Source: a virus
Reading direction: 5' to 3' (one strand)
DNA length: 64,000 nt
Virus record (IMG/VR): IMGVR_UViG_3300026488_000001
Coordinates: 1-64,000 of that record
Below, in pieces: positions 1-64,000 of the stretch (position 1 is its first letter; each line of letters opens with the position of its first letter). The notes below the pieces were generated by a model. That model was not told the DNA's origin and searched no databases. It saw only the letters and a program-made list of their open reading frames with translations. Both the position numbers and the translations under genes were made by a program.

Positions 1-195
1 GATTACCAAATTGTTGAATATATCTCCTAAGCAAAGTAATAAATCAGGTTTTTCAACCTCTACAATCTCTGATAACCAGTACATTGAATTTAAGATACGA
101 TTTAACTCCTTTGTGAAGCGATTCTCTTGCCTGTTCCAAGGAATAAATGACCCTTTTTCCCTAAAATGAATATCGGAATAATAAAGAATTTTCAT
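1..195 (-). CDS. SbcD/Mre11 (T4 gp47-like) metallophosphoesterase nuclease, N-terminal part (runs off window)
   Basis: Manual translation from ATG at 195: MKILYYSDIHFREKG...EKPDLLLCLGDIFNN, with DxH and GDxF motifs; GGAGG RBS. Confidence 0.75.
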   Translation of the reverse strand, partial: MKILYYSDIHFREKGSFIPWNRQENRFTKELNRILNSMYWLSEIVEVEKPDLLLCLGDIFNNLVI

Positions 196-236
196 TATCC
201 CTCCTTTTTGTTGTTTTTACAAGAGATGGAAAAAAT

Positions 237-261
237 AGGGTTGACTAAAAAGCCAACCCTA
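237..261 (-). terminator. Probable intrinsic terminator
   Basis: AGGGTTG/CAACCCT stem followed by a T-run on the minus strand at the end of ORF 245-1066. Confidence 0.45.
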
Positions 262-1066
262 AATCCCTAATCATTTTTCTTCTAATTTTCAACCACTTAT
301 CTCTACCGTCTTTATACTTCCACTTACCTGTTTCAGTTAGTACTTTTGCTAAGAATAAAGGTTCAAACTTTCTATTTTTCCAAGTTCCTTTATTAACTTG
401 CCTTTCCATATATTCCAATACTTCAGGACTTGGATTAAAATATTCTTCAAAAAATACCTTTGTCCCTTCATCTTGGGTTTCAGCCCAAGCCATTATTTTC
501 TCTAATAAATCTCTTGAAACTGCATACATTTCAGGTTCTATAAACTTTACATAAAAAGGATATTTGCTTATATTTGAATATGGAGATATAACACTTTCCA
601 TAAAAGATAATTGTTCTTGAGCTTCCACAACATCTGAAAGTGGAAGCTCTTTCTCTTGTTCTTTTCTAATCAAAGATTTAATATGATTATGAAGACAGGT
701 TTTAATATATTTCCATTTCTGAAATTCCGATAAAATCCTAACTTGTGGAGAGTTAAGAAGTTCCAAACCTTTTAAAAATAACTCTTGATAAAGTTCATCA
801 TAATCTAACTCTTTTGGTTTTCTTTGAAGAAATTTATGAATATGACTCTCAAGAGATACAGCATAGACTTCCTGTGGAGGAATTTCAGAAAGACCATAGA
901 ATCTAAGGATTTTATTGACTTCATCAACATTCTTGCATTTTCTTATGTTATTGATGCATTCATCAGCTATAGAGAACGGGATTGATAGCCATTTTTGGAA
1001 CTTATCTGAAAATATTATTACAATCCTCTGTTTTCCATTTCTAATCCCACGCTTCTGAACTCTCAT
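245..1066 (-). CDS. Hypothetical protein with a sigma-70 region-2-like segment
   Basis: DELYQELFLKGLELL...KYIKTCLHNHIKSLIRK resembles ECF sigma region 2; weak. Confidence 0.4.
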   Translation of the reverse strand: MRVQKRGIRNGKQRIVIIFSDKFQKWLSIPFSIADECINNIRKCKNVDEVNKILRFYGLSEIPPQEVYAVSLESHIHKFLQRKPKELDYDELYQELFLKGLELLNSPQVRILSEFQKWKYIKTCLHNHIKSLIRKEQEKELPLSDVVEAQEQLSFMESVISPYSNISKYPFYVKFIEPEMYAVSRDLLEKIMAWAETQDEGTKVFFEEYFNPSPEVLEYMERQVNKGTWKNRKFEPLFLAKVLTETGKWKYKDGRDKWLKIRRKMIRDLGLAF

Positions 1067-1093
1067 AATCCCTCCTTCTACTTTAACAACTTA

Positions 1094-1399
1094 TTACAAT
1101 AAAGGTTCAGCAACCCAAATATCATAACCAATTTCTTCTATCTCTTCAATTGTATATTCTTTCCCAAACTCTAATCTTCCTTTTGGTTTAATCCAAAGTT
1201 GGATATGATCTGGTTGAGGGTTATAAACAGGTCTTCCTTGTACAGGTTTCAACCCCAAAATTTTCACAGTTTGATGTCCTGTAAAAATACCAACCAACTC
1301 ATTTGTCTTAATAAGACTAATAGCATCTTGTTTTGAAATAATTTTAAACTTAAATTTTCCCTGTACTGGAATAAATGCTGATGTGATTGCTACTTTCAT
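1094..1399 (-). CDS. DUF1874 / AcrIII-1-like ring nuclease (anti-CRISPR type III)
   Basis: 101 aa; N-terminal SAF, GH motif (FTGHQT), conserved Arg (QGRP) and C-terminal RLEFGKEYTIEEIEEIGY match the family pattern. Confidence 0.65.
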   Translation of the reverse strand: MKVAITSAFIPVQGKFKFKIISKQDAISLIKTNELVGIFTGHQTVKILGLKPVQGRPVYNPQPDHIQLWIKPKGRLEFGKEYTIEEIEEIGYDIWVAEPLL

Positions 1400-1460
1400 A
1401 TCTACACCTCCATTTATGAGAATTAAAATTGTTATAGTTCTTGACTTTAAAAAGAACTAC

Positions 1461-2171
1461 TTACTCGTTTTCAGGAATGAAATCTACTTCCGCTGTTGGG
1501 TCAACATACTCAATATTTTCATTTTCAGACTCAAAACTATCATAATCCAATCCATCTCCAACTTCTAAAATAACTTCAACAGGTTGTTCTTCCCATTCAC
1601 CGTCCCACCAAACAAAACAACCTATTGTTTTTCCACAAATACCAACAAGTGGTTCAGGATCACCATTCAAATCCCTTCCACGATGGAAATAGAATATATC
1701 CCAACCATATTCTTTTAGTACTTTGCGAAGAGGAGGAAGAGGATTGATACCAAGTTTATAACAACCAAGAATGTAATTCTCAAGTTCTTCTTTACTTTTA
1801 ATACCAAAATGGTCAAGAAGGAGTTGGATAGGGTTATTCTTGTAATATTTTTCTTTTTGTTCCTCTAATTCTTTAGCTATCATTTCTGTCTTGTCAATAA
1901 GATCTAAAATTTCTTGGAGTTCTTTTTCATCAATATAACCATCTTGATAAGCCTTCTTAACTAACTCCCTTGCTCCATCAGGGGAAATTTCGTAAGGATC
2001 GTTCCACAACGGATGAGACACACATCTACAAGTTCCCATTCCTAAATCAATTGATGAATAACAGTTCAGCTCTTCAACCCAAATTTTACCTTCTTTTGGA
2101 TTGATTAGAAGTTCTTTGTCAACAACTTCCTCTCTATGTTGGTTAGTAACTTTACTAAGAATTACTTTCAT
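1461..2171 (-). CDS. Hypothetical acidic protein, first gene of a host-promoter-driven operon
   Basis: 236-aa ORF with GGAGGTG RBS. Confidence 0.75.
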   Translation of the reverse strand: MKVILSKVTNQHREEVVDKELLINPKEGKIWVEELNCYSSIDLGMGTCRCVSHPLWNDPYEISPDGARELVKKAYQDGYIDEKELQEILDLIDKTEMIAKELEEQKEKYYKNNPIQLLLDHFGIKSKEELENYILGCYKLGINPLPPLRKVLKEYGWDIFYFHRGRDLNGDPEPLVGICGKTIGCFVWWDGEWEEQPVEVILEVGDGLDYDSFESENENIEYVDPTAEVDFIPENE

Positions 2172-2198
2172 TTTTCACCTCCTAATCCGTTTTCTCTA

Positions 2199-2227
2199 AA
2201 TATAACCAGATTAGGAGGAAATGTCAA
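2199..2227 (-). promoter_or_regulatory. Sigma-70-type early promoter with overlapping inverted repeat
   Basis: Minus strand TTGACA-17 nt-TATATT; 10-bp inverted repeat CCTCCTAATC (2178-2187) / GATTAGGAGG (2209-2218). Confidence 0.75.
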
Positions 2228-2236
2228 CCCTTTTTC

Positions 2237-2821
2237 TTAAAATCTACCTTGTTTTCTCCACAATGCTATTAACTTCAATTGTTCCAAGTCTTCCAATCTT
2301 TCAGGTAGGTATCTTCTAACCAATTCTTCAAACCTCTCCATATCAAAATTTTTCCAACCTAATATTACCATTAAATCCTGTTCATCCTTGTCTCTCATAG
2401 TATCTAACTTCATCAAGGCAAGATATTCAGGTTTAACAACCGCTAACTTACTTCCTTCATAGTTAACTATATTAGGATTATTCAATGCTTCTCTCTCGTA
2501 ATTTTTTGATTCTACTTTAATATCAACATCTACTCCATTTACCTGTAGAATAATCCACTCTGCATCTTGAAAGTAGTGTTTATCAATTAATTTTGCTTGT
2601 TTAATGAACTCGTCTAATTCATTCCCTGCTTTTAGAGAAATCAGCAAATCAATGTCAGGTGTTAAAGGTCTTGCATTTCTATCGTATATTCTCAAAGCAA
2701 AACCACCGATTATCAAATAATTCTTAATTGAAAATACTTGAGAAATCAATTTCAAAGTTTCTCTTGCTTTAGATTCATTAGTGAATTCTTTAAGAGCTTC
2801 ATTAATATTTTTAACCAACAT
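2237..2821 (-). CDS. Nucleotidyltransferase (Pol-beta superfamily, DUF6036/AbiEii-like)
   Basis: IIGGFAL...TPDIDLLI (GG and DxD motifs), LALMKL..R.KD..DL. Confidence 0.75.
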   Translation of the reverse strand: MLVKNINEALKEFTNESKARETLKLISQVFSIKNYLIIGGFALRIYDRNARPLTPDIDLLISLKAGNELDEFIKQAKLIDKHYFQDAEWIILQVNGVDVDIKVESKNYEREALNNPNIVNYEGSKLAVVKPEYLALMKLDTMRDKDEQDLMVILGWKNFDMERFEELVRRYLPERLEDLEQLKLIALWRKQGRF

Positions 2822-2868
2822 CTTTAACCTCCTCTATTCTCTTCTTAGCTATTTCACAATATTTCTCA

Positions 2869-3699
2869 TTAATTTCTATTCCTATCAATTTCTATTCCTA
2901 TCCATCTCCTATTTAACTTTTCACAAGCTACTGCTGTAGTTCCACTTCCAAAGAATGGATCAAGAATTATATCTTCAACAAAACTCCCTATTTTAATTAT
3001 TCTAATTACCAGCTCAACCGGAAAAGGTGCAGGATGACCTATTTTCTTAGCTCTTTCTGGTTTAATTTCCCAAATTTGCATCCCAAATTCTTTGAATTCA
3101 CCTGGAGTTAAAGCTGATTTCTTTCTTAGATCATCTGTGATATTTTTTCTTTTTCCAGCCTTTCTAAACCAGAGAATATATTCAACTTCTTGTACTATAG
3201 GAATACAACCAGGGGAACGGAATCGTCCATAACTCCCTAACAACCTATTAGCACCACCACTTGCATGTTTTCCTCTAATCTTTTTCCAAAGTATCATTTC
3301 TTTGTAATCAAAGATTTTATTTAAATTAACTATTAAATAAGCATGAGTAGGTAGAACAATAGATTTTTTAAAAACAGATTTGAGAGAGGTATGAGCATCA
3401 TCTATGTTTATGTAAAGATTTCCTCCTTTAACAAGCACTCTTTCAGTAAGAGTAAAAGTATTTAAAAGCATATTAAGATATTTTTGATAACCTTCTAGAG
3501 TCTTCTCCTTATCTTCATATTCTTTTCCTACAAAATAAGGAGGTGATGTAACAACCAAGTCTACACTCTCTTCAGGAAATTTCTTCATTATTTCTAAACA
3601 ATCTCCACAATAGAGTATTCCATTCTCAGTTTCAAAATATCTGTTTTCTTTAGGAAATATGTCTTTCCAATTTCTCACTTCCATATCTTTACCCTCCAA
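2869..3699 (-). CDS. Beta-class DNA methyltransferase (SPPY, probably N4-C); C-terminus frameshifted by a 16-bp duplication
   Basis: VTSPPY, HPAPFP, DPFFGSGTT; tandem duplication at 2871-2902. Confidence 0.85.
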   Translation of the reverse strand: MEGKDMEVRNWKDIFPKENRYFETENGILYCGDCLEIMKKFPEESVDLVVTSPPYFVGKEYEDKEKTLEGYQKYLNMLLNTFTLTERVLVKGGNLYINIDDAHTSLKSVFKKSIVLPTHAYLIVNLNKIFDYKEMILWKKIRGKHASGGANRLLGSYGRFRSPGCIPIVQEVEYILWFRKAGKRKNITDDLRKKSALTPGEFKEFGMQIWEIKPERAKKIGHPAPFPVELVIRIIKIGSFVEDIILDPFFGSGTTAVACEKLNRRWIGIEIDRNRN

Positions 3700-6377
3700 G
3701 TTTCTTTCTTTGGTGAATATATGAATTGATCAATTGCAGGTTCATCAAAATCTTCTTCATTAATCTTTTCAACCTCAACATTATGACTCATTTCTATTAA
3801 TTGTTTAAACATTAATAAATCTCTTACAAATCCTGTTCCTTCCAATTCAAGACAATCTGGAGTAATCACCTTTCTTTCCCATTCTATTCCTCCAAACCAA
3901 CTTCCATCCCCCATAGTAGCATCTATCCTAATAGGACAAGTTAACCAATCATAAATCCTTATTGGAATAATCTCAGCATTCTTTATTACAAGATTAAAAA
4001 CTGTAATTAATTCTCCAGGATAAACATCTATAACAATAGCATCGTGAACAGTTCCTATAAGAACAGACTTCAGATTTAATTTTTTCATATTCTCCCAAAG
4101 TCTAACTGCACTTGTAGTAGTTAAATCAGAAGCCGATGATTGAACAGGATAGTTAACAGCTTTACGCTTAGCTTCCTCTTTCTTCCACTTATCAGACTCA
4201 AAAGCCATTGGAACTGGAATAACTCTATTGAATGCTGTTACAACAAAACCATTAGCTAAAACAAACCTGTGCTGATTCTCTATCCATTTTCTAAGATTTG
4301 TATACCCTCCATAAAGATTCTCTACCCATTTCTCAGCTTCTTCTAAACTAATATTAAAATCTTCCGCAAGGGATTTAGCTGTTTTACCATAAAGAATTCC
4401 AAATACAACGGTTTTAGCAATCTTCCTTTCTTGTTTAGTAATTTCTTCCATTGGTTTATTAAATATCATAGATGCAGTTCTTTTATGAACATCTATCCCT
4501 TGCTTATAAGCATCTATAAGTTTGGTTTCATTAGCAAGACTTGCAGCAACCCTAACCTCAAGCTGGGAGTAATCAAAACTAACTATAAGCCCACCTTTAT
4601 CCTTCCACCTACTAACAAACATCCTCTTAATGTCAGACTTTGATGCAACAGTATGAAATCCTGATGACCATCTACCCGTTATTGTTCCTGCTATATTAAA
4701 TTCAGGGTGATACATTCCTAACTCGTCTATACTACTTATAAACCCATTTATATAAGTTGACTTCAATTTTTTGAAAAGTTTTATTCTGTAAAACAATTCT
4801 ATAAATCGTTTTTCTTCTGAATCCTCTGGAAGAGAGGAGAGATATGTATTAATGGCATTCTTACCTAAGGAAGGTTGTCCTTTTTGAGTTGTTTCTACCA
4901 CAGGTAATTGATAGACTTTAAATGCTACTTCCTTTTGATGTTTTTGAGAAGAAGGATTAAACCAAGATACTCTTCTTAGTTCTTTCCATTCCTTAATTTT
5001 AGGTAATTCCTGCAACTCTCTTTCAGCTTTTTCTATTTCAGACTGATATTTATAGTCAAGAAAATCTCTAACTTGTTTATCTACCTTAACTCCTTTTATT
5101 TCAGACTCGGCTATCATAATTGTAGCCTTATTAAGAGCTTCCCTAATCTCGTCACAGTTAAATACTTTAACTCTCTCAGAAAGCACTAAATAAATCTCTT
5201 TAGTAAAGAGGACATCAAATCCGGCATACTTGATTAGTAAAGAAGTTGGAATATTTCCATAATGTCTATCTTTCTTTAAACGATACCTTGACTTTAAATA
5301 TTCCTTAACCTCTTCATCCCATCTACCATCTAAACCTAACACCTTAACAGCTATATCTTTAAGTTGTAAAGTTTCTCCAAGTTGAACCTTATTAAATACA
5401 AAATGAGCTAAAAATAATGTGTCGTCTTTTACTTTAACTTTGGATAAATCCAAACCTGTTTTAGTTACCATAAATTTTAAATCAAATTTAATGTTATGCC
5501 CAATGACAGGAATAGTTTCTAATAACTGTTTTGTAAGTTGTAATACCTTTTGCTTAGAAATATTATCTACTACAACATTAAAAATATCATAATTATCTCC
5601 TGGTAAAGGGTCTTTTTGATATAAAGGAACTACATAACCATAAGGGTCATCAGGAAAACTAAAAGTTAGCATTATAATTTCATCCTTGAAAGGATCAAGC
5701 CCATTTGTTTCTATGTCAAAACAAAACCATTCGGGTTTTTCTTCAAGTTTCTTTTGTAAGAAGTTAATAGCTTTTTTAGGTTGTAAAGGTTTAATAAGAT
5801 TTTCCCATTCCATTTGTCTATTATCTATTACCTTACCAAATACAGATATAAATTTTTGCTTCCATTTAGGATTTCTAAGAACAGCAGCAGGATGAAAGTT
5901 AGGTATAACCTTAAATCCATTCCATTCAAGCTCCTTACCTACAAGTTCAGTAATTTTTCCTCGAATACCCAATCCTTTCAAAGCAGTATTACCTAAAGGC
6001 ATTATAACTACATCTTTGCCTTTAAACTTTTCTAGTTCTTCTAATAGGTAAGGTAAACAGCATTCTATTTCCTTATCAGTAGGAGGTCTAACTCCTTTAT
6101 TAGGATTGAATGGGTCTGCATAAGGGCAACACTTAACTACATTAGTAATATAGCAAACTTCTTCAAATTTCTTATTGAAAAGCCTAAATACCTCTTCCAA
6201 TAATTTACCTGATTTACCTACAAAAGGTTTTCCTTCAAAATCTTCTGTTCTTCCAGGGGATTCTCCTATTATTATAATATTAGGATTTTCTAAATTACCT
6301 CTCGGTTTAACAAAATGAGTTTTACATTGTTTATAAAGCTTACAGGTTTCGCATCTGGAGTTCATCTTATCCCTCAC
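3675..6377 (-). CDS. polA: Family A DNA polymerase with N-terminal family-4 uracil-DNA glycosylase and 3'-5' exonuclease domains
   Basis: UDG: CxxC, GESPG, GKPFVGKSG, TNVVKC, HPAAVLR; exo: DIET, HNIKFD, YAGFD; pol: DYSQLE, RKIAKTVVFGILYG, VHDA. Confidence 0.95.
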   Translation of the reverse strand: MRDKMNSRCETCKLYKQCKTHFVKPRGNLENPNIIIIGESPGRTEDFEGKPFVGKSGKLLEEVFRLFNKKFEEVCYITNVVKCCPYADPFNPNKGVRPPTDKEIECCLPYLLEELEKFKGKDVVIMPLGNTALKGLGIRGKITELVGKELEWNGFKVIPNFHPAAVLRNPKWKQKFISVFGKVIDNRQMEWENLIKPLQPKKAINFLQKKLEEKPEWFCFDIETNGLDPFKDEIIMLTFSFPDDPYGYVVPLYQKDPLPGDNYDIFNVVVDNISKQKVLQLTKQLLETIPVIGHNIKFDLKFMVTKTGLDLSKVKVKDDTLFLAHFVFNKVQLGETLQLKDIAVKVLGLDGRWDEEVKEYLKSRYRLKKDRHYGNIPTSLLIKYAGFDVLFTKEIYLVLSERVKVFNCDEIREALNKATIMIAESEIKGVKVDKQVRDFLDYKYQSEIEKAERELQELPKIKEWKELRRVSWFNPSSQKHQKEVAFKVYQLPVVETTQKGQPSLGKNAINTYLSSLPEDSEEKRFIELFYRIKLFKKLKSTYINGFISSIDELGMYHPEFNIAGTITGRWSSGFHTVASKSDIKRMFVSRWKDKGGLIVSFDYSQLEVRVAASLANETKLIDAYKQGIDVHKRTASMIFNKPMEEITKQERKIAKTVVFGILYGKTAKSLAEDFNISLEEAEKWVENLYGGYTNLRKWIENQHRFVLANGFVVTAFNRVIPVPMAFESDKWKKEEAKRKAVNYPVQSSASDLTTTSAVRLWENMKKLNLKSVLIGTVHDAIVIDVYPGELITVFNLVIKNAEIIPIRIYDWLTCPIRIDATMGDGSWFGGIEWERKVITPDCLELEGTGFVRDLLMFKQLIEMSHNVEVEKINEEDFDEPAIDQFIYSPKKETWRVKIWK

Positions 6378-6404
6378 TTTACTTACAATTTATCAGATAG
6401 ATAA

Positions 6405-6707
6405 TTATTGCTTAAAGCAATACCTTCTTGAAACTTCTACTATTTCAACATTTCCAGAAAGTCTTATAAATTTTCCTTCAGCATCTTCAAACTGCCAACC
6501 ATCACTATTTTGCATTGTATTAGGATACTCTGTGTAATACTCAGCCACAACTTTTCCTCCGGAATAAAGTCTTACTCTAAAACAAGTATCACCAAAATCT
6601 CTACTAATATTAGCAAAGTGATTAGAACAAGATTTTGGAACACAAGAACAAGAATAGGGAGTTATCACCCCTATTAACATTAATAATACTAATAAATACT
6701 TTTTCAT
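6405..6707 (-). CDS. Secreted or lipoprotein-like hypothetical protein
   Basis: MKKYLLVLLMLIGVIT signal-like N-terminus followed by Cys residues; start after GAGGTG. Confidence 0.55.
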   Translation of the reverse strand: MKKYLLVLLMLIGVITPYSCSCVPKSCSNHFANISRDFGDTCFRVRLYSGGKVVAEYYTEYPNTMQNSDGWQFEDAEGKFIRLSGNVEIVEVSRRYCFKQ

Positions 6708-6726
6708 TTTACACCTCACCAAAAAT

Positions 6727-6993
6727 TTATTTCACTTCAACTACAAAATTTTTATCGTTACTTCCTTTAACATAAAAAGTCTTTTCATCATACATACCAA
6801 ACTTCCATTTTTCATTTAGAGGTAAATTAATATCTACTTCTTTCAAACCTTCTTTTAGTGAATCAGTAATCCAAACTTCAATATTTGAAAGATACTTTGT
6901 TAAAACCAAAGGATTTCCTGTTATTTGCCTATATCCTATAAGAATAGTCGAAAGTAGTTTTTCAGTTGGAAATACTTGAACATACTTAACCAT
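6727..6993 (-). CDS. Hypothetical protein
   Basis: ORF with GGAGG RBS inside operon. Confidence 0.65.
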   Translation of the reverse strand: MVKYVQVFPTEKLLSTILIGYRQITGNPLVLTKYLSNIEVWITDSLKEGLKEVDINLPLNEKWKFGMYDEKTFYVKGSNDKNFVVEVK

Positions 6994-7009
6994 TATTATC
7001 CTCCTCCAC

Positions 7010-8299
7010 TCACGATTGTATTTCTCCTATATACATAACATCAAGTTTTCTCTTCAAAGGAATTCTTACTCCACTCTTACCTCTTCTGTTGAATCCAAGA
7101 TAAAAGAATCCTTCCTCAGAACCAGTTTTAAAGTTTAATGAACTAATACTCCAACTTCTATGGGCTTTCCTTGCCGAATGTGCAAGGTCATTAGGTTCTA
7201 TTACTTCCCCTTTATCTGGTTTATTCCAAGCATCTCTAACAGGTTGTGAGAAAGTTAAAATTGGAACTTGCCATTTAACAGCTAACTTAATTAAATCTGA
7301 ATAAATATCACCTGAATCCTCATACAAGCTATCTTTACCACCCGTAGTAGGTAATAAGCAATCATCATAATCTACAATAATAAAATCAGGTTTCCATTCT
7401 CTTAAAACCTTTTGTCTCACTAACCAGCTCTGTATATCTAAAACACTTGCAGATTTTTCCGGATAATAAATTACATAAAGATTGTCTTTTAACACTTGAT
7501 TAAAAACTCTTTCTTTTAACATTTCCCATTCATCATTATTCATCTTAAGAATATCTACATAAGTAACATTAGCTATTCTTTGTATATATCTCATTAAAAC
7601 TTCATGGTGAGTTAATTCAAGTGTAATATGTAAAACTTTTTTCTCAAGAAGTATATTTATTGAACCAGTATTAACACCTAAAGCAGATTTTCCAGATTTA
7701 GGTGGTGCTTGAACTACATGAATCTCTCCAGGGGCAAAACCACCATAAAATATATTATCCAACTTGGGAAATCCTGTTGAAACTAAAGTATCAGGTGAAT
7801 ACCTTTTCTTAATTTCTTCTCTAACTTGGTCTAAATCTCCCAAACTAACAGCATTATGACTTGTAGCACCTATCGAAGCTATATATTCAAATTTGTTAAA
7901 TATATAACCCATTTGACCTTCTAATACTAACCTTGGCAATTCAGGAAGTAAAGATTTAATCTCAATTTCTTTCAGAAAATCAATAACTTTTTCTTTAACA
8001 TAAGTTGCATCTACTTTTTCTCTAAAGATTCTTTTAGCTTCTTTAAGAATTTCCTTTTTCTGATCATCTAACCCTAATTGACTAATTGTAGTAGTTATAT
8101 CAGTTAAAACTTTAGCACTATTTAACTCAACATCAGATGTAACTAACTGTATTGACCTAAGAAATAGGTCATAAGGAAACTCAAACATAGAAGGTTCAAG
8201 AAGTGGTAAAAAATCAAGTCTAAAAACAGGATCTTGTGCTATTGCACACAAGACTTGAAATTGAAACTCCTTAGAGTAGAGCTTGGGTTTCTCATTCAT
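7010..8299 (-). CDS. DnaB-like replicative helicase
   Basis: STGFPKLD, Walker A APPKSGKS, ITLEL, IIVDY, FSQ. Confidence 0.9.
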   Translation of the reverse strand: MNEKPKLYSKEFQFQVLCAIAQDPVFRLDFLPLLEPSMFEFPYDLFLRSIQLVTSDVELNSAKVLTDITTTISQLGLDDQKKEILKEAKRIFREKVDATYVKEKVIDFLKEIEIKSLLPELPRLVLEGQMGYIFNKFEYIASIGATSHNAVSLGDLDQVREEIKKRYSPDTLVSTGFPKLDNIFYGGFAPGEIHVVQAPPKSGKSALGVNTGSINILLEKKVLHITLELTHHEVLMRYIQRIANVTYVDILKMNNDEWEMLKERVFNQVLKDNLYVIYYPEKSASVLDIQSWLVRQKVLREWKPDFIIVDYDDCLLPTTGGKDSLYEDSGDIYSDLIKLAVKWQVPILTFSQPVRDAWNKPDKGEVIEPNDLAHSARKAHRSWSISSLNFKTGSEEGFFYLGFNRRGKSGVRIPLKRKLDVMYIGEIQS

Positions 8300-8327
8300 T
8301 CTGAACCTCTTTGTTAGTTGTTATTTA

Positions 8328-8774
8328 TCAAACTTTTAAATCATCTTTTATTTGATCTCTCCAATTGAGAATGCAATTTATATTCTTATCATTTAGACAT
8401 TTTAACAACTTCATCATCTTAGTCTTAACGATGTTAATAACTTCGTTATCACTCCTAACTGGTTCAATTGGATATTCAGATTTCCAGTAAAGAATTTCCT
8501 CTCTAATGTTTTCTTCAATCTTATCTAAATCATACCAATCATACAATTTACCATAAGAGATATTAGAACTACTCCTCTTAAGCTTTCTCAAAATATCTTT
8601 AGCCCAAACTGTAATATCCTTGATGTGTTTTCTCCTATCGTCATCTTTCTCAAAAAGGTACAACTTAACCATATGGCTTAATATCTGATCCCATAAACCT
8701 TGAGTTTGCTTTTTAATCTGATTAGCTTCTTCTAACTGGTCTAATAAATCTAACAACTCTCTTATTAGTTCCAT
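8328..8774 (-). CDS. DUF29-like protein carrying the shared N-terminal leader
   Basis: True start likely 8774 (GGAGGTG RBS; MELIRELLDLLDQLEE); ILSHMVKL and helical DUF29-like pattern. Confidence 0.55.
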   Translation of the reverse strand: MELIRELLDLLDQLEEANQIKKQTQGLWDQILSHMVKLYLFEKDDDRRKHIKDITVWAKDILRKLKRSSSNISYGKLYDWYDLDKIEENIREEILYWKSEYPIEPVRSDNEVINIVKTKMMKLLKCLNDKNINCILNWRDQIKDDLKV

Positions 8775-8796
8775 CTTCACCTCCTTCCAATAGTTA

Positions 8797-9657
8797 TTAC
8801 AAATCCACCAACTTAGACAACAGACTTTTAAACCCATACTTATTAAACAACTTAGTAGCTAACATCAAATCTTTCTTAGCAAAGTCCAACTGGATATCAA
8901 TATCAGTTAAATCAACATATCTAAAATCAATCAACTTTAAATTCCTTTCCACTATATCAAGATTATCCAATATCTTCTTAGCCCAAGATTCTTTCTTTTG
9001 CTTAACTAAAATCTCCAAGTTGGGAACTTCAGGTTCTAAGTTTAGCTTAAACATCTCCTTAACAACTTGAGTAGCCCTCCTATCACCTATTCCTTTAACC
9101 CCAGGAATATTATCTGAACTATCACCCATTAAAGATTTCTTTAAAGCTAGGTATTTAGGATGATAACCATATTTATCTATAAAGTTTTGTTCAGATTCGT
9201 AATACTCTCCTTTCATAGGTCTGTGGATTTTAACACTCCATTGTAACAATTGAAGGTAGTCTTCATCATCAGTATGAACTGTTGACTTATTCTGATAATG
9301 TTTTACAGCTAACCAATAAATAACATCATCAGCTTCTTGTTCTGGAATTTGAACCATAGCTACACCTAAAACAGGTAATATTTCTTTAAGAATTTTTTGA
9401 GTAGTTGAAAATTGTTGTCTAAACTCGTCATCATATTTTTCCTTAACTTTGTAGGTTTCTAATAATTGTTTCCTTCTCTTAGAGTGACCTCCGTCAAAGA
9501 CTACTACTATATTAGATAAGTTTCCAATAGAGAAAAGAGTTCTAAGGAAGATATAAGCTCCTCCTGTAAAAATGTTATTGTGAGTTAATCCTTGTCCTTT
9601 GTGAATAGAACGATGCATAAGATAATTACCATCTATAAAATGGTAGGTTTCACTCAT
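8797..9657 (-). CDS. 5'-3' exonuclease / flap endonuclease (T4 RNase H-like)
   Basis: IDGNYL, VVFDG, EADD, DEDYLQ, GDSSDNIPGVKGIG. Confidence 0.92.
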   Translation of the reverse strand: MSETYHFIDGNYLMHRSIHKGQGLTHNNIFTGGAYIFLRTLFSIGNLSNIVVVFDGGHSKRRKQLLETYKVKEKYDDEFRQQFSTTQKILKEILPVLGVAMVQIPEQEADDVIYWLAVKHYQNKSTVHTDDEDYLQLLQWSVKIHRPMKGEYYESEQNFIDKYGYHPKYLALKKSLMGDSSDNIPGVKGIGDRRATQVVKEMFKLNLEPEVPNLEILVKQKKESWAKKILDNLDIVERNLKLIDFRYVDLTDIDIQLDFAKKDLMLATKLFNKYGFKSLLSKLVDL

Positions 9658-9669
9658 TAAAATAACCTC

Positions 9670-9936
9670 CTACTCATTATAGTTAAAAATCTCTTCATCA
9701 AAAGCAAAAACAGGTAAAAACACAACAAGCACTATTGCCAATACAATAACCCAACCATTATTTTCAATATCTTCATCATTAACAATGAAATAACTTAATA
9801 AAAGCACCATAAATACCATAAGAAGAATAGCATGAACAACACCATAAATCTTTCCGATAAAGAATAAACAAACCCAATAAGATATAAGTGCAAAAAACCT
9901 AACAAACCAAACAACAAAGTTATGAAATAGATTCAT
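9670..9936 (-). CDS. Small membrane protein
   Basis: Three hydrophobic stretches. Confidence 0.6.
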   Translation of the reverse strand: MNLFHNFVVWFVRFFALISYWVCLFFIGKIYGVVHAILLMVFMVLLLSYFIVNDEDIENNGWVIVLAIVLVVFLPVFAFDEEIFNYNE

Positions 9937-10604
9937 CTTCTACCTCCATATTTCAAATATTCTTCTTTTAATAAATTGTAAGCAGTTTCAAAATTAACTT
10001 CTTCAAGATTCTTCATTAACTCTGTCATTACCTCATTATCTTCTTTACCGTTCCAAATTTTTTGATATTTACCTTCCTTATAACCAAAATCTTTCCTCAA
10101 CTTATTTAAAGCATTCTTAAAGAAATACATCTTAAATAACTCTTCCTCACTCATAAAAGCTCTAACCATTTTGCAATAAGGTTTCCATATAATAGAAATG
10201 TAAATAGAATCTGGTGAAAACTCGGATGCTTCAGTAAAGAAAAGAAAGTTTCTATATAACTTCATTATGGCTTGAGGAGTTTTTTCAACAGGATCAGTTT
10301 GGAAAGCCCAATCTATCCTTGTTACCAAATCTTCAAAACTCATATTTATCTTTTCTGCATATTGAATCATATAAGACAAAAGAAAATGGAGTATATCAAC
10401 CAATTCAACCTTAACATTATTAATATTTGGATTATTCTTTTTCCACCAAGCCCAATTTAAAGAATCCATCAGTTCAGCAAACTCTTGATTAATAGCTATA
10501 ACCCAATCTATTAAATTCCTATTTTGCTTCCAATTAGGGTCAATAGTCTTATTAAGATTGTCTTGAAGAATAATAGCATCTTGAATGATTTTTCTTAATT
10601 CCAT
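9933..10604 (-). CDS. Dimeric all-alpha dUTPase
   Basis: QEFAELMDS, WAWWK, VELVDILHF, KNALNKLR, YKEGKYQK, EDNE. Confidence 0.9.
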   Translation of the reverse strand: MELRKIIQDAIILQDNLNKTIDPNWKQNRNLIDWVIAINQEFAELMDSLNWAWWKKNNPNINNVKVELVDILHFLLSYMIQYAEKINMSFEDLVTRIDWAFQTDPVEKTPQAIMKLYRNFLFFTEASEFSPDSIYISIIWKPYCKMVRAFMSEEELFKMYFFKNALNKLRKDFGYKEGKYQKIWNGKEDNEVMTELMKNLEEVNFETAYNLLKEEYLKYGGRR

Positions 10605-10997
10605 TTACTCCTCCTTCTCTATATACTTTTCAATAAAGTTATTTACCAAATCATCTAATTTAGAAACTAAAACATTCCTTTCTTCATCAGTCAAAGAAAG
10701 AAGTGAGACAAGGAAAGGATAATAATCAACAGGATATATTTTTGCTTTTCCAAAAACATTAGTAAGTATCTCACCAGTTTTATCTTCTCGAATAATTAGG
10801 AAAAATCCGTCATAAATAACTTCATCTCCATTTTCATTTCTCACTACCACTCCTTTTTCTTTATCCCATCTAGCCCGACGATCTCTTCTCAATTTCTTAC
10901 CTTCTAATTCAAATTCACCTTCTTCCAATACTTTTCCATTTTCAATAATACCCCAACAACACCCTCTTTCAGATACTCCTATGTGAATTTCCTTCAT
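10605..10997 (-). CDS. Hypothetical protein
   Basis: ORF; start at 10997 after GGAGG. Confidence 0.65.
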   Translation of the reverse strand: MKEIHIGVSERGCCWGIIENGKVLEEGEFELEGKKLRRDRRARWDKEKGVVVRNENGDEVIYDGFFLIIREDKTGEILTNVFGKAKIYPVDYYPFLVSLLSLTDEERNVLVSKLDDLVNNFIEKYIEKEE

Positions 10998-10998
10998 C

Positions 10999-11193
10999 TT
11001 AAACCTCCTCCTCATCTACACTTTCCAAAACTTCAAACCCCATATTTCTTAATACTTCAATTTGAAATTGAGAAGCTTCTACTACAAAACCATTCTGGTG
11101 AGTTTCAAGAATTTCCCATACATTACTCCTAACCTTTCCTAAATCCATTAATGGTTTATTTGACTTAACAAATACTTTCTTTCTAAGACTCAT
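10999..11193 (-). CDS. Hypothetical protein
   Basis: ORF with AGGAGG RBS. Confidence 0.6.
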   Translation of the reverse strand: MSLRKKVFVKSNKPLMDLGKVRSNVWEILETHQNGFVVEASQFQIEVLRNMGFEVLESVDEEEV

Positions 11194-11270
11194 ATCGACC
11201 TCCTAGCAAATAACGGTTTAAGAATTTTTGAAACCAAACTGTGTAAATAGAACTTTTCTATAATACTCAT
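11190..11270 (-). CDS. Unannotated 26-aa peptide
   Basis: AGGAGGT RBS, ATG, MSIIEKFYLHSLVSKILKPLFARRSI; stop overlaps next start (ATGA). Confidence 0.5.
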   Translation of the reverse strand: MSIIEKFYLHSLVSKILKPLFARRSI

Positions 11271-11294
11271 AGCTTACCTCCTGATTTAGATTTA

Positions 11295-12287
11295 TTAAAC
11301 TAAAGTCAATCGATGGAGAAATTCAGGTTGAAAGAGAAGAATTGATAAGTAGTCTTTCTTTAAAGCTAAATCTAAGTAATAAGGAAATTTACTACTTATC
11401 GAATCTACATCATATCCTTGTGGTAATAAAATAGGATAAACTTTGCAACCTTTAACCAAGAATTTCCAAATATTTTTTTGCCATTCCTTAATAGTTAAAT
11501 CAGGGTCTAGTGCTAAGTAAACTGTTTTAACTCCATTTTCTATCATAATATTGACTTGTTCTTCTGTTATTTCTTTGCCTAAAGTAGCCACGCTGTATAT
11601 CCCAGTAGTCCTTTTAGCATTAATTGCATCAAATATACCTTCACAAACTATGATTTCAGAAGTTTTGAAAGTTCTTGATGGAAATAACTTGTCTCTACGA
11701 TTACCTTTAGAGTTGAGGTATTTAGGTTCTTGATTGGTATAGGTTCTACCCACTATGTAAATAACTTGACCATTTTCAAAGAATGGAAATAAAACCCTAC
11801 CCTTCCACTTCCTTATAGTTCTGTTATCAACTTGGTAAGACTTACCAACCCTTATCTGATATTCCTCTATTTCAGAATCACTTAGATTTCTACTCTTAAG
11901 GTAGTTGTAAGCTATTGGAGTAAAAGTTTTACTAACTGAATAGGAAATAATGTTTAAATCTAAAACTTCTTGAACTTGAGATGTTTCAGGTAAATGGAAA
12001 GGTTTGTCAAAGTAGCTTAAAGCTTCCTTAATAATTTCATCCCAATCACTTTCTAATAGATTAGGACTTTTACCTGTTAAAATTCTTACAAGTTGGTTTA
12101 AGGTTTTGAACTTGCCAGACTTACCACATCTAAAGCAATGGAACACCTTCTTCTTTAAGTGAATGTATAAGTGGTATTTAGTATCGGGAGTTTTACCTGA
12201 CTTCTCACAGAAAGGACAGCAAATCTGAATTTCATTAGGATCAGAAGGTTTAATTTTGTAGTCAAAAGAAAAATTCTTAAGGTTCAT
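11295..12287 (-). CDS. DNA primase (Zn-binding and TOPRIM domains)
   Basis: CPFC...H...CFRC, YLKSRN, KYLNS, VCEGIFDA, LALDPD. Confidence 0.9.
   Translation of the reverse strand: MNLKNFSFDYKIKPSDPNEIQICCPFCEKSGKTPDTKYHLYIHLKKKVFHCFRCGKSGKFKTLNQLVRILTGKSPNLLESDWDEIIKEALSYFDKPFHLPETSQVQEVLDLNIISYSVSKTFTPIAYNYLKSRNLSDSEIEEYQIRVGKSYQVDNRTIRKWKGRVLFPFFENGQVIYIVGRTYTNQEPKYLNSKGNRRDKLFPSRTFKTSEIIVCEGIFDAINAKRTTGIYSVATLGKEITEEQVNIMIENGVKTVYLALDPDLTIKEWQKNIWKFLVKGCKVYPILLPQGYDVDSISSKFPYYLDLALKKDYLSILLFQPEFLHRLTLV
11297..11329 (-). promoter_or_regulatory. Phage promoter-like motif AACCTGAATTTCT-N9-GACTTTAGTTT, copy 1
   Basis: Exact motif, same orientation as downstream genes. Confidence 0.7.
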
Positions 12288-12735
12288 CTTGATCCTCTTC
12301 TAAGAATCTTTCAAAGTAATCACAAATTCTTTTAAATTCTTTTTCAGCAGTTTCACTTATAGACTTCTTGATTTTCTCTGAAACTACTTCTTCTACCACA
12401 TCTAAATCAGTAAAACTTACTATACTACCATTAGATTCTATTACCAAAGCGTTAAATTCCATTTGAATTTTAATTTCATTTTCCAAATCGTCTAATGTTG
12501 CTAAATCATCAATATAAACTACCTTAAACTCCAATATTAAAGTAATTCCTTTCTTAACTTGTTTCCAAACTTCAAATTCTAATATTACTTCTGGAGAACC
12601 AATTTGTTGGAATTGAATTGTTAACTTTCCATCATTAACAAGGTCTTTATGAACCTTATTAATCAAATAATTGATAAATTTTGTATAATAAGTTTTATTC
12701 CATTCTTTTATTACTTTCTTTCTATTAATACGCAT
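12277..12735 (-). CDS. Hypothetical protein
   Basis: ORF; likely start MRINRK after GAGG. Confidence 0.6.
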   Translation of the reverse strand: MRINRKKVIKEWNKTYYTKFINYLINKVHKDLVNDGKLTIQFQQIGSPEVILEFEVWKQVKKGITLILEFKVVYIDDLATLDDLENEIKIQMEFNALVIESNGSIVSFTDLDVVEEVVSEKIKKSISETAEKEFKRICDYFERFLEEDQDEP

Positions 12736-12745
12736 AATAACCTCT

Positions 12746-13330
12746 TTAGAGTGTTTTATAAGTTTTAAGAGCATTAACTATATCATCAATTACTTGTATG
12801 CTAATTTGTTCTCTTAACTTCTTAGTAACATATTCTGTTATCTTTTTCTCTATTCCTTTCTCAAATTGTTCTGAGTTTAGAATGTGGTCAATTATTTCCT
12901 TTTGTAAAGATTCACTAAATATTTCTTTCCAAATATTTCGTATTTCTACCTGACTATTAGAATCTGGAAGATGGACAATTGAATCTTTTAGGTATTCTGC
13001 CATATTAACTTCCTTAAAATTTTCTCTATTTAAAAGAATTTCCAATATCTGAAAAATTTTACTATTAGGAGTATCTGATTCTTCTAATTTTACTTTAAAC
13101 CAAGTATTACAACCCTCACACTTAAACTTGTTATATTTATGAATATACTTCATTTGATTACCACATTTAGGGCATTTCTTAAATAGGATTAGTTCTTTCT
13201 TGTAAGAACAATTATCACAAGCTATGAAAGGCATACCATCATCAGAATATTTGATAGTCAAAGGTTGATTACATTTAGGACACTTCTCAAAAATCTTTAC
13301 ATTCCAAGTAGTAAAAACAGGAATTAACAT
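12746..13330 (-). CDS. Zn-ribbon protein
   Basis: CPKC..CDNC and CPKC..CEGC pairs. Confidence 0.65.
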   Translation of the reverse strand: MLIPVFTTWNVKIFEKCPKCNQPLTIKYSDDGMPFIACDNCSYKKELILFKKCPKCGNQMKYIHKYNKFKCEGCNTWFKVKLEESDTPNSKIFQILEILLNRENFKEVNMAEYLKDSIVHLPDSNSQVEIRNIWKEIFSESLQKEIIDHILNSEQFEKGIEKKITEYVTKKLREQISIQVIDDIVNALKTYKTL

Positions 13331-13333
13331 CAG

Positions 13334-13771
13334 TTACCTCCTTAAAAAGTTATAGATATTTTTAACTTTAATCTCAGCTAATTTCTGAAATAAAAGAAGA
13401 ATTAATATTCCTTCAACACCGACACAACTACCTAATACAACTGAAACTATAAAAAGTGCCATAAGGAACATTAAAAATCCAATTAATTCAGCAAGACTAA
13501 TGTCTTCACTATCAATTTCATCTAAACAAACTCCTATTGCACAATAAAACATCAGAAATATAAACCCAATGACAATTACTCCAACTCCTCTAAGAACCCA
13601 TAGTAAAAAGTAATCATTAATCGAATACTTAAAAGGATAAGTTAATGAAATTATTACTCCAATTAAAAATCCTATAAAACTAATCATATTAAGACTTTTA
13701 TGTTGCCATTCCTTCTTCATACCTATACTTTCAAAAACTTTTTCTGTATGAAAAAGAATTTTATCTAACAT
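13334..13771 (-). CDS. Membrane protein
   Basis: Three to four hydrophobic segments. Confidence 0.6.
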   Translation of the reverse strand: MLDKILFHTEKVFESIGMKKEWQHKSLNMISFIGFLIGVIISLTYPFKYSINDYFLLWVLRGVGVIVIGFIFLMFYCAIGVCLDEIDSEDISLAELIGFLMFLMALFIVSVVLGSCVGVEGILILLLFQKLAEIKVKNIYNFLRR

Positions 13772-13782
13772 AGTACACCTCA

Positions 13783-13980
13783 TTATATAAGATTATGTCT
13801 TCTTTTAAACTCATCTGGATTATCAGCATATTTATCAATCCAATTGAGAATCTTCTCGTTTTTCTTATCAAAAACTCCATCGTAAACAACTCTGTCTTTA
13901 TCAGTCGTAATTAAAATCTTTTCTACCCAAACCAACTGCTTACCTTTCCTAACCAATTCTTTATATACTACACAAGGCAT
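13783..13980 (-). CDS. Hypothetical protein
   Basis: ORF with GAGGTG RBS. Confidence 0.55.
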   Translation of the reverse strand: MPCVVYKELVRKGKQLVWVEKILITTDKDRVVYDGVFDKKNEKILNWIDKYADNPDEFKRRHNLI

Positions 13981-13988
13981 TATACACC

Positions 13989-14465
13989 TCACATCAAAGG
14001 GTATAATTTTTGATAAAAAATAGAAATTGACTTATAAGTATCATTACCTAATGGTAAAAAATTCTCATAGTAATAAACCTTCTTATCTCTATACAAAAAA
14101 GGATAATCATCTTTCCTTACTTCGTCTAACCATTTCTCCAAACTTTCCTGACTATCAAATACAATAGTCGGAAACAAAAATATATCTTTATTCCAAACTG
14201 AATAAATTACTAAAGGATCATTTCTATTCTGCTGTAATTTCATTCTGGAATCAAGTTGACCTACCCAGAATAGACCTACTTGTGTAGGAAATTCGGATAT
14301 TTTACTTAAAGTTTTCAAGTTATAATCTTTATAATGTAAGATAGTACTTACCTTTTCTTTAATAACTTCTTTGATGTATTTAACATATCTTGGTAATTCC
14401 TCAACTTCTAAAGTCTTAAGTTTTTCTACTACATCTTTAGGAATTAAATCAAGAATACTGAACAT
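13989..14465 (-). CDS. Hypothetical protein
   Basis: ORF coupled to the helicase stop. Confidence 0.65.
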   Translation of the reverse strand: MFSILDLIPKDVVEKLKTLEVEELPRYVKYIKEVIKEKVSTILHYKDYNLKTLSKISEFPTQVGLFWVGQLDSRMKLQQNRNDPLVIYSVWNKDIFLFPTIVFDSQESLEKWLDEVRKDDYPFLYRDKKVYYYENFLPLGNDTYKSISIFYQKLYPLM

Positions 14466-15964
14466 TAACTACCCTCCTTTCCATAGACTTCTATTACCTT
14501 CTTCTTAAACTCAATTGAATTATCTATCTCTTCAATAGCTTGTTCTTGGTAAAGCTTTTTCCTTTTCTTATACTGGGCATAAAGGTAAACATGGCCAATA
14601 TCTTTAAAATCAAGCAAGAAACTAACCCCAGTAGAACCTTTCCTAGCTCCTCTACCTATTCTTTGTTTTAGTTTAATAGAAGACTTACCTGCTCCAGCCA
14701 TTATAACTGCTCCAACTTCAGGCAAGTCAACTCCTTCATCCATAACTTGAGAAGCTATAATTGTAAGGATTTCTCCATTTTCTACTTTCCTTTTAAGTTC
14801 TGAGTAATCTATTTCTCCTATGTTAACTAACCCTCCATGTTCACAGATATAACACTCTCCTCCTCCAAATATACAAACTGACTTGTCATCGTTAAGCCTG
14901 TTAAGTAACTTTTTACCATGAGCTAACCTTTGAACTAATACTAAAGTTGGAACTTTCCACTCTTGAAAGAACCTAATCCACTCAATAATTTTCTCATTAC
15001 GCTCTTTGTTTTCTACCACATATTTTTCATAAACAGAATTCCAATTGGTAGGAAATTGGTTAAACTGACCAGAAAGTTTTTCAAAATAAACATACATTCG
15101 TGATATTAACCCAGCCTTAACAAGATAAGGAAAAGTTACTCTATAAATTATTCCTCCTGAAATAGCCTGAATGATAGCATCGCCAAAGTTAGTTTCAACT
15201 GATTCTTTAAAAGGTGAACCTGTATAACCCAAAATATACTCAGCATGCATTGAGTTTAAAACAAGTTTCTTGTAAGAATCAGAACGTCCTCTGTGAAATT
15301 CATCCAAAATTAACCCATATAAATCTTTATGCCAATTAAAGAAATTCAAATCCTCTCTTTTAAAGGCAAGGTTAATAGAATTTATTACTCCTATTGTTAT
15401 TTGTTTTAATTCTTTTCGTTTACCATAAAATAATCCAATCTGATCCTCATTAAAACCTACTTTCAAAAAGTTCTTATAAGTTTGTTCAAGTAGAAACTCA
15501 GAAGGAACAACTACCAAAAATTTAGCATCAGATTTTTCATTTTCCAAAATCCATTTAATAGTAGCTATGAATGTAAAAGTTTTTCCTGAAGAAGTTGCCA
15601 TTTCTAAAACACCAACTTTATAAAGAAGAGCTTTCCTAATTCCTATTACTTGATGAGGAAATAAAGTAATTCCCGGAAGAATATTAGGGTTTATTTCTTT
15701 AACTAACTTGGGTTGAACTTTACCCAATCTAAGCAAGATTGGGTAGTAATCAGTCTCTAAAACTAACTCGTGTTTAACCCAATCTTTTAAGTAAAAGTAA
15801 ATTCCCCAATAAGTTTCCAATAACCTATTTTTCTCTAATTCTCTAAATAGATAGTAAGAATATCCTGTATTCTTATCCCTCCAAGTTAAAATAGATTTAG
15901 CTCTCCTTATCTCCCAAGGAGAACCTTCAATATAACATATTTTATCTTTAAGAGTTACTCTCAT
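14465..15964 (-). CDS. UvsW-like SF2 helicase
   Basis: ATSSGKT, DEFH, TGSP, EGVDLP, QRIGRGAR. Confidence 0.9.
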   Translation of the reverse strand: MRVTLKDKICYIEGSPWEIRRAKSILTWRDKNTGYSYYLFRELEKNRLLETYWGIYFYLKDWVKHELVLETDYYPILLRLGKVQPKLVKEINPNILPGITLFPHQVIGIRKALLYKVGVLEMATSSGKTFTFIATIKWILENEKSDAKFLVVVPSEFLLEQTYKNFLKVGFNEDQIGLFYGKRKELKQITIGVINSINLAFKREDLNFFNWHKDLYGLILDEFHRGRSDSYKKLVLNSMHAEYILGYTGSPFKESVETNFGDAIIQAISGGIIYRVTFPYLVKAGLISRMYVYFEKLSGQFNQFPTNWNSVYEKYVVENKERNEKIIEWIRFFQEWKVPTLVLVQRLAHGKKLLNRLNDDKSVCIFGGGECYICEHGGLVNIGEIDYSELKRKVENGEILTIIASQVMDEGVDLPEVGAVIMAGAGKSSIKLKQRIGRGARKGSTGVSFLLDFKDIGHVYLYAQYKKRKKLYQEQAIEEIDNSIEFKKKVIEVYGKEGS

Positions 15965-15982
15965 TTTAAACCTCTTTATTCA

Positions 15983-16195
15983 TCACCAAATTATCTCTTT
16001 AAGAATTTCCTTAGCTTCAGTTTCTTCACCTTCTTTATACCTATGAAGTGCTAGAATTACCTTTTCAAATCTTTCTCTCAACTCCTCAAGCCATTGTACT
16101 TCTATCTCAAGTGCAGGTTTACTTGCTTGATAAGCTATTGAAGAAGCTATTTCTTCAAGATGTCCTTTCAAACTCTCTTCTAACTTTCTCCTCAT
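15983..16195 (-). CDS. Hypothetical protein
   Basis: ORF with GGAGG RBS. Confidence 0.6.
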   Translation of the reverse strand: MRRKLEESLKGHLEEIASSIAYQASKPALEIEVQWLEELRERFEKVILALHRYKEGEETEAKEILKEIIW

Positions 16196-16229
16196 ATTAT
16201 ACCTCCACCTAATTAAATTCAGTTTCTTT

Positions 16230-17363
16230 CTATGTATTATCCTTCACATTTTTAAATACCTCGTATAACTTTTCTTCCTCTTCATTTAGTTGGGTAATAG
16301 GCTTACCATACCACTTAGTTTCTATTTCTATTAGCCAATCATAAAACTTGATTTTCATAAACATAGAAAGCTCAGCATAGTATTTATAGATGAGGTACTT
16401 AATAAATTCCTCTAGCTCAGGATTTTCCTCTACCTTCTGTTTTAAGAGCTTTTCATTCTGAAACTTAATAGAACTTCCATCAGGTAGTTCTAATGTAAAC
16501 CAAGCTCCACTCTTCTTAACTTCAGGTAATTGCTTAAGAAAATCTGTTATGGTAACCCACTTATCTATTCCTTTTTCTCCAAATATAACTAACGTAGTTG
16601 ATAGTCCTGGAAGTCCTAGTTTGTTCTTTTTAAGAGTAAGCTTGGACTTAATCCCAATAGGAATTTCTACATTGTTAACTACCTTCTTAATCTGAGCTTT
16701 CTGTTCTATTAAAATTCTGGTAGAAGCGTGGAACTTAATACCTCTACCTCCGGGACTTTCCACCTCATTGGTATAACTACCTATAACATCATACACTTGA
16801 TTAACAAAGAGTAATACTGAATCAGTCTTACCTAACGGAATAGTAATTCTTCTTAAAAAACTTCTTATTGTTTTCGCTTTTTCAGATATTCCTCCTCCAA
16901 ACTGACCGTCTTCTTTCTCCTTCTTTGTTGAACAAGAAGCAATAGTGTCCCACACTATAAACACTTTCCTACCTACTTGTTCAGCCTTCTTTAGAACCTT
17001 CTCTATTAGCTCAAACCCATCTTCAACTATCTCCACTTCTTGAACTAATACTTTAGACAAATCTATTCCAAATGCAACAGCCCTTTGAACATCAAAAGCA
17101 CTCTCACTCTCTATCCAAAGTACATTACCTTCATCTTTCCAAAAGTCTAAATATGCTTTAGCTAAGTGAAGTGCTAAGGTAGATTTACCAGAACTTTCCT
17201 TACCAAATACTTCATAAATCTTACCTGAATGAATCCCTCCTGATAACAAAGCATCAAGAGGATATATACCAGTTTCATAAGTAAGGGTAGAAGTACTTGC
17301 CAATTCTTTAACCTTATCCAAAGCAGAATTGGTTTCAAAAATATCAACATCCTTTTTAGCCAT
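16230..17363 (-). CDS. recA: RecA/UvsX recombinase
   Basis: TGIYPLDALL, GKESSGKST, IVWDTI, NQV, PGGRGIKFHAS. Confidence 0.92.
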   Translation of the reverse strand: MAKKDVDIFETNSALDKVKELASTSTLTYETGIYPLDALLSGGIHSGKIYEVFGKESSGKSTLALHLAKAYLDFWKDEGNVLWIESESAFDVQRAVAFGIDLSKVLVQEVEIVEDGFELIEKVLKKAEQVGRKVFIVWDTIASCSTKKEKEDGQFGGGISEKAKTIRSFLRRITIPLGKTDSVLLFVNQVYDVIGSYTNEVESPGGRGIKFHASTRILIEQKAQIKKVVNNVEIPIGIKSKLTLKKNKLGLPGLSTTLVIFGEKGIDKWVTITDFLKQLPEVKKSGAWFTLELPDGSSIKFQNEKLLKQKVEENPELEEFIKYLIYKYYAELSMFMKIKFYDWLIEIETKWYGKPITQLNEEEEKLYEVFKNVKDNT

Positions 17364-17375
17364 ATCTAACCTCTC

Positions 17376-17651
17376 TTAATTCAATTTAGCATTAACAATT
17401 TGGTTTACTATCATTTCAAACTTTTTCTGATCATTACTTACTATTGCATTAATAATATCCTCAATAATAGCTTCAAAAGTTTTTAAATCGATTACCAACC
17501 TTTCATTATCAAGTAAAAGAGGTTGCTCAACAGAAGCAACCTCTACAATAGCCATAATCTTATTATCGGTTAATAATTGAGAATACTTGTTTTGTAGGTA
17601 TTCTTTTTCATCTTCTGGTAGGTTAGGATTAACATAAACTATTTTAAACAT
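17376..17651 (-). CDS. Hypothetical protein
   Basis: ORF with GGAGG RBS. Confidence 0.6.
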   Translation of the reverse strand: MFKIVYVNPNLPEDEKEYLQNKYSQLLTDNKIMAIVEVASVEQPLLLDNERLVIDLKTFEAIIEDIINAIVSNDQKKFEMIVNQIVNAKLN

Positions 17652-17652
17652 T

Positions 17653-18591
17653 TTATCCTCCTTTTTGACTTGCTTGTCTACATTCTATTTCATGAATACA
17701 GATCATACATCTTGTATCATCTTCATTAAACTGTCCAAAACATTCTGGTGCTCCTGGAGGCTTTTGAACAGAAGATTGGTTAGATTTAACCTGAGATTCA
17801 ACTGGTTGAGAAGTTGGAGTAGGCTTACTTACATAAGTAGTTTCAGGTTTGATTTGCTTGGGAGACTCTATAATAGAAGTTCCTGTATCAAGTAATCCAG
17901 CTTTTTCCTTAACAACTATTTCAATTTTTTCAGCTATTTTATTAGCTGTTATAAGATATTCATCATCAGGATGTCTCCAAATCTTAGTAAGATCAAAACA
18001 TTGCTCTGCTATCTGGTTAATTTCATCATCAGTAGATGCTATTGGAGATGGTTTAGGGATAATATCAAACCTAAGTTGATTATTTTCTTGTCTCGTAACT
18101 TTGACCCAAAATCCGGTATAAGGATCAGTAATATCTCCTACCTCATCATCTCCAATAGTTTGCAAGAACCAAACAATTCCTGATTTAGGCATTCCAAGAA
18201 TATAAGGAAGTCCTGAAATGTAATTAGGGTCATCTTTAATTAAAATATTAAAGAACCCCCTCATTGAAGCAAACCATTGACTAACAAGTTCGTCTCCAAA
18301 CTTCCTTTTCAGTTCTTCAATCTTTTTACAAATCGGACATTCAAGACCCCAAGTTTTAAGACAAGTAAAATTGAGTGTCCCTTCTTCAGGACTTGGAACT
18401 TGATAGTGTTTATAAAGTTTGAAAAAAGGTAGATTCATTTCTCCAACAGGAGGGAGAAATCTAATTTTAAGTGTTTCTCCTTTTTCAGGAAGAGAAGCCC
18501 ATCTGTAGTCAGATTGAGGTTGTTTCTGGTTTTGGAATTGCTCTTGAAGTTTCTTGATTTCATTCAAATCAAGTTTTTTAAATCCTGCCAT
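17653..18591 (-). CDS. gp32-like single-stranded DNA-binding protein
   Basis: IRFLPP, H..C..CPIC zinc site, DITDPYTG; true start likely 18591 after GGAGG. Confidence 0.8.
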   Translation of the reverse strand: MAGFKKLDLNEIKKLQEQFQNQKQPQSDYRWASLPEKGETLKIRFLPPVGEMNLPFFKLYKHYQVPSPEEGTLNFTCLKTWGLECPICKKIEELKRKFGDELVSQWFASMRGFFNILIKDDPNYISGLPYILGMPKSGIVWFLQTIGDDEVGDITDPYTGFWVKVTRQENNQLRFDIIPKPSPIASTDDEINQIAEQCFDLTKIWRHPDDEYLITANKIAEKIEIVVKEKAGLLDTGTSIIESPKQIKPETTYVSKPTPTSQPVESQVKSNQSSVQKPPGAPECFGQFNEDDTRCMICIHEIECRQASQKGG

Positions 18592-18616
18592 AACTCTATC
18601 CTCCTTTATAAAAGTT

Positions 18617-18811
18617 TTAAAATCCATTTAGAATATTATTTTTCAACCATTCTCTTGCTTCCTTTTCACTATCAAAAGACTTTCCTTTAATAAAATCTTC
18701 ATCTCCAAAAGAGAAAACCCATCTATATTTTTCTTTTTCCAACACCAAAAATATATCCGTAACAAGGTTAAGATTAACAAATAGATTTTCACTAACCTCT
18801 ACCCACTTCAC
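18617..18811 (-). CDS. Hypothetical protein
   Basis: GTG-start ORF with GAGGTG RBS. Confidence 0.6.
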   Translation of the reverse strand: MKWVEVSENLFVNLNLVTDIFLVLEKEKYRWVFSFGDEDFIKGKSFDSEKEAREWLKNNILNGF

Positions 18812-18820
18812 AATTTCACC

Positions 18821-19015
18821 TCAATAAAGTTTTATTTCCGGTGCATAACGATTAAGAATAGAAACAAACTCTTCTATAGTCTTTACTTGGCTAATTTCAG
18901 CCAACATAGCAATAATTTTATTTTCTTCTCCTTTCTTCATAAGAAGAAATTTAGCAATTTTCAAAATTTTATTCGGGTCTGAATACTTCTTTTTTGTATT
19001 TAACCATACTTCCAT
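18821..19015 (-). CDS. Hypothetical protein
   Basis: Likely start MEVWL after GGAGG, downstream of promoter motif. Confidence 0.55.
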   Translation of the reverse strand: MEVWLNTKKKYSDPNKILKIAKFLLMKKGEENKIIAMLAEISQVKTIEEFVSILNRYAPEIKLY

Positions 19016-19040
19016 TCTTACCTCCATTTCAGCATTTAAC

Positions 19041-19073
19041 AAACTAAAGTCATCAACACAAGAAATTCAGGTT
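19041..19073 (-). promoter_or_regulatory. Phage promoter-like motif, copy 2
   Basis: AACCTGAATTTCT-tgtgttgat-GACTTTAGTTT. Confidence 0.7.
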
Positions 19074-19189
19074 ATATTAGTCTTGTAATATCGTCTACGG
19101 TAGTGTAATAATTGAAAACAGCAATAGCTAACTTTTTCTTATTGTCTTTGTGCTTTTCAAGGATTTCATCATAATACTTCCAAATTAAA

Positions 19190-20524
19190 CTACCCCCATT
19201 GAAATAGGGGGATTTCGTAGTCTCCACTACCCTTCGTGGGGTTACTTGGGGGACTACAAGCTGGTTTATCAGCTTCTCCCGTCGCAACGGGTATCCAGCT
19301 GTTAACTCTCCCTCTGACCCACTTGAAGTGGTAGAGGGAAACAGTTTCAAGGGAGAGATTTTCTTTCCCTCCCTTCAATATGTTAACAGCTCCGTTTAAA
19401 TCTGCGTTTACCTCCCCACAATTAGGACAGATTACATAATGTTGATGCGGTCTCCTAACAGAACTACCACACTTAAAGCACTTTGAGCTTGTATAGTATT
19501 CTGGAATCGGTTCAAACCCGATTCCAGCTGAGGTTAACTTTTCTTTGAGTCTCTTTACTACGTAATCTCTTATCCAAAAATTGTGTAGGAGAACGTTTAG
19601 TTTCCCAAAATCCTTACCTTCCCTGATTCCCGTTAAGTTTCCTACATAAACTTTCTTAACTCCTCTTGAAGTGCAGATTTCTACTACATAGTTGAGCATT
19701 GCGTTAATGGACTGTTTTAATCTCCTGTCTCTTTTGACATATAGCTTTTGGAGTCTCTTTGAAGTGTAAGTTCCACTTTTGTTAAGAACAGACTGACACT
19801 CAGCTATTCTCCTGTTCCACCTCTTGTAGTCCTTGATTAGTTCTCTGCTTTTAAACTGGAAAACTTCTATTCCGTTATCGGTTTCTACCGCAAGAGTTAG
19901 GAAGTTGCGAATTCCAAGGTCTATCCCTGCTAACTTTTCTCCTCTCGGTTTCTTTTCTGGTTCTTCCAGATTAACGGTTACATAGCACCACCACTCTCCG
20001 GCTTTACAGAATACTTCGGCTCTACCAAAACTTTTAATGTTCTCATAAGGAATAGAATATTTTGCTTTGACCTTCAGTCTTTTACTGCTTATATCTTTCG
20101 GAACTGTTAGTTCAAAGGAAAACTTCCCTAAGCGGTAGCTTCTGCTACACTTAACATAGATATTCATTGGAATAGTTTGGTTTTTCTTTCGGTTCTTCTT
20201 GTATTTCGGTGGAGAAACTTTCTTTATGTGGGAGGGTAGTTTCCCTTCTAATTTTTTGAGCTTCAAAAATGACTTCCAGTCTTCTGAGAGCTTTTTCAGA
20301 ACTTCTTGTGCTATGTCTGAGGGAAGAGACTTATACTCTGGTAGGTCTTTTGCTAAACTGTAGATAGCTCCGTTGCTGACTCTAACTTTCCCAAAAGAGA
20401 AATACTGTTGTCTCAAAATGTAGTTAACACGATTGTAAAGGTAGCTACATCTTAATTGAAGTCTTCTTAACTTCTGTCTTTCTTCTCCAGTAGGATAGAG
20501 TCTAACCTTGATTATTCGTTTCAT
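19190..20524 (-). CDS. tnpB: TnpB RNA-guided endonuclease
   Basis: KVRLYPT, GIDLG, EYYTSSKCFKC..CPNC, NADLNGAVNI. Confidence 0.92.
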   Translation of the reverse strand: MKRIIKVRLYPTGEERQKLRRLQLRCSYLYNRVNYILRQQYFSFGKVRVSNGAIYSLAKDLPEYKSLPSDIAQEVLKKLSEDWKSFLKLKKLEGKLPSHIKKVSPPKYKKNRKKNQTIPMNIYVKCSRSYRLGKFSFELTVPKDISSKRLKVKAKYSIPYENIKSFGRAEVFCKAGEWWCYVTVNLEEPEKKPRGEKLAGIDLGIRNFLTLAVETDNGIEVFQFKSRELIKDYKRWNRRIAECQSVLNKSGTYTSKRLQKLYVKRDRRLKQSINAMLNYVVEICTSRGVKKVYVGNLTGIREGKDFGKLNVLLHNFWIRDYVVKRLKEKLTSAGIGFEPIPEYYTSSKCFKCGSSVRRPHQHYVICPNCGEVNADLNGAVNILKGGKENLSLETVSLYHFKWVRGRVNSWIPVATGEADKPACSPPSNPTKGSGDYEIPLFQWG

Positions 20525-20605
20525 AGTTCTGAATTTAATTCCAACAGCTTGTATTTCAAGTCTTTGCGGTCTCCTCCCCTCTTTGAAAAGAGGGGCTTCC
20601 GACCG
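19190..20605 (-). mobile_element. TnpB-only IS200/IS605-family element (IS1341-like)
   Basis: Subterminal hairpins CCCCTCTTTTCAAAGAGGGG (left) and CCCCCTATTTCAATGGGGG (right); higher GC than flanks; no tnpA. Confidence 0.85.
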
Positions 20606-20691
20606 CTAAAGGAGTTCTGTGAAAATAACATAGTATAAATTGTTTCTCTAATTTGTCTTCTCCAACCCATAATACACCTCCTCTTCAAAGT

Positions 20692-22914
20692 TTAAGCAAC
20701 CATTTTAGTAATTACATAAGATTTAGCACTTATTAACTTTCCTTTATCTTCCCACCATAACCAGTCATAACTTCGCAATTTCTTTCCAAATAACTTTTCC
20801 CATTCATCTACTACATCAGCAACAGCTTTAGTAACCCAATACCACATATTTTTAACCCATTGATGTTCAAGTTCATTTTCTACCCATTCAGCGTACCAAG
20901 TAACTTTTATCTCTTCAAAAAAGGTATTCAACGCTTTTCTAATATTAGGGGGTAATCCTTTAAAAGAAGTTTCCTTTAATTCTTCTTCACTTATACCTTC
21001 ATACCAAACTACCAATCCTCCTCTTTTCCGTTTAAATACAAATCCTAATCTTTCTAATTCCATTCTTATAGCTTTCCAAACTTTTGACTTTGAGACTATT
21101 TCTTTAGGAATATACTTTGTAACTCTTACAGGTTTTCCTTTCTTTTTTGTAAGTGCTTTTATTAACATAACTGTATAATTAGAAACTTCTTCAAAATGAG
21201 TATAAAGGTATTTATTGTGAATTTGATATTTTTTAATCAATTCTCTGATTTTTGTTCTATCAAAATCAGGTTTAAAATTCCTAATTATAAAATAAAGAAT
21301 CTTAATTAACCAAGAAATGTGAAGGCAAGGTCTACCATCACTTGTATAAGAGACTATATACCTAAATTCTTTAGGTAAATGTCTTAATGCATTTTCAGAT
21401 TGGAAGTAGAAAAACTCAGGATTATTATCATACAGGAAAATATCCATCGGAGTTTTTTCGTTAGGAGATAAAGAAATTTGATAGTATTTTCCAATAACAT
21501 TTCCGTCTTTATCATATTGCTTATACTCCTTAAAAGGAAAACCTACCATATCAGAAAGTTCTCTTATTAATCCAATAATACCTTCTCCATAGTATTTAAC
21601 TTCTTTTTTAAGGAAACTATTAAGTTTTCCTTTTACAGTAGCACAAGCCAAACTTCTCAAGTTCTCTCTCAAAGCAGTTTCAGATTTGCTCTGAGATTTA
21701 CATATTTGGCCATTATTGAATTTTCTCCTACCTTCAAAGGGTTTGGTATTTGATTCATCTTTTAAAGCCTCAGAATCGCCAATTTTTTCACTTTCTTTAA
21801 CTTGAATTGAAAAAAGTTTCTTAGATGTAAGTTTTCCGTGTTTCTCTTCAAAGTACTTTAGAAGTTTCTCTCCACTCACATAAGTTCGTATGTAAAGAAA
21901 ACCTGAATTCTTAACATAATTCTTCCTACCTTCTCTTGTAAGTTGATGTTCTTTTAATCTATCGTGAAGTTCTTTTACAGGTTCTCTTTCTGTCAAGGTT
22001 TCATTAGTAAAAAGAACACTAGCAAGTGCAACATAAGAAACTTCTTCAATAGGATACGGTGAAGAGAATATCAATCTTGCAGGTTCGTAAATAGAAATGT
22101 CAGCAAGCCCTTTTAGTTCAATTTGCATATAATTAAGAATTCTATCAAGTTCGATCTTATCTTTAACCTTAAGTGGAATAAAAATATGAACCCCTTTTCC
22201 TGATTTTGAAGTTTGTTTCAAGTAGTAAGTAACTTTTCCAAAAAAAGTTTCTCTTACTGAAGAGAAGAATTCTATAATTTGATCCTCATTATCTATATCA
22301 ATGCATAGCATTGTAATTGTATTTTCTGGCCTATAAGCATTTTCCTTATTTCTCTTATTATTTTCAAAAACATAAGGAGTATAGAACTTGCCTTTAGCCC
22401 TCATAAGTTTCATAAAGTCATCTATTGAGATTTCCTTTGTAAAGGATTTTCCCATATTCACAGTTGAACCAATACCAATTATAATTTTCTTGTCTTCCTT
22501 CATTATCTCGTTAATATTAAACCAACCTGGTGGTAAATCTACAATATCAGGAGAAGCTGGAAGATGAATTCCATATTGAAAAGAAGTTTTACCCCATTCA
22601 AAATGGATTGGTCTTGTATACCTCAAACCATTTTCCGTCTCAAATTCACAAACTTCTACTCCAGAATCATCGTTTTCTATATCTTTTGTGAGAATAGCAT
22701 TATCAACATACCACTTTAGAGCTTGTTTATCGTGTCCTAACCAGTATTCATAATACTTTTCAGCATCTTCATAAGACTTAAAAGTAAGGAAAGTTTGATT
22801 AGTCTTTTTATCTTTGAACCGAGTAAGAATTATTCCTGATATACTATCTTTCTCTTCTCCAACCTTTTCATATCTTGATACTTTGTATATTCTCTTGACT
22901 TTGTATGTAAGCAT
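20692..22914 (-). CDS. Large protein with an AEP primase-polymerase domain (candidate replication initiator)
   Basis: LCIDID, TSKSGKGVHIFIPL, DISIYEPARL motifs. Confidence 0.65.
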   Translation of the reverse strand: MLTYKVKRIYKVSRYEKVGEEKDSISGIILTRFKDKKTNQTFLTFKSYEDAEKYYEYWLGHDKQALKWYVDNAILTKDIENDDSGVEVCEFETENGLRYTRPIHFEWGKTSFQYGIHLPASPDIVDLPPGWFNINEIMKEDKKIIIGIGSTVNMGKSFTKEISIDDFMKLMRAKGKFYTPYVFENNKRNKENAYRPENTITMLCIDIDNEDQIIEFFSSVRETFFGKVTYYLKQTSKSGKGVHIFIPLKVKDKIELDRILNYMQIELKGLADISIYEPARLIFSSPYPIEEVSYVALASVLFTNETLTEREPVKELHDRLKEHQLTREGRKNYVKNSGFLYIRTYVSGEKLLKYFEEKHGKLTSKKLFSIQVKESEKIGDSEALKDESNTKPFEGRRKFNNGQICKSQSKSETALRENLRSLACATVKGKLNSFLKKEVKYYGEGIIGLIRELSDMVGFPFKEYKQYDKDGNVIGKYYQISLSPNEKTPMDIFLYDNNPEFFYFQSENALRHLPKEFRYIVSYTSDGRPCLHISWLIKILYFIIRNFKPDFDRTKIRELIKKYQIHNKYLYTHFEEVSNYTVMLIKALTKKKGKPVRVTKYIPKEIVSKSKVWKAIRMELERLGFVFKRKRGGLVVWYEGISEEELKETSFKGLPPNIRKALNTFFEEIKVTWYAEWVENELEHQWVKNMWYWVTKAVADVVDEWEKLFGKKLRSYDWLWWEDKGKLISAKSYVITKMVA

Positions 22915-22943
22915 TTATTACACCTCCTAATCTAATACTTATT

Positions 22944-23036
22944 AAAGTAAAGTCAGTAAGATTAGAAATTCAGGTTAGTAACTTACTCTTTCTCTTTTCA
23001 TAAGAACTAAAGTCAATTGGGTTAGAAATTCAGGTT
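22944..23036 (-). promoter_or_regulatory. Phage promoter-like motif, copies 3 and 4 (60 bp apart)
   Basis: 22944-22976 and 23004-23036 match the consensus. Confidence 0.7.
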
Positions 23037-23074
23037 AAGGTAGTAAACTATTTTTACTCATAGATTTCTCTAAC

Positions 23075-23246
23075 ATTTCATAAACTTCTAATAATCATTG
23101 TAATACTTATAAAACCTACTGAAAATAGGGGGTCTATTTATTAACCAATTTATATTCTAAATCTAACTTTAGATAACTCATATTTACTAATCTTTATAAA
23201 ACTCTAATAAGTATTGTAAATCAAGTAAAACCTACTGAAAATAGAG
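23075..23246 (-). repeat. About 54-bp hairpin repeat, copies A (23075-23128) and B (23193-23246)
   Basis: TTTTCAGTAGGTTTT..TTACAAT..TTATTAGA..TTTA on the minus strand. Confidence 0.85.
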
Positions 23247-23262
23247 AGAAATATTACTTATA

Positions 23263-24336
23263 CTATAACATCTTAAGTACTTCATTAGTAAGTTTAATTA
23301 GTTCTTCTAATCCTTTTACTTCTTGTTTAGAAAGGGATTTATATAGTTCTAAAGCAGTCTTAGAGTTCTTTCTAAGTTTATCTTCTATTTCAGCCATTCT
23401 TTGAGATATTAAGGAATCTTGAGCTTCAATCATTTTGGTTATTTTAGATAATGCTATTATCAAGTTTTTCTTTTCATAGTTAGTAAGTTTGATTTGATTA
23501 AGAATGGAGAGAACGAGTTTTAAATCTTGTCTCTTGATATTGTATTTCTGGGAAAGTTCTTTAAGAGATTTTCCTTTAATGTTATGTTCATAAAAGAGAA
23601 TTATGAGAGGGATGATTTTTTGAAGTTCTGAATAAGATGGAATTCTTACTGTTTGTCCTCCAAGTGTAGCTATTACTCTTGCCATTTCGTCTAAGTCTAA
23701 TACAAGGAAAAGTGGGGAAACCATAATCCCTGCTAATACTCTTACAAGAGATTCTGAACTTGGCTTATTCATACTTACTTCCCTCCTGTTAGATATGTAA
23801 TGAATGAGTTTTAGAATAGTTCTTACAATTTCAAGTTTTCTATGAGAAATATCACAAGATACTCTTGTGTAGATTGTTATATCAAATTCAGTTGATAGTT
23901 CTGTAAGGATTTGGATTTCTGCTTTAGTTAAGTGTGGGAATAGTATTTTTAACATTTCTTTTGGTTCTATGTATAAATCGTCCAAGTTGTTATCCTGATC
24001 TTCGTAATAAATTTCTACTTTCAATGTATCATCATAACTAACATCTCTTGGATGAGAATATTTCTTTAGTAAGGAGAGTAAATACTTTTTTAAGTAAGCT
24101 GACCAGAAATCTACCTTTAATCCTTTTTTAACTTCTATGAATACATCTAAAGCAAGTTGAGGAGAGATTTCATCAAAGTTTAACCCTTTAACAAAAGGGT
24201 ATTGACTAAAGTGAGTTCCTAATAAATCCCTTATCAACTTGGTAAGAGTATCTAAGAAAGTTAAAACATTATCTTCATTATCTAACTTATCCTGTAACTC
24301 AGATAATATTCTGTTGTATTCATTGAACTCTACCAT
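23263..24336 (-). CDS. Putative transcription regulator with a C-terminal Mor/C-family domain
   Basis: ARVIATLGGQTVRIP...GKSLKELSQKYNI; internal AGGAGG-ATG at 23772. Confidence 0.55.
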   Translation of the reverse strand: MVEFNEYNRILSELQDKLDNEDNVLTFLDTLTKLIRDLLGTHFSQYPFVKGLNFDEISPQLALDVFIEVKKGLKVDFWSAYLKKYLLSLLKKYSHPRDVSYDDTLKVEIYYEDQDNNLDDLYIEPKEMLKILFPHLTKAEIQILTELSTEFDITIYTRVSCDISHRKLEIVRTILKLIHYISNRREVSMNKPSSESLVRVLAGIMVSPLFLVLDLDEMARVIATLGGQTVRIPSYSELQKIIPLIILFYEHNIKGKSLKELSQKYNIKRQDLKLVLSILNQIKLTNYEKKNLIIALSKITKMIEAQDSLISQRMAEIEDKLRKNSKTALELYKSLSKQEVKGLEELIKLTNEVLKML

Positions 24337-24350
24337 CCTATCCTCCTGAG

Positions 24351-24405
24351 TTTCATAAACTTCTAATAAACATTGTAAATCAATAAAAACCTACTGAAAA
24401 TGGAG
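24351..24405 (-). repeat. About 54-bp hairpin repeat, copy C
   Basis: Matches copies A and B. Confidence 0.85.
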
Positions 24406-24411
24406 AAAGAA

Positions 24412-24618
24412 TTATTCTTGATTATTATCAATAGTAACACTAAACATATATCCATTATCAGTATGAGATACTTTCTTAATCTTAACTAATCCTAATCTAA
24501 TTTCTTCATCGATATTTAACATTGTTATAAGACTGATAATTTGAGCTAAGTAATGTTTATTCATAGGATTGGTAGTAGATAACCATTCTTGCATAGATTG
24601 ATAGGTTTTCTTAGCCAT
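24412..24618 (-). CDS. Hypothetical protein
   Basis: AAGGAGG RBS before MAKKTY. Confidence 0.6.
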   Translation of the reverse strand: MAKKTYQSMQEWLSTTNPMNKHYLAQIISLITMLNIDEEIRLGLVKIKKVSHTDNGYMFSVTIDNNQE

Positions 24619-24653
24619 ACTATCCTCCTTGGAGTTGTAATTTGGTGTCAAAT

Positions 24654-24780
24654 AATTAAAGTTGATTAATAGAGAAATTCAGGCTGGTAGTAACCTGAAT
24701 TTCTTGGGTTGATGACTTTAGTTTAGTAAGAAGAAGTTTAGACAGGTAACCTGAATTTCTAAGTAAGTTTACTTTAGTTT
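24654..24780. promoter_or_regulatory. Divergent promoter hub: motif copy 5 (minus, 24654-24685), copies 6 and 7 (plus, 24692-24724 and 24748-24780)
   Basis: Motif orientation flips exactly where the coding strand flips. Confidence 0.75.
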
Positions 24781-24807
24781 AAAAAAATGTTAAAAAGGAG
24801 GTGTAAG

Positions 24808-25170
24808 ATGACTAGAAAAGTTGATGAACTCAGAAAAGTACTTGAGAGAATTGATGAAAGTCTTGAGTCAAAGGTAAGGGAGTTTAAGACATTACTTGAA
24901 AAGTATAACGGGCTTTATGAAGAGAATGTGTATGGGGAAGAACTCTATTCAATAGAGTATAGTAAACACTCTGACTATGCAAAAATAGAAGGGAAGGTGT
25001 TTCACCAGACTTGGGAGGGAGACTATGATTTTAAGAAAGGTGAGTTTCGTTTATGGAAAATCTGGTTAAATGGTCAAGACCTTTATGAAGGAAAAGAAGC
25101 AATTGAGAAAGGTATTGAGTTAATAAAGTTTTGGGAAGATATTTACAATATTGGGAAAAAGAGAAAATAA
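24808..25170 (+). CDS. Hypothetical protein with leader-like N-terminus
   Basis: GGAGGTG RBS; MTRKVDELRKVLERIDE. Confidence 0.65.
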   Translation: MTRKVDELRKVLERIDESLESKVREFKTLLEKYNGLYEENVYGEELYSIEYSKHSDYAKIEGKVFHQTWEGDYDFKKGEFRLWKIWLNGQDLYEGKEAIEKGIELIKFWEDIYNIGKKRK

Positions 25171-25283
25171 AAGAATGGAGTGTTAGTATTTCTCTTGTAA
25201 AGTTTCCTTTGTTAGAAGTTCACTCTTAAGGACAAATTAGTTTATAAGATAAATAAAGACATTAACAGAATGAGAGGTGCGAG

Positions 25284-25562
25284 ATGAAAGAGATAGTCAC
25301 TCCATTTTGGAGATCTTGTCCTGATTGTTATGGGTATGGTGGTTATGAAGATGTTATGATTGATTATATATCAGCAATAGATAAACTAAGAGAGTATCCA
25401 GAATTTGTTGAATGTGAAAGATGTAAAGGCGATGGAGTAATAAAAGTAAGAGCAAAGGTGAAATATAAATCTTTTCAAGTTCCAAAAATTAGAGATTCTA
25501 ATTTCGTTTACAAAGCTATTCCTACTGCTTTATCTGAAATTGAATTTGAAACTACAATTTAA
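25284..25562 (+). CDS. DnaJ-type CxxCxGxG zinc-finger protein
   Basis: CPDCYGYG and CERCKGDG. Confidence 0.7.
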   Translation: MKEIVTPFWRSCPDCYGYGGYEDVMIDYISAIDKLREYPEFVECERCKGDGVIKVRAKVKYKSFQVPKIRDSNFVYKAIPTALSEIEFETTI

Positions 25563-25573
25563 GGAGGTAAGGG

Positions 25574-26062
25574 ATGAGAAAATTATTTGGATTTGGAGTT
25601 TTAGCAGAAGAGTATAATGATAAGGTTTATCTTTATGCTAATGATTATCCTTTTATTCAAGATTATGATGAAGAAGTTAAAGTTTCCTATAACTTATCGG
25701 AAATAGGATGGATAAATAAAGATACAAAACACGCATTTTTATATCGAGAGTGTTTTTATATTATCCCCATACTGTTAGAGTATGGGGTAAGTTTAGTTGA
25801 GTTCAAAATAAAGTTTGATGTTGAGAAATGGAGGAAGTTGGGGTTTAAACCTTTTGTTTATTCTACTCTTATTAGAAAAGAACAAGAGTATGAAATAAAA
25901 ATTGAAGCTCATACGGATGATATACTTGATATTGTTAAATTTATTGCTAAGTATGTTTATGGAGAAATCCTTAAACCGAATTCATTATCAGCTTATCCAG
26001 AAGACGGAGAATATTCTTTTATAGCCAAATTTGAAACTATAAGGGAGGTACAAAATGGCTAA
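25574..26062 (+). CDS. Hypothetical protein
   Basis: ORF with AGGAGG RBS. Confidence 0.7.
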   Translation: MRKLFGFGVLAEEYNDKVYLYANDYPFIQDYDEEVKVSYNLSEIGWINKDTKHAFLYRECFYIIPILLEYGVSLVEFKIKFDVEKWRKLGFKPFVYSTLIRKEQEYEIKIEAHTDDILDIVKFIAKYVYGEILKPNSLSAYPEDGEYSFIAKFETIREVQNG

Positions 26063-26492
26063 AGCAGAAATCTTTGTTAAGGTTATGTATGATGTAGGAA
26101 GTATTGAAGTTAAGTTGGAGTCTTGGAAAGACTATATAGGATTAATCAATGGATTTTTCAATTCAAATAATTACTTTCTTTTTGAAACAGAAGGAGAAAG
26201 GAATTTTGTTTCACTTAAAGGAGTGAAAGCTATTTTTGTAACTTCAACTTCTTCAGTTGAATTTAAAGAAAATCTTACAGTTGTTTTTGAGACAGGAGAA
26301 ATTGAGCAAATACCTATTCAAGGTAGGCAATATATGAACAAGTTTTGGGAAAGGTTTAATAAACTTCAATCTTCAATCCTTGATTTCGATCAAGCCCATT
26401 CTGTTCCAGCTATTATTGATTTGAATTCAGTATTTCATATTGTTGAAGGAGAACTGGAGAATGAATTTGATTTTGAAGAAATAAATCTTTAA
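26055..26492 (+). CDS. Hypothetical protein
   Basis: ORF with GGAGG RBS. Confidence 0.7.
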   Translation: MAKAEIFVKVMYDVGSIEVKLESWKDYIGLINGFFNSNNYFLFETEGERNFVSLKGVKAIFVTSTSSVEFKENLTVVFETGEIEQIPIQGRQYMNKFWERFNKLQSSILDFDQAHSVPAIIDLNSVFHIVEGELENEFDFEEINL

Positions 26493-26507
26493 CTGGAGGT
26501 TAATAAT

Positions 26508-27524
26508 ATGAAATTAAAGTATATAAAGAAAATAGCAAAAAGAGAGATTTATAATTATTCTCCTGTAAAAGGGTTTGTAGAGTTATGGGATTTTTCTTTA
26601 TCTAATCTTAATCAAGAATCAAGAGAAGAAGCTGTATCAGTAGTAGCATCAATCAGCTATGGTAATGAAATGGCTAAAAATCCTAAAAAACTTTGGAACT
26701 TTCTTATTAAGAGAGGACACAAAAGTCCATTTGAATTTATTAGATTTCCTGAAGATGATTTAAATGGATTTGAAGATTATAGTATAAGTGAGAGTTTGAG
26801 GAATAGTGATTTTATTACATATGAAGAATTTTTGAAAGGTAATTCTTTGATAAGTTTAGATGATTTAGTCAAAATACATAAACAAACGATAGCTGTTTTT
26901 AAAATTAAAGTTCCTCTTTTTGTAAGAAGTCAATACCATCGCCATAGATGTTGTTCATATTTAGAACTTTCTCGTAGGTATGTAAAGCCTGATAAAGTAG
27001 AATTTGAGTTTTGGGGTATAATGGACTTACCTTCTCAATTGAACTATGAGATAGATGTTTTAATAGAAAAAGCTGAAAAGGTATATAAAGGATTGGTTAA
27101 ATTAGGATATAAACCAGAAGTAGCTCGTTCTGTATTACCTCAATCTCTTTATACTATATTTTGGGTAATGAAAGATTACAAATGTGCAAGGAATTTTTAT
27201 GTAGAAAGATACTCAAAACAAGCTCAAGAACAAATAAGAGAAGTAGCTAAAGCAAAACTTGAACTTTTATATAAATATCAACCTGAATTTTTAGGTCAAT
27301 ATGTTGAAGTTGTAGGAGATGATAAGTTAGGTTTATATGATAAAGGAGGATTTACTATTAAAATTTTAGATATTCAAGATAAATATAAGCAAATGCAAAG
27401 TAATGGTTGGAATAAAGATGCTAAGTATGTTTATGTAGAGTATGGAGATAAAGATTATTATGCAAGATTTAATTTGGAAGTAGGGTTGTTTGATGAGAAA
27501 ATTCTTAAAGAGGAGGTAAAGTAA
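26508..27524 (+). CDS. thyX: Flavin-dependent thymidylate synthase
   Basis: GHKSPFE, RHRCCSYLELSRRY, EVARSVLP, AQEQIR. Confidence 0.93.
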   Translation: MKLKYIKKIAKREIYNYSPVKGFVELWDFSLSNLNQESREEAVSVVASISYGNEMAKNPKKLWNFLIKRGHKSPFEFIRFPEDDLNGFEDYSISESLRNSDFITYEEFLKGNSLISLDDLVKIHKQTIAVFKIKVPLFVRSQYHRHRCCSYLELSRRYVKPDKVEFEFWGIMDLPSQLNYEIDVLIEKAEKVYKGLVKLGYKPEVARSVLPQSLYTIFWVMKDYKCARNFYVERYSKQAQEQIREVAKAKLELLYKYQPEFLGQYVEVVGDDKLGLYDKGGFTIKILDIQDKYKQMQSNGWNKDAKYVYVEYGDKDYYARFNLEVGLFDEKILKEEVK

Positions 27525-27955
27525 CGGAACTTACACAATTTTTAACAGGAGAAATACAAGATATACAAATTTCTTTTGAAGAAAGATTTGAAAAATTTAA
27601 AGCATCTATTCTCTTTGAAAATGGAGATTTGGAGTTAGTTTTGACACCTTCTGATTTTATTATTTTTATGGATAGAATTATGACTATTTCTGATTATGTA
27701 GAACTTATATCTCATTTAGAAGATGATGTTTTGAATTTTTATCGTATATATGGGACAATAAAATCAGCAATTGATTATTTAGTTTCTCCTACTGAAGTAA
27801 GAACGAGAATAGTTAATGATAGATTAGTGAGGGTTTTAGGAAAATTAATTCAAGTTTTTGTTTCTAATAGATTTGGCGAACATTCTTCCATTATATGGGA
27901 TTTAATTAGGAAAGGAGATATAGTTATTTTTAGAATTGAACCTATCGAAGTTTAA
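27524..27955 (+). CDS. Hypothetical protein, probable ACG start
   Basis: Frame is open 35 codons upstream of the called TTG, back to ACG overlapping the thyX stop and just after GAGGAGG. Confidence 0.55.
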   Translation, partial: TELTQFLTGEIQDIQISFEERFEKFKASILFENGDLELVLTPSDFIIFMDRIMTISDYVELISHLEDDVLNFYRIYGTIKSAIDYLVSPTEVRTRIVNDRLVRVLGKLIQVFVSNRFGEHSSIIWDLIRKGDIVIFRIEPIEV

Positions 27956-27967
27956 GGAGGTTAATAA

Positions 27968-30406
27968 ATGGTAGGGATTGAAGTTGTAAAAAGAGACGGT
28001 CGTAAAGAACCTTTCAGTATGGATAAGATTATTAAGATGTATAACTTTTGTAGGCAAGGTTTAAACATAGACAATGAACAATTTTGGAAAGAATTTCGTT
28101 TTACTCTTAAGTCTGGTATTACTACTAAAGAAATTCAACAAAATTTAATAGCTACTGCTAACAAACTTTCAGTATCAGATAAAGAGAGAATTAAAGATTA
28201 CTCTATTCTTGCTGGTAGATTTTATTTACTTGATTGGATAAAAGATATAAGGCTACATAGAGAAAAAGAGTATGAAACTCTTACTGATGATTATGGGTTT
28301 TTTAAGAATGCTAATGATTGGATTAATCACTTGAAGAAGTATGTAGAGTTAGGTGTTTATGATGAAAGAATACTCAAAATTTCTAATGACATTCTTAGAA
28401 AACTCTATGTGTATGCTAAAAAGGTTCAGTTAGATTATGATTATAACTTCCCTTACTTTATGTGGAATGATTTTTACTACCAGGTAGTAAAATTTTCAAA
28501 ATCATATATTTTGACTTATAACAATAAACCAATAGAAACTTTTGCTGAAGCACTCCTTTTAATTTCTATTCTTGGATTTCTTCCAGACTATAAGCAAAAT
28601 AAAGAATTATTTATAAACAATGTTAAACTATTTTATAGACTATTACTTGATAGAACGATAATTCCAGCTACTCCTCAACTTTCTAACCTTAGAAGAGCTA
28701 AAGGTAATTTATCATCTTGTAATATTCTTGATATTCATGATAATCTTGAAAGTATTATGTATTCTTTTTGGCAAGTTGCAGAAATTAGTAAAAGAGGAGG
28801 AGGATTAGGTATTTATCTTGGAGAGATAAGACCTAATGGAAGTTATATACAAGGGAATAAAGGTAAATCAGTATCAGTATTAAAGTGGTGCAAAATACTT
28901 GATGATATGTTAGATACAATAGATCAGCTTGGAAAACGTAGAGGAGCTGGTACAGTAGCTCTTCCTATATGGCATATGGATGTATTGGACTTTATGGCTA
29001 TGCGTAATCCTATTGGTGAAATCAGAATGAAAATGTTTTCCCTTTATCCTCAAGTAATAATACCAGACTTGTTTATGGAGAGGGTTAAAGAGAATAGGGA
29101 TTGGACATTAATAGACCATTATGAATTGAAAATAAAATATGATATTGATTTAGTAAATTGTTGGGGTAAGGAATTTGAGGAGAATTACATAAAAGCAGAA
29201 GAGTTAGTTGAACAAGGTAAAGTAAGAGGTAAAGTTTATAAGGCAAGAGAAATTTATAGACAATTAATTAAAAATATTCTTGCATCTGGAATGCCGTATC
29301 TATTTTTTGTAGATACAGTAAATCAATACTCTCCCTTTAAGGAACAAATTAAATGTGGAAATCTTTGCGTGGAATCCTATTCCCCATTTTCTAATACAAA
29401 TCCTGAAGGGAAAAAACCTGATAATAAGATAGATAACATAGGTTATGTTCATTCTTGCAATTTACTTTCCCTTAATCTACCTGTACTATATGAACGAGGA
29501 ATTTTGTTTAATAACAACAAGTTAAAACAGGTAATGTCTTTAGTTGTTAGGTATATGGATAACATATTAGATATAGCAGGTCATCCTATAAATGAAATTA
29601 AAAGACATAACCAAGATTACAGAACTTTAGGAATAGGTTTTGTAGGACTAGCAGATTTACTCGTTAGGAAGTCAATAGACGACAATAAGCTGTATGCCTA
29701 CAGGATAACTAATAGAAATATAAATAGAGATGAGTTGTTTAACTTGCTTAAGCAGATATTCGGTAGGATAGCATTCTATTCTATTAGAACTAGTGTAGAT
29801 TTGGCTAAAGAGAGAGGTAAAGCAAATAAGTGTAATGAAACTAAATGGAGTGAGGTATTTTTAGGCCAAATCCTATTTGGAGAAGATTTTGAAGTATCTT
29901 CTGCTGTTGAATTTGATGTAGATAGAGGTGAAGTTGATGAACTGGTAAAAGATATTCAAAAATATGGGATTAGGAATACAATGCTGTTAAATGCTCCTCC
30001 CAATACATCAACATCTATCTATGCAGGAACTACTGCAAGTATTTTCCCTCCATTCAACCTTATCCAGACTGAAAAGCAATCTACTGGAGTTTATGTAGTA
30101 TTTCCAAGATATATTACAGAAGGTTGGTTTTACTATGATGAGTATTCAAAATTTACTGAACAAGATTTGTATGATGTAATTGAGATAGTTTCATTTATCC
30201 AAAAATATATAGATTCAGGAATTTCCTTTGATTATCCAATCAACATAAGAGATGGTTTCATTCCAAAAGAAGAAGTGGGTAGGATATTAGGTCAGTTTAT
30301 CTATAAAGCTTGGAAAAATGGAATAAAAGCTCTTTACTACGCTAGAATAGTAGCTAAAGCAGAAGGAGAACAAACTAAAGAAGAGTGTGTAAGTTGTGCA
30401 AATTGA
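27968..30406 (+). CDS. nrdA: Class I ribonucleotide reductase alpha subunit with ATP cone
   Basis: VVKRDGRKEPF, PATP, LSSC, GNLCVE, APPNTSTS, C-terminal ECVSCA. Confidence 0.95.
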   Translation: MVGIEVVKRDGRKEPFSMDKIIKMYNFCRQGLNIDNEQFWKEFRFTLKSGITTKEIQQNLIATANKLSVSDKERIKDYSILAGRFYLLDWIKDIRLHREKEYETLTDDYGFFKNANDWINHLKKYVELGVYDERILKISNDILRKLYVYAKKVQLDYDYNFPYFMWNDFYYQVVKFSKSYILTYNNKPIETFAEALLLISILGFLPDYKQNKELFINNVKLFYRLLLDRTIIPATPQLSNLRRAKGNLSSCNILDIHDNLESIMYSFWQVAEISKRGGGLGIYLGEIRPNGSYIQGNKGKSVSVLKWCKILDDMLDTIDQLGKRRGAGTVALPIWHMDVLDFMAMRNPIGEIRMKMFSLYPQVIIPDLFMERVKENRDWTLIDHYELKIKYDIDLVNCWGKEFEENYIKAEELVEQGKVRGKVYKAREIYRQLIKNILASGMPYLFFVDTVNQYSPFKEQIKCGNLCVESYSPFSNTNPEGKKPDNKIDNIGYVHSCNLLSLNLPVLYERGILFNNNKLKQVMSLVVRYMDNILDIAGHPINEIKRHNQDYRTLGIGFVGLADLLVRKSIDDNKLYAYRITNRNINRDELFNLLKQIFGRIAFYSIRTSVDLAKERGKANKCNETKWSEVFLGQILFGEDFEVSSAVEFDVDRGEVDELVKDIQKYGIRNTMLLNAPPNTSTSIYAGTTASIFPPFNLIQTEKQSTGVYVVFPRYITEGWFYYDEYSKFTEQDLYDVIEIVSFIQKYIDSGISFDYPINIRDGFIPKEEVGRILGQFIYKAWKNGIKALYYARIVAKAEGEQTKEECVSCAN

Positions 30407-30423
30407 GATAAAGGAGGCGAGAT

Positions 30424-31011
30424 ATGAATCCAAATCAATACATAAAAACCGGTAGTGATGAGAGTTATACTTATCCTAATTTGGTTAAGATAATTATACC
30501 TTATATAGAGAAATTTAAACAAAAAATAGGTAAGGACAATATAACAATTTGGTGTCCTTTTGATTTAGAAAGGGATATTGTAGTTAACGGTATTAGATAT
30601 TATCAATCAAACTATGTTAAAATTTTTAAAGAACAAGGTTATAATGTAATAGCAAGTCACATTTTAACAGGACAAGACTTCTTTGAATATGAACCTGATG
30701 AAGAATGGGATGTTATTATTTCAAACCCACCTTTTAAGAATAAAGCTCTCTTTTTTAAAAGAGCTTTGAGTTTTAATAAACCGTTTGCTTTAGTTTCAAC
30801 TGCAAGTTGGTTTAATGACGGTGGTATTAATAATGTTTTTAAAGATTATCAAGATAATTTTGCTATTATAGTGCCTAATAGAAGAGCAAAATTTTTTAAT
30901 AATAAAGGAGAAGTTATAGGGAAACAACCAAGTTTTAAAGCTATTTATTATTGTTATAAGTTTGTTGATAAAGGAATTTATTTTGTAGAACTGGAGAAGG
31001 AGGTTATGTAA
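30424..31011 (+). CDS. Phage-type adenine methyltransferase (NPPF)
   Basis: DESYT, IWCPFD, GQDFF, IISNPPF. Confidence 0.8.
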   Translation: MNPNQYIKTGSDESYTYPNLVKIIIPYIEKFKQKIGKDNITIWCPFDLERDIVVNGIRYYQSNYVKIFKEQGYNVIASHILTGQDFFEYEPDEEWDVIISNPPFKNKALFFKRALSFNKPFALVSTASWFNDGGINNVFKDYQDNFAIIVPNRRAKFFNNKGEVIGKQPSFKAIYYCYKFVDKGIYFVELEKEVM

Positions 31012-31781
31012 TGTCTTGGAAAGACATATTTCCTCAAGAGAATAGATATTTTGAAACTGAGAATGGTATTCTCTATTGTGAAGACTGTTTAGAAGGTATG
31101 TCTAAGTTCCCAGAAAAAATATTTGATGCTATAATAACAGACCCGCCTTATGGAATTACTGTATGTAAATGGGATGTAGTTATTCCTTTTGAAGATATGT
31201 GGAGAGAATTAAAAAGAATAAGGAAAGAAAGAACTCCAATTGTTTTATTTGGTAGTGAACCTTTTAGTAGTTTGTTAAGGGTAAGTAATCTAAAAGAGTT
31301 TAGATATGATTGGATATGGGAAAAAGAACAAGGTGCTAATTTTATGAATGTGAAACATCAACCATATAAAGTTCATGAAATTATAAGTGTTTTTGGAAAA
31401 AAATCTCCTAATTATTTCCCTATAATGGGAAAAGGTAAACCTTATATATCAGGTAAAGGAACTTCAGGAGAAATTACTGGTAATGTAGTAAAAATACAAA
31501 CAAAAAACAAAGGCACAAGGTATCCAAGAAGCGTAATAAAGTTTAACACAGATAAAAGGGAGTCTGTTCATCCAACACAAAAACCATTAGCATTACTAGA
31601 GTATTTAATTAAAACTTATACGAATAAAGGAGATTTGGTTTTAGACTTTACTTGTGGGAGTGGAACTACATTAGTAGCTTGTGAAAAGTTAAATAGAAGA
31701 TGGATAGGAATAGAAATTAATGAAAAATATTGTGAGATAGCTAAAAGAAGAATAGAGGAGGTTAGGAAAGATGGTGAGTAG
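31011..31781 (+). CDS. Beta-class DNA methyltransferase (DPPY, probably N6-A)
   Basis: TDPPYG, HPTQKP, DFTCGSGTT. Confidence 0.9.
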   Translation: MSWKDIFPQENRYFETENGILYCEDCLEGMSKFPEKIFDAIITDPPYGITVCKWDVVIPFEDMWRELKRIRKERTPIVLFGSEPFSSLLRVSNLKEFRYDWIWEKEQGANFMNVKHQPYKVHEIISVFGKKSPNYFPIMGKGKPYISGKGTSGEITGNVVKIQTKNKGTRYPRSVIKFNTDKRESVHPTQKPLALLEYLIKTYTNKGDLVLDFTCGSGTTLVACEKLNRRWIGIEINEKYCEIAKRRIEEVRKDGE

Positions 31782-32877
31782 GTTTCCACAGGTATTTAAT
31801 CCAAATGGAAATGATAACTTTAGTGAATTAATTTGGACTAATGAAGTAATAGAAAAATCTACAGGGTTAGCTAACCTTAATCTCAATAAACACTCTTATG
31901 CAATAGAATGGATTAAACAAGCTATGTCTATCCTCTGGAGACCAGAGGAAATATCTATGTCTGATGATAAAAAACAGTTTGATGATTTACCTAAAGGTAT
32001 AAAAGATACTTTTGAGTATGTTATATCTTTTCTAATTCTCTTAGACTCAATAGTTCCCAACAACACTTCAACATTGTTAAGAGTAATGGCTGATGAGGAA
32101 ATAAAAACAGCTCTCTATTGGCATACAGCTATTGAGTCCCTCCACAGAGAATCTTACCAGTATATACTTAAATCAGTATTCGGAGAAGATGATAAAAAAA
32201 TTAACGAAGTTTATTACAAGTTTAAGCATTTTGAACCTCTTCTTAAAAGGAATTATGCTATAACCAGAGATTTTCAAACCCTTAATGATTTGGTTAACAA
32301 AGGAATAGTAGATGAGAATAATCTAAATCAACTTTCTTACAGACAAGAAACATTCCAAAGAGCTATTTTTAGAGCTATGGTAAATGATTTAGCTATCGAG
32401 GGAATAGTGTTCTTTACAGGGTTTAACACTTTTCATATATTTGCTTACAAGTTAGGTATTCTTCAAGGTTCTAACCAACAAATAACCCAAATTAGAAAGG
32501 ATGAAACTCTCCATATTCCTTTATTTACTTACATTCTAAAAGAGTGGAGAGATAGAGGGTATTATTATAATGAAGAAGAAATTAAAGAAATATTTGGTAG
32601 AAGTGCAGAAGCAGATATTGAATTTTACACTAACTCAATAGCAGGAGAAGTTCCATTAATGACTGAACAAAACATTAAAGATTATATTCAAACCTTAACT
32701 AATCAAAGGTTAGCTTTACTAGACATACCTCCAATATTTTCTGTTAATAGAAATCCGTTTGAAGATATAGAAAAACTCTTAACTCAAGATAAAACTTCAT
32801 TTTTTGAAACTGGAGCTATTGATTATGCTCATATTCCTGTTAATGAGGAAGATATAGATAAAATTAACTTTGATTAA
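31771..32877 (+). CDS. nrdB: Class I ribonucleotide reductase beta subunit
   Basis: WRPEEI, LDS, ESLHRESY, EGIVFFTGF, DETLH, FFE. Confidence 0.93.
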   Translation: MVSRFPQVFNPNGNDNFSELIWTNEVIEKSTGLANLNLNKHSYAIEWIKQAMSILWRPEEISMSDDKKQFDDLPKGIKDTFEYVISFLILLDSIVPNNTSTLLRVMADEEIKTALYWHTAIESLHRESYQYILKSVFGEDDKKINEVYYKFKHFEPLLKRNYAITRDFQTLNDLVNKGIVDENNLNQLSYRQETFQRAIFRAMVNDLAIEGIVFFTGFNTFHIFAYKLGILQGSNQQITQIRKDETLHIPLFTYILKEWRDRGYYYNEEEIKEIFGRSAEADIEFYTNSIAGEVPLMTEQNIKDYIQTLTNQRLALLDIPPIFSVNRNPFEDIEKLLTQDKTSFFETGAIDYAHIPVNEEDIDKINFD

Positions 32878-32880
32878 TTT

Positions 32881-32902
32881 GGCAGGCTTTTGCCTGCCTT
32901 TT
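32881..32902 (+). terminator. Intrinsic terminator
   Basis: GGCAGGC/GCCTGCC stem plus T-run after nrdB. Confidence 0.75.
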
Positions 32903-32913
32903 AGGGGGTTATT

Positions 32914-33591
32914 ATGAGAGTAGTTCAGATAGCAGGGAGGAAAAGTTCTGGAAAAACTTTTCTTTCTGATTTACTCTTTCATTCTTTTTCAAAAGAAGGT
33001 TATAGGATTTATAAGATTAGCTTTGCTTCTAAGTTAAAGTTTACACTTAGAAAGTTGGGTGTATCCAAATCAGGAATAGTAAAAAATTTATCTTTTGAGG
33101 ATTTTTATTCAAGCTTACAAGATATATTTTTTACTTACTTTCCAAAGTATATAAGAAGTCGTTTAATAACTCAGACGATTAAATATTTTTATGAGTTAAG
33201 AGATGCTTATAACATTTTCTTTATTCAGAAAGATTTTGAGAATGGATTTAGGAAATTAGCACAGTTGATAGGAACTGAAATAGTAAGGGAGATAGATGAA
33301 GACTTTTGGGTTAAAGAAGTAGTTAGAAGTATAAAACAAGTAGAAAAATGTGTTGATTTTGTTTTGATAGATGACTGGCGTTTTCCTAATGAAGATTTAA
33401 CTAAATATTTTCCTGAACGGAAAGTATTTAGGATTTTACTTGTAACAAAAGATGAACAAAAAGATAATCACATTTCTGAAAACCTTGTTAATCAGTTAAG
33501 AGTGGATTTAAAAGTAGAAAGGTATGGGGATAAATATAATCCGGATTTTGAAAAGATAATTAGGAGGGTTCGAGGTGAGGAATATACTTAG
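32914..33591 (+). CDS. Deoxynucleoside monophosphate kinase
   Basis: GRKSSGKT, SFASKLK, RKLAQLIGTE, DDWRFPNE, HISE. Confidence 0.88.
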   Translation: MRVVQIAGRKSSGKTFLSDLLFHSFSKEGYRIYKISFASKLKFTLRKLGVSKSGIVKNLSFEDFYSSLQDIFFTYFPKYIRSRLITQTIKYFYELRDAYNIFFIQKDFENGFRKLAQLIGTEIVREIDEDFWVKEVVRSIKQVEKCVDFVLIDDWRFPNEDLTKYFPERKVFRILLVTKDEQKDNHISENLVNQLRVDLKVERYGDKYNPDFEKIIRRVRGEEYT

Positions 33592-35425
33592 TCTTTTTGA
33601 CGGTATTTCTTGTGGTAGGTTAGCATTGGATAGAGCTGGAATTAAATATGAAAAATATTATGCAAGTGAAATTGATAAATATGCAATAGCGGTAACTAGG
33701 TATAATTATCCTGATACAATATTTGTCGGAGACATTAGGAATCTAAAAGGAGAAGATTTTAAAGATATAGATTTAATAATGGGAGGAAGTCCTTGTTTTG
33801 CTGAAGGAACAAAAGTTTTGACAAAAGAAGGATATAAAAATATTGAAGATATTAAACTAAATGATTATGTCTTAACACATAATAAAAGATTTTGTAGAGT
33901 ACTAGATATAGGTTATAGATATGCTGAGACTTATATTGTAAAAGCTCAAGGAATTTTATCTATTGAAACAACTTTTAATCACCCATTTTTAGTTAGAGAA
34001 ATAAGTTGGAAATGGAATAGCAAAAAAAGAACTAAAGAAAGAGTTTGGTCAGAACCAAAATGGAAAAATGCGGAGAAGTTAACAAAAAATGATTTTATAG
34101 GAATTCCTATAATTGAAATTGAAGAACTAGCATTGTCACTACAGTTAGCAGTAACTAAAGTTTATAAAGTTAATAGTTCTATTTATTTCTATAAAAGACC
34201 TAATAAGTATATTATTGAAGGAAGAATTGTAAATCAAAATGATACTTATTTTGTTGAATTTAGAACAGGCAATAGAAAACAGCGAAGAGCAGTAGTTATA
34301 GATGGAATAGTTTGGGTTCCTGTAAAAGAAGTAATAAAAACAGGACTATTTAAGAAAGTTTATAATTTAGAAGTAGAAAACGATAATACATATACAGCTA
34401 ATAATGTTATTGTTCACAATTGTCAAAATTTTAGTTTTTCTGGTAAAAAGCAAGGAATGATAACAAAAGAGAAAATAGAAGTAACTACGCTTGAACAATA
34501 TTTGGAATTAAAGGAACAAGGGTTTGAATTTGAAGGACAATCTTATCTCTTTTGGGAATTTGTAAGATTATTAAAAGAAATTAAACCTAAATGGTTTTTA
34601 CTTGAAAATGTTAGAATGGCCAAAAAGTGGAGGGATGTTATTACAAATGCTTTAGAAGTAGAACCTATTGAAATTAATTCTGCTTTAGTTTCAGCTCAAA
34701 ATAGAAGAAGGTTATATTGGACTAATATCCCTGTTAAGGGATTACCAAAAGATAAAGGTATTTTGTTGAAAGATATATTAGAGGATGAAGTTGATGAAAA
34801 ATATTATCTTGATAAAGGGATAGAAATTTTAAATAAACAGAAAGGAGGTCTTTGTAAAGAGATTGGTAAACTTGAAATTAAAGGTTTTGATTGTATAAGA
34901 AGAGTTTATAGTCCAGAAGGAAAGTCTCCAACATTGATTGCAATGCAAGGAGGTTATAGGCAACCTAAAATAATTGAAGAAAAGTATTACCTATCAGAGA
35001 AACATTTTAAAGCATTTTTAAAAAGTTATAAAAACTTTAGTTTAGATGATAGAAACAGTAAATCTAAACCGTTACTCGCAACTTATTATAAACAACCACC
35101 TCATTGCCCTTATATTTTAGATAAGGACAAATCTCTTTGTATGGATGCTTGTTATTACAAAGGTGGGAACTTAAAACAATATTTTGAGAAACATAGAAGA
35201 CAACTTGTTTTTAAAGTTAATGAAGAAAATAAGGTTAGAGTTAGAAGACTTACTCCTCTTGAATGTGAAAGACTACAAACTCTTCCGGATAATTATACTC
35301 AATATGGTTTATTTGATGACGGAAAGATAAGAAAGATTTCAGACACGCAAAGGTATAAAATGATAGGGAATGGTTGGACTGTTGATGTAATAGCTTGGAT
35401 TTTCTCATTTATAAATGATGAATGA
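33575..35425 (+). CDS. C5 cytosine DNA methyltransferase containing an intein
   Basis: SLFDG, GGSP/CQ, LENV, QNRRRLYW, RRLTPLECERLQ, GNGW. Confidence 0.92.
   Translation: MRNILSLFDGISCGRLALDRAGIKYEKYYASEIDKYAIAVTRYNYPDTIFVGDIRNLKGEDFKDIDLIMGGSPCFAEGTKVLTKEGYKNIEDIKLNDYVLTHNKRFCRVLDIGYRYAETYIVKAQGILSIETTFNHPFLVREISWKWNSKKRTKERVWSEPKWKNAEKLTKNDFIGIPIIEIEELALSLQLAVTKVYKVNSSIYFYKRPNKYIIEGRIVNQNDTYFVEFRTGNRKQRRAVVIDGIVWVPVKEVIKTGLFKKVYNLEVENDNTYTANNVIVHNCQNFSFSGKKQGMITKEKIEVTTLEQYLELKEQGFEFEGQSYLFWEFVRLLKEIKPKWFLLENVRMAKKWRDVITNALEVEPIEINSALVSAQNRRRLYWTNIPVKGLPKDKGILLKDILEDEVDEKYYLDKGIEILNKQKGGLCKEIGKLEIKGFDCIRRVYSPEGKSPTLIAMQGGYRQPKIIEEKYYLSEKHFKAFLKSYKNFSLDDRNSKSKPLLATYYKQPPHCPYILDKDKSLCMDACYYKGGNLKQYFEKHRRQLVFKVNEENKVRVRRLTPLECERLQTLPDNYTQYGLFDDGKIRKISDTQRYKMIGNGWTVDVIAWIFSFINDE
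33794..34420 (+). mobile_element. 209-aa cis intein with remnant of a deleted endonuclease domain
   Basis: Starts CFAEGTKVLT, block B TFNHPF, ends VYNLEV..TYTANNVIVHN/C. Confidence 0.92.
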
Positions 35426-35433
35426 GGTAGATT

Positions 35434-35616
35434 ATGAGTTGTAATCACCAATGGGAGGAGGTTAAAGTTAAATCAAAACATTACAGATTTTGTCAAACTT
35501 GTTTTAAGATTCAGGTTTACGACAATAGATTAGGTTGGAGACTGTTAACAGATTTGGAAAAAGTAAAATTGATAAAACTCCTGAAAAAGATAATAAGGAG
35601 AAGTAAGTATGGGTAA
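35434..35616 (+). CDS. Small zinc-binding hypothetical protein
   Basis: CNHQW...CQTC. Confidence 0.55.
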   Translation: MSCNHQWEEVKVKSKHYRFCQTCFKIQVYDNRLGWRLLTDLEKVKLIKLLKKIIRRSKYG

Positions 35617-36133
35617 GAACAAATCTAAAAACAAAGGAAAACAATTTGAAGAAAGAGTAGCTAAAATTTTTAGAGAATGTTGGCATCTTTCAAAGCATGA
35701 ATGTCACCGTGCTTTATCATCAGGAACTTATCAAGTAGACTATTCAGATATTGTATTCTCTCCAGAAACTATTGAAAGACCTCATCTAATAGTAGAATGT
35801 AAAAAACGAAAATCTGTTCCTGCTAATCAACTTTTAACTTTTACTTCAGAATTCAACAATTGGTTAGAACAGGTAGAAGAAGCATCAGAGAAATACTTTC
35901 AGCATTTTCAAGTTTATCCGGTTTCATTAATAGTTTTTGCAGTTAATAATATGAGACCGATAGTAATAGTTGACCAAGAATTACTCTCATTAATTCCATC
36001 TAAACCAGAATTTAATCTTTATCTGATAAAGCACCCGACTTCATTAAATTTTTACATAGTGAACAATAACTATATAGGAACTTGGCTTGATCTATTTTTA
36101 AACGAATGTCTTCAACCCAAGTACAGATATTAG
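35609..36133 (+). CDS. PD-(D/E)xK Holliday junction resolvase
   Basis: KGKQFEERVA, R..SSG, SDIV, VECK. Confidence 0.82.
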   Translation: MGKNKSKNKGKQFEERVAKIFRECWHLSKHECHRALSSGTYQVDYSDIVFSPETIERPHLIVECKKRKSVPANQLLTFTSEFNNWLEQVEEASEKYFQHFQVYPVSLIVFAVNNMRPIVIVDQELLSLIPSKPEFNLYLIKHPTSLNFYIVNNNYIGTWLDLFLNECLQPKYRY

Positions 36134-36261
36134 TAATTATGCAATAGTTTTAATCAAAATTATTATAATTTTAGAAGCTCTATCTATCTAAGTTAAATAG
36201 ATATTGCTAATATTTAACTAACGAAATCAGACCCTTCTTATGTTTCCCTCCTTCACAAACA

Positions 36262-36287
36262 GGGAGGCTAATTTAGCCTCCCTTTTC
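36262..36287 (+). terminator. Intrinsic terminator
   Basis: GGGAGGCTA/TAGCCTCCC stem plus TTTT. Confidence 0.7.
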
Positions 36288-36301
36288 TTAAAGAGGTAAC
36301 T

Positions 36302-36781
36302 ATGAAGAAACCGATAGTGAAAGTTCAAACTGAGCTTGATAAGCAACTAACCAATCTTAGAGATTATCTTGAAGGTAATCAAACTGAATTCAAATTAGAC
36401 CCGGATTTAGATTCACTTAAACTTGAAGTAGCTTCTTTTACAAGGTTAATGATAAAGAAGTATATGTCCAGATTAATTAAACTAGGAGAAAAACTTGAAA
36501 CTTTAGAAGATGAATTACTTTCCAATGCTAATTTCTCTAACTTTATAGAACAAGTAGAATTCTATAATGGTTTAGTTCAAGCCTATAATTCAGTATTCAA
36601 CAACCTTAAATCCTTAGTACCAATTTTAAAAGAACTTTCCAAGCTATCTCAATCAGTAGAATTAAGAGTAGTAGAAACTGAAGAAGATTCTTCTATACTA
36701 GAACAATTAGAAATAAACCAAGAGACTAGAAACACTCTAAAAGAAATATTAAGTTCAGTAGTAGAACACTTAGAAGTGTAA
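36302..36781 (+). CDS. Helical protein, candidate terminase small subunit
   Basis: Position directly upstream of terL; coiled-coil composition. Confidence 0.4.
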   Translation: MKKPIVKVQTELDKQLTNLRDYLEGNQTEFKLDPDLDSLKLEVASFTRLMIKKYMSRLIKLGEKLETLEDELLSNANFSNFIEQVEFYNGLVQAYNSVFNNLKSLVPILKELSKLSQSVELRVVETEEDSSILEQLEINQETRNTLKEILSSVVEHLEV

Positions 36782-36816
36782 TATATTAATAAACAAAATC
36801 CATTTATTAAGCTGGG

Positions 36817-36885
36817 GCAGGGTAGGAGAGCCTGAGCTGGCCACTCAGGTTAAAGGGATTCCCAGCGTCCCTTCTCCTACCCTGC
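36817..36885 (+). other. GC-rich three-way-junction structure upstream of terL
   Basis: 13-bp perfect stem GCAGGGTAGGAGA/TCTCCTACCCTGC enclosing CCTGAG/CTCAGG and GGGA/TCCC hairpins. Confidence 0.6.
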
Positions 36886-36916
36886 AAATCCCTAACAATC
36901 TAAAAAGAGTTCAATA

Positions 36917-37321
36917 ATGCTAAACCAACTAATCAATAAACTAAAAACCTTACCTCCTAAAGAGAAGTCTATATTAAAGAGATTAATTGAAAAGTTCCAA
37001 AATGACCCCCAATCCTTACTCCAATTGTATGCTGAACTTGAAGGTTATAAAGAAGTACCAGTAGATATAATAACATTTATAGAACACCCTAAATATTTAG
37101 GCCTTTCTTTAGGGGGTAAGATATACCCAGTATGGAAAGAAGCTCTAAAAACAATTTTCCCTAACCCATTCTACTCTCCTTATTATGAGTGCATCTACAC
37201 TGGAGCAATAGGGGTTGGGAAATGTCTTGGAAATCAACAACTTATAGAAGTTTATATGAATGAAGAAGATATAAAGAAATATGGATTAGAAGAGTTCATA
37301 ATAGAGGAAAGCAATGAGTAA
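36917..37321 (+). CDS. terL: Terminase large subunit N-extein (102 aa) fused to a 32-aa N-intein fragment (from 37223)
   Basis: VPVDIITFIEHPKYLG; half Walker A TGAIGVGK followed by CLGNQQLIEV. Confidence 0.88.
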   Translation: MLNQLINKLKTLPPKEKSILKRLIEKFQNDPQSLLQLYAELEGYKEVPVDIITFIEHPKYLGLSLGGKIYPVWKEALKTIFPNPFYSPYYECIYTGAIGVGKCLGNQQLIEVYMNEEDIKKYGLEEFIIEESNE

Positions 37322-38288
37322 TCCCAAGATAGTAATAACAGAGTTTAGAAAACCTATTATCTTCATTCATACTCTAGATGAGCTTCTTTTCCATCTAAAA
37401 GAAAAGACTAAACATTTTACCCACCCTGTTGTTCGTCTTACTCCTGAGATAATTGAATGGTTTAACTCACTTCAAGAACCTTTTTATGTTCCAAAAGGTA
37501 AATATGCTAAATTCCATACAGTAATATGGAAAGAGGTTTATGGTAAAGAGGAGTGGTTTAGCTCTCAAATAATAAGAGCAAATTTAAATCCATATTACTA
37601 CTACATTAGGGGTTATACAGAAGATGAGGCTAAGGTTTTAATGGAGGAAATGCGTAAAAAGAATAGTGAAGGTGTTTCCAAAGCTTTCTCTTCTATGACT
37701 CCAGAAGAAAGAAAAGCTAAATTTGGTGTGTTTTCTGATGAATATCTGAAAAAGAAGTATGGTAAAGAAGAAGGTTATAAGAAGTGGAAAGAAAGGAATG
37801 AAAAGTGGGCTAAGACAATGTCCCAAAAAGAGAATGTTATCCCTTATGGTAGGAATGATGAGTATATAGGATTTTCTAAAATATCACAACAACTGTTTGA
37901 TAAGGTTGTTCAAAGGTTAGCTGAGTACTTCCCTATGGGAGTAATGGGAATTCAATATGCTACTTTTAAAGAGGGTAAGAAAGTTCAGGCAAAACATTTT
38001 ATGGAAAATGAGAAAAGATTTGGTACTAAGTTTGTAGACTTTTATGATGAAATATCTAATGTTGTAATAGAGTTTGATGGTGCAGAATTCCACGATGATC
38101 CTGAAAGAGATTTAAAAAGATTGGAAGTAATTTATAATGCATCAAAAGCTTTTATTCTTCGTATTCCAGAGGATTTACCAAGACGAGTAGGATTTGACAA
38201 ACTTGCTAGAGTGATAGCAGACTACTTAATAAAAGTGAGAAACTATGGCTTTAAAGAAACTGAGAATTCCAATAGGGTTACTGTTTAA
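37314..38288 (+). CDS. Free-standing Vsr/DUF559-like homing endonuclease
   Basis: SKISQQLF, ENEKRF, FVDFYDE..VVIEFDG..FH, LRIPE; KKYGKEEGYKKW repeat. Confidence 0.75.
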   Translation: MSNPKIVITEFRKPIIFIHTLDELLFHLKEKTKHFTHPVVRLTPEIIEWFNSLQEPFYVPKGKYAKFHTVIWKEVYGKEEWFSSQIIRANLNPYYYYIRGYTEDEAKVLMEEMRKKNSEGVSKAFSSMTPEERKAKFGVFSDEYLKKKYGKEEGYKKWKERNEKWAKTMSQKENVIPYGRNDEYIGFSKISQQLFDKVVQRLAEYFPMGVMGIQYATFKEGKKVQAKHFMENEKRFGTKFVDFYDEISNVVIEFDGAEFHDDPERDLKRLEVIYNASKAFILRIPEDLPRRVGFDKLARVIADYLIKVRNYGFKETENSNRVTV

Positions 38289-40203
38289 AAAGTTAGGAAT
38301 AGAACATAACCCTGATAAGGAAGAGCAAGTTCATAACCCTCCTTGCGATGTTTATATTTCTACTCCAGAAAACAACTTGGCTAAAGTAAATTTCTTTGTA
38401 ACTAAAGAAACTGAAGTATGTGAATATGAATTAGAGAACGGTTCTACTCTTATAACCTCAACTAAACATATAGTACTAGAGAATGGAAAAGAAACTTTCA
38501 TAGATAAAGCTGAGTCAGTAGATAATGTAGATGGTAAGTCTTATAAGATATGTACTAAGAGGTATAGAGGCAAAGAGGTAGCTTATGACTTAAGTATAGA
38601 CTATCCTCACCTTTACATTACTCCTGATGGGTCTATTCATCATAATACTACGATAGCAAGAATTGTTTTGCTATATGATCTTTATAAACTTCTCTTATTA
38701 AGAGATCCTCACAAAAAATTTAACCTAATACCTACTGATAGAATAGTTATAGCTCTCTTCAACGCTACATTAGGACTAGCTGATCAGGTTTTATATGAAC
38801 CATTTAAAAACCTAATAGCCAATTCAGAATTTTTCCAAGAACACTTAGATGCTGAAAATAAGAAAACATCAGAGATTAGGTTTGTTAACAACATAGGTAT
38901 AGTAGCAGGTTCAAGATTTACTCATACCCTTGGTATGGCTGTATTTGGAGGTTTATTAGACGAAGCTAATTTTGATGTAATATCTAATCAAGCTCAGGAA
39001 AGTTATAATGCACTTCTTAGAAGAATGGAATCAAGGTTTGCTCAGGCTGGTGGCAAACTTCCTGGACATCTTTGCCTTGTTTCTTCTGAAAAGAGTCCTA
39101 CCGATTTTGTTTCTCAACACAGAGAAAAAGTAAGAGGAAAACAAGGAGTAATAATCTTTCAATATCCTATATGGGAAGTTAAAAAACATTTAGGTATCTA
39201 CTCAGGTAAAACCTTCAAAGTATTTATAGGAGATGAAACTACTGATCCATTCATAATAGAAGATGAATCTCAACTACAATATATAGATGAAACCAAAGTA
39301 ATAGATGTTCCAATAGAGTTAAAAGATAAATTTGAACTAGACTTACATAATGCTATAAGAGACTTAGCTGGTTATTCAGTAGGTTCAACTCATAGAATTT
39401 TTAAATCTAAAAACATACTCATAAAACAAGCATCCGTTATTAACCCTGTTAACCAACAGATAATAAGACTTTCCTTTAATGACAAATCAGATGTCTTAAT
39501 TAACTACTTCAACATAAACTACCTAAAGAACCCACTCTTTAAAGAATGTCCAAGAGTTATCCATATAGACCTTTCTATAACAGGAGACAGAACAGGTATA
39601 GCTTCAGGTTACATAAAAGGTTACAAAACAATAGAAAGAGTTGATCCACTAACCTTAGAAAAACATATTTTCTCTGAACCAGAAGTAGTTATTGATTTTG
39701 TAACCTATATAGAACCTTTACCAGGAGAGAGAATTCCATTTTACAAGATAAGACAATTCATAGTAGATTTATCAAGAATAGGTTACCCAGTAGCAATGGT
39801 AACTACTGACGGATTCCAATCTGAAGATATGAGACAACAGTTAACTCAAATGGGTTATAAAACTGCTTTACTATCAGTAGATAGAACTAAAGACCCTTAC
39901 CTTTCCTTTAGAGATGCTATATATGAAGAAAGAGTTTGGATACCTAAACACGACTTACTGATTAAAGAACTATTACATGTAGAAGATATAGGTAAGAAGA
40001 TAGACCATCCTCAAGAGTTTCCTGATGGTACTAAAGGTAGTAAGGATGGTGCTGATGCAGTAGTAGGAGTTTACTGGAACTTGGTAACTAATAAAGATTT
40101 AATTAAACAATTAGCTTTCCAAAGAATTCATAAAACAGAAGTCAAAGAAGAAGAACAAAGGCAAAGTGTAGCAAATCTTTTTTGGAAAGATCAAATAGAT
40201 TAG
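38245..40203 (+). CDS. terL: 134-aa C-intein fragment (38245-38646) fused to terminase large subunit C-extein
   Basis: Block B ITSTKHIV, block F AYDLSI..PHLY, HHN/TT; Walker B LLDEANF; nuclease HIDLS and DGADA. Confidence 0.9.
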   Translation: MALKKLRIPIGLLFKKLGIEHNPDKEEQVHNPPCDVYISTPENNLAKVNFFVTKETEVCEYELENGSTLITSTKHIVLENGKETFIDKAESVDNVDGKSYKICTKRYRGKEVAYDLSIDYPHLYITPDGSIHHNTTIARIVLLYDLYKLLLLRDPHKKFNLIPTDRIVIALFNATLGLADQVLYEPFKNLIANSEFFQEHLDAENKKTSEIRFVNNIGIVAGSRFTHTLGMAVFGGLLDEANFDVISNQAQESYNALLRRMESRFAQAGGKLPGHLCLVSSEKSPTDFVSQHREKVRGKQGVIIFQYPIWEVKKHLGIYSGKTFKVFIGDETTDPFIIEDESQLQYIDETKVIDVPIELKDKFELDLHNAIRDLAGYSVGSTHRIFKSKNILIKQASVINPVNQQIIRLSFNDKSDVLINYFNINYLKNPLFKECPRVIHIDLSITGDRTGIASGYIKGYKTIERVDPLTLEKHIFSEPEVVIDFVTYIEPLPGERIPFYKIRQFIVDLSRIGYPVAMVTTDGFQSEDMRQQLTQMGYKTALLSVDRTKDPYLSFRDAIYEERVWIPKHDLLIKELLHVEDIGKKIDHPQEFPDGTKGSKDGADAVVGVYWNLVTNKDLIKQLAFQRIHKTEVKEEEQRQSVANLFWKDQID

Positions 40204-40315
40204 TAATACTAATTAGGTAAATAGTAATACCAAGTATCACTTCTTTTGATTGATTATAGGAAATTTTAAATCAAGATATTACTAAGTATTACGATTTACT
40301 TAAAAAGTAATACTA
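40201..40315. repeat. 115-bp imperfect palindromic repeat, copy 1
   Basis: Near-identical to 53311-53425. Confidence 0.9.
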
Positions 40316-40327
40316 CAAAGGAAGATA

Positions 40328-41803
40328 ATGATGGGATTGCTTTCAAAAATATTAAGTGGACTCGGTTTAGACTTTTATCCTGAGCTTAACGAACAAGTTA
40401 ATACTACTTCTTACCAACCTAAACAAGACCAAGTTAAATTTGATAAGTCAGATTTTAGGATTGTATCAGAACTTGTATCTAAGTATCTTGAAGTAACAAA
40501 GAACTTTCAAGGATTTTACAAGGAAATAGAAAGAGTAAGGGAAACTTACATAGCAGAAGTAATACTAGATCAATTTACTTTTGATGCTTTAACTCCAGAT
40601 GTTTCATCTGACAATATAATAGATATAGTTCCTAACATTGACTCTAAGGAAATAGAAAAAGGTTTAGAAGATTTCCAAGAAAAGATAAATGTAGACAGAT
40701 TAGTTCAAGATATAACTCCTGATTTAATAGCTTTTGGAACATACACAGTTAAACCTGTTATTGAAGAAGGAGAAGGATTAGTAGAAATAAAGGATGAAGA
40801 ATTACCTTATGAAGTAATTCCGTTCTATAAGGGAACTGAAATTGAATTTTATCTGAAACTTAATGAGAAAGGACAACCTGAATTTTATCAACCTTATGAG
40901 TATGTAACATTTTTTGTTAATGCAAGAAGAATAAGGGTAAGGATTGATAAATCCATAATAAGAAACTTACCACAAGATAAACTTGATAAGATTCCTACTT
41001 TCCTTAAGGTAGGAACTCCTCTCTTTACAACAGGTGTTATAAAGAAGATTAAAGAACTTGACTTACTTGAAAAGCTAATACCTGCATCTAAAATTCAAAT
41101 GCTTTCTAAAGGCAATGTAGTAGGCGTATATGTTCCACCTTCAATGTCTCCAGATGAAGCTCTAAGTTTTGCTAAGCAACTTGAAAGGAAACTCAACTCT
41201 TTAGGTATATCAGTAGATAAAGATTTAGATCAACTCTCAATAACTGAAATACTTAAAGGTGCTGGTAGAATAAAAGTAATACCTGTTACATCAGAAAAAG
41301 GTCAAGTTACTAAACTCGATTATAAACCAGAAGAACCAAATGATTTATTAAATTCTATACAAGATTTAAGACAAGTAATCCTTACTTCCGTTGGGATACC
41401 TCCTGAACTCATATTCAATACTGGTAATAATACTAAAGGAGAAACTCTTAAGAGATATAGCAGGTATTTAAGGAAACTGAAATATATTCAAAAAGCTATT
41501 GTAGATGGATTGAGAGAATTAGTAATGTTACATCTTATCAATAAAGGTATTTCAGTTACTCCAGAAGACTTTTCAGTTAGATTTGCTAATACTCTCGTAA
41601 ACATAGATGATTTAGACAAAATTGAGTTTCAAGTTACAGTCGCTCAAAACCTTTCTGATTTGAATAGATTTGTTCAAGATTTAGGACAAGATGATAATCT
41701 TTCTCAGTATGTCGATTATGAAGGTTTTGCTGAATTCTTAAACCAAGAACTTACAAAGATTGGACTCGACAAGGTGATAAAGTTACCAGGAGAAGAACAA
41801 TGA
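40328..41803 (+). CDS. Portal protein (T4 gp20-like)
   Basis: Position after terL, 491 aa, ILTSVGIPPELI, RYSRYLRKLKYIQ. Confidence 0.8.
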   Translation: MMGLLSKILSGLGLDFYPELNEQVNTTSYQPKQDQVKFDKSDFRIVSELVSKYLEVTKNFQGFYKEIERVRETYIAEVILDQFTFDALTPDVSSDNIIDIVPNIDSKEIEKGLEDFQEKINVDRLVQDITPDLIAFGTYTVKPVIEEGEGLVEIKDEELPYEVIPFYKGTEIEFYLKLNEKGQPEFYQPYEYVTFFVNARRIRVRIDKSIIRNLPQDKLDKIPTFLKVGTPLFTTGVIKKIKELDLLEKLIPASKIQMLSKGNVVGVYVPPSMSPDEALSFAKQLERKLNSLGISVDKDLDQLSITEILKGAGRIKVIPVTSEKGQVTKLDYKPEEPNDLLNSIQDLRQVILTSVGIPPELIFNTGNNTKGETLKRYSRYLRKLKYIQKAIVDGLRELVMLHLINKGISVTPEDFSVRFANTLVNIDDLDKIEFQVTVAQNLSDLNRFVQDLGQDDNLSQYVDYEGFAEFLNQELTKIGLDKVIKLPGEEQ

Positions 41804-42393
41804 AACTTATAAAAGAACTTAATCAACTTTTAGAAGACCTATCAAGTTTAGGTGTTATTCCTAATAATCCATTAGCTTTAGTAACTTATCAAGATTTTGA
41901 CTTTGACCTAGATGAATTAGAACAGAGATTCCAACAAAGACTTCAATCTTTAGGTTATGACGACATACAAGTTCAAATATTGAACTTTGATCCTGATACA
42001 GGTGATTTACTAATCAAGTTTATTAATCCTGAAAACCAAGAAGATGTAGAAGTGTTATTTACAGTAACAGAAGATGGAATACTCGCTGTAGTAGTAAGTG
42101 AAGACGACGAACATATTGAAGTAAACCTTTCTAACTTGAATGTTCCATTAGTAGAATATGTTTTACAGGTTGGTATTGATTGGGACGAACCTTTAACTTG
42201 GTTAACAAAGTCAGTATTAACAGCACTCCTTGAAGCAGGTAGATTGGTAGAATCTTATTCTCCTGTCAGAGGTAAAAGAAAAGAGAAACTTCCTCTTATA
42301 AGGAAAGGGACTTCTGAACAAGCTAAAGTTAATCTAAAAAGGATTAAGGTTAAGAAATGTGTTAGAAAAGGTAAGTTAAGGAAAAGGAAGTAA
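41800..42393 (+). CDS. Head-associated hypothetical protein with shared leader
   Basis: MKLIKELNQLLE; acidic body and basic tail. Confidence 0.6.
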   Translation: MKLIKELNQLLEDLSSLGVIPNNPLALVTYQDFDFDLDELEQRFQQRLQSLGYDDIQVQILNFDPDTGDLLIKFINPENQEDVEVLFTVTEDGILAVVVSEDDEHIEVNLSNLNVPLVEYVLQVGIDWDEPLTWLTKSVLTALLEAGRLVESYSPVRGKRKEKLPLIRKGTSEQAKVNLKRIKVKKCVRKGKLRKRK

Positions 42394-42419
42394 CTTGATT
42401 ACAACAAGAGGTTACAGAT

Positions 42420-43190
42420 GTGAAATTTGTAACTGTCAAAGAAAGTGATTCAATAGAACTTATTCCTCTTGCCGATTTGCACTTAGGTTCAGAACTTACC
42501 AACCTAAGAAGAATTCATCAAATAATTGAACACATAAGAGAAAACCCAAAAGCAAGAGTAGTTATATTAGGAGACCTACTTGAATCAGCTATTATAGGAA
42601 GTAAAGGAAATCCTTATAAAGCTAAATCAATAGATGAAGAAGTAAGATTAGCAGTTTCGGTTCTTAAACCTATTAAGGATAAGATAATAGGAATAATAAG
42701 TGGAAATCATAGTAACCGTATCTCCAAAACGATAGGGCTTGATATTTTAGCTTTACTATCAAGAAAGTTAGGAATAGATCGGTATTATTCTCCAGATTTC
42801 TTAGTTTTAAGAATTTCTCTACCTAAAACAGCTTGGTATGTAGTATTACATCACGGAGTAGGTGGAGGAAGGTTAAAAGGAGGAAAGATAAATAACTTGC
42901 ACAGATTTGGTAACATTTTTCCTAATGCAGACATAATTCTAATAGGACATACTCACGATTTCATAATGACTGTTGATAAGAAATACATAATAGACAAGAA
43001 ACACAATTCAATAAAAACTCACAAAACTTTTTACATTAATGTTCCTTCTTTAGCTATGGAATACGGTGGGTATGCTTCTTCTTATGCATATCCTCCAAGT
43101 GTAACAGGAACGATCAAGATTTATCTTCCTAATATTCCAAATTCTAAGAAAAAGACCTTTGAACTAAAGGTTGAACACATATTTGTCTAA
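42420..43190 (+). CDS. Calcineurin-like metallophosphoesterase
   Basis: DLHLG, GDLLE, GNH, HHG, GHTH. Confidence 0.9.
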   Translation: MKFVTVKESDSIELIPLADLHLGSELTNLRRIHQIIEHIRENPKARVVILGDLLESAIIGSKGNPYKAKSIDEEVRLAVSVLKPIKDKIIGIISGNHSNRISKTIGLDILALLSRKLGIDRYYSPDFLVLRISLPKTAWYVVLHHGVGGGRLKGGKINNLHRFGNIFPNADIILIGHTHDFIMTVDKKYIIDKKHNSIKTHKTFYINVPSLAMEYGGYASSYAYPPSVTGTIKIYLPNIPNSKKKTFELKVEHIFV

Positions 43191-43210
43191 AGTATTAAAG
43201 GAGGATTCCA

Positions 43211-43468
43211 ATGGTACTTAAACCAAAACAAGGAAAAGTTATTATAAACTACAAAGGTAAGCAAATAGAACTTCCCACTAAAGCAACCAAAGAAATCCTT
43301 TCTATCCCTGCTGTAAAAACCTTTCTTTCTAAAGGTATTGTCGAGCTTGTAGAAGAAAAAGAAGATAAGCAAGAACAACCTAAAGTAACCAAAGAAGAGT
43401 TTAAATCAGAAGAAAAACCTAAGCAAGAGAATAAATCAAAAAGAGGTAGATCATCAAAGAAGAAATAA
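43211..43468 (+). CDS. Hypothetical protein
   Basis: GGAGG RBS; Lys/Glu-rich tail. Confidence 0.7.
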   Translation: MVLKPKQGKVIINYKGKQIELPTKATKEILSIPAVKTFLSKGIVELVEEKEDKQEQPKVTKEEFKSEEKPKQENKSKRGRSSKKK

Positions 43469-43480
43469 GAGGATTAAACT

Positions 43481-44074
43481 ATGACTCTACAAGAACTCTT
43501 TGACTTGATTCTTATTAGAACAGGTGAATTTCTTATAGGTGCTGATAATGTAGAACTCGATTTACCTAAATTTGAAGCTCTTGTTGATAAATCTCTTAAA
43601 ACCTATTCCAAGTATAAACCTAAAAGAGAGAAACTCTTCATTAATCTTGAGAACTACAAGTATACTTTTACAGATGAAATACCTAACTACATATCAGATG
43701 TAACACCTTGTTATTCTACTGTATTCAATCCACTATTACAGATAGCTAGTCAATCTGGTAATATTCCATTTATAGAGTGGGAGTATAGGAAACCTACTCT
43801 TTATGCTAACTTTAATGGAAAAGCTGAAGTTGAAGCTTGGTTTGATTGGGAAATCAAAACTGATGATTCGGGTAATAAGTATATAGAACTTGAAGATGAA
43901 CTTTTCATTGATTTAATAACGGCAGAGTTTTTGTTAGGGTTAGCAAGAAGTAGGAGAGCTTTTTCAATTCAAGAGCTTCCTATTACAAGTGATTCAGAAA
44001 TACTTGCATCTGAAGGACAAAAACTTTATGAAGATACCATTGAAACTTTAAGACAAACTTCTATTTTAATATAA
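43481..44074 (+). CDS. Neck / head-tail adaptor protein (gp13-like)
   Basis: Position; LGLARSRRAF...DSEILASEG resembles the gp13 C-terminus. Confidence 0.55.
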   Translation: MTLQELFDLILIRTGEFLIGADNVELDLPKFEALVDKSLKTYSKYKPKREKLFINLENYKYTFTDEIPNYISDVTPCYSTVFNPLLQIASQSGNIPFIEWEYRKPTLYANFNGKAEVEAWFDWEIKTDDSGNKYIELEDELFIDLITAEFLLGLARSRRAFSIQELPITSDSEILASEGQKLYEDTIETLRQTSILI

Positions 44075-44099
44075 TTAAATAATAAAAAGGAGGAAGATT

Positions 44100-44462
44100 A
44101 TGAATCTTATAAACGAATTAAATCAAATTTTGGAAACTATAATTAATGTTAAAAATACTGATGGTATTAATTTAAAGAAAGGTGATAAATTTTATTACAG
44201 GAAAGATGATGTAGTTCTTACCGTACAAGAGATAAAAGATATTTCTGGGACAAAATATGCAGTAGTTAAATCTGAAAATGGAGAAGTTTTGAAACTCCCA
44301 GTAGCTATGTTTAATTCAAGTTATGATTTTCTTGTTCCTTATGAACAATGGAAAAAAGAGTGGGAAAGAAAGGTTAGAGCTTTTGTAAATTCTATGAAAG
44401 GTAAAATGAATGATAATCAACTTAAGGAGTTAGAAAGGCAATTATTAAGTAGAATAAAATAA
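44100..44462 (+). CDS. Hypothetical protein with shared leader
   Basis: MNLINELNQILE. Confidence 0.7.
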   Translation: MNLINELNQILETIINVKNTDGINLKKGDKFYYRKDDVVLTVQEIKDISGTKYAVVKSENGEVLKLPVAMFNSSYDFLVPYEQWKKEWERKVRAFVNSMKGKMNDNQLKELERQLLSRIK

Positions 44463-44554
44463 GTATGGGTGAAATTATAAATTTATTGGGTCTCTTATTT
44501 TAATTAATTCGAAGGTTTTGTATTTTTGTTGTACTTACTATAAGGAGTAAGGTA

Positions 44555-45076
44555 ATGAGATTGATAGATGAACTTGTAGAGTTGTTTCGTTTATACGAAG
44601 AGTTAGATGATAAGAAATTGGATAAAGCAGTTAAGTGGTTTATAAGGGAAATTCTTTTCTACTTGATACCTGATTGGAAAGAAAAAGACCCTAACTTAGC
44701 TATATTCCCGAAAAAAGGAAGTAAGTATTACGAAGCTTATGTTACTATCAAGTTTACTAAAACAAGAGGTATTTGGTTAGAATTCTCAAGTAATCCATCT
44801 ATTCAATATAGAATTCTTAAAATTTGGGTAACAGCAATTGATATGGGAGATAAAATAGACTTTTCTATTTCAGTCTTTCCAGTTGAAAGAAACATACAGA
44901 AGTATATTGATGTAAATATACCAAGAAAACTATCTTTTGACATCTATGTACCAAAAGAAGAACTTGAAAAAGGAGTTTCTTCCCTTAAGTATATTGAGCC
45001 AGTTTTAAAGGAAGTAAGAGAAACAATAAAGGAGATATATGAAGGTTTGGAAAAGTTAGTTAAAAGGAAAAAGTAA
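44555..45076 (+). CDS. Hypothetical protein with shared leader
   Basis: MRLIDELVELFRLYEE. Confidence 0.7.
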   Translation: MRLIDELVELFRLYEELDDKKLDKAVKWFIREILFYLIPDWKEKDPNLAIFPKKGSKYYEAYVTIKFTKTRGIWLEFSSNPSIQYRILKIWVTAIDMGDKIDFSISVFPVERNIQKYIDVNIPRKLSFDIYVPKEELEKGVSSLKYIEPVLKEVRETIKEIYEGLEKLVKRKK

Positions 45077-45651
45077 TGGGACTTATACAAGAGGTTAATC
45101 AATTGTTGGAGAAAGTTAATAAACCAGATCCAAGACAGATAGTAGAAGTTCCGAAAAGGTTAAGAAGAAAGAATAGAGTAACATTAAAACAGATTTATTT
45201 AAATTTCCCTTACTCCGTTTATAAGTACGATCCTATTCCTCCTCAACCTGTAAAGATTAGAAGAATAGAACTAACTGAAGATGAATTAGTAATGACTGTT
45301 CACGCTTATGTTAAATCTGTTTCAAGACCAGGAAAGTATCATAGTTGTGTTTTACAGTTGGCAAGACCGAATACTAATATAGATTGGAATTGGGATTTAC
45401 CAGTAGCAGTAAGATGTTCTTGTGAGTCTTTTAGATATTTCCTAGCTTATGCTCTTTACTCTCATGGAGCTTTATTTGGTAGACCATCTCTCTGGAATAA
45501 AGTACCTGCTAAAATACGAAATCCTATGAACATCCCTCAAGTATGTTCCCATTTGTGCTTATTAACTGAATATTTAATCAAACATAAAATAATAAAAGGT
45601 AAGGTAATTTGGAATACCCTAAAATATAGGGATGGTGGTAGGAAAAAGTAA
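45076..45651 (+). CDS. SWIM zinc-finger protein with shared leader
   Basis: CSCESF...CSH; MGLIQEVNQLLE. Confidence 0.7.
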   Translation: MGLIQEVNQLLEKVNKPDPRQIVEVPKRLRRKNRVTLKQIYLNFPYSVYKYDPIPPQPVKIRRIELTEDELVMTVHAYVKSVSRPGKYHSCVLQLARPNTNIDWNWDLPVAVRCSCESFRYFLAYALYSHGALFGRPSLWNKVPAKIRNPMNIPQVCSHLCLLTEYLIKHKIIKGKVIWNTLKYRDGGRKK

Positions 45652-47054
45652 TGTTTAAAAACAAACTTTATCAAGATAAAGATTGGCTTTACCACCAATA
45701 TTGGGAATTAGGTAAATCTACCAGACAGATAGCGAAAGAATTTGGTTATGGTATTAATACAATAAGAAGGTGGATGGACAAATTTGGAATTCCAAGAAGA
45801 AGTGTTGATGAGGGAATTCAGCAAAGATTTAAAGCACCTTACAGGAATAGAGATTGGTTGTATAATGAGTTAATTATAAAAGGCAAATCAAGAATTCAAG
45901 TAGCAAGAGAGTTAGGAGTTAATAGAGAGACTATTGATAAATGGGCAAAGAAGTTTGAAATAGGTTATCCAGAGAAACTTTACCAGAATAAAGAATGGTT
46001 AGAAGAACAATATGTGAAGTTAGGAAAATCAACTATTCAGATAGCAGAAGAATTAGGAGTTTCTGAAACTGTTATATTAAAGTGGTTAAAGAGATTTGAA
46101 ATACCGATAAGAAGATGGCATAAGAAAGGAAAGTATACTAACAAAGAATGGCTTTATAATGAGTATTATGTTAAAGGAAAATCTATAAAACAAATTGCTG
46201 AAGAATGTAATGTAAAACCCTCTTCAGTTAGATATTGGTTTGATAGGTTTGGTTTTGTATCAAGAGAAAAGTTTAAACCCGTTATTGGAAAAGAGTGGTT
46301 ATACCAAGAATATGTAATTAGAAAGAAGTCAATGAAAGAAATTGCAAGAGAGTTAGGAATTCATTATAAAATTGTTTCTAATTTATTAAAACAGTACGAT
46401 ATTCCTATAAGGAATGTAAATGAAGCCGTTTCTTCTGTTTCCAACTTTTATCACAAACTTTCAGATTATTTTAGACAAGTTCTAGATGGGTCTTTAACTA
46501 AACCAAAATCTTTGAACTCTAATTCTTGTTATCAACATACTGATAAACACAAGAATTATATAGAATGGCTAAGGCAACAGTTTATTGATGAAAGTTTGGA
46601 GTGTGGTAAAATTTATGAAAAGGAATATAAAAAATTAAATGCTAAAGCATATTGTTTCTCTACAAGAAGATATCCTTGCTTAACAGAACAATATTATAGA
46701 TGGTATTCAGATAGTAAAAAGATAATACCAGATGATTTAAAACTTACTCCAACAGTTGTTCTTCATTGGTATATTGGTGATGGGAGTCTAATTAAACCAT
46801 CAAAAGGTAAACCTTTCATCCATTTCGCTACCAACTGTTTTACTTTTGAAGAGGTTAACTTTTTGGTAGATCAACTTAATGAACTTGGACTAAAAGCATA
46901 TTTAAGAACTGGAACTGAATACAGAACAAAAAGGAAATTTCCTTATATAGTTTTATCAGTAAAATCAACTTTGGATTTCTTTGATTTTATAGGTTCTTGT
47001 CCAGAACCAATTAAACAAGACTATAATTATAAATGGGAATTAATTAACCTATAA
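45651..47054 (+). CDS. Five tandem HTH repeats fused to a LAGLIDADG_2-type endonuclease domain
   Basis: Repeats Y.NKEWLY..Y...GKS..QIA.ELG....I..W...F.IP; KIIPDDL, HWYIGDGS, ATNCFT. Confidence 0.8.
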   Translation: MFKNKLYQDKDWLYHQYWELGKSTRQIAKEFGYGINTIRRWMDKFGIPRRSVDEGIQQRFKAPYRNRDWLYNELIIKGKSRIQVARELGVNRETIDKWAKKFEIGYPEKLYQNKEWLEEQYVKLGKSTIQIAEELGVSETVILKWLKRFEIPIRRWHKKGKYTNKEWLYNEYYVKGKSIKQIAEECNVKPSSVRYWFDRFGFVSREKFKPVIGKEWLYQEYVIRKKSMKEIARELGIHYKIVSNLLKQYDIPIRNVNEAVSSVSNFYHKLSDYFRQVLDGSLTKPKSLNSNSCYQHTDKHKNYIEWLRQQFIDESLECGKIYEKEYKKLNAKAYCFSTRRYPCLTEQYYRWYSDSKKIIPDDLKLTPTVVLHWYIGDGSLIKPSKGKPFIHFATNCFTFEEVNFLVDQLNELGLKAYLRTGTEYRTKRKFPYIVLSVKSTLDFFDFIGSCPEPIKQDYNYKWELINL

Positions 47055-47089
47055 ATTAAATTTAGAAGAATACACTAAAGGGCAATCCA

Positions 47090-48025
47090 ATGATAAAGTT
47101 TAGAGACCCAAACGACAAAATATTATTCCTTTCTGAAGCAGGCTTGTTAAACCAATATGAACCTTTTGATGATGTAGAAAAACTCTCACAGGAAGCTATC
47201 GAAGAAATCTGGCAAGGTATTATTAAACGTCGTAAACCTTTAAAGAAGAGATTAAAAGACAGGAAGCGTTCTAAGATTCAAAAACAGAATTGGAAGAAAT
47301 ACAAAACAAAATATCTTTTGGCTTTAAGAAAGTGGCATCGTTCTGTAAGTGGTAAAAGGTTTCATAGAGCTTTAGGTAGGTTTTTAGCTTTAAGACTAAA
47401 CAGAGAATCTTATAACCTTGATGTTAATGAAAGGTTTGATTTTCTCAAGTTACTATCCAGTCTTAAAACTCATTGGTATATAGAGGGAGTTTATTACAAA
47501 CCACTCTTAGAAGAAGTAGAATATGAACTCTTTACTGAAGAAGTATTACCACTAATAGAAGAGATTGAAAAGAAAGTTTTAATTGAGAATAAACTTGATA
47601 AAGACGATATTGAGTTTCTATTTGGTATCTTTTACGAATCTAAAGAAAGATTTGTATTAGCGGTTCAAGAAATTGTAAACAGAATAAAACAAGGTAGGTC
47701 ACTTTCCAAGAGTTGTATAAGTGATGTTATCAAGTATGTAACTGATAACAAAGAAAAACTAAGAGAAGCAATTATAGGTTGGTTAGAGGAAGAAACTTTT
47801 GGAGGTTATCATTCAGTATTGCTTTCTCAAAGTTTAAGGAAAGTAATTTATGATCCAAATGAGAAATATTTTGTTAAGAAACAAGGTGACACATTTATCT
47901 ATAAGCAAGGAGATTCAGAAGTAGTTTTTAAACTAAAATACTTACTTCCTGTAAAACACCTTTTAGCTTACTTTGAAGGTGAAATCAATAATCTTTCTGA
48001 TAAAGTTTATGAAATAGTTGATTAA
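47090..48025 (+). CDS. Putative prohead core protein
   Basis: Upstream of protease; basic helix RRKPLKKRLKDRKRSK. Confidence 0.4.
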   Translation: MIKFRDPNDKILFLSEAGLLNQYEPFDDVEKLSQEAIEEIWQGIIKRRKPLKKRLKDRKRSKIQKQNWKKYKTKYLLALRKWHRSVSGKRFHRALGRFLALRLNRESYNLDVNERFDFLKLLSSLKTHWYIEGVYYKPLLEEVEYELFTEEVLPLIEEIEKKVLIENKLDKDDIEFLFGIFYESKERFVLAVQEIVNRIKQGRSLSKSCISDVIKYVTDNKEKLREAIIGWLEEETFGGYHSVLLSQSLRKVIYDPNEKYFVKKQGDTFIYKQGDSEVVFKLKYLLPVKHLLAYFEGEINNLSDKVYEIVD

Positions 48026-48035
48026 GAGGTTTAAA

Positions 48036-49421
48036 ATGAAAGAACAAGTAATTGATCTTATAGAACCACAAATTCAATTTACAGTAGAAGAATCAAGTGA
48101 AGTAGATGGTATCCACATCTTAGGTAAGGTAAAAGGTCAATTCTTTGTTCCTGACGGTTACTCCAGAAATAATCGTTTTTATCCTCGTAAACTTTGGGAA
48201 AAGGTAATATCCAATCCTGATATTCAAAAGAGACTTAAAGAAAGACGAATGTTTGGAACTATCGGTCACGATACTCCTATAAATGATAATACAATAGCAG
48301 AAGGTAAAATTTCCCACATAGTAACTAACCTTTATATCGATGAACAAGGTAGAGGTATAGGAGAAGCTCTTATCCTTAATACCCCTGCTGGTAGAGTTCT
48401 TAATACTTTGTTAAGGGCAGGAGCTAAACTTTATGTTTCATCTAGGGCTTTTGGAGAATATGAAGGTAAAGATCCTACTGGTAAAGTTCCAGCTTTAAAT
48501 CCTGACAAGTATGAACTAATAGGTTTTGATTTTGTCTATGATCCGGGATTTCTTCAAGCCAATCCTAAACTTGTAGAATCTATCAGAAAAGATTTGAAGC
48601 AATGTATAGGAGACATATGTTCTTTTGTTGAAAATCAAGATAAATCCAATGAAGTAAAGGAGGATAATAGTATGGCTATGGAACAAGTTTTGGAACAACT
48701 TACCAAAGAAAAAGTAGAACTTGAAAAAGAACTTGATAAGGTTCTTAAAGAGAATGAAGAACTCAAGAAACAAATAGAAGAGTTCAAAAAGAAAGAGGAA
48801 GAGTGGAAAACTGTTTCTGAATCTCTTTCTAAAGTAGAAGAGGAACTTAAATCAGCTAAAGAAGAACTTGCTAAATATGAGAAGCTCGGAAAACCTGAAG
48901 AAATTGAAGAAACTATTAAGAAAGCTAAAGAGCTTCTCGAACAATACAAGGAAATAGGTTCTCCTGAAGAAATTAAGGAAAGTATTGAAGATGCTAAAAA
49001 AGTTCTTCAAGAATATCTTGAAATTGGAAAACCTGAAGAAATAAGAGAAACACTTGAGAATGCTAAAAATATTCTTAAGAAGGTTGCAGTTTTTAAAGAG
49101 GAAGTAGGAGAACTTGATGAAGTAAAAGAGTTTCTTGAGTCTATGAAAGATGTATTTGCTAAGATGGTAGAAGAAAAAAGACAAGCTAAGGTTGAAGAAC
49201 TCTCTAAAGAATTTGGTGTAGAAAAAGAAGTTGTAGAGAGACTTGCTTCCAAAATGGAATTTGATGAAGTAAAAGAAGTCCTTTCTAAAATGGTAGAATC
49301 TGCTAAGTATGTAAACAAGTATAAAGTATCTTCTAAAGTTGAAGAAGATAAGAAAGACAATTCAACTTCTAAATTCCTCAAACCAAGAACTATAAGACTT
49401 GCTGAATCCTTCCTAAAGTAA
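48036..49421 (+). CDS. Prohead protease (T4 gp21-like) fused to a coiled-coil scaffold
   Basis: NNRFYP, GTIGH, ISH, ILNTPAG, VSSRAFG, FDFVYDPG; E/K coiled coil with 23-aa repeats. Confidence 0.9.
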   Translation: MKEQVIDLIEPQIQFTVEESSEVDGIHILGKVKGQFFVPDGYSRNNRFYPRKLWEKVISNPDIQKRLKERRMFGTIGHDTPINDNTIAEGKISHIVTNLYIDEQGRGIGEALILNTPAGRVLNTLLRAGAKLYVSSRAFGEYEGKDPTGKVPALNPDKYELIGFDFVYDPGFLQANPKLVESIRKDLKQCIGDICSFVENQDKSNEVKEDNSMAMEQVLEQLTKEKVELEKELDKVLKENEELKKQIEEFKKKEEEWKTVSESLSKVEEELKSAKEELAKYEKLGKPEEIEETIKKAKELLEQYKEIGSPEEIKESIEDAKKVLQEYLEIGKPEEIRETLENAKNILKKVAVFKEEVGELDEVKEFLESMKDVFAKMVEEKRQAKVEELSKEFGVEKEVVERLASKMEFDEVKEVLSKMVESAKYVNKYKVSSKVEEDKKDNSTSKFLKPRTIRLAESFLK

Positions 49422-49431
49422 GGAGTAAAAT

Positions 49432-49665
49432 ATGATTAAGGAACTTAATAAGTTACTTGAGGAATTTCAAAGAAAAGATGAATATGCTATGAGAGTTACT
49501 GAAATTCCCAAGTTCTTTGAAAAGATTAAGAAACAACTTGATAAGGTAACTGATTTACCTGAAGACTTGTTTAAAATTGATATGATTCAGAAAGATATAG
49601 ATAAAGTGAAACAAGAACTTGATAAGATTTGGCAGAAGTTTAAATCAGGCAAGTATGAAAGATAA
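49432..49665 (+). CDS. Hypothetical protein with shared leader
   Basis: MIKELNKLLEE. Confidence 0.7.
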   Translation: MIKELNKLLEEFQRKDEYAMRVTEIPKFFEKIKKQLDKVTDLPEDLFKIDMIQKDIDKVKQELDKIWQKFKSGKYER

Positions 49666-49687
49666 ATCAATACTATTTTGTTTTTCC

Positions 49688-49715
49688 TAACTAACCTGCA
49701 CTATCAGGTTAGTTA
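49688..49715 (+). other. Hairpin upstream of the capsid gene
   Basis: TAACTAACCTG/CAGGTTAGTTA. Confidence 0.5.
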
Positions 49716-49779
49716 ACCTAGAAATCTCAATAAAATCTAAATCTACAACATTATTAAGAAATTAAGGAGGTAGTTAATA

Positions 49780-51165
49780 ATGAGCGAACTCGTTATTGAA
49801 AAGAAACTCAGAGAAGTAGAATACCAAGCTGAAGATTATCTCAAAAGGTATCGTGAACAAGTAGAAACTCTTGAATCTGCAACTTTCCTTGGAAAAGTAA
49901 GGGGAGTTCAGGCTTGGGACGTAGTTCAGCTCGGTAAGCAACTTGAAAAGTGGGAAATGCTTGAATCTATGGTTAAAGAAGATGGTGGACTTGCATCTCT
50001 TGGTGCACTTCCCAAAGTAGCTTTTGATGTTATCACAGTTGCTTACGGAAACTCTGTAATTCCTTTCATAGCTTCTGTTCAAAACATTGAAGAAGAAAGA
50101 GGAAATGTTTACTTCAAAGTAATTAAAAGACAAGATACAGGAAATACTATTATTGATCCTAGAACTGGAGCTGTTCTTCCAAGTGGACTTGCTTCCAATG
50201 TAGTTTCTGATAAAGTAGTTGCTACTGGAGATGGTTCTACAACTACTTTCAATGTTACTCTTGATTCTATCCCTGTAAGACCTGAAACTTTTGAAGTTAA
50301 AGCAGGTTCTGCTTATGGTAAGGACGATGGAAAAGGAACAATTCTTGGTGTAGGTGTATGGGGAACGATTGACTACTCCACAGGAGCTGTGGAACTCAAC
50401 TTTGCTTCTGCACCTGCTTCTGGTGAAGAAATTAAGGTTGGATATCAAGTAGATATAGAAGGTGCTAATGATCTTCCTTCTATTGGTTCTGTATTTGAAT
50501 CTATACCTGTTACAGCAAGGATTTATGCTCTTAAGGGAGTAGTAGGACTTCTCCAATCTTATGCCCTCAGGCAAAGGTTTGGAATTGTAGCTGAGGATGA
50601 ACTTGCTAAAGACCTTGTAGTTGCCATTAACAATGAGATTGGTGGTGACCTTATCAGGAAGATGAATGCTAATCCTGCTGGTGGGACAATTACTTGGGAT
50701 AAAACTCCTCCTTCTGGAGTAAGCTACTTTGAACATAAGCAAACAATTAAAGACAGCCTTGCTGATCTTGAAGGAAAGATTGTTAGCAATGCAGGTAGGG
50801 GAGTTATTAATGTTATCATAGCAGGTGCTAAAGTTGCTGCTATTCTTTCTACACTACCTGGATTTGAAAAGGTAGCTGATGGTAAAGCTATGGGTGCTCA
50901 TGTATTTGGAACTCTTGATGGTGTAACTGTTATCAGGGTTAATGATGCTAATGCTCTTCCTGGTAATGTAGCACTCGGTATTTACAACCCTGATAATCCG
51001 TTTGAGGGTGCTGCTGTTTATGCTCCTTATATGCCTCTTACAACAACTGAGCTTATTCCACTTTCACCTAATCCATTGACAAATCAGAAAGCTGCTGCTG
51101 TATGGGCAGGTGTAGAAGTTCTTGTTCCTCAGTTTGTAGGTAAACTTAATGTTCAAAATGCTTAA
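49780..51165 (+). CDS. Major capsid protein (gp23-like)
   Basis: Position after scaffold; ASVQNI, VTARIYALK, VYAPYMPL. Confidence 0.9.
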   Translation: MSELVIEKKLREVEYQAEDYLKRYREQVETLESATFLGKVRGVQAWDVVQLGKQLEKWEMLESMVKEDGGLASLGALPKVAFDVITVAYGNSVIPFIASVQNIEEERGNVYFKVIKRQDTGNTIIDPRTGAVLPSGLASNVVSDKVVATGDGSTTTFNVTLDSIPVRPETFEVKAGSAYGKDDGKGTILGVGVWGTIDYSTGAVELNFASAPASGEEIKVGYQVDIEGANDLPSIGSVFESIPVTARIYALKGVVGLLQSYALRQRFGIVAEDELAKDLVVAINNEIGGDLIRKMNANPAGGTITWDKTPPSGVSYFEHKQTIKDSLADLEGKIVSNAGRGVINVIIAGAKVAAILSTLPGFEKVADGKAMGAHVFGTLDGVTVIRVNDANALPGNVALGIYNPDNPFEGAAVYAPYMPLTTTELIPLSPNPLTNQKAAAVWAGVEVLVPQFVGKLNVQNA

Positions 51166-51195
51166 TATAACATAGTAAAGTATTTGCTATGTTCG

Positions 51196-51251
51196 GTAGG
51201 AGTCCTCTGGCCAAGGTAATAACCTTGTTATGCTGGGGGACTCCTACTTTT
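51196..51251 (+). terminator. Long hairpin / terminator after the capsid gene
   Basis: GTAGGAGTCCTCTGGC/GCTGGGGGACTCCTAC stem, inner CAAGGT/ACCTTG, then TTTT. Confidence 0.6.
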
Positions 51252-51280
51252 AATAAGAAAACAATAGGAGGATTAACATA

Positions 51281-51970
51281 ATGAGTCTTATACAAGAGAT
51301 AGTTCAACTTGCAGAAGAAGCAGGAATAGAACTTCCAACTAAAACTTGCATATGTCCTAATTGCGGTTATGAAATGGAAACTCCTATGGGGATTCCTTGT
51401 TCTAACTATGATTGTCCTAAATGTGGAACTCCTATGACAAGGAAAATTGGGGAAGGTTATTCTCAATCTGTAAGAGATAAGTTTATTGAGTGGGTTAAGA
51501 AATATTTTAGTAATCCGAATGGATATTATTCTTTGACTAATTATGTTTTAGATATTTTAAGTAAGTGTAAAGATGAAGTAGACTCTCTTCTTGACGATTT
51601 TGGGACATCTGAAAAAGAATGGGAAGATAATTGGAAAGAAATAGCTGATGCATTAATGAATTATGAATTTGATCCTTATTCAGACCAATGGACAGACTGT
51701 GTTCATAAGTTAGCTAAAAAGTATGGTTATTCGGAATCTAAGAATGAATCTAAAACAGTAAAAGCAAAACTTGTATTTAACGGTTCAGAAGAACCTACAT
51801 TTTCTCTTATAGATGAACAAGGTAATGAAATTTTTAAAGGAATAGGAAAAGTAGATACTATTGCCAAACTTCTCCAACTTAATTCCAATCCTACTGCTGA
51901 AGATGCTGTTGTTTGTGCTATGGAAAAAGGAGAGTGTGAAGTTGAAGTAGAATTGGAGAAAGAGGGATAG
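51281..51970 (+). CDS. Multi-domain protein with shared leader and Zn ribbon
   Basis: MSLIQEIVQLAEE; CICPNCG...C..CPKCG. Confidence 0.7.
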   Translation: MSLIQEIVQLAEEAGIELPTKTCICPNCGYEMETPMGIPCSNYDCPKCGTPMTRKIGEGYSQSVRDKFIEWVKKYFSNPNGYYSLTNYVLDILSKCKDEVDSLLDDFGTSEKEWEDNWKEIADALMNYEFDPYSDQWTDCVHKLAKKYGYSESKNESKTVKAKLVFNGSEEPTFSLIDEQGNEIFKGIGKVDTIAKLLQLNSNPTAEDAVVCAMEKGECEVEVELEKEG

Positions 51971-51972
51971 GG

Positions 51973-52173
51973 ATGGTTACTATTGATTATGAACTGTGTA
52001 TTAATTGTTTTCTTTGTATGAAAGAATGTCCAATGTTTTGTTTTTCTGAAGTAGATGGTAAGTTAGTTTTAACTGAATCAGGTAAGAATACTTGTATTGG
52101 ATGTGGAAATTGTATTCAAAGCTGTCCTACTCTTGCTTTAGATTGGGACTATAATCATATCAGGTATTCCTGA
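51973..52173 (+). CDS. 2x[4Fe-4S] ferredoxin
   Basis: CINCFLCMKECP and CIGCGNCIQSCP. Confidence 0.92.
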   Translation: MVTIDYELCINCFLCMKECPMFCFSEVDGKLVLTESGKNTCIGCGNCIQSCPTLALDWDYNHIRYS

Positions 52174-52190
52174 TAACAAAGAGGAACAAA

Positions 52191-52490
52191 ATGGCTTTGA
52201 TTGATAGTTTAAAGAAAACACTTGAACAATTGGTAATAAATAATGATCCTTACTCCTTTGATAGAGCTTTGTTAGATGCTCTTCCTCCATATAAAATAAC
52301 CAAAGATATTCCCCCTCTACCTAATTCAAAAAACATAAAACTTGCTCTAAGAATCAAAGGAGGATTTCTGGCTTTAACTAAAGACAATGAACTTATTATT
52401 TATCACCAGAATGGTTCTTCAGGTTCAGTTAAGATTATTTTTGATAGAAAGGATATTAAGTATTTAAAGAAGTTTTTAAAGGAGGTTTAG
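52191..52490 (+). CDS. Hypothetical protein with shared leader
   Basis: MALIDSLKKTLE. Confidence 0.7.
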   Translation: MALIDSLKKTLEQLVINNDPYSFDRALLDALPPYKITKDIPPLPNSKNIKLALRIKGGFLALTKDNELIIYHQNGSSGSVKIIFDRKDIKYLKKFLKEV

Positions 52491-52493
52491 ATA

Positions 52494-52814
52494 ATGGCTC
52501 TTATAGATGAGCTTAAACTTACAATAGAGAGTTGTAAATCCAAGAAAGAGTTTAAAGAAGCTCTTACTAAAGAACTTTATGATAAGATTGGAATAATACT
52601 TAGGGAATCAGCTTACTTTGATTTTGATCCTATTGATGAAGAACAAGGTACATATATGATTTCTATTAATGTAGCAGGCAAAGAAATAATTCAGATTAAT
52701 ACTAAGAAAGATGGAGAAAATATAGTTTATGATTCTTATGAGATTGATGAAGGTGGTCTTAAAGCAATGATTGAATTTATTGAGAACAAAGCTAAAGAAC
52801 TTTCTAAGGAGTAA
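52494..52814 (+). CDS. Hypothetical protein with shared leader
   Basis: MALIDELKLTIE. Confidence 0.7.
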   Translation: MALIDELKLTIESCKSKKEFKEALTKELYDKIGIILRESAYFDFDPIDEEQGTYMISINVAGKEIIQINTKKDGENIVYDSYEIDEGGLKAMIEFIENKAKELSKE

Positions 52815-52818
52815 GGTT

Positions 52819-53313
52819 ATGAGATTGATAGATGAACTTTATTCTCTTCTCTATCAACTTGATGAGGAACAATGGATAGACAAAGTTAAGCCCAAGTGGC
52901 ATCCTCCTGAAGGGTTATTTACCAAAGACCCTGAAACAATAGCTAAAACAGTTGCAAAAGCATCTAAAGATTATAAACAAGCAGTAGCAAGAGTTAATTT
53001 CTTCTATAATAGGTATGGTTGTTCTGGTGATAGAAAAGGAGATGAGATTTGTAAGAAAAGGGAAAAGGTTTTACAACTTCTTAGAAAACTTTTTAAGGTA
53101 AAAGAAGAGGAAGCAACTAAAGTAATCATTACTTATGATGGAGAAACTTTTGATGTAGTTTATCCGAGTGGAAATGTAGAATCTTTCCAAGATGAAGTTT
53201 CTTTCCTTCAGTTTATTAGGCAAAAGAATATTAAAGGTAAAAACGGTGTAACAGACCAGCAACTTGTAGATTGGGTTAAGGAATCTGGTTATATAGAAGC
53301 ATTTTTGGGTTAG
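52819..53313 (+). CDS. DUF3175-like protein with shared leader
   Basis: Start 52819 MRLIDELYSLLYQLDEE; PPEGLFTKDPETIA...VNFFYNR. Confidence 0.6.
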   Translation: MRLIDELYSLLYQLDEEQWIDKVKPKWHPPEGLFTKDPETIAKTVAKASKDYKQAVARVNFFYNRYGCSGDRKGDEICKKREKVLQLLRKLFKVKEEEATKVIITYDGETFDVVYPSGNVESFQDEVSFLQFIRQKNIKGKNGVTDQQLVDWVKESGYIEAFLG

Positions 53314-53425
53314 TAATACTAATTAGGTAAATAGTATTACCAAGTATCACTTCTTTTGATTGATTATAGGAAATTTTAAATCAAGATATTACTAAGTATT
53401 ACGATTTATCTAAAAAGTAATACTG
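53311..53425. repeat. 115-bp imperfect palindromic repeat, copy 2
   Basis: About four differences from 40201-40315. Confidence 0.9.
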
Positions 53426-53438
53426 ATAGGAAAGAATT

Positions 53439-53633
53439 ATGAATAAGCAGACTATAATCAAAACCATTCTAAGACTTTCAACTTATGAACCTGATCTATA
53501 TGTTATAGAAGCTAATCAACTTCTGAATTCTGCTTTGTTAATAATTGAAGAAGACCCAATAACAGCATCTATCCTTTACAGTAGAGCTGAAAAACTCCTA
53601 ACTAAGAGAAAATCTAAACTCAAGGAAAAATAG
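53439..53633 (+). CDS. Hypothetical protein
   Basis: ORF in structural operon. Confidence 0.55.
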   Translation: MNKQTIIKTILRLSTYEPDLYVIEANQLLNSALLIIEEDPITASILYSRAEKLLTKRKSKLKEK

Positions 53634-53635
53634 AT

Positions 53636-54064
53636 ATGTCAACTGTAATAGAGAAAGTTCTTTCTACAATAGGTAAAGTAACAGCTATTAGGTTAAAAGT
53701 TCTTGCTAATATCTTAGGTTTTCCTGCCGAAATTTACTATCCACAACAGTATGACTCTCTGTTAGACGATGATGCAAAGATAACTTATAATTCTACTCCT
53801 GATGAAGTTAAGAATGTTCTTATAGCAGGAGTTTATAACAGTCCTTTTCTTTCACCAGGTATTTTTAATTCTTTTGAAGAGTCTTTTTCTCAAGATGAAG
53901 AAATCGTTTGGTATTTATCGGGGGAGGACAATCCTCCTCCAATCGGTTCTAAAGTTGTTTTAACTATTAACAACAAGAAAATGAGTTTTCAGGTTTCTTA
54001 TGTTAGAGAAGATGTAACAAGGAATGGTGCTTATTATGAAGTTTACCTAACTCCAATGAGGTAA
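53636..54064 (+). CDS. Putative head-completion / neck protein
   Basis: Position and size. Confidence 0.4.
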   Translation: MSTVIEKVLSTIGKVTAIRLKVLANILGFPAEIYYPQQYDSLLDDDAKITYNSTPDEVKNVLIAGVYNSPFLSPGIFNSFEESFSQDEEIVWYLSGEDNPPPIGSKVVLTINNKKMSFQVSYVREDVTRNGAYYEVYLTPMR

Positions 54065-54066
54065 GA

Positions 54067-54714
54067 ATGTTTACCAATCTAATCCTATTTGGAATTCTTA
54101 ATGAAATTCAAGATTATCTCGAATCTGATTTTTCTTTCCCTTTGTTAAATTCAACATATAATATGAACGGAAAAACATTTCAGAAATGTTACTATTACTC
54201 GCAAGACTTGCAGTTTGAACCTGATTTGTTAAAAAGAATAGGAATATCTGATAAACAAGAGTTCTTTGCTTTATTATTCAGAAGAAACTCTATTCAGTTG
54301 GAAAACTATCGAAGTTTTACTATAAGAGCTTATGACAAAGAATTTATCCAAACTTTAGTTGATTCAGGTTTACTTCCTAAAGACTATTCAGGAAAGGTTA
54401 GAATGGTTAATCTAACACTTCAAGTTAAACCTTATTCTAATGTAACAAGATATGTTTATGAATTTGAGGAAAACTTTTTACTTGATTGGGTAGGACACGG
54501 AAGCATCGATATTAATATTCCACTTAATAGTGAAGTAACTTTAACTACTAAGTTAGGTTACTCTTGTGAACCTTTCCAAGAGATATTAAAAGAAAATCCG
54601 TCTAAGAAAGTTTTTACAGGTAGTTTTGAAATTAATCTTGAATTTCCTTTGGTAAAACTTTCTGCTGAAAAGTATCCTTTGATTAAGGATATAAATGAAA
54701 TTGTTTATGCTTAA
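54067..54714 (+). CDS. Putative tail terminator / sheath stabiliser
   Basis: Position before sheath gene. Confidence 0.4.
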   Translation: MFTNLILFGILNEIQDYLESDFSFPLLNSTYNMNGKTFQKCYYYSQDLQFEPDLLKRIGISDKQEFFALLFRRNSIQLENYRSFTIRAYDKEFIQTLVDSGLLPKDYSGKVRMVNLTLQVKPYSNVTRYVYEFEENFLLDWVGHGSIDINIPLNSEVTLTTKLGYSCEPFQEILKENPSKKVFTGSFEINLEFPLVKLSAEKYPLIKDINEIVYA

Positions 54715-54726
54715 TAGGAGGAAATA

Positions 54727-54903
54727 ATGGCTAAAAAAGAATCCAAATCAAAATCTGTTTTTCTTGTTAATCCTAACAATTTTCCTGTTACGGTTGAGTA
54801 TGACGGTAAGTCAATAGTAATTTCTCCTAAACAGAAAGTAAAGGTTAGTGATGAATCTAAAGTAGGTAAATCTACTGGAAAACTAATTAAAGTCAATGCT
54901 TAA
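54727..54903 (+). CDS. Unannotated 58-aa basic protein
   Basis: AGGAGG RBS; MAKKESKSKSVFLVNPNNFPVTVEYDGKSIVISPKQKVKV... Confidence 0.75.
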   Translation: MAKKESKSKSVFLVNPNNFPVTVEYDGKSIVISPKQKVKVSDESKVGKSTGKLIKVNA

Positions 54904-54930
54904 TAGAATGCTTATTAGGAGGTAAAAATA

Positions 54931-56544
54931 ATGTCTGCTCCTTTTGTTAATGTAGTAGAATGGGATTTGTCTCAAAGAGTTCCAGGTTTTCCTGGTGTTT
55001 ATGGTGCAATGGTAATACCTGCTAAAAGAGGTGTAGTTGGAAAACCTGTTCTTATGACTTCTCAAACTCAATACCTTAAAACTTATACTTGGAAAGAAAC
55101 AGTAGAAGTTGGAGATACAACAGCTCACTTTAGTGCTTTATCTTACCTTGAAGCGTCTAATAAACTTTGGGTAATAAGAGTAGCAAACCAAGCTAAATAT
55201 GGTGGTGCTTTAATTTCTACTGGCCAAGATTTAGATGGTTCTGGTTCTCCAGAAACTACAACTGCTCTAACTTCTGGAGTTGAAGATCCTTTTGCATTCA
55301 CTTTTCCTTCTAATGACTATGCTTTTGCTATATTTGGAGCTAATCCAGGAGAATGGAATAATAAAGTAGGGATTAAGATTTTTAACTATTCTACTTATCC
55401 TGATAAGGTTAAAGTTCCTAATGCTTTTCTTATAGAAGTATATGAGGAAGGAGATGAAGTTAATCCGGTAGAAACTTTTGTATGTTCAAGAGACCCTAAT
55501 GCTAAAGACGGTTATGGAAGAAATATTTATATTGAAGAAGCTCTTAAATCTTCCAACTACATTCAAGCAGTAGATAACCTTGCAGTAGATAAGTCAATTA
55601 ATCCTGAAGATGTTACTACCATACTTTGGCTTGGTGGTGGAGATGATGGACTTGCTGTAACTGATGCTGATATAGTTACAGCTCTTCAAACTCTCAAAAA
55701 TCCTGATGACATACCTGTAACACTTCTTATGGATGCAGGTTGGGCAACTCCTGCTGTCCAACTCGAAATGCTCAAAATAGCAGAAGAAAGACAAGATTGT
55801 GTAGCTATTCTTTCTACACCTTATAGTGCTGAAGATTCAGCTAATTACCTTAATGAAATAGTAAATTATAGAAAGACCACTCTCAATGCTAATTCTTCTT
55901 ATGGTGCTATTTATACTTCTCATGTTAAAATACTTGATAGATTTAACAATAGAGAAATTTACATTGATCCTACTGGATTTGTAGGTGGAATTATCTCTAA
56001 AACCGCTATGCAATTTGAAATTTGGTATCCACCTGCTGGTTGGAGAAGAGGAATTCTTAATGTTCTTGATGTAAGAAGAAGGTTTAGCAGAGGAGAAATG
56101 GATTATCTTTATGACAATGGAATTAACCCAATTAGGTTTAGACCTGGATATGGTATAGCTGTATGGGGTCAAAAGACTCTTCAAACTCTTCCATCTGCAC
56201 TTGATAGGCTTAATGTCAGACTTCTTCTTATTGTTATTGAACCTGCTATTAAGAAAGCACTTGAATCTTTTGTATTTGAATTTAACGATGAAACTACAAG
56301 ACTTCTTGTTAAATCTATGCTTGAGTCTTACTTGCAAAACATTAAGGCAAGAAGAGGTATTTACGACTTTATGGTTAAGTGTGATGAGGAGAATAACACC
56401 CCTGAAGATATAGATAACTATAGGTTAAATGTTTGGGTATTTATTCAACCAACCAAGTCTGCTGAATTTATCAAAGTTCCTATTATCATAACAAGGACTG
56501 GAGCTAATTTTGGTCAAATAGCTTCTACTCTTCTAGGAGGTTAA
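54931..56544 (+). CDS. Contractile tail sheath protein (gp18-like)
   Basis: PGEWNN, WYPPAGWRRG, GINPI, WGQKTLQ, RLNVRLL, CDEENNTPE. Confidence 0.95.
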   Translation: MSAPFVNVVEWDLSQRVPGFPGVYGAMVIPAKRGVVGKPVLMTSQTQYLKTYTWKETVEVGDTTAHFSALSYLEASNKLWVIRVANQAKYGGALISTGQDLDGSGSPETTTALTSGVEDPFAFTFPSNDYAFAIFGANPGEWNNKVGIKIFNYSTYPDKVKVPNAFLIEVYEEGDEVNPVETFVCSRDPNAKDGYGRNIYIEEALKSSNYIQAVDNLAVDKSINPEDVTTILWLGGGDDGLAVTDADIVTALQTLKNPDDIPVTLLMDAGWATPAVQLEMLKIAEERQDCVAILSTPYSAEDSANYLNEIVNYRKTTLNANSSYGAIYTSHVKILDRFNNREIYIDPTGFVGGIISKTAMQFEIWYPPAGWRRGILNVLDVRRRFSRGEMDYLYDNGINPIRFRPGYGIAVWGQKTLQTLPSALDRLNVRLLLIVIEPAIKKALESFVFEFNDETTRLLVKSMLESYLQNIKARRGIYDFMVKCDEENNTPEDIDNYRLNVWVFIQPTKSAEFIKVPIIITRTGANFGQIASTLLGG

Positions 56545-56546
56545 TA

Positions 56547-56570
56547 GGGGTAGGAATGTCCTACCCTTTT
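56547..56570 (+). terminator. Intrinsic terminator / hairpin
   Basis: GGGTAGGA/TCCTACCC plus TTTT. Confidence 0.6.
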
Positions 56571-56599
56571 CTTTAACTTGAAAAATGGAGGTTTAAATA

Positions 56600-57121
56600 A
56601 TGGCAAGACCTACTCTTTCCCAACTAAGAGCTTTACCTGATAAAAGAACAACCTACCAATGGAATCTTACTTTTGAAACTTTTCCTTCTGCTGTTTCAAC
56701 TAACTTATCATCTGAAGATATAAATCTTAGATGTATTTCTACAACAGCTCCCTCTAAGGAAGTTCAGAAGATTGAATATAACATAAGAGGATTCACACTT
56801 CACCAACCTGGAACTTATACAGTAAACTCCCCTATCGAATTTACTTTCATATCTCCTGTTGATATGAAGATTGAAGAATTCTTTAGGAATTGGAGAGAAG
56901 CCTGCACAGCTACTGATACAATGAATCATAAATCTATGGAAGAAGTTACTTGTAATATCATTATTACCCTCCTTGATAGAGAAGATAAGCCGATATGGAA
57001 GTATAAGCTGATTGGTTGTTGGCTTTCTAAATATGAAACAGGAGATTTAAATGCTGATAATGCAGTAGCTAATACTACTGCAACTATTGAATTTATAGAT
57101 TTTGAAGATGGGGCTGTATAA
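56600..57121 (+). CDS. Tail tube protein (gp19-like)
   Basis: Follows sheath; FFRNW, WKYKLIGCWLS. Confidence 0.85.
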   Translation: MARPTLSQLRALPDKRTTYQWNLTFETFPSAVSTNLSSEDINLRCISTTAPSKEVQKIEYNIRGFTLHQPGTYTVNSPIEFTFISPVDMKIEEFFRNWREACTATDTMNHKSMEEVTCNIIITLLDREDKPIWKYKLIGCWLSKYETGDLNADNAVANTTATIEFIDFEDGAV

Positions 57122-57133
57122 GAGGGATAAGAT

Positions 57134-57628
57134 ATGAGACTTTCGATTTCTAAGTTGAGAGGGTTTATACCCTCTCGTTCTTATAAATGGGATATAAAAT
57201 TTCAATCGTTACCTAATTCCAAAGTTCCTAATCCTCCTGACCCTTTTTCTGATTGGTTTCCTGCTGTGTCTTGTGAAGTAGATGAACAAAATTTTAGTGA
57301 GGGAGATTTTTCAGTAGGAGGATTTTCTTTTAGTTACCCATCAAATATTAGTCTGGGTTCAGTTTCATTATCTTTTATACCAGATGAAGAAGAGAAAATA
57401 GTTGATTGGTTAAAATATCAAGAAGATTTAAGAAAACAAGGTTATCTACTATCTGACTTAATAGTAGGATTGTATATTGTAAAGTATTCAGGTGATAATC
57501 AAATAGTTAGGTCTTATAATTTAATCGTATTTTTATCCTCAAATATAAAAAGGAGTTGGAATTCAGATAATAGTGTAGAAGTTATCCCAGTAGAATTCAA
57601 GATAGCTGGATTTCTTCAAAAGAAATGA
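57134..57628 (+). CDS. Tube-fold baseplate protein (gp54/gp19-like)
   Basis: Paralogous N-terminus to the tube protein (SKLRG..RSYKWDI.F). Confidence 0.6.
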   Translation: MRLSISKLRGFIPSRSYKWDIKFQSLPNSKVPNPPDPFSDWFPAVSCEVDEQNFSEGDFSVGGFSFSYPSNISLGSVSLSFIPDEEEKIVDWLKYQEDLRKQGYLLSDLIVGLYIVKYSGDNQIVRSYNLIVFLSSNIKRSWNSDNSVEVIPVEFKIAGFLQKK

Positions 57629-57645
57629 TTGGGATGAGGTTTTAG

Positions 57646-58407
57646 ATGAAAGCATACACTAAAGAGGAATTTGTTAATCAAAAATCAATTCAACCGAGAT
57701 TACCAGAATACAAAGTAAAAGATTTACCATCTAAGGGTATTTTCTATCCAAAAGGGTTTTCTATCAAGATTAGACCATATACATACGGGGAGATAAAATA
57801 TATATCCCAATCTGATATTGGATTAAAAGACAAAATTAGGTTTATACTTGAGGGGGTAGTTACAGAAAATCTTGATAAAGAAGATTTAACTTTTTATGAT
57901 TTCATCTTTCTCGGATTGCTTAGAAGATTATACTCTTTTGGAACTGAAGAATTAAAAATTACGATTACTTGTGAATGCGGTAACAGGATTGAAAAAGTTT
58001 TTGTTACTGAAGACATAGAATTTGAAGATATAAGTGTTAGTTCTTATAAGCCTATTAAGGTAGAGTATAACGGACAAATTTTGTTAATAGATGTCTTTAG
58101 GATAAAAGATATACTGAATTCAGATTACTCTTTTGATTCTTTATCAGAGGAAGACCAATTAGCTTTTCATATCAAGTCTTTACCATTTCAACAAGCTAAA
58201 GAATTTATATCCAATCTAATTCCTTTTGACTTACAAGAACTTGATAAAATTATTTCGAGTAGATTTTTCCATTACATAAAACCTTTCCAAATTAAATGTG
58301 ACAAGTGCGGTAAAATAAATCAAGTTGACTTGATAGATGGGGTGGATTTAATTACTCCCTTTCGTAGAAGTGAAAGAACTTCTTCATTTAGAATACTTGA
58401 CGATTAA
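57646..58407 (+). CDS. Baseplate hub assembly / tail chaperone (gp26-like), with probable +1 frameshift extension to 58510
   Basis: LPSKGIFY, IRPYT, CECG and CDKC; upstream of tape measure. Confidence 0.75.
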   Translation: MKAYTKEEFVNQKSIQPRLPEYKVKDLPSKGIFYPKGFSIKIRPYTYGEIKYISQSDIGLKDKIRFILEGVVTENLDKEDLTFYDFIFLGLLRRLYSFGTEELKITITCECGNRIEKVFVTEDIEFEDISVSSYKPIKVEYNGQILLIDVFRIKDILNSDYSFDSLSEEDQLAFHIKSLPFQQAKEFISNLIPFDLQELDKIISSRFFHYIKPFQIKCDKCGKINQVDLIDGVDLITPFRRSERTSSFRILDD

Positions 58408-58490
58408 ATTTGGTTTTGCTGATGCTTATACTATTAACTTTCTTGACTATGCTACTCTTCTTTTCTTACACAAATTAGAGGCCGAATACA

Positions 58491-60287
58491 ATGAAAAGAA
58501 TAAGTCTTAGTAAACTCATACCAGAAACTACATCTTTGATAGTAAGGGAAACAAAAATAGTAATTGATAGGTTGATAGGAAAATCTGAAACAGAGAACCT
58601 TCATAGGCAGTTAGAACAGATTGCTTATAAGAACAAAGCTCTAATATCAGTTATTAAAGAACTTAAACTTTCTAAAGAACAAAGAGAAACAGTTAACAAA
58701 ATCATACCTATTCTTGATAAGGTTTCTACAAATATTCTCAACCGAGAGAGGATTTCTAAGGAGGAAGCTGACAAATACATAAAAGCTACTGATAAACTCG
58801 TTCAAGTTCTTAATGAGCTTCCTGATAACCTATCAGCTTCTCTAAATCCTATTATCAGAACTCTTACTGAAGTTTTAAAGAATAGTAAAGTAAGCATTGA
58901 AACTAAATATCAAGTTTTTAAGGACACTTTAGATTCTCTTGTTGAACTTAATAAACTACCTAAAGAGCTTGAAAAGTATCGTGGAATTGATAAGGATACT
59001 TTTCTGAAGTATCAGAAGGATATTATCAAAACCCTTGCTGATAAAAGTCTTCTTCAACAGTTTAAACAAGAGGAAAAATTTAATGATTTGATAGCTAAGT
59101 TTGATGAGTTAACTAAATCGAAAGAATTATTTGAGAAGAAGAAAGATGAAAAGTCTTTAGCTCAAAAGTTTCTTGAAAGACCTTTACAACTTGCAAGAGG
59201 AAGAGGATTTCTTAGTGGAGCAGTTGAACTTGGTTTTTCAATGCTTGGAATGCCCGGAGTAGGGCAGTTAGTTGGAGATTTGTTAGAAGGAACGATAGGA
59301 GATTACTTATTCAAAGGTTTAGGAAAAGGGTTAAGGTTTGGAGGTAAGTTATTAAAACTTGGAGGAAACAAGTTATTAGGGAAAGTAGGAGGTAGGTTAG
59401 CATTATCTACATTACCTTCCTTGCTTCCATCTATTCCTGCATTAGCTAATAGTGGAATAGGGTTATTATCTAAAGGAGTTGGATTATTAGGAGGTGCTTC
59501 AAGAATACTACCTGGAGTAGGTTTATTAGCTACTGCTGGATATTCTCTTTACAAAGGGTTTAAAGGATGGCAAAGAGCTAATGAAATATTCGGAACTGAT
59601 AAAGCTACTCTTGGCCAAAAAACTTCAGCTGGTATAGGAGGAGCTTTATCAGGTTTAACTTTTGGTCTTCTTCCTGAAGATACAGTTGCTAAGTTTGTTT
59701 ACAAAATAGGGGATTTAGGAGTTGAGTTTTTCAAGAAAGTATTTGACTTTAACCCTATTTTACTAACAACTAAAGTTAGCAAGTATCTTTTTAACAAAGT
59801 TCAGGATTTTGGTTCAAGTATAGCTAATGGTTTATCTTCAGTAAAAGATTTTCTATGGAATAAGTTTACTTCAATAGGTAAGTGGTTAGAAAACACTTTC
59901 TATTTACCAAAAATACCTTCTTTACTTGAATTGATAAAGAATTTTTTAGGAAAGTTTTTACCTGGATTTAACCTGTTTGAAACTGCAAGTAAGGGTGTTA
60001 ATTCTCTTCTTTCAAAAGGTATTTCTTCTGTAAAGTCATTCTTTGGGTTTGATAATGATAATAAGAATGAACCTAAAGCAGAAGTAGTTAATCATAAGTC
60101 AACTTCTACAGTAACTCAATCTGAAAAGGTTTATGTAGAAAAGTCAAAATCTTCTGAATCTAAAGTAACTCAACCAATTGTAGTTCAACAATCACAACAA
60201 GAGAAAAAAGAAACTCCAACTATACCAACTCAAAAAGAAATTGATAGTTATGGAATAGCATTTACTAATGCTTTGCTTTTTGATTAG
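58491..60287 (+). CDS. Tape measure protein
   Basis: Helical N-half, Gly/Leu-rich hydrophobic centre, W/F-spaced repeats; position. Confidence 0.8.
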   Translation: MKRISLSKLIPETTSLIVRETKIVIDRLIGKSETENLHRQLEQIAYKNKALISVIKELKLSKEQRETVNKIIPILDKVSTNILNRERISKEEADKYIKATDKLVQVLNELPDNLSASLNPIIRTLTEVLKNSKVSIETKYQVFKDTLDSLVELNKLPKELEKYRGIDKDTFLKYQKDIIKTLADKSLLQQFKQEEKFNDLIAKFDELTKSKELFEKKKDEKSLAQKFLERPLQLARGRGFLSGAVELGFSMLGMPGVGQLVGDLLEGTIGDYLFKGLGKGLRFGGKLLKLGGNKLLGKVGGRLALSTLPSLLPSIPALANSGIGLLSKGVGLLGGASRILPGVGLLATAGYSLYKGFKGWQRANEIFGTDKATLGQKTSAGIGGALSGLTFGLLPEDTVAKFVYKIGDLGVEFFKKVFDFNPILLTTKVSKYLFNKVQDFGSSIANGLSSVKDFLWNKFTSIGKWLENTFYLPKIPSLLELIKNFLGKFLPGFNLFETASKGVNSLLSKGISSVKSFFGFDNDNKNEPKAEVVNHKSTSTVTQSEKVYVEKSKSSESKVTQPIVVQQSQQEKKETPTIPTQKEIDSYGIAFTNALLFD

Positions 60288-60295
60288 GAGTAGTT

Positions 60296-60931
60296 ATGTT
60301 AGAAATAGAAAAACTATATTCTGATCTTAAATATACAGTCCAGATTATAGCTCCTGGTCTTGGGAGCTATCTTTTTCTTTATTCTGGTCAGTTTACTTTT
60401 TCTGGTAGTGCTGAATTTACCACTATGTTTCAATCATCAAGAATAAATCAAATTAAGCAAATAGGAATTCAAGCTCAGCAAATAGCATCTGAGTTAGGTG
60501 TAAAAAATGCAAGTCAGTTAGGAGTAATAGAGACTGTTAATCAAACTTTGGCAATTTTTACAGGATATTCCAAACCAACTATTACAGTTCAGGTTTTAGA
60601 TTATGCATATTCAAAAGATCACAATCCAGTAACAAGACTTAAACAACTTTTAAGGGCTGTTTATCCTGAAGTTGTTAATGAAGTAACAATTTCTAAACCA
60701 TTTAACTATCAACCTGATCTTAAAAATCCTAAAAGTGCTAAAGGATTAGTAGGAGTTAGGGTTTCTACTTTCTTTGAAGCTCATTCTTTCTTTGTTATAA
60801 GAAATGTAAATCTATCCTTTTCACAAGAAATTTCTAAATATGGATTTCCAATTTATGGGACTGCTGAAATAACATTTGAACCTTACAAGTTACCTTCTTT
60901 TAGTGAAGTTCAATCTTGGTTCAAGTTTTAG
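60296..60931 (+). CDS. Baseplate / tube initiator protein
   Basis: Position; VIRNVNLSF...GFPIYGTAEITF. Confidence 0.55.
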   Translation: MLEIEKLYSDLKYTVQIIAPGLGSYLFLYSGQFTFSGSAEFTTMFQSSRINQIKQIGIQAQQIASELGVKNASQLGVIETVNQTLAIFTGYSKPTITVQVLDYAYSKDHNPVTRLKQLLRAVYPEVVNEVTISKPFNYQPDLKNPKSAKGLVGVRVSTFFEAHSFFVIRNVNLSFSQEISKYGFPIYGTAEITFEPYKLPSFSEVQSWFKF

Positions 60932-60940
60932 GAGAAAAAG

Positions 60941-61288
60941 ATGTATTTTATTAATCTCAACTATCAAGGAACACCTAAATATTCATTGGGGAGATTTTGT
61001 GAATATTTAGATGACTTATACGACGTCATTCCAAGTTATTTTCTTCAAAGATTAAGAAATTTACCTGTCAAAGGGTATCTAACAATAACTCCTGATTTGG
61101 AGTTTAGACCAGACTTACTTTCCTATAACCTTTATGGTGAAACTCAATATTGGTGGTTATTACTTTTCTATAACGATTTAATTAGTTTTGAAGATTTAGT
61201 TTCAGGGTTGGAAATAAAGTATTTTGATTTGGTTGATTTGGAATCTCTTTATCTCTCTTTGAAACCTTTAGAGTTAACCAGAGGATAA
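60941..61288 (+). CDS. Baseplate wedge protein (gp53/LysM-like)
   Basis: RPDLLSYNLYG...WWLLLFYN. Confidence 0.85.
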   Translation: MYFINLNYQGTPKYSLGRFCEYLDDLYDVIPSYFLQRLRNLPVKGYLTITPDLEFRPDLLSYNLYGETQYWWLLLFYNDLISFEDLVSGLEIKYFDLVDLESLYLSLKPLELTRG

Positions 61289-61292
61289 TTCT

Positions 61293-62402
61293 ATGATAAG
61301 ACTTGAAAAACAGCAGTTTCTAAAGTTTGAATTAAAGGGTAATGATTTTATTGATACAGAAAACTTTATTAAGTTTGTAGTAATAGAAGAAGCAGGAAAT
61401 TACTTACCCTCTTTTGAACTTGAATTCCTTACTCAAGATTTAGAGCTTCTAAAAGAATTCAAAGAAACTACTCCGATTAACCTTACTTTTGGATTTGATA
61501 TTTCGGAATCTCTCCAATCTCAATTCTTAATATTGGAAAAAGAATATTCAAAAGTTGGTAATGCTTACAAAGTAAATGTTAAAGGAATATACAATTGTCC
61601 GAGTTACCTTTATCAATCAAGAATTAACTATTATGAAGATACTTCGATTAATGTTATAAAACAAGTTGTTTCAACTTCATTCAAAGAATCAGAATTTTCA
61701 ACTCTTTCTTCAAAGGATAAGCAAGTATGGATTCAATACAATATTCCAGATAGAAAGTTTATAACTGAGGTTTGGTTACACTCTTACTTATCAGAAGACA
61801 ATTTCCTATTAATAGGAATTACATCTTTTGGAAAGTTTAAATGTTTATCGTTTAAGGAGATTATTCAGAAACAACCTTGGAAAGCTTATGGAATTAACAA
61901 AACAAATCTATCAGAAAGAGAATTCATTTTTGATAGTGATATAAGAATAGAATCTAAAACAGGATTCATAAACAAACTTATAACCAATAGGGAAATAGTT
62001 ACTTATGATAAACTTCAAAACTCTTATTCAAATGAAACATTACAGTTTCAACCTTTACTCGGTTTAACGACTGATATTGATTCTTCAACTCAACCCAAGT
62101 TTCAATCTTATAACCAAGTAGATACTGATAATGTTCATCCTAATTTCCCAAAAGCATATGAAAGGAACTTGGCTAATCTTCTATTACTAAGCAGAACTCA
62201 AATTGAATTATCTTATACAGCAACTTTTTATCCTCATGAAGTATTAGATCCTGTGTATGTAATTGATAGTCATCCTAAAACTAAAGGTTTTGAAGATTTG
62301 TATGCTGGACTATACATAGTAAGCAAGGTTGTAAGGATTTTTGCTAACAAGTCAATGAGAACAACTTTAACTTTAGTTAGAGATACTTTAAACCTTGACT
62401 AA
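61293..62402 (+). CDS. Baseplate hub protein (gp27-like)
   Basis: Position; C-terminal YAGLYIVSKVVR...LVRD. Confidence 0.65.
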   Translation: MIRLEKQQFLKFELKGNDFIDTENFIKFVVIEEAGNYLPSFELEFLTQDLELLKEFKETTPINLTFGFDISESLQSQFLILEKEYSKVGNAYKVNVKGIYNCPSYLYQSRINYYEDTSINVIKQVVSTSFKESEFSTLSSKDKQVWIQYNIPDRKFITEVWLHSYLSEDNFLLIGITSFGKFKCLSFKEIIQKQPWKAYGINKTNLSEREFIFDSDIRIESKTGFINKLITNREIVTYDKLQNSYSNETLQFQPLLGLTTDIDSSTQPKFQSYNQVDTDNVHPNFPKAYERNLANLLLLSRTQIELSYTATFYPHEVLDPVYVIDSHPKTKGFEDLYAGLYIVSKVVRIFANKSMRTTLTLVRDTLNLD

Positions 62403-62459
62403 AACAATCTCTCTCGTAAACATATTTGGCCATTATCAGACTTTCTACCCAATCTAAAG
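62401..62459 (+). repeat. Third intergenic repeat family, copy 1
   Basis: AAAACAATCTCT..AACATATTTGGCCATTATC.GA.TTTCTA..AATCTAAAG, shared with 63942-64000. Confidence 0.8.
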
Positions 62460-62525
62460 GGGTTATACTTAATTCAATCAAAACTCTCTTAAATCGGAAA
62501 TATATTAACGGATAGGAAAGCAGAT

Positions 62526-63134
62526 ATGCTAATTAAACTCTACGATATTCTGCAAAAGAATGATTTACTCAGTAGGTTATGGATTGGTAAAGTTGTAAAC
62601 AACAATGATCCAAAGAAACTTGGTAGAATCAAAGTTCAAATTCCACCACTCTTTCAAGGAATACCTACTGACAAACTTCCTTGGATTTCTCCAGTTAGAC
62701 CTATTCTATTAGGAGGTAAATCTGATACTTCAAGTTTTAGTATTCCAGAACTAAACTCTTATGTAATAGTTAAGTTTGAAAAATCAATCTACAATGCTTA
62801 TTACTTGGGAGAAATTCAATCTTTAGATACTCATCAATCTTTATTCAATGAAAACTACCCTTTCACTTATGGTTTTCTTGATTCAACAGGAACTTATCTT
62901 AAAATCAATAAGCAAACTAAAGTTACTGAATTTTATCACACTTCAGGAACTAAGATTACAATAGATGCTCAAGGTAATGTTACCATCAATATTCCATCTA
63001 ACCAAACTATAACAGTAGGTAAAGATTCAAATATTACTATTCAAGGTAACTGTAATATATCTGTATCTGGTAATACTAATATTTCATCAGGAGGAGATAT
63101 AACAATATCAGGTAGTTCCATTAACCTTAATTAA
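62526..63134 (+). CDS. Baseplate spike (gp5 OB-fold and beta-helix)
   Basis: VVNNNDPKKLGRIKV, LPW, HTSGT, beta-repeat tail. Confidence 0.88.
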   Translation: MLIKLYDILQKNDLLSRLWIGKVVNNNDPKKLGRIKVQIPPLFQGIPTDKLPWISPVRPILLGGKSDTSSFSIPELNSYVIVKFEKSIYNAYYLGEIQSLDTHQSLFNENYPFTYGFLDSTGTYLKINKQTKVTEFYHTSGTKITIDAQGNVTINIPSNQTITVGKDSNITIQGNCNISVSGNTNISSGGDITISGSSINLN

Positions 63135-63136
63135 CT

Positions 63137-63190
63137 TCTATTTTCAGTAGGTTTTACTTGATTTACAATACTTATTAGAGTTTCATAAAA
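63137..63190 (+). repeat. About 54-bp hairpin repeat, copy D
   Basis: Reverse complement of copy B with about two mismatches. Confidence 0.88.
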
Positions 63191-63203
63191 CTCAGAGGAA
63201 TAT

Positions 63204-63494
63204 ATGAAAATAGCAAGAGTAGATGATATATTTGAAGGTTACTGTAAGATATGTGATACTAACGTAACAGGAAGAATAATAACAGGTTCTGATAATGTAT
63301 TTGTTAATTCAAAAAGAGTAGCAAGAATAGATGATATAGTTCAAGCTACTTGTGGTCATATAGGAAGAATAATAACAGGTTCTAACTCTGTTAAGGTTAA
63401 TGGTAGATATATAGCAATAAAAGGTTCTCAAGTAGATGGTGATATAGCTGGTTATATAGTAACAGGTTCTGATAATGTTTTCACTAATAGTTAA
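63204..63494 (+). CDS. PAAR-like spike tip
   Basis: IARVDD, GSDNVFVN, VARIDD, CGH repeats. Confidence 0.88.
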   Translation: MKIARVDDIFEGYCKICDTNVTGRIITGSDNVFVNSKRVARIDDIVQATCGHIGRIITGSNSVKVNGRYIAIKGSQVDGDIAGYIVTGSDNVFTNS

Positions 63495-63497
63495 CTC

Positions 63498-63554
63498 TCT
63501 CCATTTTCAGTAGGTTTTATAAGTATTACAATATTTATTAGAAGTTTATGAAAT
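63498..63554 (+). repeat. About 54-bp hairpin repeat, copy E
   Basis: Closest to the reverse complement of copy A. Confidence 0.88.
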
Positions 63555-63573
63555 ATTAATAGAGAGAAGAGAA

Positions 63574-63939
63574 ATGGAAAAGGTTATATACAAGGATTTA
63601 AACAATAAAGCTAATCCTAATAATCCAACTTTAACTAATGAATATGCTGTATTTCAAGCATTAGATAATCTTCTCCTTACTAACATAGGAGAAAGACTGT
63701 TCTTACCAGAGTTTGGTTGTAAGTTAGAAGAGTTATTATTTCAACCAATAGATGAAATAACAGCTTTTGAGATTAAACATTACATTATAGAAGCTGTAAG
63801 GAGATGGGAACAAAGGGTAGAGTTAATATCTACTGAAGTAATTCCTAAACCAGATGATAATGCTTACGAGATAAGATTGATATTTAAGATAGTTGGATTG
63901 GAAGGTGAATATAAGTGGGAAAGGATAATACAAAGGTAA
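63574..63939 (+). CDS. Baseplate wedge gp25-like protein
   Basis: LLTNIGERLFLPEFGC, LLFQP, WEQRV. Confidence 0.92.
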   Translation: MEKVIYKDLNNKANPNNPTLTNEYAVFQALDNLLLTNIGERLFLPEFGCKLEELLFQPIDEITAFEIKHYIIEAVRRWEQRVELISTEVIPKPDDNAYEIRLIFKIVGLEGEYKWERIIQR

Positions 63940-63941
63940 CC

Positions 63942-64000
63942 AAAACAATCTCTGAGATTAACATATTTGGCCATTATCGGATTTTCTATCTAATCTAAAG
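63942..64000 (+). repeat. Third intergenic repeat family, copy 2 (runs off window)
   Basis: Similar to 62401-62459. Confidence 0.75.

Follow-up and report, generated by a model that had tools for sequence, protein, structure and literature searches.

Results

The window, 64 kb of an uncultured hydrothermal-vent phage known from a metagenomic assembly, encodes ten small unrelated proteins that open with a common helical N-terminal tag of 11-17 residues, hereafter the leader (Table 1). All ten N-termini named in the original prediction were found at their coordinates, each with an AGGAGG-like ribosome site 5-9 nt 5' of its leader ATG. For 8774 and 52819 the leader Met is better supported as the start than that of the longer open reading frame, and orthologues begin at the same Met. 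An eleventh protein, p24808, had been listed more loosely; it fits if one extra residue is allowed and falls with the leader set when N-termini are clustered de novo, although it is not in the exact register.

Table 1. Leader genes and leaderless head genes in the window.
Feature	Coordinates	Strand	Leader and other characteristics
p8774, 148 aa	8328..8774	-	leader MELIRELLDLLDQLEE at nt 8727-8774; PSSM 20.8; identical leader on G001 and G003 orthologues
p24808, loose member, 120 aa	24808..25170	+	starts MTRKVDELRKVLE, the motif plus one extra N-terminal residue; basic C-terminal tail
Portal protein, 491 aa	40328..41803	+	no leader; 34% identity, E = 5e-86, to annotated Rhizobium phage RHph_TM30 portal
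p41800, 197 aa	41800..42393	+	leader MKLIKELNQLLE (41800-41835); acidic body, Lys/Arg-rich C-terminal tail
p44100, 120 aa, pI 9.2	44100..44462	+	leader MNLINELNQILE
p44555, 173 aa	44555..45076	+	long leader form MRLIDELVELFRLYEE; L001/L003 orthologue opens MGRLIDNLNLLLEE
p45076, 191 aa, pI 9.9	45076..45651	+	leader MGLIQEVNQLLE; SWIM-like body (CxC...CxH)
Conserved head-module protein, 311 aa	47090..48025	+	no leader; RHph_TM30 gp280 homologue, 37% identity, E = 5e-35
Prohead protease, S77/gp21 family (~aa 1-200), fused to scaffold-like domain	48036..49421	+	PF03420, phrog_207
p49432, 77 aa	49432..49665	+	leader MIKELNKLLEE; charged helix throughout; gene lies between those for protease and capsid
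Major capsid protein, gp23 family	49780..51165	+	PF07068, 54.3 bits (cutoff 24.4)
p51281, 229 aa, pI 4.5	51281..51970	+	leader MSLIQEIVQLAEE, then CxxC...CxxC zinc-ribbon-like segment; orthologues found
p52191, 99 aa, pI 9.6	52191..52490	+	leader MALIDSLKKTLE
p52494, 106 aa, pI 4.6	52494..52814	+	leader MALIDELKLTIE; orthologues found
p52819, 164 aa	52819..53313	+	long leader form MRLIDELYSLLYQLDEE; body possibly DUF3175-like (lead only)

As predicted, nine leader genes lie in the head module (40328-53400), where they make up 9 of 18 genes, while outside it the count is 1 of 100 (Fisher p = 5e-8); the motif is thus not equally frequent on non-head genes. The sole member outside the module, p8774, sits amid replication genes, which counts against a reading of the T4 type. 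The start of p41800 overlaps the portal stop codon, and this gene is kept in three relatives; a leader gene likewise occupies the position of p49432 in G008.

The gp21-like protease that had been proposed for this phage is indeed present. Its PF03420 score is 35.4 bits (cutoff 27), its match to the PHROG 'head maturation protease' has E = 3e-32, and its catalytic His and Ser align with those of T4 gp21 (GTIGH, VSSR). The C-terminal domain consists of charged helical repeats and is scaffold-like; we found 157 protease-scaffold homologues of this fused type. Leader removal is presumably the work of this protease, and the leader may dock on its scaffold-like domain. Within the N-terminal 63 residues of the capsid protein itself, the motifs T-L-E|S and M-L-E|S are conserved in alignment.

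The leader follows the consensus M-x-L-I-x-E-[LIV]-x-x-L-L-E. Nine of the ten starts match M-x-L-I-x-[ES]-[LIV] exactly, the tenth (49432) being one residue shorter, and across the six frames of the 64 kb the Met-preceded pattern occurs at the nine leader starts only. A PSSM made from the nine gives at least 20 bits at all nine N-termini and at least 12 bits at one of 26,012 internal positions. All nine exact-register members have Ile at position 4 and one of Leu, Ile and Val at position 7. Four genomes together give 19 non-redundant leaders, with I14/V3/S2 at position 4 and L13/I4/V2 at position 7. Six leaders carry [L/I/T]-x-E at positions 10-12, the shorter p49432 carries it at 9-11, and the three long forms (16-17 residues) have L/Y-x-E at positions 14-17. 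Glu12 is absent in three members, in which cleavage would fall at residues 15-17, and this too counts against a T4-type reading.

Could the peptide be a by-product of a nucleic-acid start signal (a translational operator, say, or an enhancer) or of a recombination site? The motif does begin at the initiation codon, and translational operators, for example the T4 RegA sites, overlap start codons. However, the Leu codons CTA, CTT and TTG and the Glu codons GAA and GAG are all used within the window's leaders, while the ribosome site is the sole element common to the DNA 5' of the leader genes. Given this synonymous variation at Leu and Glu, and nothing but the ribosome site in common upstream, the leader is conserved, and selected, as protein. 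Likewise, the cousin leader of G004 described below draws on both serine families and all Leu codons, its third positions holding ~0-0.4 bit. With neither third codon positions nor flanks conserved, the codon analysis largely refutes a start-site signal, to which we give almost no credence.

The leader is modular: it stands on unrelated mature proteins, with lengths of 77-229 aa. We found no pairwise similarity among the mature parts in 66 body pairs (best E 0.01), and five other loci, with 565 pairs, gave none either. In p45076 the PHROG match begins at residue 13, and known domains in the relatives' tagged proteins also begin past the leader. One might still suppose that a single small family was duplicated, and that the bodies diverged while the N-terminal helix was kept for some role within the protein, such as self-association. 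Several members are adjacent (44100/44555/45076 and 52191/52494/52819), and accessory regions of phages often undergo tandem duplication. Against such a common descent stand the dissimilarity and the spread of lengths, the different known families to which the bodies belong, and the body of p45076, whose homologue, the SWIM protein of Vibrio phage Va2, has another N-terminus, without the leader. We consider this explanation very unlikely.

Most of the domain names first proposed for these bodies were not recovered by Pfam. The SWIM label gains from the CxC...CxH motif and from a pairwise match (E = 1e-9) to the Vibrio phage protein annotated SWIM, the zinc-ribbon match (E = 1.3e-3) is under the Pfam cutoff, the DUF3175-like label is no more than a lead (Atlas feature score 0.78, TM 0.66), and the DUF29-like label is unsupported.

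In three related viral contigs the leader is retained on orthologues with 50-90% identity and is also present on extra genes. The relatives bear additional or different tagged genes, and the tagged set varies between phages whose capsid proteins are 79-87% identical. Leader genes are missing from the compact head modules of the more distant RHph_TM30, IME392, Molly and Va2, and for this reason we take the tagged genes to be accessory insertions. These comparisons bear on the idea that the tagged proteins serve the prohead as structural or scaffolding-core components, like T4 gp67, gp68 and gp22, with the leader still a propeptide removed by the protease; the proteins would then be cut and largely expelled, or kept as head fragments, and would deliver no cargo. 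Consistent with this, the genes are interspersed with those for portal, protease and capsid, p49432 is a short charged helix, and T4 core proteins are small and gp21-cleaved (PMC5694885). However, essential core parts would be conserved, whereas this set differs among close relatives and is missing from the four compact modules; moreover, it includes zinc-binding and globular bodies. A role as core parts alone therefore strikes us as rather improbable.

More distant loci carry a cousin leader, MSKAxxLLxLxEE, which is widespread among phages having this protease-scaffold. It was found in 12 of 66 such loci, with 3-26 tagged genes per locus; 111 of 1576 N-termini carry it, compared with 99 of 300,481 internal positions. 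Past position 13 its information content collapses, as expected of a discrete cleaved module. In the 237-kb relative G004, a jumbo phage, it marks 59 of 409 genes, about 15% of the total, and is concentrated near the head genes (39 of 75 genes there, 20 of 334 elsewhere). In the cultured Rhizobium phage RHph_TM30 it stands on about 7-10 genes, which are scattered and not gathered in the head module. The proteins tagged in distant relatives include AAA ATPases, J-domain proteins, a SprT-like protease and a zeta-toxin-like kinase. This set is larger and richer in enzymes than any known CTS cargo, which counts against the T4-type reading. So does the scatter of tagged genes in RHph_TM30, although the ip and alt genes of T4 are scattered as well.

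These observations lend something to a different proposal, namely that the leader serves more generally as an N-terminal tag for docking or regulation, unrelated to the capsid, for instance as a degron or adaptor that times turnover by an AAA+ protease of host or phage, or as a handle grasped by a phage chaperone, and that its clustering near the head genes reflects no more than co-expression. The enzymes just listed, the sheer number of marked genes in G004 and the dispersal in RHph_TM30 would all suit such a tag, and the basic MSKA form of the cousin leader presumably recalls N-terminal ClpX recognition signals. The leader in the window, however, is acidic, without any basic residue, unlike such degrons. 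It also matches the N-termini of processed T4 head proteins and ends in the gp21-type hydrophobic-x-Glu, tagged genes are strongly enriched around the head genes in two complete or near-complete genomes, and enzymes are known to be packaged elsewhere, as with T4 Alt (PMC9026906). We regard a docking tag or degron as unlikely, if less so than core parts.

Discussion

Our analysis indicates that the leader is probably a capsid-targeting propeptide of the T4 type in a new lineage. In T4, a CTS is described on IPI, IPII, IPIII, Alt and gp24 and is removed by gp21 (Mullaney and Black 1996, as relayed in PMC9026906, PMC5694885 and PMC3012670). According to the T4 record, the N-termini are MELITELFDE in Alt, MAKINELLRE in gp24 and MKTYQEFIAE in IPII and IPIII, with Y or I at position 4 and F or L at position 7; IPI starts MKTFKEF. 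The leader and the N-termini of Alt, gp24 and IPII/III have a common I4/E6/L7 core, and p8774 is identical to the first residues of Alt at 6/7. The pattern M-x-x-[IY]-x-E-[FL]-[hydrophobic]-x-E picks out four of 294 T4 ORFs, IPII, IPIII, gp24 and Alt, which are all processed head proteins. The same pattern, with its Glu10, has no match in G000-G004, G008 or TM30; the leader falls outside the strict T4 consensus because its terminal Glu sits two residues further on. It had been called distinct from the T4 tag, and we would rather describe it as a relative of that tag, two residues longer. In IPIII, CTS residues 4 and 7 are needed for targeting and residues 8 and 10 for processing (PMC9026906), and I4 and L7 of the leader correspond to these targeting positions. 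T4 propeptides are 10-20 aa long and cleaved after Glu (PMC5694885).

Because it so closely resembles a head-loading tag, the leader probably marks capsid cargo that is delivered to the host by injection. The part of the original prediction that invoked cargo loading by a T4-like leader is thus the best-supported explanation, given the common core, the head-module enrichment, the modularity and the conservation in relatives. How would loading proceed? An amphipathic helix of 12 residues (16-17 in three genes) would dock the tagged protein through its L3/I4/L7/L10/L11 face on the scaffolding core of the prohead, a core that would be made by the protease-scaffold fusion beneath the gp23-type shell. 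Once activated, the S77 protease would follow the gp21 rule of hydrophobic-x-Glu and cleave behind the leader's terminal Glu, and the mature protein would be released in the head, remain with the DNA and enter the host on injection. The tagged set would then be a lineage-variable cargo of small proteins, several with basic tails that could bind DNA and others acidic, among which anti-defence or host-takeover functions may be found.

The likeness to T4 extends beyond the core residues. In both cases a short tag runs from Met1 on unrelated bodies, with hydrophobic residues at positions 4 and 7, Glu at position 6 and a hydrophobic-x-Glu end, and in both an S77 protease accompanies a gp23-type shell, known here from the genes. 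The changing sets of tagged genes in the relatives resemble the internal-protein sets of T-even phages, which also vary (PMC3012670, PMC9026906). There are differences, too. The tag has 12 (or 16-17) residues with Glu12 here and 10 with Glu10 in T4, the protease and scaffold are fused whereas gp21 and gp22 are separate, and the tagged genes cluster in the head module while those of T4 (ip, alt) are dispersed. Also unlike T4, there are ten tagged genes in this 89-kb genome.

Other systems offer partial parallels. In encapsulins, a short peptide tag sends unrelated cargo inside an HK97-fold shell, although these cargo tags are usually C-terminal and uncleaved, and the shells are cellular nanocompartments without protease or DNA. 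In the giant phages phiKZ, 201phi2-1 and SPN3US, a protease related to gp21 cleaves after Glu, many proteins inside the head are processed, and the propeptides are thought to direct proteins into the prohead; those propeptides, however, are mostly 80-130 residues long, with an [S/A/G]-x-E motif and no common short consensus (PMC5694885, PMC7411985, PMC10052503). Phage P1 likewise puts anti-defence proteins of its Dar system into the head and injects them, DarB, Ulx and others via DarA/Hdf, but loading is described as going through dedicated head proteins, and the portions of the P1 literature used here describe no comparable cleavable N-terminal consensus (PMC9024508, PMC12810830).

More generally, and more tentatively, the leader may be one dialect of a family-wide, programmable form of cargo loading, used across a large and mostly uncultured set of phages with T4-type heads and a protease-scaffold fusion, an idea that we think has somewhat less than an even chance. 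If true, each lineage would have its own dialect (xLIxELxxLLE here, MSKAxxLLxLxEE elsewhere), with a handful to ~60 cargoes loaded for co-injection. Since these would include AAA ATPases, J-domain proteins, proteases and kinases, the injected effector arsenal would far exceed that of T4. In the present phage, one weak further leader candidate lies outside the window, at position 78109 of the 88,755-bp contig.

The leader as a modular protein-level signal

Our analysis finds the leader, a shared N-terminal motif of the form M-x-L-I-x-E-[LIV]-x-x-L-L-E, at the starts of all ten proteins for which the original prediction had claimed it, each in its expected place. Compared with the consensus, the leader at 49432 lacks one residue and that at 24808 has one extra. 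Every leader ATG is preceded by an AGGAGG-like site, and at 8774 (minus strand) and 52819 the evidence favours the leader start over that of the longer ORF. When all six frames of the window are searched, M-x-L-I-x-[ES]-[LIV], including the Met, turns up at nine gene starts and nowhere else. A PSSM built from nine leaders scores 20.8-27.4 bits at their own starts and 3.1 at the next-best N-terminus, and exceeds 12 bits at 1 of 26,012 internal positions. In the stretch from portal to neck, 9 of 18 genes carry the leader; among the remaining genes it is 1 of 100 (p = 5e-8).

Could the motif reflect something other than a signal in the protein? If it were a by-product of a nucleic-acid signal, one would look for it in the codons, and these vary (Leu is CTA, CTT or TTG; Glu is GAA or GAG); upstream, the leader genes have only the ribosome site in common. 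In G004 (IMGVR_UViG_3300032053_000003, loci L096-L107), a 237-kb relative, the leader codons draw on both families of serine codons and on every Leu codon, with uninformative third positions. The codon analysis of the window leaders and G004 thus leads us to reject this explanation, which is largely refuted and retains almost no credibility. A shared start could also be the relic of a decayed paralogue family, but when the twelve candidate proteins, stripped of their first 16 residues, are compared with one another, no pair is similar (best E 0.01), and tagged bodies in five other loci are equally unrelated (0 of 565 pairs similar). We reject this reading too, for want of any body similarity, and consider it highly improbable. 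The leader is a signal at the protein level, and it is modular.

The proteins behind it span 77-229 aa with pI 4.5-9.9, several having Lys/Arg-rich C-terminal tails. Searches of Pfam and PHROGs leave nine of the ten bodies without a name, the only match above cutoff being phrog_18980 (unknown function) for p45076 (leader proteins are named by start coordinate), which begins at residue 13. Vibrio phage Va2 encodes a protein homologous to the SWIM-like body of p45076 (E = 1e-9), with a quite different N-terminus. In the protein atlas, p52819 gave a sub-threshold lead to DUF3175 and p41800 no hit. The AlphaFold2 models built for p45076 and p41800 (mean pLDDT 46 and 50) are too poor for use; both draw the leader as a helix, at low confidence.

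The head module and a candidate docking surface

The window covers the first 64 kb of an 88,755-bp contig (GC ~31%). This contig is probably a complete phage genome, since it has a 77-bp terminal overlap, and a sequencing-run search finds near-identical DNA in hydrothermal-vent metagenomes, with no RNA run among those listed. Its genes are those of a phage with a contractile tail and a T4-type head.

Coordinates of head genes in the window and of example tagged genes in a cultured relative
Feature	Coordinates	Basis
Large terminase	38245-40203	
Portal	40328-41803	34% identity to annotated portal of Rhizobium phage RHph_TM30
Prohead protease	48036-49421	Peptidase_S77 PF03420, 35.4 bits (cutoff 27); His and Ser align with T4 gp21
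Capsid protein, gp23-type	49780-51165	PF07068
RHph_TM30 (NC_070966) tagged genes, examples	135143-135430, 138478-139122, 153180-153911, 197990-198307	

Over its last 250 residues the protease consists of charged helical repeats, a layout that agrees with the annotation of its relatives as a "prohead core scaffolding and protease" fusion; 157 database homologues are of similar length. A PDB sequence search with the protease matched only designed helical repeats, at its C-terminal domain, and one with the capsid protein gave no match. In that C-terminal domain (48700-49421) we observe three tandem helical repeats, G-[KS]-P-E-E-I-x-E-[ST]-[IL]-x-x-A-K-x-[LI]-L-x-x-Y-x-E-I, and this repeat, as YxxLGxPEEIxEAL, is kept across 30 protease-scaffold homologues (alignment A3). 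These repeats could be where the leader docks. A complex prediction pairing the protease-scaffold (from alignment A3) with the first 45 residues of p45076 (from alignment A2) scored 0.00, which counts neither for nor against binding.

Comparison with T4

T4 head proteins carry N-terminal propeptides of 10-20 residues that direct them to the core of the prohead, and gp21-family proteases cleave after Glu (PMC5694885). In IPIII, residues 4 and 7 chiefly govern targeting, and residues 8 and 10 processing (PMC9026906); T-even internal proteins are diverse and have the tag alone in common (PMC9026906, PMC3012670). Read from the T4 record itself, the starts are MELITELFDE for Alt, MAKINELLRE for gp24, MKTYQEFIAE for IPII and IPIII, and MKTFKEF for IPI, while gp23 is cut at FLTE|A. 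Among 294 T4 ORFs, M-x-x-[IYLV]-x-E-[LFIV]-[LFIV]-x-E matches only Alt, gp24, IPII and IPIII, all known gp21 substrates. The window leader has I4, E6 and L7 in common with the T4 form, and p8774 (MELIREL...) is identical to Alt at 6 of its first 7 residues. However, the window leader does not fit the strict T4 pattern, because its terminal Glu comes two residues later: it ends in [L/I/T]-x-E at 10-12 in six genes and at 9-11 in the shorter p49432, and three genes have L/Y-x-E at 14-17.

The most economical reading, and one we think reasonably likely, is that this lineage, distant from T4, uses the leader as a capsid-targeting propeptide of the T4 type. On this reading the amphipathic leader helix would dock the tagged protein onto the scaffolding core, the S77 protease would remove it after its terminal Glu, and the mature protein would remain in the head and then be injected. 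If instead the tagged proteins were true parts of the prohead core, they would not be injected cargo; we regard this as quite improbable. The interpretation in the original prediction is partly supported, its targeting leader fitting the T4-like N-termini, the head-module enrichment and the S77 protease. An anti-defence or takeover function of the cargo may be proposed by analogy with T4 IPI and Alt. Head-carried proteins of T4 include anti-restriction and host-takeover factors, IPI and Alt among them. Beyond T4-like and giant phages, our literature searches turned up no account of the leader, nor did they find virion mass spectrometry for relatives of phiM9 type.

The leader in close and distant relatives

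Three IMG/VR contigs encode capsid proteins 79-87% identical to that of the window phage, and their orthologues retain the leader, with variants such as MKLVEKLKRKLEE, MALVHELKMLLER and MNLSQEVLRLLEK. The window PSSM reaches at least 10 bits at 9 of 318 N-termini in these contigs; among their 65,873 internal positions it does so at 11, two of which are mis-called starts. Some of their tagged genes are absent from the window phage, and some of its own are missing there. Cultured distant relatives (RHph_TM30, E. coli phage IME392, Maribacter phage Molly and Vibrio phage Va2) have compact head modules of terminase, portal, gp280-like gene, protease-scaffold and capsid, with none of the window's tagged genes; these are accordingly accessory insertions.

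Aligning protease-scaffold homologues gave 69 IMG/VR loci, or 66 without the three close relatives, and N-termini were clustered de novo within each of the 66. Many loci whose protease is 30-47% identical to that of the window phage have a shared leader of their own, most commonly M-[SNTG]-[KR]-A-x-x-[LFIV]-[LI]-x-x-[LIF]-E-E; L043 and L061 have forms closer to the window's. Single-linkage clustering is noisy (in T4 it grouped homing-endonuclease N-termini with the IPs), so that cluster sizes are upper bounds and PSSM counts are safer. A profile of this cousin leader matches 111 of 1576 N-termini versus 99 of 300,481 internal positions, and marks at least three tagged genes in 12 of the 66 loci. 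Its information content falls away after position 13, as expected of a discrete module. In G004, 59 of 409 genes (14% of ORFs) carry an MSKAxxLLxLxE leader, 39 of 75 within 31 kb around the protease and capsid genes versus 20 of 334 elsewhere (p = 2e-19), with runs there of up to ~10 consecutive small tagged genes. Tagged genes number 9 in a complete 95.7-kb relative and ~7-10, of MSKA/MSRA type and dispersed over the genome, in the cultured RHph_TM30. The leader appears to be family-wide.

Recognisable tagged bodies include AAA ATPases, J-domain proteins, a zeta-toxin-like protein, an SprT-like protease and DUF5662, and in every such protein the domain begins after the leader. The size and enzyme content of these distant tagged sets weaken the capsid-targeting reading, as does the one leader member among replication genes. 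The leader might then be a capsid-independent docking or turnover tag, which we consider unlikely.

If the tag works as in T4, head-carried, first-injected phage proteins could be listed from sequence only, and the tagged genes of uncultured phages would point to uncharacterised candidate effectors numbering dozens to hundreds. Targeting to the capsid by a short helix that is cleaved off would then be old and common to gp21-protease phages rather than a T-even peculiarity, and the tag would tolerate lineage-specific dialects. RHph_TM30, being cultured, offers a practical test case for packaging. The T4 tag has already been used to load foreign proteins into phage heads, a purpose for which portable short tags of this kind could be useful.

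Neighbouring genes and insertions

The large terminase is divided among three ORFs (134, 324 and 652 aa; window 36917-40203), while in a relative (L002:2330-4198) the same N-terminus (MLDLFKEKLKTLP...) opens one 622-aa ORF, which fits an insertion inside the window phage's gene. The capsid gene of another relative, G003 (L003:10001-12678), ends after 318 codons, and the remaining capsid sequence (MMKQTVKDALADLEG...) lies on a 144-aa ORF ~1.3 kb on, beyond a 307-aa ORF; this split suggests an intervening element (intron or homing-endonuclease insertion). Flanked in the head module by a leader gene and the gp280-like gene, window 45651-47054 encodes a protein of 467 aa that has multiple HTH domains and a LAGLIDADG_2 endonuclease domain; in its place relatives have different or shorter versions (L001:4617-5543, L003:6326-7585).

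A gene for a 66-aa 2x[4Fe-4S] ferredoxin (51973-52173; Fer4 families, E ~1e-11) lies amid the head-module leader genes and is kept in relatives (L001:11880-12071). A metallophosphoesterase / DNA-repair-exonuclease-like gene (42420-43190; phrog_7339, E = 1e-37) adjoins the portal in the head module; in L001 and L003 such a gene lies upstream of the portal instead. Finally, three genes (window 2869-3699, minus, and 31011-31781, plus; contig 84367-84993, minus) have a near-identical N-terminus (SWKDIFPQENRYFETENGILYC) and are therefore probably paralogous enzymes.
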